From Monocercomonoides exilis PA203 (Eukaryota > Protista > Preaxostyla): a stretch of DNA of 64,000 nucleotides. Both the position numbers and the translations under genes were made by a program. The stretch lies in assembly GCA_001643675.2 (NCBI GenBank), contig LSRY02000026.1:682001-746000 (forward strand), in the 5' to 3' direction. Shown here piece after piece: positions 1 to 64,000 of the stretch. How positions within the stretch are numbered: the stretch's first letter is position 1; each line of letters begins with the position of its first letter. The notes below the pieces were generated by a model. That model made no database searches and was not told the origin of the DNA. It worked only from the letters and a program-made list of their open reading frames with translations.

Positions 1-2400
1 CAACAGAGTATTCATCGACTCTTTCTCCAAACTGCCCACCACTGTCTTCCCTGATGCTCTCCATCTGCTCCTCTTCTGATTCTTCTCCTCTTCCCTCTCC
101 ACTTGCTTCATGCATTTATTCTCTCTCTTCGTTTGTGGGGAGTGATCCAACACATCTCCTCCTCCTCCTCCTCTGCATCTCCTGCATGGTTCCAACACTC
201 CCTGCGTCTCTTCTCCCTTCAGTCAACAACTCGCTGGCTGCCCTGTTTCCCTCTCTTCCACAGTCAGATGCTTTGCCATTCAATACTTTTGAGTCTCATC
301 CTCCTTCAGCCACACAATGGACTTTCCGACCGATCACTCCTGCTCTTTTCTCGCAGTGTGTGTTCATTGTATTGTCTACAATCCCTGGATCGCTCTATTT
401 CTTTGCATCCGACGCATTCATTGCCTCGATGACAGATAAATCAGCATCTGCTTCTTCTTCTGCTGCTGCCACTGCTGGTGTAAGTGAAAGGGATGAGAGG
501 AAAGCAAAGATTAGCGCAGAGCAGGTGAAGAAGTCAGCAGCATTTTCGTTTGCGCGCTCTGAATTCTTCGACCTGGAGGCGTATCTTTCTCTGTCGCCGT
601 GGTTCGACAGACGGAACGGCGCAATTGTGGAGATGACATTTCTGCGGAGGGCGTTTCTGCTGTTTTCTGCTCTTTTCCCAACGACAGAGCTTGCACCTCA
701 CTCGACAACTGCTTCTGTGGATGTTGATGCTCCTTCAGGAAAGATGAGCAAAGGCAGCAACAAGAAGGATAATAATAATAATAATTGCTTCACAGCTGGG
801 TTTGCGAATGCAAATGATGGAATGAATGGCTCTTCTGAAAGAAGTGGAATTTCTCATGTTCATCAGCAGTTGATATCAGCATCAGTATCAGCGTCAGGCG
901 ATGTGCCACATGGGAGTGAGTCGTTCTTCTCTTCACTGACGACATACCAGTCTTATCTGACACATGCCTTGTATGATGCAAGTGCACTTTCACAGGCATC
1001 ATCACTGGAATCGTTTTTGGAGTATATTGAGGCAGAAGAGCAGAAGGCTGGAGAAGGGAAGGGGAAGGGGAAAGGAAAGGAAGGGAAAGAAGAAGAAACA
1101 GAAACAGAGACTGATTCGGATTCAGATTCAGAAGAAGAAGATGAAAGAGAAGGAGAAAAAGAGGAAGGGGAGATGAATGGGTATATTTGTGACCTGAATG
1201 CGATGTCTGTGTATCCATCGCCTGCACGCATAACCCTCTTTGCCTTCTTTGCCTCTCTTCTGCATCTTCCACAGCTGCTCAAAGCAATCAATATCGAACA
1301 CAGCCAAGCAGCTTCATCAAACAACCTTGATGCTGACAAGGAAAGTGGAGAGAAAGATGATGTGCCTCGTCCTCTTAATGATGACACTCAACCAGATTCA
1401 ATTGCAAAACCAGCATCTTTTTCTTCTTCTTCAACCAGATCTCGTGTTTTGGATGAGATCTTTGCAATTCTTGTGCTTTCGATGGATCCTAAGCGTGTTA
1501 GCTCCTCATTCTCCTCGTTCTTCCCCTTCATATCAAACTCTTCCTCCTCTCCGCTTTCTTCACCGCTTGTTGCGTCTGTCGGGCAGCCGTTCCTGCTTCT
1601 ACCTCGTCTTCCTTCTCTTCCTCTCTCCATTCGTCCTCTTTCCCTCTTCTCGCGAGACTGCCGCTGCGTCAGCTGCTCAAAGCGGTGTGCGTCAGTCGGC
1701 ATCTGCCTCGTCTGCGGGCGCCTTCTGTGCTTGTCTGACCGCTGCTGCCACTCGATCGTCACTCGCTTTGTGGCTGGCGGGTACATTGCATCCTCAACTG
1801 CATCCACTGGCACGTCCTCTGGCTCTGCAAAGGGACTTTCTTCTTCTTCTTCTTCAAATGCACCTCTTTCGTCGCTGCAGACTGTGCTACCGCCTTCTGC
1901 TGCTCCTCCATCGAGTCCTGCACAGCCTTCATTTTCATCATCATCTTCTTCTTCTTCTATTTCTTCTTCTTCAGACACACAACATCCTTATGTCGGAGCA
2001 ATGCAGATGCAATTTGAGCCGTTCAGCGGAAACAGATTTGTGATGGAGGAGACTAAACACGCACTGATGTGCAGCGGACTTATCCTTCCGCTGTGCTCGT
2101 CGCACGTTTCGTCACTTTCTATTGGCGTTGGGTTGATCAGAGCAACAAGATCGTTTGCCCTTCCATTTGTTGCTTTTTCTGATTTTTTATATTTAAATTG
2201 AATATATTTCATAATTAAACAAAATATTATTAATACATATTTTGATATTGATATTATTTTTAAATTCGTAAGGTTTGGGCTATATCTGAATTCATCTGGA
2301 GAAGAGGATGGGAACAGCGAACACGAAAAGGATCTGACTTTGTCTCTGGAAAGGTTTGATTCAATTATTCTTTCTATCTCCGATTATTCGAGCATTATTG
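1..2400 (+). CDS. 3' part of a UBR1/UBR3/PRT6-like N-recognin E3 ubiquitin ligase (C-terminal Cys/His domain); 5'-truncated by the window; intron 2153-2272; a further short exon is possible after ~2670
   Basis: Frame is open from the window start. LPRLPSLP..CRCVSC..ICLVCGRLLCLSDRCC..HALMCSG matches the UBR C-terminal domain pattern. Removing the GT..AG intron 2153-2272 continues in phase into FGLYLNSSGEEDG..LTLSLERF, the equivalent of the PYLDxYGExD..LxLxxERY motif. Confidence 0.75.
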
Positions 2401-2422
2401 GTTTATCTTGCTTTCTAACTTA

Positions 2423-2510
<88 letters not shown>

Positions 2511-2602
2511 CTATCTCTATCTCTATCTCTATCTCTATCTCTATCTCTATCTCTATCTCTATCTCTATCTCTATCTCTATCTCTATCTATCTATCTATCT
2601 CT
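2423..2602. repeat. compound microsatellite (CT)n-(CTAT)n-(CTCTAT)n, probably intronic
   Basis: Directly visible. Follows a GTTTAT donor-like site at 2401. Confidence 0.95.
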
Positions 2603-3140
2603 TTGATTTGTTTTCAATGAAAATTCACATTCTGTGCAATCCTTTTGTTAATCCTCAATATTTTATCAGATATGCTCAACTTCTTCAACTTCTATGTGAT
2701 CATCAGTTCTGTGAATGAACAGTGTTGTCAAATGCCGTGCAATATTAAAAAAAATAATTTTATCGAATTTCATCTATTGCCTTTTGTGACAAAATTTTGT
2801 TGTTTTTTTTTTTTTTATATATTTCAAATTGGTACATGTTCAATTTCACCACACTTAATTTCAAAATTTAAAATAAATTATTCTGATAAGTAACCTGAGC
2901 TTTTTGTTTGTTGATTACCGAAAAATGAATACACAGAAATAGCTGAAAGTATTCTATTTCACAATAGAAAAATAGAATGCAAATAAAATCCCAAAATTAT
3001 GAGAAAATTTTTTGACAATTTGAAATTATAAACTCAGCAGAAAATATTTTGATCAAGAATTAATCAAAAGTTTGAGAGATGAAATATTGAGTAGAATATT
3101 TCCTTTGAGCATTCTTCACGAACACAATAAAGAAACAAAA

Positions 3141-3498
3141 GTGTGTTACAAATCCGGGACATGCAACAAATCCGGGAAAGTCAGAAATTTCAGCTTTCAT
3201 AAAACTTTTCTCTCATTCATTTATTTCAAATCAAATAAAGGAACCATTTGAAGTTATAAGAATTGCTTTTTAAATATTATTGTGTTCGCAAAAACCCTTT
3301 TTCTTCAAATTTCGTGTTTGAGATAAAATATGAAGAAAAAGGGTTTTTGCGAACACAATAATATTTAAAAAGCAATTCTTATAACTTCAAATGGTTCCTT
3401 TATTTGATTTGAAATAAATGAATGAGAGAAAAGTTTTATGAAAGCTGAAATTTCTGCACTTTCCCGGATTTGTTGCATGTCCCTGATTTGTGACACAC
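3141..3498. mobile_element. foldback/MITE-like element: ~167-bp inverted arms with a ~23-bp spacer
   Basis: 3141-3307 is the reverse complement of 3331-3498 apart from a few substitutions and one indel. Each end carries a tandem ACAAATCCGGGA-type motif. Flanks are AA (left) and TA (right), possibly a decayed TA TSD. Confidence 0.85.
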
Positions 3499-3732
3499 TA
3501 AACACTATTTTCGAAGATCTTTGTTTTTGTTTTGTTTTCAATATTGGTTTTTTATTATCACTGCAAGGTCAAAATAAAATTTTGATAATTCTCTGCTTTT
3601 AACAAAAAAACGTTTGATTATCAACACACTTGAAAACAAATAATTATGATTGCAAAAATAACCTTTGACTTCAATTTCATAAAAAATGGCATCGTAATGT
3701 TTCTAATTGTCTTAGAATATTTTCTTTAATTC

Positions 3733-3736
<4 letters not shown>

Positions 3737-3802
<66 letters not shown>
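3737..3802. repeat. poly(A) run, 66 nt
   Basis: Directly visible. Confidence 0.95.
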
Positions 3803-3805
<3 letters not shown>

Positions 3806-4726
3806 ACCAAAAAGATGGTGAATAAAGGAAACAAGAATTTCAAAAATATATATATATATATATTATTTTATTTTTTGAACCAAATTCTTATGAAAATAAA
3901 ATTAAACTAATGAATATAAATTATCATCAAAAATGTCTCTTTTTGTTTTTATTTTTGCATCTCAAATTAGTTAACAAAAATACTTATGATTGCATGTGTC
4001 GAAAGATATTTCCACATTCGAATTATTTTCTTGTTTTATTGGCTTGCAATATTGAATTGCACAAGTCCACTTTTTGAATGAAACCAATTTGGATTAACAA
4101 TTTTTCCAATTAATGATTTATAATGATTTCATTTGACAATCTCGAAAGTTTGATAAAAGAATGACATTTTCCTTGACGTCCAAGATTCGATCCATTTTTT
4201 TAATAACAATTGTCATCTTGGGAAAGAACATAACTTGAAATGCCATTCAAAAATTGTTTAAAATTGCATATAAGAACAAATATTACTTAATTCCAATTTG
4301 GGTCATTCTTTTTGAAAAGTCGTAAATGTTTATTTTAAAAATGAACAAAAAAATATCAAATCATGTCTAATTTCTATTCCCACTCACGAATCGAAACAAA
4401 ATTGTGCATAAGATAATATTTTCAAGTGATAGATTCGATTCAAGTGAAGTTTCGTTGGTGCGAACAAAAATATGATCAAAATATGTAATTTTTATTCAAT
4501 GTGTAAATTTAACATTTGTGACTTAACGAAAAGAACAGCACACTTATGAAACAGATCCAACATCATTCAATTATTAACTGTTTTCGATTCATTTATATTC
4601 AACTGTTAAATTATTTCAATTCTTCTTTCCATTTCTGAAGATGATATTTAATATTTCAATGAAAAATTAAACATTTATTTATTAAAGAATAAATTATCTT
4701 AATGATCATAACCCAAAAAATAAAAA

Positions 4727-6268
4727 ATGAAAAAGGAAGTTACAAGGAAATCTTCTGCGAGTCAGCTGAAGCTGCGGGAGGCGATGCTATCATTCAAATA
4801 TCGACAATTTCGGAATTCACTGGAGCGAATGGCACATATTGTTAACGATGGAGCTGTGCGTATGGTGGATGCATGCTACAACAAAAAATACAGTAAAATT
4901 CAGATCAGGCGTGTGGTGAATGCAGATTTGCAAAGCAGATTAGTTTTTAAAATTGGAAGCCAGCTGCTATCATTGTAGAAAAAGAGCAAACAGTGCTGGA
5001 CGAAATTAAAACAGAATCACTGTCTGGAGCAAGCTTAACCATCTATAAAACGCGTGAACTGGTTTGCCAAAATATTCTTTGAAATGAATTAATAAATATT
5101 TCTAAGATTGAAAATATTGTTAATGATTTAAAACCAGAAAGCACGCCAGATGTTAATGTTTCTGCTTCCATTTCCAACGATTTCATCAAACAACATCCAG
5201 AGCTGAAGACATCAATGCCGAAAATTGTTGACGAAAACAGGCTTGCGGTATCATGCCAACAAGTTCTAAAGCCCTGGAATGATAAGCTCAATTGATTGCA
5301 TCAAACAAACAATTTTAACAACATACAGATTTCCAACGTGGATGAGTCTTCACTCAGGGTTCCAGACAGCTCCAATCGGAATGTTGTTCATCCGGCAAAT
5401 GCAAAACACTGTTTCACCAAATCTGTGGATCGAATGGCGAATTCAACACTGATTGCGGCGGTTTGAAGCTGATGGGCAATCACTTCCTTTTGTGATTCTG
5501 TGGCCAAGTCTTTAATACATGGATGATTTGAAGCCTCTTCAGTCTTCAAATCTTGAGATTTGGCCGAACAAATGCGGATGGATGGAATCTTCGATGTTCA
5601 GAAAATATGCTCCAACAATTCTCCTCTCTTCTATCAAAGAAAGAAGACAACGCATATCACTCGACGAATCCCACTGCTTGCTTCTAATCAACTCCAATGT
5701 TTCTCGAGCGAATTTGTCAATCTGGAAATTGTTCAAAAAAGAAAATGTGGATGTTGTGACATTCGTCCCTCGCAGCACACACGCCTGCCGTCCACTGGAC
5801 CGAGGCGTGTTTGCTGTTCTGAAGTCTGAGATAAGTTCACAGAATGAAGCACTTTCATCGTCGTCTTCAGCAGAAAAAAGTTCAGCTCTGGTGGAAGCTC
5901 TCCAGCATTCAATTCATTAATCGCTATCACCTTCAGTCATCAAAAGAGCTTTCAAATGTGGAGGAATGTTGAAAGACTCGTCTGGGCCAGTTCTGATGAA
6001 GCTTCCTCTATCATCGACTTATCCTCTTCATTCACATAAAATACGATTTGACTTCTACGGTAAAGAAATAACAGGAAAGAACGTGCCAAATGAGTGGAAT
6101 GATAGTTTGAAAAAGAAAAGTGAAATGGAAAATGAAAAAGAGAACATTTTGGATTAAGAAAATGATGAAACAACGAATTTCACAAAAAAAGTCGAAAAGA
6201 AAGTTTAAAATACTTCAAGATGAGAACGATATTGCTACAGAATCATCTGATGAAACTGAGAAATGATA
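4727..6268 (+). pseudogene. decayed pogo/Tigger/Fot1-like (DDE_1) transposase
   Basis: Collinear motifs NVDESS, NSTLIAAV..DGQSLP, NKCGWMESSMF, LLLINSNVSR (for LLxxDGHxSH) and STHACRPLDRGVF are spread over several frames with stops and frameshifts. Confidence 0.8.
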
Positions 6269-7776
6269 AGGTGAAAGAAAAAACATTCGCGAATAAGATG
6301 AAAGTTTTGTATTTTTTTGAATTTTTTTTAGAATTTTTCATTTCAAAAAATTTGGGTACTAATAAAAAAAATGGGCACTAATAATAATATGACCCTAAAG
6401 AATAATTATTGAAGTCCTGTTTTTCTCATCAAAAATTTTGATTTGAATATTTGGGGGAAAATTCGGACTTTCAAGCTTTTTATGCACAAGGCATTGAAAA
6501 ATCACTTCACTCATAACTTTGTTTCGTATTCTCAGATTTCAAAATAAAATTGATTTTCATATTCGAAAACAGGTTTCGTTGAAATTAAAACGTAAAGTTT
6601 TCTTGTTTTTCACGAATGTCAAAAAATGAATACATTTTCTATGGATTTTTTGATCACAAAAAGTTCATCTAATGTGCATAATTCTTCTATGAAAATGACT
6701 GAAGTCAAATATTTTGTCACATTTGTTTTAAATCTTGTTTTTCTGGACACTCAAATATCTGAAAGTCTGCAAAAGTTTTTTATATCTTTCATTCATCTTT
6801 TTCATTGGATTCAATAATTATTGGATAGCATCAAACATTTGAATACAAATTTTCTTTCCTTGGAGAAACATCCTTCGAAAAATCAACACACCAAAAAAAG
6901 TTATGATTTTGAAATTAATCACACATAAATCTAAAGTATGAACAAAACAAATAATAATAGTTAAATCTGAAATGAACAGACACATTTAAATAAAATAATC
7001 TCTTTTTTTTTGCTTGAATCACTTTTCATGATTTTTCTGCTTTTTCAATTTCATTTCTCCAACAAAAGAGCAATTTGTTCTGAAAAGACCAATTGCTAAG
7101 TTGTCAATGAAAAATAGAAAATGAAATCTAAAGTTGAAATAAAACAAAGTTTCTCTCTTTTCGTTGTGATTTTTGTTTGAGAAATTATCATTATTCTTCA
7201 ATCAATGTTGACGTTGCATGTTGAAAACACTTAAACCAATGTGAAATGAAAAAATTGAACTGTTGTTAAAAAAATAACGATTATTGTTTGATTTACATAA
7301 GAAGAGGTGTTTAAATACATATCAGCTTGAAAATCGAAAAATAAGAATTTCATTCAACAAAAACTTCAAATTAAAAACATTCGAAAAGATGTTGACAAAT
7401 CAATCAAAAGAACATGCAAGAAACAACTGAAAATAACTATTTATGCCTTTTAACAATTCAGAGAATCATACAAAAAACAAAACCACAAAAAACAAGCAAA
7501 TGAAAATAAAACGGTATCAAAGAAAAAACAAATATCAAAAAAACAAATATTTTAAAACCCAAAACAACAAGATCACAAAAAAAATCTGTTCTTTTAAAAA
7601 GAAATAAAAAAAAAAAAATGAATCGATATTTTCACCATCCATATCTTTTTTATCCCTCAATCATTTTGGTTTTCAACAAGTCAATGCCTGAACACACATA
7701 ATAACTCCAATCATCATTTTCAAAACAATCAGTTGTTCTTTCATTGGATCCTTTTAAAAACTTTTGTATATTGCAC

Positions 7777-10700
7777 TTATTTTTTCAAAACACTCATCTC
7801 CTTTTTGATTGTTTCATCATCAAGTCTGCTTCCTACACATGAATAAGAAGCATTTTCATCTTCATTATCTTCCTCATCGTTTTCAAAGTCTATAGCATCA
7901 GAGACGGTCAATGTTGTTGCTCCAGCTGGAAAGTGACGAATGAAATCGCGCTTCAAAAGAGAAAGCATGGGACGAGATGACGGGTCTTGCGACAAACACA
8001 AACAAATCACATCAAACAACTGTGAGAATCTCACTCTTTCCACATCTGGCCTTTCTTTGGTGCTGATTTTATCTCCCGCCACCTCTGCTGGATACTCCCC
8101 AAACGGGATATCCAGTGTCAGACACTCCCACAACATCATCCCGATCGAAAACACCACTGACTTCTTCGTTGCCCCCATCTTCTTGTTCACCTGCAGCTCT
8201 GGTGCCTTCCACCTTAGATACTCTATTTTGTAATCTTCCTCATCCTCAAATGCAGATGATGGAAGAGAGTCATCATCATCATCACTTGCAGAAGTCACAA
8301 CTGTTGATGAAGAGATGGAGGATGAATCAGAATCATCAGAAGAGAAGTCAGAATGCATCACAATGCAGATCACCATATGCTCAGAGAACAACACAATATG
8401 CGGACTGAGATTGGAAAGTGATTGAAGAGGGTTTTCCATTTCATCAAATGAGTGAAGGGCAAGATTAGCCACCCAGAACAGGATTTGGGCAGCTGTCTGT
8501 TCCCTCTCTTGTAAACTTCCAATTGCCATCTCCTTCTTCGCATTCCTTCCATGCAGCAACATGAACAGCGAGTCACGAAGATCCACAATCAGTTTTTCAT
8601 GAGGAGATGAACAAGCCATTGCATCCACCAAGTTTGACATCGACGAAGTGGTTGGACACAGACTCTCCGATCGAACAAACGTTGAATCTGAATCTGTTGT
8701 TGAAGTTGATGAAATTGATGGTGATGGTGTTCTCTTTCTTGTCTCTTCTTCTTCTTCATCAACCTTCTCCAACATCCATTGAGGAATCTTGTCTGAATCT
8801 CTTCCAAGGATGTATTCAGTCGATCCACTTTCAGAGAGAAGATGCTCAGATGATTCTGAATGTCCCAAACTTTTCGCATACACTCTCTTCTTTATCCTCT
8901 CTTCATTCTTCTTTTCTGCTTCCCTCTCTGCCCTCCTCCATTGCTCCTCTGGTGACATCTCCATCGTCACCATCTCAAATGCCTTCGGATCCTTTCTGAT
9001 GTTATCGTTCACAATCTCTCTCAAGTCTTCTGCTTCATTCTTCACCTTCTTCCATCTGACGATTGAAATTACTGCAATAATAAGAATGACAAACAGAACA
9101 ATTCCCATAACAATCACAATAATAGGCCAAAATGATTTTCCATCTTTTCCTCCTTCAACAATCCTTTCATCTCCTTTTCCAGCATTTTCACTCCTGTTCT
9201 TCACAATAAATCGCTCTGTTGATGAATGAGAATCTGATTTCCCAAACACAATCCACACACTCACTTCTGTCTCTTCTCTCACTTTCTCCCATTCCAAACA
9301 TGAAATAACTGAGTGAATCTCATTCTCTGACACAAACCCTTCTTCTTCAATCCCCTTTCTCACAATCTCCTCTTCATCCCCATTTTTCATACTCATCTTC
9401 ACTGACAAATCACATGGCAGAAGCAGCTTTCCATGAATCATCAACTCCACATCCCCATTTGGATGAGAAACATTCTTCACCTCTTCCAAAATGGGGATGA
9501 AAAATGATGATCCTCTTTCAGCTGCTATCCCTCCCAATTCGCATCCCTCATCCAATATCCACAATGATGTGTTTTTCTCTATTCCATCACCCCCTTTCAC
9601 ACTCACAACATCCAACTCCCCATTCCCTTCACAAATCACATTCCTTCTGGCTGATGGATATCCCTCGATCGATGGGTTGTTGTTCTCAAACTTTCCATTT
9701 TCAATCTTCACACTCGCTCCACTCACCCACAACCCACCTGCCTTGCTATTTCTGATTGTTGTTTCCCTCATCTCCACTTTGCTCTTCTCAACATCAACCA
9801 ATGACTCATTCCATTTGCATAATCCCTCTTTTCTATTGTTTTCTTCATTGACTATTTCATCTTCTCTTTCTCCATCAAACACACATGCCTCAATCCTCAC
9901 ATTCTTGGAATTCCTGATCTGCATCATGCTTCCCTTATCAACTGAATTCAAACACTTTCCGAATGAGCTGTTAAGCACACTCACCTCTTGCTCAGCATCT
10001 TCCATCCCAATCACACACCCCTTTGACATCACAGTCACATTCACAACTCCCATCTCTTTCATCTCAACTTTCGCTTTCCCTCCAACACTCACAACATCCC
10101 CCTCACATTTGATGTTCGATATTCTTGATTCAACAATTATCACATTCGATTCTTCACAAAATAAAAGAACTGATATTGTTGAAAAAATATCTCTGAATGT
10201 TGAATCAAATATCTTCAGCCCCCCACTTTCCACACTCACAACTGAACTGTTCAACTTCATTTCCTCAACTGTTGTTGTTGGAGAAGAGAAGAATTCACAT
10301 TCTTGTATTTTTGTCATTCCATTCTTCACCTTCATGAGACAATTGTGAGTTGACTCAAATCCATCTTCAAACTGGAATGAGCATCTCTCCACTGAACATT
10401 CATTCACAAACTCCATCACACAATCCTTCTCACCTGATTTCTCAATCTTGCAGTTCAACCGAACAACCCCCTGTGTCTTTTTCAATGAGTTCACAACCAG
10501 ATCTCCAATCACACACTCCTTCCTCACAAACCCTTCTCCATCAATCAGAATCCCATTCATCACCCCTTCCTGGATGTGCTCAACCCCACAGTTGATGCTG
10601 GAACAAGGGTTGCTCTGTGCTCCACACCCCCTCCCATCACTCCCTCTCCCACTCACAAACACCTGTGCCGAATAATAGAATGTGATCAGCGGAATCAGAT

Positions 10701-13700
10701 CAACATCTCCCTCGCTCAAAACATCCCTCCCACAGATCGAGTTGTTCGAGTTCAGTGACTCCTGGTTGTAGTTCAGTGCAAACAGTGTTTCGTTGATCTG
10801 GTGAGCAATCGAGTGGCATCTGACAAACACGTCTTTCCCCACATGTGCCTCATTCATCACAAACAGAATGTTCACAATCTTGAAATTCAGAGGCGGAATC
10901 GGACTTTCATTTCCATAATTCGCATGTGGGTCAGACCCATCAATGAACAGCCCTCCTCCACACCCTGTCTCACTCGAGCACTTGCACATCGAAAATGAGC
11001 TTCCATTCACTTTCAACACCGACTCCCCACTCTTCAGCACCACTCTCATCCCCCCTCCTTCATCACTCAAACCACTCTTGCAACTCGACATCGAACACTC
11101 ATCCATCACACACTCCACCCCATCCTCAAATGATCCCACATCAACAATACTCGCTCCAATCCCTTCGTTTGTGATGTTCGCAAATGAACACCCAACAATC
11201 CTCAGAACTGGTCTGTTCCCATTTGAAAATACCTTCTTTTCTCCATTCATCTGGGTTTCCTCCTCAATCATCGAAATCAGGCTTCTTTCTGTCACATCAG
11301 CAAATGAGATGTTCACATTCTGAAGTGTCACCTCACCTGCACTTGGTCTGAACGCAATCAACCCTTTCAACTCTGAAATCAAACTCAACGAACATCTCTC
11401 AATCACAACACTCCCCCCATTCACTCTCATCACACAATATCCAAAACTTTCTGCCACCCCTCTCCCTGGCCCAAATGAACAATCTGACACTGACAATAAT
11501 GTGTTTGTTCCAGAGGATTTAATCAACACTTCATGATGGGTTGTGATGGCTGGCTTGGTGAATGACACATTCACAAATGACAGACTCACATTCGAGGAGA
11601 TCATTGAACCATCGTGCAGATCATTCTCATCTTCATCACTGATCGTCACCCCTGTCCCTTTCTTTGTCCCTTCAATCACCACTTTTGGTGAATCTGAAAT
11701 TGATGATGAAAACGATATGGAATGGCTCAGCAGCCCTGATCCCACAATGGCAATATGTGTTTCTCCTCCTCCAAGTGTTGGATATCGAAGTGATATCAAG
11801 TGGTCAATCGATGAGCATGGTGCCTCGGAATACCCACACCCACTGAAGTCTCCTCCTTTCTCTCGAGAAACAAACCCATCCCCACTCCAGTTCCTCCACA
11901 AATACACAACCAGCGGAATCACATATCCCTCCTCTCCTGTCGTCTTCCTCTCCCATCCACACAATTCATCCAACGATCCCAACTCCTCTAAACTCATCTC
12001 CCATTTCAGGTGCTCCTCATTCACAATCTCGCTCAGATCCCATCCTGAAACAAACACATTCTTCCCTTTCCAGGCATTGCATCCCTCAAATTCCATCCCT
12101 TCAAGAACAAATGTTCCCATCTCATCTGCCAGCTTCACAAACATCCCTCCTCCCATTCCTCTCCCTCCTTCCTCAACATCCTCTCTTGGCACTTCACACC
12201 CAGATAATTTCACATTTTTCATTTCCAACCTCCCTCCTTTTCCCACTGATATCTTCATCCCTCCCCCTTTCATCCCACTCCCCCCTGAACACACTGATGA
12301 CAAATTGCATCCTTCAATATTCACAATCCCATTCACACCCATCTCCACATTCAAACATCCTCCTCCTCCTCCTCCACTCCCACCAACAACTTCCACTCCA
12401 CTCATTCGGCTGCTATTCATCTCCAATTCAACTCCATTCGAAACAACAATTGGCGATTTCCCACTCATTCTCACTCCCCCTTCCATCACAAATCCATTCA
12501 CAATCAGCCCTCCTCCCTCAACACATATCACATTGTATCCAATCACTTCATCATTGACAAATGAGACTGAACAGCTCGTGATTGTGATGGTTGATGATGA
12601 TGAGGAGGAGTGGATAAATCCACTTCTCTTCCCATTCATTTCTTCATTCAGCACAAATGCCAAATGTCTCATCTCAAATGATTTTGAACATTCAATAAGG
12701 TTATTCTGAGTTATCGATCCTTCATCCCTCACAACCACCCTCATCCCTTCTTCTTTCCCACACACACGAACCTCAAATGAAACCACTTTCATCTCGTTCT
12801 TTATCCATGATTCTGAGATAACTTCAATTTCATTCACATTGATGCTCGCTCTCTTCCCAACACAATAGTCAATCGTCAAACACCCAAACTCCTCAAACCC
12901 ACAATGGCTCTGATCCAGTGCCCTCTCTCCTCTCCCATCAACTCCCAACTTCGAGCCAATTGAACACAAATACACAAACAGCGGAATCACTTCCCCTTCT
13001 CTCCCATCCTCACTTCCACACAACTTCAACACATCTGATGGAATCACACCAAAATCAAAAAATGAAAATGAGCTCCCATTCACTTTCCACTCCAACAACA
13101 CTCCTCCACCACATTCAACAAACACATCCTTCCCATATCGAGCTTTGTTATCCTCTCCAAACACAAACAAACCCTCTCTTCCTGATTCCATTTTCATTGA
13201 ACCATCCCTGCTCTCCATCACAATCATCATTCCTCCACCTCTCCCTTCTCTCCTCCCATCTGAACTCTCCCCTGAACCCTTCGCCTCACACCCATCAATC
13301 ACACAACTCCCATTCACAACAACACTCCCTTCCCCCTTCACAACAACACTCATCCCTCCTCCTCTTCCACCAACACACCTGCACCCCTTCACAACACACG
13401 ACTCAATCACAATTATCCCATTCTTCCCCTCATCTCTCTCTGCTCCAACCACTCCACTCACCCATCCTCCATCTCCACTTCTCTTCTCAATGTTGTTCAC
13501 CTCGCATCCACAAAACACAACTGATTCCACCCCTTCACCAAACTCAATCACTGAATGTTCTCCAAATCTCAAGGTCTCTGTGATCACCAATCCCTCCACT
13601 TTCACTTTTCCCCCAATCACATTCACAAAACAATATCCAATGGAATTCTCAGATGAACAAACAACAGAACAGTCAGTGAGTGCGAGGAGTGTGGAGTTGG

Positions 13701-16700
13701 ATGAAATCAGAGATGATGATGATGCACCAGACAGAACAGATGGAACACTGAACTTGATGTTTCTCACTGAACATTTGCTCAACACCTCAATCAGACAAGA
13801 TGACTCAAAATTCTCTGGTGCTTTCACCTTAATCTCTATCCCTTTTGTCACACATGAAATCTCCCATTCACAGCCATCTGTCATTCCAACTGCCTCAGCA
13901 AGCACATATCCTGAATCCAATTCGATCTTCTTGTTTGTGTCTGCATATCTCACTTGCGCTGCATGGGTGATGGTTGCACACGGATAATAGTCAAACCCAC
14001 AGAACCACGAGTCGTATCCACCCAGTCCATTCTCTTTCGCCTTCCCCACATGTGCTGCACTGGGATATGAATCCAAAAACACATTCAGTGGAAACAGCCC
14101 CATTGTTGTGTCACTCCGATCATATCCCTCAAGCTCATTGTATTTTGAATTGTCATGTTGGACATTCAGCGTTGAGGAGCTTATTCCCCAGCTCGCTGAA
14201 TCGCTCCCATTCACAAACACATAATTCCCTCCCAACGAGGCAGAACACCCTGAAAAGTCAACTGACACAATCGAGAAGTCAATCGAGTTGTCAGCCAGAT
14301 ACAGCATCATCCCTCCTCCATATTTGCCACTTGTGCATCTCTTGAATGTTGATGAAACAACCTGAAGCTTGCTCGTATCTGTTTCCATCTCAACCTTGAT
14401 CCCTCCACCACTGCCATCCTCACACTCACAATCCTCAATTGTCACATTCTGAACAATAAATGTCTCCCCTTCCTTTACACTCTTTGCCACAACCACCCCA
14501 TCTCCTTCAATCAACTTCACATTCCTCACAGACACATTCTTCAACATGCTCTCTCCAGATGAAGTGGCTGTCAAAAACAGGTAAGATGAGGAGGATGAAA
14601 AAGGAGATAAAACAGGTTCAGATAACAATGATTGAGAAATATTCATATCTTTGATCTCCACATCAACCATCGACAGCTGTAACAGCGACACCACAAACAC
14701 TGATGAAGACATCACATAGCCTCCAGTTTTACTCGTGATGATCACAACATCCTCCAATGAAAGTGACCCACTCCCATCAGACACCACAGCCACACTCGGT
14801 GAAGTTTCTGAAATTGAATTGCAATCAACCTTCAAGTGACTCATTCCCAAATAACCTGTTGACACGCTGAACAGAGGTCTAGTTGATGAAAGAGATTTCA
14901 TTTCAATAACACTCTTATCTTTGCCTCTCCCAATGACTGAAATCTTCTTTGTTCCGATATCAATCGTTGTTGCCTCACTTTGATGATTCCCTTCCAGCAG
15001 TGCGATTGTCAAGCTAATCTGCACCTCGCACATCTCAAATCCCTTCTTCATTGTCAGACAAGGATATGTGGTATTTGCCCCACAAAGCGGAGTTGCATCA
15101 CTCCCATTCACAGAAACATAAATAGTCTTATCCTTCAGCCAATCTTTCTTTTCTGTATGCTGAAATTCCCAACTCCCTGAATAATAATAGTTGTATTTGT
15201 AACACACTCTTCTGTCGTTTGGATTAGTAGTTAAACAATCCAAAAACGGATTTGAACTTAAGTGTGCACTAAAATAGTCCAAATAGCTCACATCATGCCC
15301 ATATGGAGTGGAAGTTGTTTTGCACTTGCAGTCGTGAAAGAAAAGAAAAATACAATAAATTGCATCTTCTGGAATTGTTTGTTTGCCATTTTCCAGAAGG
15401 AATCCCCCGCCATCTTGTCTGGCAGAGCAGGATATAAACTGAATGCTCCTCATTTTGAATGTAGCTGGCACACCATAGCAACGCATGCCTCCGCCAACTG
15501 TGTTAGTAACTGAGCAAAAAGTGAAATTACAGTCAAACATGCATGCATTCTCCCCATTCCAATTCTCTGATCCAATGCAATCTGTTCCCAAAACATCAAA
15601 ATTGTAAAGATTTAACCCTCCTCCATAGCTATTTGCTATGCAGTTCTGGAATTTACATCCACTAATCACAACACACGTTGAAATCGAATAAAAGAACGCC
15701 CCACCCCCATATTGGTACAGAGCGGTACAATTATTAATTGAATTATTCTCGATTTTAACTTCTTTTATATATGCGCACATTATTCCCCCACCGCAACTGT
15801 GTGCAGTACAATCATTGAATATGCAATTCGAAATACGCACTGAGGCTGATGATTGGTTGCACATACAAATTGCCCCTCCACTCGAAGCACCATCTTCCCA
15901 TGTACTTTCTGTTCCTGTTGTTTTCGATCCATTCCATTCACACCAAATAAATGTATTCGCTCCATTTTCTGTTTCATTTTGTCTGTCTGTTTTCAATGGT
16001 GCCTCTGAAGTTCCTTCACATACAACATTTCTTGTCCGACAACACCCAATGAATGAGGTGTTTGAGGCAGTCAAAGAGGCATAGAGGTTGTTGAGGGAAT
16101 GAACAATTCCTCCATCATAAACATCACAGACTGATGAAAATGAGCAACTGTTCATCAGACATGCGCTTTGGGTTGACATTGTGGTTGAAGGTGAACATAC
16201 CTCATTTGCTGTTGAGATGTTGAAAAATGATAGTTGTGAAAGTGAAACCAGAGAGATGGATGATGAAGAGAGAAATGGGGTTGAAGAAGTGCGAAAAGAT
16301 GAAAAATGGGAAGAGCAAATAGAAACAATGTCATTTTTTGAAAATTTCCCTTCCAACGTTTTTGATGAAAACAGAGAAGGTATTATCTGTTCAGTCAAGG
16401 TTGAGGTTGAAGGCAATCTGAGTGAAATGTTGGTGAATAATCCACAGCTCCCACAAAAATCAAAGGGGGGCATCTCCCTCTCAACTCCAATCACACATCC
16501 ACTCAACTCAACAAAACTTCCATCCGATGCCCTGAGCACACTCTCCCCACCGATTTCCCTCAACCCCAACAAATTCAGTTTCATTGATGAATTGACCAGG
16601 ACAAGACATCCCTCAACCCCACTTCCATCGCACACACCCTCCTTTCCCCACATTTTCCACTCATCACAAAAACTCCATTTTTGAACTTTCTCGATCCTTC

Positions 16701-16986
16701 TTCTTCCTTCATTCCATTGTTTTGTGTATTTCTTCATCACTCTCTCTTCTTTCCTGGTCTCTCCCACTCCACCTTCTTTTCCATCAATATATGTATCAAA
16801 TAAATTATCATCTCTATATTTGCTATTTTGAATCGTCTCTCGCCATGTGCCTTCAGGATAATCCAATTCTCTTCCATTCAATGAATTTTCGGTAAGTCTT
16901 GTTCCATCTCTTGTAGCATCATTGCACACGCATTCAACACAAATTGTACACACACAATAAAATATTCCTGACAGCACCAATACCAT
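7777..16986 (-). CDS. giant type-I membrane receptor-like protein (~3070 aa): signal-like N-terminus, GG-rich beta-helix/Cys-capped repeats, one TM helix, kinase C-lobe-like pseudokinase tail
   Basis: Uninterrupted ORF 7777-17043; first ATG at 16986 (MVLVLSGIFYCVC). Repeated GGAI/GGGM and CGxxxxPCxTI motifs. TM WPIIVIVMGIVLFVILIIAVISIV followed by RWKK. RWKAPE..KSVVFSIGMMLWECLT..PF..RP corresponds to kinase subdomains VIII-XI. Confidence 0.88.
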   Translation of the reverse strand: MVLVLSGIFYCVCTICVECVCNDATRDGTRLTENSLNGRELDYPEGTWRETIQNSKYRDDNLFDTYIDGKEGGVGETRKEERVMKKYTKQWNEGRRRIEKVQKWSFCDEWKMWGKEGVCDGSGVEGCLVLVNSSMKLNLLGLREIGGESVLRASDGSFVELSGCVIGVEREMPPFDFCGSCGLFTNISLRLPSTSTLTEQIIPSLFSSKTLEGKFSKNDIVSICSSHFSSFRTSSTPFLSSSSISLVSLSQLSFFNISTANEVCSPSTTMSTQSACLMNSCSFSSVCDVYDGGIVHSLNNLYASLTASNTSFIGCCRTRNVVCEGTSEAPLKTDRQNETENGANTFIWCEWNGSKTTGTESTWEDGASSGGAICMCNQSSASVRISNCIFNDCTAHSCGGGIMCAYIKEVKIENNSINNCTALYQYGGGAFFYSISTCVVISGCKFQNCIANSYGGGLNLYNFDVLGTDCIGSENWNGENACMFDCNFTFCSVTNTVGGGMRCYGVPATFKMRSIQFISCSARQDGGGFLLENGKQTIPEDAIYCIFLFFHDCKCKTTSTPYGHDVSYLDYFSAHLSSNPFLDCLTTNPNDRRVCYKYNYYYSGSWEFQHTEKKDWLKDKTIYVSVNGSDATPLCGANTTYPCLTMKKGFEMCEVQISLTIALLEGNHQSEATTIDIGTKKISVIGRGKDKSVIEMKSLSSTRPLFSVSTGYLGMSHLKVDCNSISETSPSVAVVSDGSGSLSLEDVVIITSKTGGYVMSSSVFVVSLLQLSMVDVEIKDMNISQSLLSEPVLSPFSSSSSYLFLTATSSGESMLKNVSVRNVKLIEGDGVVVAKSVKEGETFIVQNVTIEDCECEDGSGGGIKVEMETDTSKLQVVSSTFKRCTSGKYGGGMMLYLADNSIDFSIVSVDFSGCSASLGGNYVFVNGSDSASWGISSSTLNVQHDNSKYNELEGYDRSDTTMGLFPLNVFLDSYPSAAHVGKAKENGLGGYDSWFCGFDYYPCATITHAAQVRYADTNKKIELDSGYVLAEAVGMTDGCEWEISCVTKGIEIKVKAPENFESSCLIEVLSKCSVRNIKFSVPSVLSGASSSSLISSNSTLLALTDCSVVCSSENSIGYCFVNVIGGKVKVEGLVITETLRFGEHSVIEFGEGVESVVFCGCEVNNIEKRSGDGGWVSGVVGAERDEGKNGIIVIESCVVKGCRCVGGRGGGMSVVVKGEGSVVVNGSCVIDGCEAKGSGESSDGRREGRGGGMMIVMESRDGSMKMESGREGLFVFGEDNKARYGKDVFVECGGGVLLEWKVNGSSFSFFDFGVIPSDVLKLCGSEDGREGEVIPLFVYLCSIGSKLGVDGRGERALDQSHCGFEEFGCLTIDYCVGKRASINVNEIEVISESWIKNEMKVVSFEVRVCGKEEGMRVVVRDEGSITQNNLIECSKSFEMRHLAFVLNEEMNGKRSGFIHSSSSSSTITITSCSVSFVNDEVIGYNVICVEGGGLIVNGFVMEGGVRMSGKSPIVVSNGVELEMNSSRMSGVEVVGGSGGGGGGCLNVEMGVNGIVNIEGCNLSSVCSGGSGMKGGGMKISVGKGGRLEMKNVKLSGCEVPREDVEEGGRGMGGGMFVKLADEMGTFVLEGMEFEGCNAWKGKNVFVSGWDLSEIVNEEHLKWEMSLEELGSLDELCGWERKTTGEEGYVIPLVVYLWRNWSGDGFVSREKGGDFSGCGYSEAPCSSIDHLISLRYPTLGGGETHIAIVGSGLLSHSISFSSSISDSPKVVIEGTKKGTGVTISDEDENDLHDGSMISSNVSLSFVNVSFTKPAITTHHEVLIKSSGTNTLLSVSDCSFGPGRGVAESFGYCVMRVNGGSVVIERCSLSLISELKGLIAFRPSAGEVTLQNVNISFADVTERSLISMIEEETQMNGEKKVFSNGNRPVLRIVGCSFANITNEGIGASIVDVGSFEDGVECVMDECSMSSCKSGLSDEGGGMRVVLKSGESVLKVNGSSFSMCKCSSETGCGGGLFIDGSDPHANYGNESPIPPLNFKIVNILFVMNEAHVGKDVFVRCHSIAHQINETLFALNYNQESLNSNNSICGRDVLSEGDVDLIPLITFYYSAQVFVSGRGSDGRGCGAQSNPCSSINCGVEHIQEGVMNGILIDGEGFVRKECVIGDLVVNSLKKTQGVVRLNCKIEKSGEKDCVMEFVNECSVERCSFQFEDGFESTHNCLMKVKNGMTKIQECEFFSSPTTTVEEMKLNSSVVSVESGGLKIFDSTFRDIFSTISVLLFCEESNVIIVESRISNIKCEGDVVSVGGKAKVEMKEMGVVNVTVMSKGCVIGMEDAEQEVSVLNSSFGKCLNSVDKGSMMQIRNSKNVRIEACVFDGEREDEIVNEENNRKEGLCKWNESLVDVEKSKVEMRETTIRNSKAGGLWVSGASVKIENGKFENNNPSIEGYPSARRNVICEGNGELDVVSVKGGDGIEKNTSLWILDEGCELGGIAAERGSSFFIPILEEVKNVSHPNGDVELMIHGKLLLPCDLSVKMSMKNGDEEEIVRKGIEEEGFVSENEIHSVISCLEWEKVREETEVSVWIVFGKSDSHSSTERFIVKNRSENAGKGDERIVEGGKDGKSFWPIIVIVMGIVLFVILIIAVISIVRWKKVKNEAEDLREIVNDNIRKDPKAFEMVTMEMSPEEQWRRAEREAEKKNEERIKKRVYAKSLGHSESSEHLLSESGSTEYILGRDSDKIPQWMLEKVDEEEEETRKRTPSPSISSTSTTDSDSTFVRSESLCPTTSSMSNLVDAMACSSPHEKLIVDLRDSLFMLLHGRNAKKEMAIGSLQEREQTAAQILFWVANLALHSFDEMENPLQSLSNLSPHIVLFSEHMVICIVMHSDFSSDDSDSSSISSSTVVTSASDDDDDSLPSSAFEDEEDYKIEYLRWKAPELQVNKKMGATKKSVVFSIGMMLWECLTLDIPFGEYPAEVAGDKISTKERPDVERVRFSQLFDVICLCLSQDPSSRPMLSLLKRDFIRHFPAGATTLTVSDAIDFENDEEDNEDENASYSCVGSRLDDETIKKEMSVLKK

Positions 16987-18169
16987 GCCTGTCCAACTGC
17001 TTTCTTTTCTTTTTTCTGTTGTAGACAAATATGGGCACTTCAAAAAAATTTCGTTAAATTTATCCGAGTTTCACTTTATTATATTAAAACATTAATTTTA
17101 TTTTTATTTTTTCAATCAATTTTATGATCCGATGAATAATAGCGAATTATTCGTCCATTTTTGTTTATGTTCTGATATTTCAGCCGTCACTCACCGTCCA
17201 GCGATATCTGCCTCTGAGATGGACTAACATATGATTTAAAGCTTATAATTTTGTTGGCTGTATTTTCATGAGAAAAGGCAATTGGGAAAGAAATGAATAT
17301 TGTGAAGATTATTTTTACAGATGAATGGAAGAGGTACGAGCGATGGAAGTTTTGTGATTCTGCACCATATATTGATGTATGTTTTTTGGTGGATTATTTG
17401 TGATATTTTTATTTGAAGAGATTTTCGATGTTTTGAAAGAAATGATTGTTTTAGCCTCGATTGGCTGAAATGGACACTTTACGCAGAAGGGATGGGATGC
17501 ATGGAACAAGGTTATATGAGCATTTGGATTGGGTTTTTGATGTGTATTTTTGGAAGAAAGAGATGGAATTTCAGTTCATGGGAAAAACACTGAATGGAAA
17601 AATGAGTGAAAATGGATATTTTTTGTTGATGCAAAGGGGTAGCAGGGAATGAATGCAATGAGCGATTGGTATGCGACAAACTCTGTTTTATTCTAATCTT
17701 TTCATGAAAAATGTATTTGTTTGTTTTATTGAAGTTTTTTTCATTGATTGGGCAGTAAAAGTAATAAGAGAAAAAATCTCGTGGATTTCTATTTGCTGGG
17801 AGATTTCGTTTTTTGCAGAAAGAGAGAAGGGGGAATTACACACTCAGAGACATAATTAGGTTGAAGGCTATTTTTTTATAATTGGAATACTATTGAAGTG
17901 GAAAAGAGCAAACTGCATTGATGACCATGAATGCAAAGGAATGCGGCAGGTGCCACCGAAACAATTCTTTCGAACTGTTTTGGGTCATTGTTCTTCAACA
18001 TCGCTTTTGGAAGAGAAGAGAAGAGAAATGGTTTTATGTTCACTCATTAACATATTTGCAAATATGAAAGAGGTTTTCTTCACAGTGAAAGTATTTCTTC
18101 TTCATCATTTTTGCTGGAAGTGTATGAAAAGCTCCAAAGAAACTGAATATGAAATTGATCCATAAGAAT

Positions 18170-19734
18170 TCAAGCCATTTCCTTTTGTGATTGAGCTGCT
18201 GAAAAGAAGAAAAAAGAAGGAAGAAGGAAGAAGAAGAAAGATTGATTCTTCTTCATCATGTTGCTTCTCATCGGGCGTTGCACATCAATTTCTTTTGAAC
18301 ACAGCCGTTTGTGGTTGCCTTCTTCTTTCATCTGCGCTGCTGTTCCTGTTTGTTGTTTGGCTGGGAAAACCTCCAAACACACACACCACAATCATCATTG
18401 CCATCATCATCATCATCATTTTCTTCTTTTTCTTTTTCTTCTCCTTCTTTCATTATCATCATTGTTTTCTTCTTTTTCGTCTTCTTCAAATTATTTACAA
18501 AAAGAATCATCCAAAACAAATTCCCCTGTTCAAGGCCGTTTTTTGCTCCAAACAGAAATTCCGCAACTCAGTTGAAAACAGACATGTCAAATGAAAATGA
18601 CAAGAAACAAGAAATGTTTGCAGGAAAAATGTGAACAAAGACAGAAAATGTTAAAAGGAAGAAGAAGAAGAAGAAGAAGAAGAAGAGAAGAAGAGAAGAA
18701 GAGAAGAAGAGAGAAGAGAAGAGGAAGATAACCAAATGCGGAATGAAAGATTAAATTTATGAAGAAAAGAAAAGAAAGAGCCATATTCTGAAGTCAATCA
18801 ACATGAAGAAACAGAGACACGAATAAGAACAGAAGAAGAAGACGAAGACGAAGACGAAGACGAAGAAGAAGCAGAAGCAGAAGAAGAAGAGGAAATGGAA
18901 GAAAAAGCAGAAGAAGATAATGAACTTGAACAAAAGATGCTTCAAAGGATGAAGATGAATGTGAAGAAGAAAGAGAAGAAAATAGAAAGAGAAGAAGAAA
19001 GGAAGAGTTTGATGAAATTGAAGAAGAAAATAAAGATGAAGGAGGAGTCAGATGAGAAACAGAAAAAGAAGAAAATAGAAAGAGAAGAAAGAGAAGAAGG
19101 AGAAGAAGGAGAAGAAGGAGAAGGATTTGAGAGAAGAGAGAAGAACATCAGAAAAGCTGAGGATTGTCAGGGGAAGAGCTGGCGAGTGAATTTGGAGGGA
19201 GTTTAAATGGATCAATGGCTTTTGCTTCCTCTTCTTCTTCTTCTCATTTGTCTGCTTTCTCTTCCTTTTCGCCAAAGCAGCAAAAAAATCAACAAAATCA
19301 ACAAAAAAATGCAACTTTTTTTATCAGCCAAAAATTCTTCTTCTTCTTCTTCTTCAACAATAAATCTTTCATCATCACCCACAACATCTTATTCACTTCA
19401 GCTCGTTTTATTTTCAGTTGTTTTTGGGCATCTCACAAATCACTCAGCAGAAAAGTCGATTCTGCGTTTTCCTTCTTCTTCGCAGTGAAATCATCTTCTT
19501 CCTCAGAAAATGCAGCATGTTTCAGTCACTTCGCAGCACATCTGCCATCTCATTGGAAATTCAATCATTTTTGCTGTTTCATTCTTCCTTCACCCACAAC
19601 ACTACCATCTTCAAGAGAAGAACAGAAATTGCAATCAGAAGTTGTTGTGTCTTCATATTTTGAATGGATACAGAGCAATTGATCTGCAAATGCCACAGAC
19701 GAATTTGTGTCATCTGAAGAAGCTGAATAGCTGA
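18170..19734 (+). pseudogene. fragmented low-complexity (Glu/Lys/Ser-rich) coding-like remnant with GAA-type microsatellites
   Basis: Protein-like pieces in several + frames (18895-19206, 19164-19682) broken by stops and frameshifts. No family recognised. Confidence 0.3.
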
Positions 19735-20433
19735 AGAAGAATGATGAAATGGGTAAAAATGATGATATTTTTGGTTTTTTTTACAGAATATTTTCAACAA
19801 ATCATCAAAATGTGATATTTTCATCTTCTTCATGTCATTTTTCCTTTTATCTCTCTTGCTCATTCAAAATTGGCGGTGAGCATGTTTTTTCGATGTGACT
19901 TTTTGATGAGGCATATTGTAATGAGAAACAGAAAGAGAAAGTGAGCTTTTGTGGCAGAGAAGCAGCAATCAACTCTCCAATTGACAAAAGAAAGCATCTT
20001 CATCTTTTCAATCACATTTATCTCATAAATACGCTTTTCGTTAACAGGGTTTTGACTTCTCTTCTTCGATTCTCAGAAATCATTTGACATTTGGGAAAAC
20101 AAGGGAAGAAGGGAAAAGAACAAAAGATTGTTCAAAAGAGGAGAGAAGAGAAGTCATTGGAGACGATCGATGACAAGTTTTATTTATTTATTTATTTATT
20201 TTTGCCCGACAGATCATTAAAAGAAGAGAAGAAGAAATCGAATAATATCAAAAAACTTATCTCTCTTTTTTTCCCCAAGATCTTTTTGTTTCTTCATTTC
20301 ATCAAAATGAAGTGAGATAAAAAAAGTTATTGCAAAAGAAAGATGCAAACGACTGTTTGTTTTCAATTTTGTGAGATGATGAAAAAAGAAAAACAAAAAC
20401 TGTGAGTCAAAAAATTCAAAGCATTTCTTTTCC

Positions 20434-21933
20434 TTAAACATTCACAAAATAATCGGAAATATTCAACGATATGTAGCCAAAACCACAATGTTGATCTTTC
20501 AGAAAACTCAACATTTTATGAAAGCTGATCATGACATCTTCATATCCTTCTTCCTCCATCTTTTCAAAAATTAGTTTTTTTGCTGCCTTTCTTTTCGCTT
20601 TTTCAATTATATCACCCATTTCTTCTTTCAATCGATTTGAAACATTCATAAAATACACCAAGCCATGCAGTGTCATTATGTTATCCAATTTTGTCTGCTG
20701 AATTTCCTCCAAAAAGAGTTCAACAGCTCTGCCTTTCAACAAGTTTTTGATTTCAACTGCTTTTTTCCCCGCTGTTGTTTCAAACAAATAATCGCACCAG
20801 TATCTAATTCCTTCGCAATTGTCCTTTGCTGCACGAAATAGCCGAACAATGCAACGGATAAGCTCAATGCACTCTTCATTCCTCAATCGGCAATTGCAAA
20901 AATATATATTCAATGTTTTGAGCCATCTCATCAAAATCATCTCTTCTTCCCTTCCTTTTCCTCTTTCCTCTTCCTTTTTCTTCCAATCCATGCACTTCCA
21001 TAATTCTTCAACCTCTTTTGCTGCCTCTCTCCCCAAATGCACTTCATTCACAACCACTTCTTCCAAACTTTCATCTTCCTCAAATCTGTCCAGCAAACAC
21101 TCCAAAACAGACTGATAAGCGAGTCGTGTCAGATTTTGATGGTCTTGATGATACAGGATAATATCTTTGATTTCATCCACGTAAAGTTTTTGTATCCTTT
21201 CATTTTCAAAAAAATTGAAAGAAAGCTATTTAAAAATGGAATAAAAAATGAAATAAAAATGAAATAAATAATGAAATTAAAAATGTTCTAACATATTCCC
21301 CAAAATTGCTCAAGGTTAACAAAGCCATTTCAACTTCTTTTTGAGCTTCTTTGTTTTTCTCCTTGTTCAACGCAACTTTCAGAAGATACGGCACACACAT
21401 TGAAAACAATTTAGGCGAAACAAAGAAGCTGAGAAAAAGATAGCATTCGCAGAGATCAACAAGAAGCTTTTCATCCTTTTCTTCTTTTTTCTTCTTATCT
21501 TCTTCAAAAATCGTCTTCTCTAATCTTTCATCCAGCAAAGATCTTAAAAAGTCCGGATCCCTTATATTTTTTTGCGCTTTACGATATCCAATGTGCTTCA
21601 GCAACAAAATGGCATTTTCCAACGATAGTTTCTTATCTTCTATCATTTTGTTTATTCTGTTGAACAGTTCGGTTGTGAAAGCAGATCTGAATTCTTTTCC
21701 ATCCATTTCATTAATCATTTCATTCATTTCTTCGATTTTCTGTTTTTGCTCATCCTCATCACAATGTTCAAGTTTATCAAATAATTCTTTAATTATGTTG
21801 AAAAAAATTAATGAAATCAACAAAAATTCAAGTGCAACAAGAATTGAAAACCATTAAATCTTTCAGTGACACTCGTTTCCTGCATTTTCAAAAATGCATC
21901 GCACCCAGAAAACAATGAGAATCCATCATTCAT
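20434..21933 (-). CDS. lineage-specific multicopy hypothetical protein (KEVEMALLxLS family), 3 exons; introns 21787-21851 and 21226-21292
   Basis: GT-AG introns join the exons in phase (ERFN/ELFDKLE; FGEY/LSFNFF..KLYVDEIKDII). Paralogous to 26110-27580 and 63059-64000. Confidence 0.8.
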
Positions 21934-22199
21934 ATTGAATCCGCATTTCATTGGATATAAGAATAAGATGAAAAATAAAAAATCAAATTGGTTTTAAAAA
22001 ATCTGCTTTCACACTGTTTTTTCTTGTCTTGACATTTTCGATTTGTAATTAAAAAGATAAAAAAAGGATTTGTTTTTACTGTTTGTAGTTATGGAATAAA
22101 CGATCGAATTTCATTTTTAAAATAAGGAATAAACATTGACAAAATGAGAGATCGGTGAATGAACAATTTCTGCAGAATAAGATAAATTTGTTTTGCATG

Positions 22200-22811
22200 G
22201 TCACAGCAGACAGTGATGGAGATGCTGTATTTTTGGAATTCTGCCTGATGATTTTTGGAGATTGGATGAACAAGGTGAATACACCAATTTTATCAGTAAC
22301 ACAAAAGACATAATGTATGTAATTTGTTTTGTTTTGTTTGTTGTGAAGATATTTCCATCTGTATCCTTTCCAAAGTCCAGGAATCCGACTTATTATTGAA
22401 ACGGACAATCTCCTCTTTGCAGGGCAATACAATGTGAATGGAGCAGATTATTATATAGCCATTGGGAAATAAAGGAAGTTACGCAAAGGCAATGATTTTC
22501 AAAATTTTTTATTAGGTGCAAAGGATGAAAAATAGTTTGACTTATTGTTTATTGAATAAAGACAAAATATGATGGGGTTCAATGAAAAAGAAGGATAAAT
22601 ATTACTGAATAATACAGAATATTTGTGGTCAACCATTTCAAGCGCATCCATCCAGAGATTTTATTGCAATGTTCCATTTGCGTGGTATCGATGCGGAGTT
22701 GATTTGTGGGGACTTTGTTACTTCGTTTTGAGTGCGCTGAGGGTTTTGCAAACGTTAGACAAGATGGCCATGTTTTCTCAGACGAACATCGAGGGTGAGC
22801 GATTTCTCTGA
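22200..22811 (+). pseudogene. possible decayed intron-containing gene of unknown family
   Basis: Coding-like segments (GILPDDFWRLDEQGEYTNF..; IFPSVSFPKSRNPTYY*NGQSPLC..) separated by short GT/GC..AG intron-like gaps, with in-frame stops. Confidence 0.25.
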
Positions 22812-23236
22812 AGACTGTTAAATTTATTTATTTCTGATTGTTATGATGTTGGTTTGTGTTTATCTTGTGTTGTGGCTTCTATTAGAAATGGTTTTTAAAA
22901 ATGGAGAATTCTTCAGATTCTGCTTTCAAGCGAACATATTTTCAAAGGCATAAACCAAGTTGGCTGACTGTTTGACTCCCAAAAAGACGACTAAAGAAAC
23001 AATTAGTACCTTCACCTTTTTGCAACGTTTCAACTATTGAAAGGCTGTTTAATAAATTCAGACATGTTTCTGGAACGTTTGATTGTTAATGCAATATCAA
23101 AGGCAATTCAGTTGTTTGTCGGCGGGAGACAGCAGCAGAGGTGGAGCAAGAAAAGCAAAAGTGTGTTTAAATCAGATGCAGGACAAGGGAGGCATGTGTT
23201 GCAATGTGAGAACTTTGGAGGAAACAAATGAAAACG

Positions 23237-23672
23237 AAAGAAAAAGAAGAAGAAAAAGAAGAAGAAAAAGAAGAAAAAGAAGAAGAAGAGGAAGAAGAAG
23301 AAAAAGAAAAAGAAGAAGAAGAAGAAGAAGAAAAAGAAAAAGAAAAAGAAGAAGAAAAAGAAGAAAAAGAAGAAAAAGAAGAGGAAGAGGAAGAAGAAGA
23401 GGAAGAGAAGAAACAGAATTCGAAGAAGAGGAAGAAGAGGAAGAAAGAGAAGAAAGAGAAGAAGAAGAAGAAATAATTTGAGGAGAAGGAGCAATAAATG
23501 CATCGAGAGAAGGAAGAGGAGTCTTGGTGAGCATTGGGAGAGGGACAAGAACATCAAAAGTGGATGGAATATTACGAGAAGAAGACGAAAAAGAAGAAGA
23601 AGAAGAAGAAGAAGAAGAAGAAGAAGAAGAAGAAGAAGAAGAAGAAGATTTTGAAGAAAGAGAAGAAGAAGA
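23237..23672. repeat. two GAA/GAAAAA polypurine tracts (23237-23472 and 23579-23672), possibly within a decayed Ser-rich minus-strand gene fragment
   Basis: Directly visible. The intervening minus frame reads RNIPSTFDVLVPLPMLTKTPLPSLDAFIAPSP. Confidence 0.85.
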
Positions 23673-23974
23673 ATCTTTTCGTATCAACTCTGTTTCTTCC
23701 TCTTGCAAATGTTTGAAAAATCTGATTGTGAATTAATGTTGAGTGATTACAAATCCAAAGAAGTTAAACTTTGAAATAAAAGATTTTGCACCATTTTTTC
23801 ATTTATATTTTATTTTATTCAATTGCTTTGTTGTATTTTTAGAAGTTATAGGGAAAAAAAAATCTTTGAATAAAGATTCAAACGACTGTTTGTTTTCTAT
23901 TTTGTGAAATGTTGAAAAAAAAAAAGAAAAAGAAAAAGAAAAAACATATCATTTCCTCAAACTTAAACAAAATA

Positions 23975-26173
23975 CCATTGGTGCCAAACCCGGAACCTGG
24001 TGCCAAACCCGGAACTAGCAAATTTCTGTGTAATTTGAAAAAAGCTATAACTCTATGAACATTGAGTCCAGTGGGCTAATATTCACTTTTTTGTTTTCTT
24101 TATTATTATTAGTCAATATTTTTTTATCAAAAGCACAAATACATTCATATTTAAAAAAAATATTTTATTAATCAATTATTTGAAAATAGTTTTAATAAAG
24201 CGAAACTCAACAAAAACAAAAAGTGGCAACAAGGTTGTTTATATATTTATGGATATAAAATTAATGTTTGAAAAAAATTTTGTGTGATTTGAATGGGAAA
24301 ATTATTTTTCAAATTTTGATCAATTCCATAAAGATGAAAAAGTTGCTGACAAGCTCTGTCACAGCTTGGAAGAACGGTTTACTTAAAATATTTCAAGCAG
24401 ATTTTGAAGACAATATATATTTTTTTAAATATGCAACAATTGTTTTAGTGTCAATGCATGTCAGATACATATTTTGCTTGGAGCGTGCTTTTTGGTTGCA
24501 GGCTTTCCAAAAGAAAGGTTACAGTTTGTTGATTTTTTGTATTATGTTTATTTTTTTATAATTTGCGATATGAATAATTAAATACTTTAAAAGAAAATGT
24601 TTATACCAGCATTTTTCAACACAATTATTTTTTGAGTTTATTGTTTTAAATCTATGCAACGCATGCGTGGCACTTTGTTTTTATGTTATTTATACAAAAT
24701 ATTTACTGTCATTAAATATTTGATGTGTACAAATGCTTATTCAATGAAAATTTTATAATATATAATTTATAATAATTTGCTCTATTCTTTTTATATTCAA
24801 TAGTTTATCTTGCGCTATTTTTAAATTTCTTGTATTTTTTCACAATATATTATGTATGTCAGCATTTTATTTTGAAAGACTTTTTGGTTGAAGTGATATA
24901 TCATAAAACATATTTCATTATTTTATTCAATTTTCTTTTGTTATTTCATGAATATTCCTTTTTGTTTATTTCATGCGTATATGTGTATGCTTTATAATAA
25001 TATGCGGATAGGTAAGCATTTTAAACTATAATCCAATTTTTTTGTTTTCATTCATCTTATCGATAAGAAAAAGAATTTGATTCCTTATTCAAAAATGATA
25101 TTAAAACATTTACAAATAAAATACTTAAATCAGCAATGGATGTGAAAAAAATAAGCATTTAATAAAATAACAAATTTTGAAAATTTAAGTGATGGAAATA
25201 TAAATAAGTTCATAAAATTTTCAAAAATTATGTTAAAAAAAAAAATGGAAACCGATGCAACCAAAAAGTCTTTCAAAATAAAATGCTGACATACATAATA
25301 TATTGTGAAAAAATACAAGAAATTTAAAAATAGCGCAAGATAAACTATTGAATATAAAAAGAATAGAGCAAATTATTATAAATTATATATTATAAAATTT
25401 TCATTGAATAAGCATTTGTACACATCAAATATTTAATGACAGTAAATATTTTGTATAAATAACATAAAAACAAAGTGCCACGCATGCGTTGCATAGATTT
25501 AAAACAATAAACTCAAAAAATAATTGTGTTGAAAAATGCTGGTATAAACATTTTCTTTTAAAGTATTTAATTATTCATATCGCAAATTATAAAAAAATAA
25601 ACATAATACAAAAAATCAACAAACTGTAACCTTTCTTTTGGAAAGCCTGCAACCAAAAAGCACGCTCCAAGCAAAATATGTATCTGACATGCATTGACAC
25701 TAAAACAATTGTTGCATATTTAAAAAAATATATATTGTCTTCAAAATCTGCTTGAAATATTTTAAGTAAACCGTTCTTCCAAGCTGTGACAGAGCTTGTC
25801 AGCAACTTTTTCATCTTTATGGAATTGATCAAAATTTGAAAAATAATTTTCCCATTCAAATCACACAAAATTTTTTTCAAACATTAATTTTATATCCATA
25901 AATATATAAACAACCTTGTTGCCACTTTTTGTTTTTGTTGAGTTTCGCTTTATTAAAACTATTTTCAAATAATTGATTAATAAAATATTTTTTTTAAATA
26001 TGAATGTATTTGTGCTTTTGATAAAAAAATATTGACTAATAATAATAAAGAAAACAAAAAAGTGAATATTAGCCCACTGGACTCAATGTTCATAGAGTTA
26101 TAGCTTTTTTCAAATTACACAGAAATTTGCTAGTTCCGGGTTTGGCACCAGGTTCCGGGTTTGGCACCAATGG
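23975..26173. mobile_element. non-autonomous foldback DNA transposon: 916-bp inverted arms, 367-bp spacer, TA target-site duplication
   Basis: 23975-24890 mirrors 25258-26173 with a constant coordinate sum (50148), and the mirrored ORFs 24268-24561(+) and 25587-25880(-) are identical. Ends are TA|CCATTGG...CCAATGG|TA. Joining the flanks restores the family C-terminus ISDYFV*. Confidence 0.95.
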
Positions 26174-27580
26174 TAATCAGAAATATTTTTCAAAAAGAAA
26201 TGAGCATAATTTCTTTTAAAATGCTCAACAGTTTCAAAAAAGCTTATGATGGTATCTTCATATCCTTCTTCTTCCAGCTTTTCAAAAACCATCCTTTTCA
26301 TCTCTTTTCTTTTCACTTCTTCCATTTCTTCTTTCTTCTTCTCTTTCAATTTCCTTGAAACTCCCATAAAGAATCGAAAGCCATGAAATGCAATTTTGTC
26401 ACCCAACGTTGGCTGCTGTATTCTCTCAAAAACAGCATCAACAGCTGCGCATTTTAGAAATCCTTCAACGTTCACGCATCTATTTATTGCTGCTTTACTT
26501 ATGGAACGAATGCATTCAAAGCAAATTTCTCCATAATTGCACCTTGATGCTCGTAACACCTGAACAATGCTACAGACAAGTCCGACCAATTCCTCGTTCC
26601 ACGATCTGAATAATAGAAAGAAATTAGAGATATCATAGAGCCATCTCCCGATAATAATAACTTCTATTCTTCCATCTTCTTCTTTCCTCTTCCAATCCAC
26701 ACATTTCGACAATTCTTCCAATTCTTTAATTGCCTCTCTTGCAAAACGTAGTTCAATCACAATCGCTTCTTCCAAGCTATTGTCAGCCCAAAGTCTGGAA
26801 ACTAAAAACCTCCAAGCAGTCTGATAGGCAAGGCGAGTGAGATTGTGATATTCCTGATGATATTGGATGATCTCTTTGATCTCATTCAAATATAGTTTTT
26901 GTTCCATAAACTTTAAAAGACAAAGGAAAAAAAATGACATTAAAAATGAAATAGAGGTGCTCATACGAAACACTCAATGTTGCTCAATGCAAGCAATGCC
27001 ATTTCCACTTCCTTTTGAGATACTTCGTTTTCCTCTTTCTTCAACGCAACTTTCAGAAGACAAGGCACACACATTGATATCAATTCCGATGAAAATCTGT
27101 AGTTGAGAAAAAGATAACATTCGCAAAGATCAATCAAAAGACTTTCGTTCTTTTCTTCATTTTTCTCTTCTTCATCATCAATCATTTTCTCAAATCTTCC
27201 ACGCAGCAAAGAACTATTAAAGCCATAAATTCGCCAGTCCAAAAGAACTTTACAATATCCAATGCGCTTCAGCAACAAAATTGCATTTTCCAATGACAAT
27301 GTCTTTTCTTCAATCATTTGGAGAATTTTGTTGAATTGTTCTTCTGTGAAAACTGTTTGAAATTCTTCTTCATTCATTCCATCAACTATTTCATTCATTT
27401 CAAGGATTTTCTGTTCCTGCTCTGCATCAGTGAATTGTTCCAACTGTGAAAGTTTCTCTAAAAAAGTGAAAAAATCAAAAGAGTCAAAAATGCTCAATAA
27501 CGAATTCAATCTTTCATTTCTTATAACACTTTGCAAACCAAGAAATATTCGACCTTTTGAAGTTGGCTGTGAAATCGCAA
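26110..27580 (-). CDS. second KEVEMALLxLS family copy (introns 27458-27538 and 26911-26966); C-terminus altered by the foldback insertion; start codon uncertain, so possibly a pseudogene
   Basis: Same exon structure and motifs as 20434-21933. Original last codons and stop lie at 23963-23974. The homologous exon-1 frame has a TGA upstream and no clear ATG. Confidence 0.7.
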
Positions 27581-29493
27581 AATGAATTCAAAAACAACAA
27601 ATAAATTCATTTTCGAAATATTCGTGTTTTGTTCAAATCAAATGAATTAAAAGCACCAAATCAAATATCTAATTACGCTGAAGTCCACACATTTTCATGT
27701 GACGTCGATGTCATTTGCATTAAAACAAACAAATCAAAAAGAAGAAAATCAGATCTCCTTCTCGAATAATAAATAAGGGTTTTCAACCCATAATTTTTTA
27801 AGAGAAGATTTTTGATTGATGATATGTTGAGATAAAAGTTTGTTTGAGCTGCTTAGGTTAACTTCCACGGATGCAACCATGCGAGTTATAGCATTGCAGA
27901 AGAACAGGTACTTTTCTTGCAGATGGAGGAGAGAGTGGCTGTTTGCATCGATTGCTTGCGAAAAAGAAATTGATGGAGAAAACCAGCATGAGATTTGGAC
28001 TTGGCTATATATTATAAAGCATATGGTGCAATATCGACTGTGATATTTTGAATGATAAAAAATTCAAGCAAGATGCAGAAAAAGCGAGGAGAATGTAAGA
28101 AAGATTGAATTGCACCCCTTGTTCAATTTGTGTGAAATGTGTTTCTCTTGGCATATTTTTTGCTCAGGATTTGTTTTCAGTGATTTTTTATTGGAAGGAT
28201 GATTTTGTGGAAAAGGAAAGGAAATTGGGGGGATTGAACAATGGAGGAAGCGAGTTGAACGAAGCACTCAGCAGGCCTCAATTACAATCTCATTTGCTTT
28301 TTGCACAGAACCCTTTGGAAAGCCATCATCAAAGACATGACGTTGAATTGGGCTTTGAAAAGGAGTTAATTTGGAGAACTTGTGTTTTCATCTGATATTT
28401 CAGCCGGCTTCACAATGGATTCTCTGTGCTCGATGAAGTTCAATGCCAGCGATTTGCTGTCCAGTTGTCTGTTTTTTTTATGTGGCAAGAGGCAATTTTG
28501 GAGAACAAGAAAGCCAGCTGGGTTGTAATTACCAATCCATTGGAGATGGAAAAATATTAAAAATTCAAAAAAATGGTTTGATTTTCTTTTGTTTCATTCA
28601 TTTTTCTTTAAAGGTGTGTTTTCAATGCGTACAAATTGGGAACGAATGGAAATACCATTGAATGAAGCCTTCTTTTCATTTCTCGAAAGAACCATAAGTT
28701 TTGAGGTTATTCTTGTTTGGATTGCATTCAACGATGACATTCATGTCTTCTGCCATATGTCTTGCATGTTGCATAGCCTGACAATGCTTAACATGAGCTT
28801 GAAAGATAAAGGCAGTCTGTTTGGCTTATTTGTTGAGGGTATTTGGCAGAAGCGACTCTTTAATCTGGGCTGATGAGCTGACTGGGCATTCACATTCAGA
28901 ACACATTCAGTTTTTTCTATCGCACAACATGACTTGGAAAAGCTGATATCTTCTCTTCTTCTTCACCTTCCTTATCTTTCTCAACAGTCTCACTTCAACA
29001 AAAGATGTTCATTACCAGAATCGATTCATCAATCACATAATCATTAAATTCTTCATTTTCTTCTCCTTTCATTTGAAAATTCTGCTGTAGATGCCAACCT
29101 ATTCAATTGTCAACTTCTTTTATCATCAACGTCTTCTTCTCTGCCAATATCCTCATCACACTTGAAGTTCACTTGAATTGTTGACATCATTGGACAAACA
29201 TAATTTTCTTTTTCTGAGGGAAAAGCAGTTCAACCACACAAGGGCAGTCAATTATTTGTGGACTTTCATCTTTATCTGTTCGTATCTCAATCCCTTTCAC
29301 AAATTATGTAACTGTGATTTTATGTTAAGTCTGAAATCAACTCATCGAATGATATATTTTTATCGATCGACATTACTCAAGTCATTGTCAACATCTTTAA
29401 AAAAAGGATTGAATATTTTTCACAATTCTCAATTGCTTCTTCTTCTTCAAATTGTGATATGAAAAATGCAAATAACATGAATATAATAAAGAA

Positions 29494-29599
29494 TTCTTCT
29501 TCTTCTTCTTCTTCTTCTTCTTCTTCTTCTTCTTCTTCTCCTCCTCCTCCTCCTTCTCCTTCTCCTTCTCCTTCTCCTTCTCCTTCTCCTTCTCCTTCT
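29494..29599. repeat. (TCT)n-(CCT)n-(TCTCCT)n microsatellite
   Basis: Directly visible. Confidence 0.9.
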
Positions 29600-29819
29600 T
29601 TGAATTCTTCTTTGAATTCTTCTTTTCTTTCAATTAAAAAATACTTTCTTCTTTGCCTCGCCGTCAAAAAAATTCCGCAATTCACAAAAGAAGTGCGAAA
29701 GAGGGATTTTTTATTTTTGTTTTTATTTATTTTTTTTTTTTTTATAATTCATTTTCTTCAGCAAAATTTGTGTTTTTGCAAAGAATTCAATCTTCTTCTT
29801 CTCTTTTCATCTTTTTTTG

Positions 29820-30790
29820 TCTCTTCAAATCCTTCTTCTTCCTCTTCTTCTTCTTCTGTTCTTGAAGAATCTCCGTGCTCTCCCCGCTTCACCTTCCTTC
29901 TCTTCTCAACCACTGAGTCTGATGTGCTGAGACTTGCGGGCAGAAAAGCACAATGGAAGACAGCGTGCTGTTGCTGCATGAAGATGGATGATACATTAAA
30001 AAGCTTGTGTTCTTCGAAGAAGTGGGGATTTTGGCTCACACGCTGAAATATCCGCTGGAGCTGAGGTTTTCTGAGAAAGGAATGAAAGCGCTGGAAATCA
30101 GAAGGCTAAGATCTGGACAAGGAGGATGAGATAGAAGGAGAGAAGGAAAAAGAAGGAAAGGAAAGAAAAACCAGGCAAACTCCGGACAATCCGATGAAAA
30201 AACACTCGATAAGGATGAATTCAAACAATCTGATGAATCATAATCTCTTTATATACAGAAACCTGCTTCAAACGAAACTGCCCCTCTTTCAGAAGCTCTG
30301 AATTCTTCGTCTTCAAATGCACTTTAGCCTGATTCACAGCCTTTATCCGCTGAATCAAAAGGTATAATTCCACCAATTCCATATTTTGACAAGAAGCTGA
30401 AGGGATGAAGCATTTTTTGAGTGTTTGATGAACTTCTAGGAAGAGATACAGCTATGTATTTAGCATCACATTTTGTGGAATGTTTTCTGAGTGTCTGTGC
30501 AGCCAATGTGCAAAAAAGGAGAAGAATAAAGAGAATTAAAGAAGAGGAGGAAGAAGAAGAGATGTTGGAGAATGCATCGATAGCAACAAAAACAGAGTGG
30601 AGCAGCGTTCTGGAGGCACGCTCCCTTCTGCAGAATCCACCAATGTGTGTGCAAGTGCATTTGCGGAGCCAATATGGAAAATGAACAGCTCGACGAAATG
30701 GGAACTCGACTTGTAAAGAAGGCGATATCAAAGAGGAAGATGACAGATCAGAAATGAAGGTGGCCATGCAGCTAAACAATTTGAAGGATC
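29820..30790 (+). pseudogene. decayed coding-like fragment of unknown family
   Basis: Higher GC than the flanks and protein-like frames (e.g. 30421-30684) interrupted by stops. Confidence 0.3.
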
Positions 30791-31052
30791 TGAAACAGAA
30801 TTTCTCGAATATCTTTTTTTCTTTCAAATTTTTATTTTGTTATTTTTTCGACATCTTTGAATAATCTTTATTAATTATTTCAAAATATGAAACAATAACA
30901 ATAAGAAACAAATAATTATAATAGTAATATTTAAAGCAAAATTTTTGAGTGATCATCATTTTCATTTTTTCATTCATTTCAACACTTTATGAAAAATTAT
31001 TTTAATTACAAAAAACCGTTATTTTTTGTTATATCAAAACTTAAATAAATAA

Positions 31053-31054
<2 letters not shown>

Positions 31055-31116
<62 letters not shown>
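31055..31116. repeat. poly(A) run, 62 nt, preceded by (AAAT)3
   Basis: Directly visible. Confidence 0.95.
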
Positions 31117-31118
<2 letters not shown>

Positions 31119-32258
31119 AAAAATAGATGAAGAAAAAAAGAAAAATGATGTCTATCTCGTAAATTAAAAATGATTTGATGAATTTTGTATGTTATCTAAT
31201 AGTTATTTGTCTTATTCATCTAAAACTTTTCAAAATAATCCTCTTTTTTTTTTTTTTCAAAGATGGGATAAAAAAAAACGGGTCCACATAGAGAGAGAAT
31301 TTCAAACTTTTGTGTGAGATAAATAATGTTCTTCATTGATCAATTTGAAAAATTTCTTTGATTCCAGTATTTTTTCGGACACTTATTTGATTAACATTTT
31401 GCAACCATCAGTGAGACAATTCACTGTTTGAATGATCAGAAACAACAAAACATATTTCTTTGGACATAAAAATTTCAAATGTGACACTCAAAAGATATAT
31501 TGTCACTTGAATTGCCATCACTATTTTTTGAGTGGTTTCAGGAATGAGTTCAATTCACTTTTTTTCAGTATCTGAATTTTTCTGATTCCAAATCGAAAAA
31601 TTGAAAAACAATCCCAATTGAACTCAAAAATTTTAAACTTCGATTATCAGATGATTATTTTCATTTTTCAATTGCAACGAACAAATATTGATACATTCGT
31701 TTTTGTTATTGTAATCAACTGTTGCTTGTCATCCAACGAGCATTTCAATTTAAGAGTTTTGAGTGATGAGAACAGATGATAATCACTATTATTTTATGTT
31801 CTTGAATTTTCTTTTCTGTAAAACGTATTTGTTTTTCTGTGACTTGTTCATTTCATTGATTATCAATTCAGTCACGGTGTTGTTTGCCCAAAATAGTTTT
31901 CCATTGTTTGAATGATAATTTTTGATATTAAATTTTTGCAATCATTAATGTCTGTTTGTTTCTTTGTATTGAGAAACCAAAAAGTGAATTTAAAAAAAAA
32001 AATAAAAAATAAAAAAAAAAAAATCAAATAAAAAATAAAAAAAATAAAAAAAAGCGTGAATTTTGGAATATTGATACAATATGGAAAAAAGTGAAAATGA
32101 AGATAAATTTCACATGATGAAAACACATTGCATTCTATTTTCATTTGTGTAAGACATTCTTTGCGTTAACCTCTTATTGAAAAAATAAAAAATTTTAGAA
32201 ATATCTATTGATTTCACAAATTTTTTGGTTTCGATCAAAAATTATTTCGATGCAAATA

Positions 32259-33271
32259 ATGGCGGAACAGAAGGATCTTTGAATTTAATTGTGAAATAAG
32301 CTCTTTAAAAATGAGGATATGATGTGGAACTGTTATTTGGAGAAAGTGTTGAACAACGAAGTTCAGTAATGCCGATATCACAGAATACAAATAGTGTGTT
32401 TCTCTGTTTTCACAAATTGCAAATATTGGAAATATCCCAAATGTTTCGAAAGAAAACTAGTTTTCCATGGAACTATATTTGCGAATATGAAAATTTCCTT
32501 ATGATCAGCTTTATAGATTTGAATGAATTATTGGGTGAAAATACAAATTAAAACAATTTCTTCTTTGCTCGGAATTTCTCAAAAGATGGTGGGTTTCTGA
32601 TGCAGCGTTGTGCGAGTCTGTTGCGCAAAAGAATGGAATGATAAACAACAAACGATCGGAGGCACTGGAAAAACTGTTGAATTTCATGAGGCTGTCTGAC
32701 AGAAGAGAAAATATTGCAGAGGAAAATGAAAAGACCACGTTTAGATATTTGGAAGAGTGGAGCGTCTCGACGGAGGACAGGCTGTTAAATGATTAATGAT
32801 AATTGTCCCATATAGAACATCAGAAATTTTTATACTGTTAATTCAACGTATTATTCTCCACGAAACGACTATTATTTCAGACGAATGTTAGGCATATGCT
32901 TCGTTGGAAGAGCAGGGTTTTTAAACGTTTAACTGTCTGTAACAGAATAATCCTTATTTATCAGGAAACTGGAACAAGAACAATCACAATAGAAGGATTG
33001 TGTTCCCATTTGAGGTCATCTTTTCCACGGTTTGGTACCAGTTAGAAGTTCATTTTGGATCATATTGCCATGTTTCTTGCCAAAATCTCTCTCACACTAT
33101 CTTTTGAAGACCTAACTAATAAATAAAATTGCAGAATACAAAGCAGAAGAAGAAATAGCAGAAGAAAATGTAATGAAAGAAGATGAAGAATCAGAAGAAA
33201 TTTATGAAGAAGTGCCATTTTTTGAAGATATCATATCCAACGAAGATGAATTGTTCGAAGACGAATATTGA
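32259..33271 (+). pseudogene. heavily decayed Merlin/IS1595(ISXO2)-like transposase
   Basis: Remnants IISDEC*AYASLEEQGF..LTVC..ETGTRTITIEGLCSHLR align with INTDCWKAYSSLDTLGFTHQTVNH..LTKCHTNRIEGA of the element at 37418. Acidic C-terminal tail. Weak AT-rich inverted similarity between ~32178-32260 and ~33327-33402. Confidence 0.75.
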
Positions 33272-34594
33272 GGAGCTGGAAACGGAAAAAACAATTCAGA
33301 ACATGCACCACAGAAGATTTTTTTTTCATTTTTGCATTTCAAAAATTTTTTGATCACGAAAAATAAATTATAAAAAATTTGAAATTTTTTTATTTTTTTC
33401 ATTTTTGCTCAAAATACATTTCCGAGCATTTTCAACATGAAGAACATACATATAAACAATATTTACTACGACAATATAGAGTTATTTGTGAAGTTTGAGA
33501 AATACCATATTGGATTTTTTTGACTGAGATTTTTTTTGAAGAGATCAAATAAAATGAAAGAACACTGAAATAATCAACACTCTGAAAATATGAAGATTTC
33601 AAAAAGAATCACCCATTCGCATTTATCAAATGTGAACATAATCACAAACATTAAAAAATTTTTCAAACCAATTGCATTATCAATCATTTTTTAAGATATC
33701 TTTTCTAAAACAATAATTTTAATTTTTTTTTGATTTTTTTGAGAATGGAATAATTGAGTGTCAATGATTTCTTAAAAAATGAAAAAACAACCATTGATGA
33801 TTTGATTATTCTCAAAAAAACGATGATATTTTGAACAATCAGAGATAATAAAAAACATATGGAAAAGATGAGCATTTTCAGTTTTAAATTCACCAGATTT
33901 TCAGATATGAAAGTTCATGGAAATAAAAGCAAGTCATAATAAAAACGCAGTGAGACAGGTCTGCTCCGAGATAATGAGTCTTGATCACGATTTATGGGTG
34001 GTTTGAGTGAATAACTTCGCCCTCCCCAAATGACGTGGAAAAAGAGCGAGACAAAAGTATGAAACAATAACATTTAACATTGAATAATAAAATCATGTAT
34101 TGTCCGCTTCACTTCATCACCGACTTCGCCCTTTCTCCATGGTTACGAAGACTAGAGGGCAGGGGACGTTGCCCCTCGGAGCTGTCTTCTACAAGCTGAG
34201 CAGGGATCCGGTTTGGCGAAAGCTCAGGACGGAGCAGAAAGAAAAACCACTCTCGCTTTTGCGAGGTGTGGAAATGAAAACTGCATGTGATGTGCTCTGC
34301 CTTCCGCTCTTCTGCTGCATCAACAGAACAAATCCACTCACCACACACTGCATATTTGAAATTAAATTCTTCTCTGTGAAAACAATAATAATCTTGTTTA
34401 GAAGCAGGAACATGCTTTGTACTATTTATTTGTTCCCATGTTTCTCTGAACAGGTTCTAGGTGCACATAAATATCTTCGGGCGGTTGATCTTTTCCTCTA
34501 TCCTTTTATATCTCGCCCTTTTCCCCGTCATCTTCCTAATCTGTTTCTCTCTCTTACGCACCCAGCCGCTCTGAGTCTCTCCATCCGCGTTCGT

Positions 34595-34696
34595 ATTATT
34601 TCGGAGCAAATCCTGTCTCACCGCGTTCTATCAATTTGCAATAAAGCGAATCTATGAACGCAAAGAGCAGGTTTGCTCCTCAATAATGAGTCTTGA
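34595..34696. promoter_or_regulatory. DIRS internal complementary region (ICR)
   Basis: 34595-34630 is close to the reverse complement of the left end 33941-33975. 34633-34690 is close to the reverse complement of the right end 43545-43601. The two halves abut, mimicking the circle junction. Confidence 0.88.
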
Positions 34697-34916
34697 AAGC
34701 CCTCACTCTCTTTTCTCTCCTGATCTTAAACCCTCCTGCCTAGCACTTTCTCGTGCGGCGGATGAATAGAGGGACTGCGGATGAAGGTGCGATCCCTGTC
34801 TCTACTCCCTCCCTCTCTTGGAATGTTTCCGAGGTGTTCTTGATCGGGTCATCTGCGGTTGAACCGTCATGGCAATTTGCCCTATGCTTCTCTCTCCGCG
34901 TCTCCTCCGATAAGTC

Positions 34917-37212
34917 TCAAATTTTTTCTGTGAGGCAGTCTGTCTGCCCTTTGTCAGCTCCATGATGCTGCGGGGAATTATGGGAGGCGTAATTCACACC
35001 TTCGGGGAGTCGAGCTAAGTCACTTTCCTGATGTATTCTTTTGTTACGAATAGACCTTCGTTTCTTTGATCTCTTTCTCTTGCCCATCTCCACTTCTCCC
35101 CACATTTGTGATGTCTCTTCAGGATACTCCTTTGTTTCAGATTCTGTGTTCTCATTTTCAATATCCTTTCTTTCGCTATCCATCTCCGACTTGTCTCCCT
35201 CTCCTGCAAGGGTTCCTGGTCCGCAGATTGTCTCCAGGATCCACATCGTGTCTTGAATTGGTAACACGGTGTAATATTCCTGGGCCACTCTCGAACCTGG
35301 CTCCCATCTCGCGTACGCATTGATTGCTTTCCAATCTGTATCTAATTATCTGGCCAAGTGAGTTATCATATTGTGTCTAATCGAGAAAGAGGTAAATGTG
35401 TCGCGTATTCCGTTTTCTCTCAGGACAGCTCCTAATTCTTCTTTGATTCTCTGCAAATTTGCAGGCTTGTTCTATTCTATGTCAAACCACACATGTTCAT
35501 CTTTCATCGTCGTCTTTGAATAATTCATCCAGCGTTGGAGCGCAACAACTGCATTAATACGTGAGTTTGTTTATTTATTTATAATCACCTTAACTGTCTC
35601 TCCCCCTGATGTTTTTGTTCGTTCTTGTGTGAGTATTGTATTATCCTTGATTATCGTTGTCTCTCTTCTCATTCTCTCCAGCTCAGCTGGCGTCAATGCA
35701 CTAGAAATCATGGTCAGGATGAGAGCTCTCCTCTGGAGTGTTCGTATGTTCTTTGCGTCGTACGTGGTTTCGGCCCATTTCGTGATGATTGTCAAGTCCC
35801 ACATTGATTTGCATCGTTTGCCTCTTCTTGGTTTCTCCCCCACCTAGGTCTTTAGAAATATTTCTATGTCTTTCACGTCAACCTTAGTCTCTCTGAAGAG
35901 GTTAATGGAATCCAGCACTTTCCGTACTGTCTGATTTATCACTCCGCTTGAGAGGTTTGTATTCGAGAGTGTTTAAATGAACTCCGCCATAATCCACTTT
36001 GCATCTTTGTTTGTGAGGGGGTCAGTGTCATCCCTGCTCTCTCTATCAAGGAACTGCTTGAATCTTCGCAGCGCTCTCCACGTATCTCTTTCGCTCTTCT
36101 GATTTCTAAGTATTGCTGCTGCTATGTCTTTTGCTCCAACGTGTTCTCCCCATGTTAAGAAGAGGTCTCTCCCTTGAATATTCTCTTCTCCAGTATAACG
36201 CTTATTACCTCTCCTGGGGGTAGTTTCCAGCCTTCCCTTCTCATCTTCGTTCCTGGTGTCATGCACTCCTGAAAGGTCCCCAGGGTCTTTATCGAATGCC
36301 CAGGCTGCAGTAGCGGGGTCCAGGTCTGCCCCCGCCATGCTAGTAGAATCAGAATTGTCAGTTCCCTCCGAGCTTCGTTCATCTTCTCTTTCAGCACCCG
36401 TCCAATGTTGCTCAGGAACAGGTGGACTAGTGCTATCTCGTTTCCTTGCATTTCTCTCTCTCTCTTCCGTCTCAGAGAGGATATTCTCCAAGTACTTCCA
36501 CAGTGCACCTGCGCAATCTGTTCTGAAATTGTATCTAGTGTTCTCGGTACGAATGTTTGAAATGTCTCTGCGACCTTCTCCCCCTATAGTGCATAGTCTG
36601 GCTTTCTCGCCATCCGGCTGAGTGCATCTGCTTCCGTGTTCTCCTCTCCCGGGAGATATTCCATATGTATTATTATGTCCAGGCTGTTCAGTTTCTTCTC
36701 TAATGCTCTCAGTGTTGGAATGAGCGATGGCGCTCCCCTTTTCTTCTGGATTGTCCATCTCGTGGACATGTTGTCTGTCTTCAGACAAATATGATCTATC
36801 TTCTGTTCTTTCAGCCATGCTCCTTTCCTTTCTGAAGTCCTCAACACTGCTCTGGACTCCTTCTCGTTTATCGCTAACGCGCTCTCCTGGAGGGTCCATC
36901 TTCAGTGGACATATATCTTCTCGTCTTTGTTCCCCATCGGTGTTGTTAATACTGCACCCCATCCCAGCTCTGAAGCGTCCGTCGTTAGTATTGCTAGTAT
37001 GTTCCTTCTCTTCAGACACCTTGGCATGTTCTCTGGAAGGATTTTCCTCCAATGTGTCAATTCTCCCAACATCATTGGGTTGACTATCACGATTCCCTTC
37101 CAGCCTCCGCGGGCTATCGCCTGCCTCAGCACGTATTGCATGCGATTCATCCACAAGCTCGCTGGTGGGTGTTGTAACCTCACAAAATTCAGCCTCCCGA
37201 TGAGTGCTGCAA
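34917..37212 (-). pseudogene. DIRS ORF3 tyrosine recombinase; N-terminal part overlaps pol in another frame and continues at 40831-41118
   Basis: One frame throughout: RALILTMISSALTPAEL (box I-like), RTKTSGG, TSFSIRHNMITHL (HxxR box), YARWEPGSRVAQEYY (W..catalytic Y). Five in-frame stops. Confidence 0.85.
36155..37212 (-). pseudogene. DIRS pol C-terminal half: RNase H plus degenerate DNA N6-adenine-methylase-like domain
   Basis: LTTDASELGWGAVL, INEKESRAV, LKTDNMST and YLPGEENTEADALSR are DIRS RNase H motifs. IGRVLKEK..ILILLAWRGQTWTPLL resembles the DIRS methylase-like domain. Stops at 36902 and 36584. Confidence 0.85.
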
Positions 37213-37220
37213 AGACGCTT

Positions 37221-40200
37221 GGTAAAAAATGATTTCAGCGACTTTGGAATTGAAAACTTTTAAATGGAAAACAGAAGTTTATTCATTATTCTATTTCTAT
37301 AAAAATTGTATTTATTTAACGAAAAATGAGAGATAAATAAATTACAAAAATCTCAGAAATAATAAAAATTTAAGGGAGCAAACCCTTAATAAATATTTCA
37401 GATTTATTTATTTTTAAATGCCTTTCAAAACAGACGAAAAAAGACATTTATCGGAGCTTAACGAGTTATTTCAAGACGAGTTGAAGACTATTAAGTGGCT
37501 TCAAAACAATAATTACATAAAATCATCGTTATACTGCTGGAAGTGCAAAAAATACATGAATCTTCAACTTGAAAAAGGAAATTACTACAATTTCAGATGC
37601 AAACACTGCAAAAAATCATTGAGGAGTCATACTATTTTTGAAAAAATAAAGTTACCTCTGAGAAAAATATGTATTATTGCACTTTATTTTTGGTTGCATT
37701 TGGAGCAGCTGCAAGTTGCAATTTTGGAGTCAGTCAGTATTTCCACAATTTCTAAGCTTTTCACTTTATTTCGGAAAGCCATCATTTTTCATCAACAACA
37801 ACATCCTTTCAAAATAGGAGGAGAAAAAAAAACTGTCGAAATAGATGAGGCAGCTTTTTACAGAAGAAAATTCAAAGTTGGGAGAAGGAAACCATTGTTA
37901 TGGATTGTTGGTGGTGTTGAAAGGCCTGTTGCAACAAAAGGAAGGAGCAATATGTTTTTATCAATTGTACCGAATCGCACAAAACCAGTTTTTCAATCAC
38001 TTATTGAATCAAAAGTTAAAAAGAACACAATAATAAACACTGATTGTTGGAAAGCATACAGTTCATTGGATACTCTTGGATTCACACATCAAACAGTTAA
38101 TCATGAAAAACATTTTGTGGACCCATTAACAAAGTGTCATACTAACAGAATTGAAGGAGCTTAGTCACTTTTGATGCATTTTCTGCCTCGACATGGAGTC
38201 AAAAGGAAGCATTTGTCCAATTATTTACTAGAGTTCACTTATCGAAGAAATCCAGAAAAGAATTTTGATGATTTTTTTGAGATTTTTGTAAAGTCTACGA
38301 ACAATGATGTAACCGTAATCGAGGATGATGAATTAATCTGGTATGTGATGCAAATCTCAGAATTTCATTGTTTCATATTTTTAAAATTGAGAATGGGCAA
38401 ATTGAGAATTGATAATAATAAAGTTTTTTTCTATCATTTTTGAAACAAACATTCACATAATATTTATGATTTTTCTATGAGGAAAGAAAACAAGTGCTAT
38501 ATATCCGTAAAGAATTTTTTATTGAGTTCATTGTCAATGAGTTTGTTATCAATTTGAAATTCTTAAAAACACATTTATTTATTGATATGAAAACGATAAA
38601 TATTTAAAATTTTTTATTTTCTCAAAGTCGATAAAAAAAATATTAACAATAAATCAAACAAGCGCAGAGGAAATAATTGGCATGTTCGAAATAATAGTTC
38701 AAGCTTTTATTCAATGAAGAATTTTTATCGCGCAATATTATTTAAAGCCATGAAACGATTATTCATTGATGGAATGCTTTGTTTGATAACAGCTATAATC
38801 AAGTTTTAAATGAATATTATTCATTCAATATTTGTTTCAAATAATAAACTCATATTAATTACTGTCAATATTGAAAAAGATAAAGAAGAAATATTTAAAA
38901 TACCAAAGGAAATATATAGTAGATCTGACTATACAGGATATTAATAAACTGACCAACAGAGATTTAAAAATAGAAAATCAGCTATTATTTTTCAGATTTC
39001 ACATAAGTTTCATATTTTTCTTCTGTCGAATCCGTTTTCAGATATGTTCATGGAAAAACGCGAAAATCTGAAATTTCAGTTGTGTCATCATTGCAACGTT
39101 TTAAATACGTACAATCCTATTTTGCAATATAAATATGGAACAAATAATAGGAATCAAAAACGCTTTGTTATTTTTTTTTGAATGTGAAAGCAGCACAAAT
39201 ATTCTGAACGTTGACAAATAAATTCAGGAGATATGCAGTTCACTGCAAAAGAACGTGATTTCATAAAAATAAGTTCAAATACAAAAACGTTATTAACTAA
39301 GTTTGCCATTTTCATAATTCTAAATGGCATATTCGCAGTTATAGTTAACTTTGAACGGTTTTGTTCCAGAAAAACGAGAGAAGGAAGACATGAAAAATTA
39401 AAGAACAACAGAAAAATCTCCGAAATCATTTCTAACCTTCAAAATTTTTCATTGATATGTTATCTGAAAATCCACTTTCAGTTGATTCATAATATCTTTG
39501 TTGTTATAAAATAAACACAGATAAATCATATTTTATTGAAGAAGTGAGACCAACGAAATTAACTGCTTCAATGATTTTTAGTATTTGAATTTGTAACATT
39601 GTTCTTTTTTCCAATAGGAATACTAACGAATGATGTTTATTACCCTTCCATCAATAATAATACATAAAAATGAATAATAAATTGTATGAATTAGACTGTT
39701 TTTGAAATAAAAAAAGAAAAACGATTCAAAAAATGTAATAAAATAATTGTGAATACTTGATGTTTTATAATTTGATGAAGTCAAATTACCCTCCTGCAAC
39801 AAAGACGTTGTCTAATTTTTCAACTTTTTCTTTATGAACTTTTCATAAAATTGGTTGTTATTGTTTCACTGCGAAATATTTTTAAATCCTTTCCTTCATT
39901 AATTTTTTCGGTCTGCATTTTTCATTGACTTCGCATTTTTCATAATTGATAATACTGTGTTGAATTCATTCAAATTATAATGTAACTGATACTTCTATTT
40001 TGAAAAAAAGCAACACTTCAATAAAAATCTAAAATATAACTCAAAAATAATGAAGTTTGTAAAAACATCTGAAAAACATTTCGAAAAGCAAAATTAATCA
40101 AATTATTCCAAGTTGAAATCTATAACAAATACATTTTCTTTATTCACATACATTTAAAAGCATTAATCACATTTTTCCTTGAACTTGTTTGAGCAAGCTC

Positions 40201-40822
40201 TGATTTTATTTTCCGTAATTTTTATCGAATATCCATTATTTTCAAGATTCGCACATATTCGTTCTATAACCAAAAAATAAAAACAATTGTTATTGTATTT
40301 AAAACAAACGTATTCACATTACGATTGTGAATAATATTTTGACCACTTTTCTTTCTTTCTTTCAGAATGAATACTCGATTAAAAACAATTTCATTCTTTA
40401 ATATTATGTTTCTCACGTTAAATATTATTTATCTCCTGTATACTTTCAGCTAAAACAAGTTGCAAACGAAAGAAATTCTTTATCATTGAATAAACAAGAA
40501 CGTTTCATCATACATTTGCAAACACATCATATTATATAATAATACACTATCGCAAGCATCAACTCGTCTTGAAATAACTCGTTAAGCTCCGATAAATGTC
40601 TTTTTTCGTCTGTTTTGAAAGGCATTTAAAAATAAATAAATCTGAAATATTTATTAAGGGTTTGCTCCCTTAAATTTTTATTATTTCTGAGATTTTTGTA
40701 ATTTATTTATCTCTCATTTTTCGTTAAATAAATACAATTTTTATAGAAATAGAATAATGAATAAACTTCTGTTTTCCATTTAAAAGTTTTCAATTCCAAA
40801 GTCGCTGAAATCATTTCTTACC
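37221..40822 (+). mobile_element. Merlin (IS1016/IS1595-related) DNA transposon, 3602 bp, 264-bp TIRs, 8-bp TSD, nested in DIRS pol
   Basis: TIRs 37221-37484 and 40559-40822 start with GG; one mismatch seen. TSD AGACGCTT (37213-37220) / AGACTCTT (40823-40830). Removing the element restores both DIRS frames (TRVFAALIGRLNF; KSLCSTHREAEF). Confidence 0.95.
37418..38443 (+). pseudogene. Merlin/ISXO2-like DDE transposase with N-terminal zinc ribbon; single nonsense codon (TAG 38162-38164 at the conserved Trp)
   Basis: CWKC..CKHC, KIGGEKKTVEIDEA, WIVGGVER, INTDCWKAY, HQTVNH, HTNRIEGA*S, then in-frame HLSNYLLEFTYRR. Confidence 0.9.
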
Positions 40823-40830
40823 AGACTCTT

Positions 40831-42091
40831 GTCTTCGGACTCTTCCTTTTCTTTGCATGTGCTATCCATGTTCGCACATCCCCCAGCAGCAGCACTCTCT
40901 TCCTTTCTTAGAGCGTCACTTTCATCCTTTCCGAGTTCCAAAGTAATCACAGGAACTACACACTCCTTGTTGATAACAGGTTCAATTTCTCTTCCGACAG
41001 TATCCAGCCCAGATTCTTCAGGAACTGGGCTATCTCCAGTGAGATCGATCTCAAAACTTCCCTGTCTGGGTGCATGAGGAGAATGTTGTCCAGATATATC
41101 ACCAGCTTTACCTTCCACTGTTCTCTGATATATGACGCTGCCCTTCTTCTTATCTTCGTGAATACTCTGGGCGCGTCCTTTGCTCGAAAGGGCATCCCTA
41201 CGTTAGCGTAGCATTGACTTTGAAAGCTGAAACATAGATATGGACTGAATTGTTCATCCACCTTGACATGTTGGTATGCACTCGATATGTCCAGAATTGT
41301 CATCCAATAGTTCTTCTCCAGGAGTTCCACCATTGTCTCCTGGGAATCCATCTTGATGTGTTTCCCTTCACTTCCTCGTTTAGAACTCTGCAGTCCAAGA
41401 TCTTTTCCCACTTCCCGTTCTTCTTTTTCACCATGAATGTCGGGTTGAACCACTTCACCTCCGACTCCTGTATGGGCTTCACCACCACGTTCTTCAATTC
41501 CTCCACCAAAAGGGATAAATGACTGTTCTTCATCTCCGTCGTCCCTCGAAACTCTTGTCTGTGTTTTCTCTTCTCGAGTGAGATTGGGGACTGGGGACTT
41601 TTCCATCGAGCTCTTATACCACTGCTCACTTGTTTGCCTCACCCAATCTTCTTCCACTCGCTCATCCTGTTCACCAGTCTCCTAGGAAGTGGCTCCTTCG
41701 GTGGTCCAATCGCTACGTTCCTCCTCACATCTGGCATCCTGTGGACATTCTGGATCTGTGTAATCTCTTCTCCTTTGAGAACATCTGCAATAACTATCTT
41801 CAAGCTCTCCTCCCGGGCTCTCCTAATTGGGGACTCGATAGCAGTCCCAGAAGCTATCCAGACTCCCTTCTCTTTCTCCTTCCCGGATTTCCGATCATTC
41901 TTGTGTCTTGTCTTGCGGGGATATACGGAGTCTTCTTCTGCTCTCGTTGTGTCATGTTGTACATCTTCATTCAATATCTCCATCGCGAAATCCCCTGTGA
42001 ATTCCCGTTGTTTTTTCTTCTCTTGATCAAATGTACTCACCACCTCTCTGATATTCTCATTCTGTTTCGGGGTTTCTTTCAATAATATCAT
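40831..42091 (-). pseudogene. DIRS pol N-terminal half: reverse transcriptase (frameshifted)
   Basis: WFNPTFMVKKKNGKWEKILDCRVLN, LDISSAYQHV, MPFRAKDAPRVFTK and VIYLDNILL (YLDD to YLDN). Frameshifts and a TGA at 41639. Confidence 0.9.
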
Positions 42092-42162
42092 CTTGCAATG
42101 AGCTGTTGTTTCTTGTCAAATAGTCATTTCGCTGGAGCCTGACAATCTCTTCTCTTTCTCTG

Positions 42163-43461
42163 TCAAGCTGCAAAGCGCAGTTCTCTTTGCTCTCTCTTCA
42201 AACTCTCATTTCTCACTCGATGCTCCTGTGCCCATTTGCTCGTTTTGATTGTCAATTCCACAGCTGTTCCCACTTGGGTCCTTGGGGGAGCTGGTGGCAA
42301 TGGTCCCGTAATGGAAACTGTCTTTCCCGTGATGGTTGGGAGGAACTGGGCCTGGAACTGTGGCGTTCTCTTCTTTCCCTTGAAGTCCGTAAAGCTGCAG
42401 CCATATTCCCTTCTCTGGAGTTGTCTGTATACGAATCCTTTTGTGCTCCTTCCCGAACTGTATCTTCTCGAAAGTCCACCTTTGGCCGTTGCAGGTCTGA
42501 AACCTGTTGTGGAGTCGGGAGATGCACCGTATCCTGCTGCATCTCCCTCTGCTTGAAAAAAGCTAGTGCTCTCCTCAAGTTTCCTCAGGTTCTCCGGCAC
42601 TTCCTTAGACATTCCTCCTTCTAAAAAACCTTTCGCGCTTTCCCAACCCGATTGGGGTATAACCTTCAGTAGGTTAATTCTGCTGATACAGTCGGCTGTT
42701 AATGCAAAGGAACAGAATAGTCCTCTCAGTCGTTCTTTTTCTTCTTCTCTAAGGAACTAAATTCTCAATTCCTTCGCCGTGAGGGCTACGATTGCTTTCG
42801 CTGCTTCAAAGCCCGATTCAAGAGCAGGTTGGAGGAGTTCCATACCCGGACAGCTTCTGGTGAGTACTTTCTTCCTTCAGCTGTGACCACCATCACAGCT
42901 AAGGTGTACCAACTCGCATCAGTGTGTCTGGTGAAGAAACTCCTTCTCGGTATCTGGAATAAATGTATTCAGTATATCATCATTCATTCTTAACGATCCC
43001 GCCTTACAAAACTCAATGAACTTCCTCAGCTCGCTCGCTTGTCTCCGGGGTGTCAACCACTCCCTGGGAAAGATTCTGGTAAAGTTTTCTATTCCTTCTT
43101 TCTCTTCCTGAACTTCTTGCTCTTCCGAATCCCAGTCGCTATCCTCTTCATTTTACTGTCTCCTCGGACAGCTAATTGAACGATGCAATCTCTCACGCTT
43201 TCCTTGTTTCCGCTTTGCGATCAGATCACTAAAATTTGCATCTAACTCCGACTCGCTCGATCTCGATCTGCTTCTTCTTCTTTGTCGCTCTCTCTTCTCT
43301 TTCTTCATTGGTATCATTTTCACAGCTCCGGACTGCATTGGCCATGTTTGGCTCCAAGCAAATTCTTCAATCATGTTTTCTACTCTCCTTATTCTCTGTA
43401 TTAGATCAAAATCCATACACTCACCGTCTCTGCTTGATAGTCTAACAGGTTCTTGTTCCAT
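42163..43461 (-). pseudogene. DIRS ORF1 (gag-like), disrupted
   Basis: Positioned between the 5' ITR and pol. ATG at 43461, RS-rich segment, several stops and frameshifts. The gag assignment is positional. Confidence 0.6.
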
Positions 43462-44531
43462 TTTAACAGCGGACAATGATGTTCTAGGCAATGTGAGTAT
43501 TAGCGAAGTTTGATCAAAAACCACCCAGAAAACGAATGAAATACTTATTATTGAGGAGCAAATCTGCTCCGTGCGTTCACAGATTCGTTCTATTGCGAAT
43601 TTAATCTAATGGAAAGAACAAAATAAATAAAAACATAACGAAAGTTGTGGAAAAGATTTTCATTATCTTAAAGGTACTTTATTTTTTAAAAAAAAGATAA
43701 ACTTGCTGTTCATTTTTAATTTTTTGAAATATTCAAAACACCCATTTGTCTCTCAATGATTTGTGTTTCAATGAATACGAAGAGCACAAATTGACATATG
43801 TCTAAATTTTCATCATTTCTTATCTTATTCTTTTAATGTTTCGAAAATTGTTTTGATTGTTTTCTCAAATATGTTGATTTACAAATAGAAAAGAATGATT
43901 CAGGCATTTTTCTGGGAAATGAAATTCATTGTTTCTGTCGAATTTCAATTAATTGTTGTGTTTTGTTTTCATGAAAATGAAATGAAAAAAATATAACTGA
44001 AAAAACGAATGTGAAAAATATGTGTGAAAACACAATGAAGATTCAATAATTTTGAAGATTATTTTATCAACGTAATGAAAAGATCACACATTCCGCTCTT
44101 AGAGAAGTCATCACAATCATTCATTCATACACATATACAAAAGGCTTTGCAAAAATTGAGATTTTCTGAATACATACATAAAAACAAAACAATCAGATAA
44201 AATATTAAAGAAATAATTTTTTTATAAGATATTTTTTAATCCTTTTGAATACAAATACAAACACACAAATGGATTTCGAAATGAATATTAAATCAGAAAA
44301 CTGAATTCAAAAAATGAAGATAAATCTAAGTATTCCACAAGAGAAATGCTTTCCCAAATATCTCAATATCATCATCATCATCATCTCTTCTCTTTCAAAT
44401 GTGTCTCATTATCCCAAAAATGAAACCTTCACATGTTGCACAAGAACTCCAAAACATTTACCATCTTTTCTTTGAAAACGGTGAAAATGTTTCTTTCGCA
44501 CCCAGAAATATCCTCTCAAACAAAACCCTTC

Positions 44532-47500
44532 TCACACGATTATTATCCCCTTCACCATTTCTTTCTCCACATCATTTCTTGTTTTCCTCTCTCTTTTTTG
44601 TGGATTCACTGAAAGTTTCTCTTGTGATTCCGATATTGCTTGTGCTTCATCTTCTGTTTTGCTCTTTTCCTCTTCTGTGCCATCCTCATCCTCCATCGCA
44701 TCTGACATCGTCAGAATCATTGTTCCAGCTGGAAAGTGCTGAAACAGTTCTCTTTTCAGATCATCCAAAGAAATGCGAATCGAGCGTTGCGATTGCCAGC
44801 AGCTCTCCACAAGCTCTCCAAGCCCACTTTCTTCAACAAGAGCTGCCATGTCTGGCCTCTCCCCATTCAAAATCTTATCTCCAGCCACCTCTGCTGGATA
44901 CTCTCCAAACGGGATATCCAGTGTTAGACACTCCCACAACATCATCCCGATCGAAAACACTACTGACTTCTTCGTTGCCCCCATCTTCTTGTTCACCTGC
45001 AGCTCTGGTGCCATCCACCTCAAACACTCTTTTCTGTTGTATTCATCATCCTCAAATGCTGATGAAGGAAGAGAGTCTTCGCTATCATCACTGGCAGATG
45101 TCACAACAGTCGATGAAGAGATGGATGATGAGTCTGAATCATCATCAGATGAGAAGTCAGAGTGCATCACAATGCAGATCACCATGTGTTCTGAAAACAG
45201 AACAATGTGAGGACTCAGAGTGGAAAGAGAAGATAATCCATTTTCCATTTCGTCAAATGAATGAAGTGCGAGATTAGCCACCCAGAACAGGATCTGTGCA
45301 GCTGTTTGCTCCCTCTCCTGAAGAGTCCCAATTGCCATCTCCTTTGTCTTATTCCTTCCATGCAACAACATGAACAGTGAATCCCTCAAATCCACAATCA
45401 GCTTCTCATGAGGAGACGAGCAGGCCATCGCATCCACCAGATTCGACATCGATGAGGTGGTTGGACACAGACTCTCCGATCGAACAAATGTTGAATCTGA
45501 ATCTGTTGTTGAAGTTGATGAAATTGATGGTGATGGCGTTCGCTTTCTTGTCTCTTCATCATCTTCTTCCTTCTCATCAACCTTCTCGAGCATCCATTGA
45601 GGAATCTTGTCTGAATCTCTCCCCAAAATGTATTCAGTTGAACCACTCTCAGAAAGAAGATGTTCTGATGACTCTGAATGTCCCAAACTTTTCTCATACA
45701 CCCTCTTTTTCATTCTCTCTTCATTCTTCTTTTCTGCCTCCTTCTCTGCCCTCCTCCACTGCTCCTCTGGTGACATCTCCATCGTCACCATCTCAAATGC
45801 CTTTGGATCCTTCCTCACTGTGTCATTCACAATCTCCTCCAATTCCTTTGTTCTTCTCTTTTGCTTTCTCCAACGAACAACAAACAAAATAAATCCAATC
45901 AGAACAATCACAAGAATAGCTGCCATGATCATTACAATCAACAACAAAGAAGATTTTCCATCTTTTCCTCCTTCAACAATCCTTTCATCTCCTTTTCCAA
46001 CATTTTCACTCCTGTTCTTCACAATAAATCGCTCTGTTGATGAAGGCGAATCTCCTTTCCCAAACACAATCCACACACTCACTTCTGTCTCTTCTCTCAC
46101 TTTCTCCAGTTCTGAACATGAAATGAATGTGTGAATCTCATTCTCTGACACAAACCCTTCTTCTTCAATCCCCTTTCTCACTATCTCCTCTTCATCCCCA
46201 TCTTTCATGCTCATCTTCACTGACAAATCACATGGAAGAAGCAGCTTTCCCACAATCATCAACTCCACATTTCCATTTGGCTGAGAACTATTCTTCACCT
46301 CTTCCAAAATGGGGATGAAAAATGATGATCCTCTTTCAGCTGCTATCCCTCCCAATTCACATCCCTCATCCAATATCCACAATGATGAGTTATCTTTCAA
46401 CCCATCTCCCCCTTTCACACTCACAACATTCAACTCCCCATTCCCTTCACAAATCACATTCCTTCTGGCTGATGGATATCCCTCGATCGATGGGTTGTTG
46501 TTCTCAAACTTTCCATTTTCAATCTTCACACTCGCTCCACTCACCCACAACCCACCTGCCTTGCTATTTCTGATTGTTGTTTCCCTCATCTCCACTTTGC
46601 TCTTCTCAATATCAACCAATGACCCATTCCATTTGCATAATCCTTCTTTTCTATTGTTTTCTTCATTGATAACCTCGTTTTCATTTTCTCCATCAAACAC
46701 ACATGCCTCAATCCTCACATTCTTGGAATTCCTGATCTGCATCATGCTTCCCTTGTTCACTGAATTCACACATCTCCCAAATGAGCTGTTCAGCACACTC
46801 ACCTCTTTCTCAGCATCTTCTATCCCAATCACACACCCCTTTGACATCACAGTCACATTCACAACTCCCATCTCTTTCATCTCAACTTTCGCTTTCCCTC
46901 CAACACTCACAACATCCCCCTCACATTTGATGTTCGATATTCTTGATTCAACAATTATCACATTCGATTCTTCACAAAATAAAAGAATTGATGTTGTTGA
47001 ATGAATATCACTGAATGTTGTTTCGGTTATCTTCAGCTCTCCACTCTCCACACTCACAATTGAACTGTTCAACTTCAACTCAGCTGTTGTTGTTGGGGAA
47101 GAAGAGATGAATTCACATTTTTGGATCTCCATTGACCCATTCTTCACTTTCATAAAATAAGTGTGAGCTGACTCAAATCCATCTTCAAACTGGAATGAGC
47201 ACCTCTCCACTCCACATTCATTCACAAACTCCATCACACAATCCTTCTCAGCTGACTTCTCAATCTTGCAGTTCAACCGAACAATCCCCTGTGCCTTTTT
47301 CAATGAGTTCACAACCAGATCTCCAATCACACACTCCTTCCTCACAAACCCTTCCCCATAAATCAGAATCCCATTCATCACCCCTTCCTCGATGTGCTCA
47401 ACCCCACAGTCGATGCTCGCACACGGAATGCTCTGTGCCCCACATCCCCTCCCATCACTCCCTCTCCCACTCACAAACACCTGTGCCGAATAATAGAATG

Positions 47501-50500
47501 TGATCAGCGGAATCAGATCAACATCTCCCTCGCTCCAAACATCCCTCCCACAGATGGAGTTGTTCGAGTTCAGTGACTCCTGGTTGTAGTTCAACGCAAA
47601 CAGCGTTTCGTTGATCTGGTGAACAATCGAGTGGCATCTGACAAACACGTCTTTCCCCACATGTGCCTCATTCATCACAAACAGAATGTTCACAATCTTG
47701 AAATTCAGAGGCGGAATCGGACTTTCATTTCCATAATTCGCATGTGGGTCAGACCCATCAATGAACAGCCCTCCTCCACACCCTGTCTCACTCGAGCACT
47801 TGCACATCGAAAACGTGCTCCCATTCACTTTCAACACCGACTCCCCACTCTTCAGCACCACTCTCATCCCCCCTCCTTCATCACTCAAACCACTCTTGCA
47901 ACTCGACATCGAACACTCATCCATCACACACTCCACCCCATCCTCAAATGATCCCACATCAACAATACTCGCTCCAATCCCTTCGTTTGTGATGTTCGCA
48001 AATGAACATCCAATAACCCTCAAAACTGGTCTGTTCCCATTTGAAAAGTCTTTCTTTTCTCCATTCATCTGGTTTTCATCTTCCATCATCGAAATCAGAC
48101 TTCTTTCTGTCACTCCAGCAAATGAGATGTTCACATTCTGAAGTGTCACCTCACCTGCACTTGGACTGAAGGCAATCAACCCTTTCAACTCTGAAATCAA
48201 ACTCAACGAACACCTCTCAATCACAACACTCCCTCCATTCACTCTCATCACACAATATCCAAAACTCTCTGCCACCCTCCTCCCTGGGCCAAATGAACAA
48301 TCTGAAACTGACAATAATGTGTTTGCTCCAGAGGATTCAATCAACACTTCGTGATGGGTGGTGATGGCTGGCTTGGTGAATGACACATTCACAAATGACA
48401 GACTCACATTCGACGATATCATTGAACCATCAGACAAATCATTCTCATCTTCATCACTGATCGTCACCCCTGTCCCTTTCTTTGTCCCTTCAATCACAAC
48501 TTTTTGTGACTCTGATATTGATGAAGAAATTGATGATGAAAATGATGATGAAAATGAAATGGAATGGCTCAGCAACCCAGATCCCACAATGGCAATATGT
48601 GTTTCCCCTCCTCCAAGTGTTGGATATCGAAGTGATATCAAGTGGTCAATCGATGAGCATGGTGCCTCGGAATACCCACACCCACTGAAGTCTCCTCCTT
48701 TCTCTCGAGAAACAAACCCATCCCCACTCCAGTTCCTCCACAAATACACAACCAGCGGAATCACATATCCCTCCTCTCCAGTCATCTTCCTCTCCCATCC
48801 ACACAGCTCATCCAATGATCCCAACTCCTCTTCCTTTATCTCCCATTTCAGGTGCCCCTCATTCACTATCTCACTCAGATTCCATCCTGACACAAACACA
48901 TTCTTCCCTTTCCACCCATCACATCCCTCAAATTCCATCCCTTCCATCACAAATGTTCCCATCTCATCTGCCAGCTTCACAAACATCCCTCCTCCCATTC
49001 CTCTCCCTCCTTCCTCAACATCCTCTCTTGGCACTTCACACAAAGAATACCTCACTCCTTTCATTTCCAACCTCCCTCCCTTCCCCACCGATATCTTCAT
49101 CCCTCCCCCTTTCATCCCACTCCCTCCTGAACACACTGATGACAAATTGCATCCTTCAATATTCACATTCCCATTCACACCCATCTCCACATTCAAACAT
49201 CCTCCTCCTCCTCCACTTCCACCAACAACTTCCACTCCACTCATTCGGCTGTCATTCATCTCCAATTGAGCTCCATTCGAAACAACAATTGGTGATTTCC
49301 CACTCATTCTCGCTCCCCCTTCCATCACAAATCCATGAACAACCAACCCTCCTCCCTCAATACAAATCACACTGTATCCAATCATTTCATCATTTCCAAA
49401 TGTGACTGAACAGCTGGTCATTGTGATGGTTGATGATGATGAGGAGGAGTGGATAAATCCACTTCTCTTCCCATTCATTTCTTCATTCAGCACAAATGAC
49501 AAATGTCTCATCTCAAATGATTTTGTGCACTCAATAAGGTTATTCTGGGTTATCGATCCTTCATCCCTCACAAGCACACTCATCCCTTCTTCTTTCCCAC
49601 AAACACTCACCTCAAATGATGCTATTTTCATCTCATTCTTTATCCATGATTCTGAGATAACTTCAATTTCATTCACATTGATGCTCGCTCTCTTCCCAAC
49701 ACAATAGTCAATCGTCAAACACCCAAACTCCTCAAACCCACAATGGCTCTGATCCAGTGCCCTCTCTCCTCTCCCATCAACTCTCAGCTTTGTCCCCATT
49801 GAACACAAATACACAAACAGCGGAATCACTTCCCCTTCTCTCCCATCCTCACTCCCACACAACTTCAACACATCTGTTGGAATCACACCAAAATCAAAAA
49901 ATGAAAATGAGCTCCCATTCACTTTCCACTCCAACAACACTCCTCCACCACATTCAACAAACACATCCTTCCCATATTGAGCTTTGTTATTCTCCCCAAA
50001 CACAAACAAACCCTCTCTTCCAGATTCCATTTTCATTGAGCCATCCCTGCTCTCCATCACAATCATCATCCCCCCCCCTCTCCCTTCACTTCTCCCACCT
50101 GAACTCTCCCCTGAACCCTTCGCCTCACACCCATCAATCACACAACTCCCATTCACAACAACACTCCCTTCCCCATTCACAACAACATTCATCCCTCCTC
50201 CTCTTCCACCAACACACCTGCACCCCTTCACAACACACGACTCAATCACAATTATCCCATTCTTCCCCTCATCCCTCTCTGCTCCAACCACTCCACTCAC
50301 CCATCCTCCATCTCCACTTCTCTTCTCAATGTTGTTCACCTCACATCCGCAAAACACAACTGATTCCACCCCTTCACTAAACTCAATCAGCGAATGTTCT
50401 CCAAATATCAATGTCTCTCTGATCACCAATCCCTCCACTTTCACTTTTCCCCCAACCACATTCGCAAAACAATATCCAATGGGATTCTCGGATGAACAAA

Positions 50501-53500
50501 CAACAGAACAGTCAGTGAGTGTGAGGAGTGTGGAGTTGGATGTGATCAGAGATGATGATGATGCACCAGACAGAACATATGGAATACAGAACTTGATGTT
50601 TCTCATTGAACATTTGCTTTGCACATCAATCAGACAAGATGACTCAAAATTCTCTGGTGCTTTCACCTTAATCTCTATCCCTTTTGTCACACATGAAATC
50701 TCCCATTCATGGCCATCTGTCATTCCAACTGCCTCAGCAAGCACATATCCTGAATCCAATTCGATCTTCTTGTTTGTGTCTGCATATCTCACCTGTGCTG
50801 CATGGATGATGGTGGCACACGGATAATAGTCAAACCCACAGAACCACGAGTCGTATCCACCCACCCCATCCTTCCCTTTCCCCACATGTGCTGCATCTGG
50901 ATATCTGTCCAAATACACATTCAGTGGGAACAGCCCCATTGTTGTGTCACTCCGATCATATCCCACAATCTCATTGTATTTTGAACTGTCATGTTGAACA
51001 TTCAGCTTTTCTCTTGTTATTCCCCAGCTCACTGAATCGCTCCCATTCACAAATACATAATTCCCTCCCAACGGGGCAGAACACCCTGAGAAGTCAACTG
51101 ACGCAATCGAGAAGTCAATCGAGTTGTCAGCCAGATGCAGCATCATCCCTCCTCCATATTTGCCACTTCTGCATCTCTTGAATGTTGTTGTTCTTTCAAC
51201 CTGAAGCTTGCTTGCATCTGTTTCCATCTCAACCTTGATTCCTCCTCCACTGCCATTTTCACACCCACAATCTTCGATTGTCACATTCTGAACAACAAAT
51301 GTCTCCCCTTCTGCCACACTCTTTGCCACAACCACCCCATCTCCTTCAATCAACTTCACATTCTTCACCGTTAAGTTCACCAGCGTGCTCCCTCCAGATA
51401 CTGTGGATGTCAAAAAAAGGGCAGAGGAGGAAGATGAAGAAGAAGATAAAACAGGTTCAGAGAACAACGATTGAGAAATATTCATATCTTTGATCTCCAC
51501 ATCAACCATCGACAGCTGTGAAAGTGGAACCGCAAACACTGACGAAGAAATAACATATTCTCCAACATTACTCCTTGTAATCACAACATCCTCCAACGAG
51601 AGTGACCCACTCCTGTCAGAAACCACAACCACACTCGGAGAAGAAGGATTTGCGTTTGAGTTACAGTCAACCTTCATGTGCAACAAACCAAGGTGACCTG
51701 TTGAAACACTGAACAGCGATCCAGTTGATGAAAGGGATTTCATTTCAATCGAACTCTCCATCCTTCCTTTCCCAATGACTGAAATCTTCTTTGTCCCAAT
51801 CTCAATTGTTGCTGTCTCGCTTGTGTGATTCCCGCCCATCAGCGTTATATTCAAATTGACCTGGATCACACTCTTATCAACTGCAACACCAATGGTTCTG
51901 CATGCACTTGACTCATCCAATCCACACAACTCTTCTTCGCCACCTCCACTCACAGCAACAAATCGATTGAGAATTCCTCTCTTCAACCAATCCTTTTTTG
52001 ATGTTTCGTCATATGTCCATTTTTGTTCATTTGCATAATTGTGTGCAAAGCAGATCCTCTTATCGTTTGTGTTTGTGGTGTAACATTCGAAAAATGGATT
52101 TCCAGCGTTCAAATAGACATCGTAAGTATCAACATATTCAACATCATGCCCACGTGGATTGGCTGCATCCAAACAACTGCATCCGTGAAAAAATAAAAAC
52201 AAACAATAGATACCATCATCTGGTGCTGTTGTTCGATTTGGATGCAGCTCCAGTCCTCCACCCTCTTTTTTAGCCCAACAAGAAATAAATTGGGTGCTTC
52301 TCATTTTGAATTCAGCAGGAACATTATAGCAAAAGATCCCTCCACCAATTGAATTAGCAACCGAGCATGACGTGAAACAGCAATCAAACAAACATGCACT
52401 CTCCCCTTTTCCATATTCAGTTCCAACACATCCAATATCTGAAACATAAAAATTATCAAGATAAAGTCCTCCTCCGTATCCATTTCCCAGACAACTCCTG
52501 AATTCACATCCACTGATCCGAACACAATTAGTGATTGAAAAAATGCATATACCACCCCCACGATAATTCTGTGCCACACAAGAATCAAATGTGTTGTTAA
52601 CAATCTCGACCGATTTTAAATTGAAAAAATTAATACCACCTCCTCCATAATGAGCACAGCAGTTGTTGAAAGAGCAATGCGAAACAGACACCGATGCCGA
52701 CGTCTGACTGAACATGCAGATTGCCCCTCCACTTGACACTCCATCTGAGTATGAATTTTCTGCTCCTGTTGTCTTCGACCCATCCCATTCACACCAAATA
52801 AACGAATTGGACCCATTTTCTGTTTCATTATGCCTTCCTGGCTTTAATGGAACATCTTCAGTTCCTTCACATTCAACATTCCTTGTCCGACAACACCCAA
52901 TGAATGAGGTGTTTGAAACAGACAAGGAAGCTAAGGGGTTATTCAGAGAGTGAACAATTCCGCCATCATACACATCGCATACTGATGAGAATGAGCAACT
53001 GCTCAAAAAACATGTGGTTTGGGTTGACGTAGCGGTTGAAGGCGAGCATGCATCATTTGCTGTTGAAATATTGAAAAATGTGAGTTGAGAGAGTGAAACA
53101 AGAGGAATGAAGTGTGATGAGAGGAATGGGGCTGATGAGACACAAAAAGAAGAGAAATGTGATTCACTCAACGAAATAATGGCAGACTGTGAAAAGTGAT
53201 TGCCAAATTGTTCAGAAGTGAAAAGAGGAGGAAATTCATTCAAACCTTCAACATTTGGCTCAACAGAAACATTAACAAATGATCCAAAACTCCCTTCCAA
53301 CTCAAAAGGAGATAAATGTTGCCCCACAAAAAGAATGCACTCTCTCATTGAAAGAATGCTTCCTCTTTTTGCAATGAGTATTCTTTTTGATCCTTTTTCT
53401 CTCATCAACAGTTTCATTTCCATGATTGATGAATTAAAGCATTCCAAACAACCATCTATTTCGCTCCATTGGAAAATATTAGGCTTCTTCAAAATTCCAA

Positions 53501-53786
53501 TTTCTTTTCCTAATTCTTCTTTGTTGTTTTTTTCATCTTTCTGAAAGTCTTTTCCACGAATTTCACTCAACTTCATTTTTTTATTCAATCTTATATCATC
53601 TTCGTTGCATTTAATAAACTCAGTATTTGAAGGGTTTTTGCTAATCTGAAGCATGTTTCCATCCATTTCAATAACCTTTTCTTCTTTCATATTTTCTCCA
53701 ACCAAGTTGGAGATTTCTTTTGAGGCAGCGAAAAGAATGCAATACAAATAAGAACAGAAAACAAATATCCCTATTCCTGACATCAT
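44532..53786 (-). CDS. second giant receptor-like pseudokinase (~3084 aa), paralogue of 7777-16986
   Basis: Uninterrupted ORF; first ATG at 53786 (MMSGIGIFVFCSYLYCILFAAS, signal-like). Same repeats, TM LLLIVMIMAAILVIVLIGFILFVV-RWRK, and RWMAPE..WECLTLDIPF. Confidence 0.88.
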   Translation of the reverse strand: MMSGIGIFVFCSYLYCILFAASKEISNLVGENMKEEKVIEMDGNMLQISKNPSNTEFIKCNEDDIRLNKKMKLSEIRGKDFQKDEKNNKEELGKEIGILKKPNIFQWSEIDGCLECFNSSIMEMKLLMREKGSKRILIAKRGSILSMRECILFVGQHLSPFELEGSFGSFVNVSVEPNVEGLNEFPPLFTSEQFGNHFSQSAIISLSESHFSSFCVSSAPFLSSHFIPLVSLSQLTFFNISTANDACSPSTATSTQTTCFLSSCSFSSVCDVYDGGIVHSLNNPLASLSVSNTSFIGCCRTRNVECEGTEDVPLKPGRHNETENGSNSFIWCEWDGSKTTGAENSYSDGVSSGGAICMFSQTSASVSVSHCSFNNCCAHYGGGGINFFNLKSVEIVNNTFDSCVAQNYRGGGICIFSITNCVRISGCEFRSCLGNGYGGGLYLDNFYVSDIGCVGTEYGKGESACLFDCCFTSCSVANSIGGGIFCYNVPAEFKMRSTQFISCWAKKEGGGLELHPNRTTAPDDGIYCLFLFFHGCSCLDAANPRGHDVEYVDTYDVYLNAGNPFFECYTTNTNDKRICFAHNYANEQKWTYDETSKKDWLKRGILNRFVAVSGGGEEELCGLDESSACRTIGVAVDKSVIQVNLNITLMGGNHTSETATIEIGTKKISVIGKGRMESSIEMKSLSSTGSLFSVSTGHLGLLHMKVDCNSNANPSSPSVVVVSDRSGSLSLEDVVITRSNVGEYVISSSVFAVPLSQLSMVDVEIKDMNISQSLFSEPVLSSSSSSSSALFLTSTVSGGSTLVNLTVKNVKLIEGDGVVVAKSVAEGETFVVQNVTIEDCGCENGSGGGIKVEMETDASKLQVERTTTFKRCRSGKYGGGMMLHLADNSIDFSIASVDFSGCSAPLGGNYVFVNGSDSVSWGITREKLNVQHDSSKYNEIVGYDRSDTTMGLFPLNVYLDRYPDAAHVGKGKDGVGGYDSWFCGFDYYPCATIIHAAQVRYADTNKKIELDSGYVLAEAVGMTDGHEWEISCVTKGIEIKVKAPENFESSCLIDVQSKCSMRNIKFCIPYVLSGASSSSLITSNSTLLTLTDCSVVCSSENPIGYCFANVVGGKVKVEGLVIRETLIFGEHSLIEFSEGVESVVFCGCEVNNIEKRSGDGGWVSGVVGAERDEGKNGIIVIESCVVKGCRCVGGRGGGMNVVVNGEGSVVVNGSCVIDGCEAKGSGESSGGRSEGRGGGMMIVMESRDGSMKMESGREGLFVFGENNKAQYGKDVFVECGGGVLLEWKVNGSSFSFFDFGVIPTDVLKLCGSEDGREGEVIPLFVYLCSMGTKLRVDGRGERALDQSHCGFEEFGCLTIDYCVGKRASINVNEIEVISESWIKNEMKIASFEVSVCGKEEGMSVLVRDEGSITQNNLIECTKSFEMRHLSFVLNEEMNGKRSGFIHSSSSSSTITMTSCSVTFGNDEMIGYSVICIEGGGLVVHGFVMEGGARMSGKSPIVVSNGAQLEMNDSRMSGVEVVGGSGGGGGCLNVEMGVNGNVNIEGCNLSSVCSGGSGMKGGGMKISVGKGGRLEMKGVRYSLCEVPREDVEEGGRGMGGGMFVKLADEMGTFVMEGMEFEGCDGWKGKNVFVSGWNLSEIVNEGHLKWEIKEEELGSLDELCGWERKMTGEEGYVIPLVVYLWRNWSGDGFVSREKGGDFSGCGYSEAPCSSIDHLISLRYPTLGGGETHIAIVGSGLLSHSISFSSSFSSSISSSISESQKVVIEGTKKGTGVTISDEDENDLSDGSMISSNVSLSFVNVSFTKPAITTHHEVLIESSGANTLLSVSDCSFGPGRRVAESFGYCVMRVNGGSVVIERCSLSLISELKGLIAFSPSAGEVTLQNVNISFAGVTERSLISMMEDENQMNGEKKDFSNGNRPVLRVIGCSFANITNEGIGASIVDVGSFEDGVECVMDECSMSSCKSGLSDEGGGMRVVLKSGESVLKVNGSTFSMCKCSSETGCGGGLFIDGSDPHANYGNESPIPPLNFKIVNILFVMNEAHVGKDVFVRCHSIVHQINETLFALNYNQESLNSNNSICGRDVWSEGDVDLIPLITFYYSAQVFVSGRGSDGRGCGAQSIPCASIDCGVEHIEEGVMNGILIYGEGFVRKECVIGDLVVNSLKKAQGIVRLNCKIEKSAEKDCVMEFVNECGVERCSFQFEDGFESAHTYFMKVKNGSMEIQKCEFISSSPTTTAELKLNSSIVSVESGELKITETTFSDIHSTTSILLFCEESNVIIVESRISNIKCEGDVVSVGGKAKVEMKEMGVVNVTVMSKGCVIGIEDAEKEVSVLNSSFGRCVNSVNKGSMMQIRNSKNVRIEACVFDGENENEVINEENNRKEGLCKWNGSLVDIEKSKVEMRETTIRNSKAGGLWVSGASVKIENGKFENNNPSIEGYPSARRNVICEGNGELNVVSVKGGDGLKDNSSLWILDEGCELGGIAAERGSSFFIPILEEVKNSSQPNGNVELMIVGKLLLPCDLSVKMSMKDGDEEEIVRKGIEEEGFVSENEIHTFISCSELEKVREETEVSVWIVFGKGDSPSSTERFIVKNRSENVGKGDERIVEGGKDGKSSLLLIVMIMAAILVIVLIGFILFVVRWRKQKRRTKELEEIVNDTVRKDPKAFEMVTMEMSPEEQWRRAEKEAEKKNEERMKKRVYEKSLGHSESSEHLLSESGSTEYILGRDSDKIPQWMLEKVDEKEEDDEETRKRTPSPSISSTSTTDSDSTFVRSESLCPTTSSMSNLVDAMACSSPHEKLIVDLRDSLFMLLHGRNKTKEMAIGTLQEREQTAAQILFWVANLALHSFDEMENGLSSLSTLSPHIVLFSEHMVICIVMHSDFSSDDDSDSSSISSSTVVTSASDDSEDSLPSSAFEDDEYNRKECLRWMAPELQVNKKMGATKKSVVFSIGMMLWECLTLDIPFGEYPAEVAGDKILNGERPDMAALVEESGLGELVESCWQSQRSIRISLDDLKRELFQHFPAGTMILTMSDAMEDEDGTEEEKSKTEDEAQAISESQEKLSVNPQKRERKTRNDVEKEMVKGIIIV

Positions 53787-54513
53787 TTTAACTGTCTGTT
53801 GGTTGAGAAAAGCAAAATACACTTCTATTATAATTAATGGAAAATGTTATGGGTCAAAAACAAAAGGCTCAATAAATAATTAATGGATGGTTTTTTGCTT
53901 TGTATTTATTTTCAATAAGTTATTGACGAAAAAAGAAATTTCATTATTATCAGTTATCTGTGAATATTTCAGATTATCTAGTTAATATTTGGAAGCACGC
54001 ATCGTATTTTGAAACTTTTTAAATTTTCAATTTTTATTTTTTTATCAAAGACAAAAAACACCAAAAAAAATAAAATAAAATAAAATAAAATAAAAACACG
54101 AATATATTAATTTCAAAGAAATCATTTTCCAATTGAATTAGTAATTTTGAAAACGAAATTCTTTCTTTTTCAACTGGGAACTTTTCCAAGCATTCACAAA
54201 ATTTATCTTATTTGGCTTAATAACAAGAATTGAATTCGACAGATATGAAATTTTCAAAGAACAATTTTTAAATTTACAAATCTTAGCGTCTTTCGTACCC
54301 CTTCACATGCCATGAAACTTTTCATTAAATTATCGAGGAAAAAAAAATTTCATCGAATGTTCATACGACCTTATTTTTCAAATAAAATAAATACAAATTT
54401 TCAAAAGCTGTGAAATACACATATTTCAAAAAGCAAAACTTTCGAAATCAAAAAGTGAAAAAAAAGAAAAAGAAAAAGAAAAAGAAATGAAAAAAGAATA
54501 GAAAATACAATTA

Positions 54514-62398
<7,885 letters not shown>

Positions 62399-63058
62399 AA
62401 AATCAAGAAAAGACATTTTTGCTGTTCCGAGTTATGGTTCTGGAAATTTTCAATGCTTTTTTGACAGAAAAATATAAAACATATAGATTTATTGATTCTT
62501 ATGTTGCATTTGATGAGAGTGCATTAAAAAAAAATTCTGACACGATATGAGTGTTTGATGTCAATCATCCTTTTAAATCATTTTTTCATTCTTTTATCCT
62601 TCCTTTTATTATTATGATAAATATTGTTTGAAACATGATTTATTATTTATTTTTCTTTCTTTCTTTCTCTCTCACTCTTATCAAATATTTGGAAAATTGG
62701 AAACGGATGTGATGAACTTACTTGTTCAAGTTACCCAGAGTTCAAAATAATAATGAGGAAAATTAATGAAAAGTTTTTATGAATTTAAATTTCGAACAAA
62801 AAAAAATTTAACTAAATTTCAATTATTCATTATGTTGGTTCGATCAAAAAGAAACAAAAGGTTTGCTTGTCTTCTCAAATACAAAAACGATCATTGGTTT
62901 TGTTGTTGTGACATATTGTACACTTATTTTTTTGAAATTGGAAAGAAGTTAGTATTTAGACAATAACATTTTCAAAAAGTCTGAAAAGAAGAAAGTTTGC
63001 TTTCACCGATTGTTTCCAATTTAAATCGCGATTGAATCTTTTTCATCTTGAATTAATT

Positions 63059-64000
63059 ATGAACAGAATGAATTTTTTTTATATCATTCAAAGAACATCC
63101 GAAATTGATAAGTTTAGGAGTTTGTTCTTTTCTAACGGTTTATACAAAAAGGCACTGTTTTTTTTATTCTTAATATGTGCTTTGAAGGATTGCTTGACGA
63201 ACTTGGAGGTTGCAATGAGAATGAGCAGAAACAGAAAATCGTTGAAATGATCGAAATTGTTGATGAAATGAGTAAAAATGAATTCATGGAAATTTGTACA
63301 ATTGAAATGTTCAATAAAATTCACAAAATGATTGAAGAAAAGAAATTGAATTTAATAAATGCGTTACCTATGTTGAAGCATATGGGATATTGCAATGTGT
63401 GGAAAGAATTTTGGAATTGCTGTTGCGATAGCTCTTCATTGAAGATAATATTTGAGAAGATCATTCTTGAAGAAAATAGAAAAACAGAAGGAAAGAAAGA
63501 GAAGTTGCAAGTTGATCTTTGTGAATGTCATCTTTTGCTAAACAATGATTCCTCATCTGAATTATTGTCAGTTTGTGTGAAGTGCCTTCTTAAAGCTGCA
63601 AAGCAAATTGATCAAAACGAGGAAACGCAAAAGGAAGTTGAAATGGCTTTGCTGACCTTGAGACGCATTGAAATGCTCACAGTTTGAAATAGAATCATCA
63701 TTTTAAAATTGTTGCTTTTTTCATATGTATTTTTAAAGAGAGAGGATCGTGAACCAAATCTGAATGAAATCAAAGAGATCATCAGATATCATCGGGATCA
63801 TCATAATTTGACGCATCTTGCGTGCCTATCTGCTTGGGAGATTGTGATAAGCCGATTTCATTCAGAAAAAAGTTTAGAAGATGTTGTTGTGAATCGGATG
63901 CATTTTGCTGAAGAAGCTGCAAAAGAAGTGGAAGATCTGTCGAAATGCATTGATTGGAACAAAAAAGAAGAAAAGACTGAGAAGAGAAAAAAGAAAGAAA
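63059..64000 (+). CDS. third KEVEMALLxLS family copy (introns 63120-63187 and 63682-63738); runs off the window
   Basis: Spliced reading TSEIDKFR/RLLDELGGCNENEQKQKI..QKEVEMALLTLRRIEMLT/REDREPNLNEIKEIIRYHRDHHNLT matches the other two copies, with the same intron phases. Confidence 0.8.

Follow-up and report, generated by a model that had tools for sequence, protein, structure and literature searches.

Segmental gene conversion makes mosaics in large surface families such as VSG, var and VSP, in which expression is exclusive and is governed by dedicated expression sites or silencing. In plants, unequal crossing-over and gene conversion between neighbors in clusters of receptor-like kinase, receptor-like protein and resistance genes produce mosaic ectodomains beside conserved signaling parts. 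Those clusters encode LRR or other ectodomains, usually with active kinases, and have a known immune function, in all of which they differ from the two genes described here.

Gene conversion between paralogues is also reported in passages on the Entamoeba Gal/GalNAc lectin (PMC3125142) and the Trichomonas transmembrane cyclases (PMC2914791). As described in those passages, these are, like the family studied here, large membrane-protein families of gut or mucosal protists, but the proteins are other ones, and the Monocercomonoides exilis genes are 9 kb long with a stalk homogenized across the sampled members. Similar in build is Trypanosoma cruzi DGF-1, described with seven "rib" modules, a "hat" domain and several transmembrane (TM) helices (bioRxiv 10.64898/2026.07.27.741050), whose very large genes form a large dispersed family encoding an extracellular region of tandem modules followed by a membrane anchor. 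The likeness is one of described layout, and DGF-1, as presented there, is without a kinase-like tail.

The largest gene family of the gut flagellate M. exilis is that of "protein tyrosine kinase" (tyrosine-kinase-like) genes. In the relevant passages these genes are just "tyrosine kinases" coinciding in part with "unclassified repeats," and counts and chromosomal positions are all that is given (Karnkowska et al. 2019, PMC6759080; Treitli et al. 2021, PMC8767320). PMC8767320 uses neither the term "recombination" nor "gene conversion," and the kinase, gene-family and recombination passages of both papers mention neither a beta-helix ectodomain nor loss of catalytic motifs nor a mosaic structure. 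We analyzed 64,000 nt of M. exilis PA203 (contig LSRY02000026.1, positions 682,001 to 746,000; hereafter the window, whose own numbering is used for A and B) that contain two intact members of this family, genes A and B. Both share with it a PF07714 match above the curated cut-off and many near-full-length paralogues. A genome search yielded 3113 first-look candidates, and all of those scored (50/50) had E=0 and 71-86% amino acid identity.

Layout of genes A and B

Both genes, with all their features, lie on the minus strand, and both coding sequences are without introns: gene A occupies 7777..16986 (3069 codons; first ATG at 16986, stop at 7777-7779) and gene B, of the same architecture, 44532..53786 (3084 codons). 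Gene A runs from a signal-like N-terminus and a variable head (16207..16986, aa 1-260) through five beta-helix modules, a single TM helix and a kinase-like C-lobe to a variable tail. The modules are weakly related to one another (14062-15126, 12952-14061, 11887-12951, 10672-11886 and 9187-10671), and the homogenized stalk spans 9121..14871. The TM helix (9058..9123, aa 2622-2643), followed by RWKK, forms part of a divergent TM/juxtamembrane (JM) cassette and has its equivalent in B at 45876-45953; the kinase-like region lies at 7921..8610 (aa 2793-3022) in A and 44724-45419 in B. The products, of ~3,070 aa, are predicted type I receptors with a probable surface location, whose ectodomain may bind a ligand, probably a glycan, and whose cytoplasmic tail may act as a scaffold.

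Mosaic similarity between A and B and across the family

Homology between A and B is limited to the coding regions (8066-16311 versus 44872-53162, 87% nucleotide identity), and the flanks are unrelated. The genes have in common seven perfect runs of at least 100 nt, the longest of 190 nt. Two such runs had been singled out in an earlier, sequence-only reading of the window, and both are exact: 10806-10995 equals 47624-47813 (190/190), and 10006-10169 equals 46824-46987 (164/164) within a full run of 166 nt (10004-10169). The same reading had described a barely alignable N-terminal head, a moderately similar distal beta-helix, and a TM block and C-tail that diverge abruptly. This pattern was recovered, with amino acid identities of 0.18-0.35 across the first ~200 residues and 0.35-0.64 at residues ~350-690, against stalk values of 0.86-1.0; divergence is also seen in the TM block, whose borders are sharp, and in the C-tail past ~aa 2990. 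Silent sites are likewise far from even. Between A and B, dS is strongly non-uniform, from 0.16 to 2.07 by segment, with values of 2.07 for the head, 1.41 for the distal region, 0.16 for the stalk (~5.7 kb), 0.48 for the TM/JM part, 0.48-0.80 for the cytoplasmic part and 1.25 for the tail. The stalk is homogenized, as proposed, beyond this pair, with a family-wide mean pS of 0.18 versus 0.33-0.61 in other regions. Nor are A and B a special pair, a dozen other members being about as close to A (82-84% nucleotide identity) as B is.

Clustering of identical runs exceeds chance, since a GENECONV-like permutation within the stalk alone gave P≤2e-4 for the longest concordant A-B run at all polymorphic sites and P=0.007 at third positions only; P≤2e-4 was also obtained for B-L012 and A-L011. 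GC3 gives no clear sign that conversion was GC-biased: it is higher in the stalk (0.45) than in the head (0.29), but also high (0.48) in the non-homogenized cytoplasmic part.

Individual tracts connect B to several paralogues. With L012 (C21:840050-850000, ~105 kb from gene B) it shares 50698..51596, 899 nt with 2 adjacent mismatches (99.8%) and perfect runs of 522 and 374 nt; an extra perfect run of 157 nt extends to 51811, and past the abrupt border at 51811/51812 differences occur about every 2-3 nt. With L011 (C21:806470-816469) it shares 49155..49525 (371 nt, 3 mismatches), of which 310 nt (49169-49478) are identical without a break, and with gene A 47539..48016 (A 10806-11190; 97.9% identity, perfect runs of 190 and 188 nt). 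In the A stalk, 14040-14300 is a 261-nt perfect run with L011. Tracts reach up to 522-929 nt and have sharp borders. The heads have other affinities: the nearest sampled relatives of the A head are L020 on contig C1 (77-86% nucleotide identity) and the neighboring gene fragment L022 (89%), which represents only the first 3.6 kb of A's nearest relative (C21:638924-647679), whereas identity to B is a mere 44-50%. The B head (52590..53786) is painted L011-like, at 82.5% nucleotide identity overall and up to 93% in 300-nt windows.

The codon alignment comprised 20 intact members (A, B and 18 other full-length genes), of the 332 that published work annotates; five head fragments and the pseudogenes L001 and L013 entered pairwise comparisons only. 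Painting by a copying model against the 18 other full-length members, a sample from which the true donors of many segments are missing, divides A into 20 segments and B into 15. The nearest neighbor of each gene changes repeatedly along its length: the A stalk is painted by L011, B, L002, L007, L012 and L009 at 92-99% identity, and the best matches of B alternate among L011, L012 and A. A PHI-type test gave z=-9.6, and ~50% of informative site pairs violate the four-gamete test. Trees built per segment are discordant, and AU tests agree (p 1e-3 down to 1e-47). The tests reject the grouping (A,B) in the head (p 1e-29), S3 (2e-9) and S5 (7e-4), although S7 supports it at 99. For (B,L012), support is 100 in S3, against rejection in the head (8e-7) and the tail (6e-47). 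The head (98), S5 and the tail support (B,L011), which S3 rejects (1.6e-4).

Sharing also depends on chromosomal position. Perfect tracts of at least 120 nt amount to 197 nt per same-contig pair versus 44 nt per C21-versus-C26 pair, a 4.4-fold excess (permutation P 4e-4), and the farther apart two genes lie, the less tract length they share (Spearman -0.53, P 7e-7). Mean stalk identity, by contrast, is the same in both sets of pairs (0.914 and 0.913). Tail types T1 and T2 are both found with H1 heads as well as with H2 heads, and four TM/JM types accompany each of these head types. Segment exchange among members, as the sequence-only reading had it, is upheld by the uneven dS, the discordance between segment trees, the identical tracts and the reassortment of head, TM and tail cassette types.

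Probable gene conversion and competing explanations

The patchwork of A and B is best read, with a probability that we put at roughly 0.8, as the outcome of repeated ectopic gene conversion or non-allelic homologous recombination among paralogues, mostly on the same chromosome. Short tracts (~0.1-1 kb) would be copied repeatedly from several paralogues, mainly chromosomal neighbors in this sense, and the exchange would hold the ~5.7-kb stalk alike at silent sites family-wide. Abrupt borders would arise because tracts end where the sequences are too diverged to pair, as in the head, distal helix, TM block and C-tail, and exchanges starting in the common stalk would reshuffle head, TM/JM and tail cassette types. 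The process fits ordinary ectopic gene conversion of a common kind, not previously described for M. exilis; the mechanism is not of a new kind.

Could A and B instead be a duplicate pair without exchange, their regions evolving at unequal rates under unequal constraint? Constraint does explain the similarity of the cytoplasmic region (dN/dS 0.07), but the head is 13 times as diverged as the stalk at silent sites, trees of different segments contradict one another (AU p values to 1e-47), and B alternates in its best matches; we consider this reading extremely improbable and reject it on the AU tests and the uneven dS. It is also very unlikely that the identical patches arose as artifacts when reads from a repeat family were corrected or assembled, or when the assembly was polished with short reads. 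Canu with Nanopolish and ten rounds of Pilon is prone to paralogue cross-talk and could in principle blur copies locally, and stalk 31-mers have a summed depth 100-200 times that of single-copy head unitigs, so that short reads map ambiguously in the stalk. A comparison with public unitigs (Logan) covered 5,801 letters; these unitigs, at most 664 nt long, break at paralogue-shared borders, and none bridges a tract border. However, mis-mapping is blind to chromosomal position, and sharing tracks same-contig location and distance, as mean stalk identity does not. Tracts of 522-929 nt with sharp borders exceed the 300-nt MiSeq reads, and both genes retain intact 9.2-kb reading frames. The B head and distal region are matched without differences by unitigs of two origins, a DNA run of 2016 on the same sample and the RNA libraries of another study, with unique B-specific head sequence present unaltered in bulk RNA-library contigs.

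The sequence-only reading had gone further, to a possible antigenic-variation repertoire. A dedicated, selected system of this kind, with programmed head swaps onto a constant stalk and exclusive expression in the manner of VSG, var or Giardia VSP, appears distinctly unlikely. The reassorted head, TM/JM and tail types would suit it, as would the size of the family, the variability of the head and distal region (the most variable parts, with family-wide pN/pS 0.74 and 0.46) and the many copies, on C80, C71 and C53, of truncated head-region fragments (aa ~200-700, 66-74% identity) that could act as donors. The main visible effect of exchange, however, is homogenization of the stalk and not diversification, and sharing drops with physical distance as in passive ectopic recombination. 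Head dN/dS is 0.37-0.59, below 1, in five pairs, so that no diversifying selection is detected at the level of gene regions. In this the variable part is unlike that of VSG, var and VSP, and whereas those families are known for exclusive expression, the M. exilis family is known here from sequence and bulk RNA. Neither a switch element nor a motif conserved at the borders appeared in A, B and the sampled members, and M. exilis is described as a commensal in the literature passages that we draw on. Nothing indicates a programmed diversification or antigenic-variation system.

A broader idea, which we regard as unlikely, is that the family is a recognition repertoire, its stalk a recombination handle that reassorts beta-helix heads onto a constant pseudokinase signaling tail. 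If true, reassortment would proceed on evolutionary or even clonal time scales, the head library might include many transposon-borne fragments, and the binding of bacterial prey or of glycans in the gut could be tuned; the system would then be a eukaryotic counterpart to receptor diversification by cassettes.

Ectopic gene conversion among paralogues, the reading that we prefer, has practical consequences, as work on this family that ignores the mosaicism will be misled, whether it builds gene trees, calls orthologues, masks repeats or maps short reads. The genes of this family are giant multi-beta-helix receptors with a dead kinase tail and distance-dependent concerted evolution, which gives both an architecture and an evolutionary mode to the largest gene family of a model amitochondriate eukaryote.

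Beta-helix ectodomain and kinase-like tail

Module M2 of gene A (12952..14061, aa 976-1345) has, in its AF2 model (pLDDT 81.8, pTM 0.85), the fold of a right-handed parallel beta-helix of the pectin-lyase-like type. We base this assignment on VIA re-alignment, because in a Foldseek search of the PDB all top rows were beta-helices, yet at E≥0.03. The re-alignment gave Z 18-21 and an rmsd of ~3.1 A over ~260 residues, with PL6 lyases as top matches and further matches to tailspikes and polygalacturonase. Against the Pfam Beta_helix profile (PF13229), module M1 scored 20.4 bits (E 4.4e-4), below the cut-off of 25.9, and the other modules had no match.

The cytoplasmic region matches PF07714 (PK_Tyr_Ser-Thr) at 33.0 bits in A and 36.7 bits in B, against a curated cut-off of 23.1, over profile positions 161-258 only in both. 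PDB profiles likewise match with C-lobes only (TAK1, ILK, MLKL). Subdomains VIII-XI alone are detectable in A, with an acidic/Ser-rich insert before the APE motif. Upstream of the activation segment there is no Pfam or PDB-profile match to an N-lobe (Gly-rich loop, beta3 Lys of VAIK), and charged or Ser/Thr-rich sequence fills the stretch between TM helix and C-lobe; at pLDDT 39, the AF2 model of the cytoplasmic region is too poor to rule out a cryptic N-lobe. The DF(S) and APE motifs are kept in both genes. By manual alignment the catalytic loop HRDxxxxN is missing, A and B reading S-(N/T)-LSPHIVLF without the His-Arg-Asp and the Asn. As judged from these motifs, the tails are catalytically dead tyrosine-kinase-like C-lobes, or pseudokinases. 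An Atlas search brought up generic kinases and clusters of the protein's own type, nothing else.

The cytoplasmic core had been proposed to be conserved within an exchanging family. Conserved it is, but not homogenized: with dS 0.5-0.8 and dN/dS 0.07, its sequence indicates upkeep by purifying selection. Homogenization of the stalk and purifying selection on the tail are in this way separable inside one gene, of which the family offers a clean example. The S-(N/T)-LSPHIVLF segment itself is invariant in 19 paralogues.

The two giant genes and their products

The dominant features of the window (G000:C21:682001-746000, in a genome of 82.3 Mb and 101 contigs) are two intron-less ORFs on the minus strand, gene A at 7777-16986 (C21:689777-698986; 3069 codons counted from the first ATG) and gene B at 44532-53786 (C21:726532-735786; 3084 codons). 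Their similarity is limited to coding regions (8066-16311 versus 44872-53162, 87% nucleotide identity), with no relation between the flanks. They share seven perfect runs, each 100-190 nt long, and the two quoted in the sequence-only reading are indeed identical over 190 of 190 and 164 of 164 nt. The similarity gradient described there also holds, with amino acid identity of 18-35% in the first ~200 residues, 35-64% at residues ~350-690, and 86-100% in the stalk, as do the sharp borders beyond which the transmembrane (TM) block and the final ~80 residues diverge.

The ectodomain comprises five modules, each opening with a CG-x-PC motif (aa 635, 996, 1362, 1717, and 2121) and only weakly related to one another (22-31% identity). 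Similarity to Pfam Beta_helix stays below threshold. Module 2 was modelled with AF2 from 78 module sequences (pLDDT 82, pTM 0.85), and the model aligns structurally with PL6 alginate lyases, phage tailspikes, and polygalacturonase at Z about 21 and an rmsd of about 3.1 Å over about 260 residues, which identifies the predicted fold as a right-handed parallel beta-helix. A charged, Ser/Thr-rich stretch comes after the one TM helix (A aa 2622-2643). Kinase similarity starts only at the APE motif (PF07714 positions 161-258), and the region also matches the C-lobes of TAK1, ILK, MLKL, and CTR1. At the catalytic-loop position stands LSPHIVLF, lacking HRD and Asn and unchanged across 19 paralogues; the DF(S) and APE motifs are retained, with a long acidic/Ser insert in place of the activation loop. 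The altered catalytic loop and the partial match justify, on sequence grounds, the name pseudokinase, although a cryptic N-lobe may be present.

Homogenisation, selection, and module exchange

We compared Nei-Gojobori estimates of dS between A and B by segment. Values are 2.07 in the head, 1.41 in the distal region, 0.16 in the stalk (alignment codons 750-2650), 0.48 in the TM/juxtamembrane segment, 0.48-0.80 in the cytoplasmic part, where dN/dS is 0.07, and 1.25 in the C-tail, so that synonymous divergence is far from uniform along the gene. In a set of 16 genes from contigs C21 and C26, pS likewise averages 0.18 in the stalk versus 0.33-0.61 elsewhere. This contrast allows two kinds of conservation to be separated within one gene: the stalk is similar at silent sites, reflecting homogenisation at the DNA level, whereas the kinase-like tail is similar at the protein level only, reflecting purifying selection on old copies. 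A homogenised stalk joined to a conserved cytoplasmic core, as proposed from the sequence, is thus upheld.

The family is very large, with 3113 first-look candidates, and all 50 of the 50 scored are matches at E=0. Across 20 full-length loci taken for comparison, A is 82-84% identical in nucleotides overall to a dozen members, B among them, and A and B are no special pair. The nearest neighbour switches repeatedly along both genes. The head of A is closest to a locus on contig C1 (L020, 77-86%) and to an adjoining gene fragment (L022, 89%), L011 on C21 is its nearest relative (up to 98%) over alignment codon columns 800-1050 of the gene, and several later blocks of A are closest to B. In B, the head is L011-like (up to 93%), a tract of 899 nt differs from L012, ~105 kb away, by two adjacent mismatches only and shows an abrupt border at 51811/51812, a further tract of 371 nt is 99.2% identical to L011, two blocks are A-like, and the tail is again L011-like (92-96%). 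Under a minimum-cost copying model, A is pieced together from 20 segments and B from 15, which clears about a quarter of the mismatches that remain under the best single donor. Heads of type H1 and heads of type H2 are both found joined to T1 as well as T2 tails, and both are combined with four TM/juxtamembrane types.

In the stalk taken by itself, none of 5000 permutations matches the longest concordant run of polymorphic sites (P<=2e-4; P 0.007 at third codon positions only), and a PHI-type statistic lies 9.6 sd under the permutation mean. About half of informative site pairs fail the four-gamete test. Maximum-likelihood trees of ten segments are mutually discordant, with AU tests in agreement. 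The grouping of A with B is recovered in S7 (support 99) and S6 (90) and rejected in the head (p 1e-29), S3 (2e-9), and S5 (7e-4); for B with L012, S3 gives support of 100, and rejection comes from the head (8e-7) and tail (6e-47); for B with L011, the head, S5, and tail all lend support, and S3 rejects the grouping (1.6e-4). The trees are therefore not congruent, and together with uneven dS, identical tracts, and reassorted cassettes they support module exchange between family members.

Two full-length pseudogenes on the same contig resemble these genes: L001 (C21:1027100-1037099) is 86% identical in nucleotides to A, with the same head and tail type, and L013 (C21:853070-862970) is 89% identical to B. 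Both are broken by in-frame stops, and pairwise alignment to A and B shows no frameshifting indels in the gene body. Over B cds ~2401-2700, L013 shows 100% identity to B, so pseudogenes too are partners in exchange.

Elsewhere in the genome, contigs C80, C71, and C53 carry dozens of short ORFs (480-830 aa; for example, C80:1311496-1312992 and C80:1786406-1787818) whose similarity to A and B is confined to head residues ~200-700 (66-74% identity); several form facing pairs. These are probably a gene fragment carried by a Sola2-like non-autonomous transposon family, and they could serve as gene-conversion donors.

Proximity dependence and the nature of the exchange

For 17 genes from C21 and C26, sharing of perfect tracts at least 120 nt long averages 197 nt in same-contig pairs versus 44 nt in between-contig pairs (label permutation P 4e-4) and drops with distance within contigs (Spearman -0.53, P 7e-7), while mean stalk identity is equal (0.914 and 0.913, respectively). 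Distance-dependent tract sharing over flat mean identity is the pattern predicted by passive ectopic recombination. Assembly collapse, read mis-mapping, or polishing error might also produce identical patches, and public unitigs are not long enough to span the tract borders. However, mis-mapping and polishing errors would not yield tract sharing that depends on distance. Unitigs of a 2016 DNA run match the head and distal region of B without differences. The public unitigs give single-copy depth (about 30) on the B head versus summed thousands on stalk words. Assembly collapse is unsupported and unlikely. Transcription of B is probable, since contigs unique to its head are also present in RNA libraries from an independent study.

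The sequence-only reading had gone further, suggesting a candidate system of receptor diversification and a possible sensing or antigenic-variation repertoire. A dedicated system for diversification or antigenic variation finds no support here. The patchwork reads best as the work of ordinary ectopic gene conversion that depends on proximity, within a family of giant beta-helix receptor-pseudokinases, an explanation to which we assign a probability of roughly 0.8. PMC6759080 describes the family as the largest in the M. exilis genome (332 "protein tyrosine kinases", of which 320 are tyrosine-kinase-like). According to PMC8767320, family genes overlap unclassified repeats, and the words "recombination" and "gene conversion" are absent from that paper; the 15 top-ranked papers of a combined-term literature search make no mention of Monocercomonoides. 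Our data add the decay of exchange with distance, the split between homogenisation and purifying selection within one gene, and a tabulation of cassette reassortment.

Other elements in the window

A perfect inverted repeat of 918 bp (100% identity; 23973-24890 and 25258-26175) flanks an AT-rich spacer of 367 bp (80% A+T) and could be a palindrome, a long-TIR transposon, or an assembly fold-back. A dispersed repeat occurs three times, at 20495-21751, 26212-27422, and 63182-63976; the copies are 67-68% identical, and their ORFs have no Pfam match. At 37220-40823 is a Merlin-type DNA transposon with terminal inverted repeats of 265 bp (99.6% identical), whose ORF at 37418-38164 matches an ISXO2/IS1595-like DDE transposase. 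Adjoining it, an RVT_1 reverse-transcriptase fragment (40956-41657) marks the remnant of a retroelement. On the minus strand at 56706-61373, an ORF of 1555 aa (Glu 29%, Lys 20%; no match in a Pfam scan) has the appearance of a giant, charged coiled-coil protein and accounts for the extreme GC and AT skew there. The plus-strand ORF at 54-2201 matches PRT6_C (UBR1-type E3 ligase C-terminal) barely at threshold, and its gene begins upstream of the window start.
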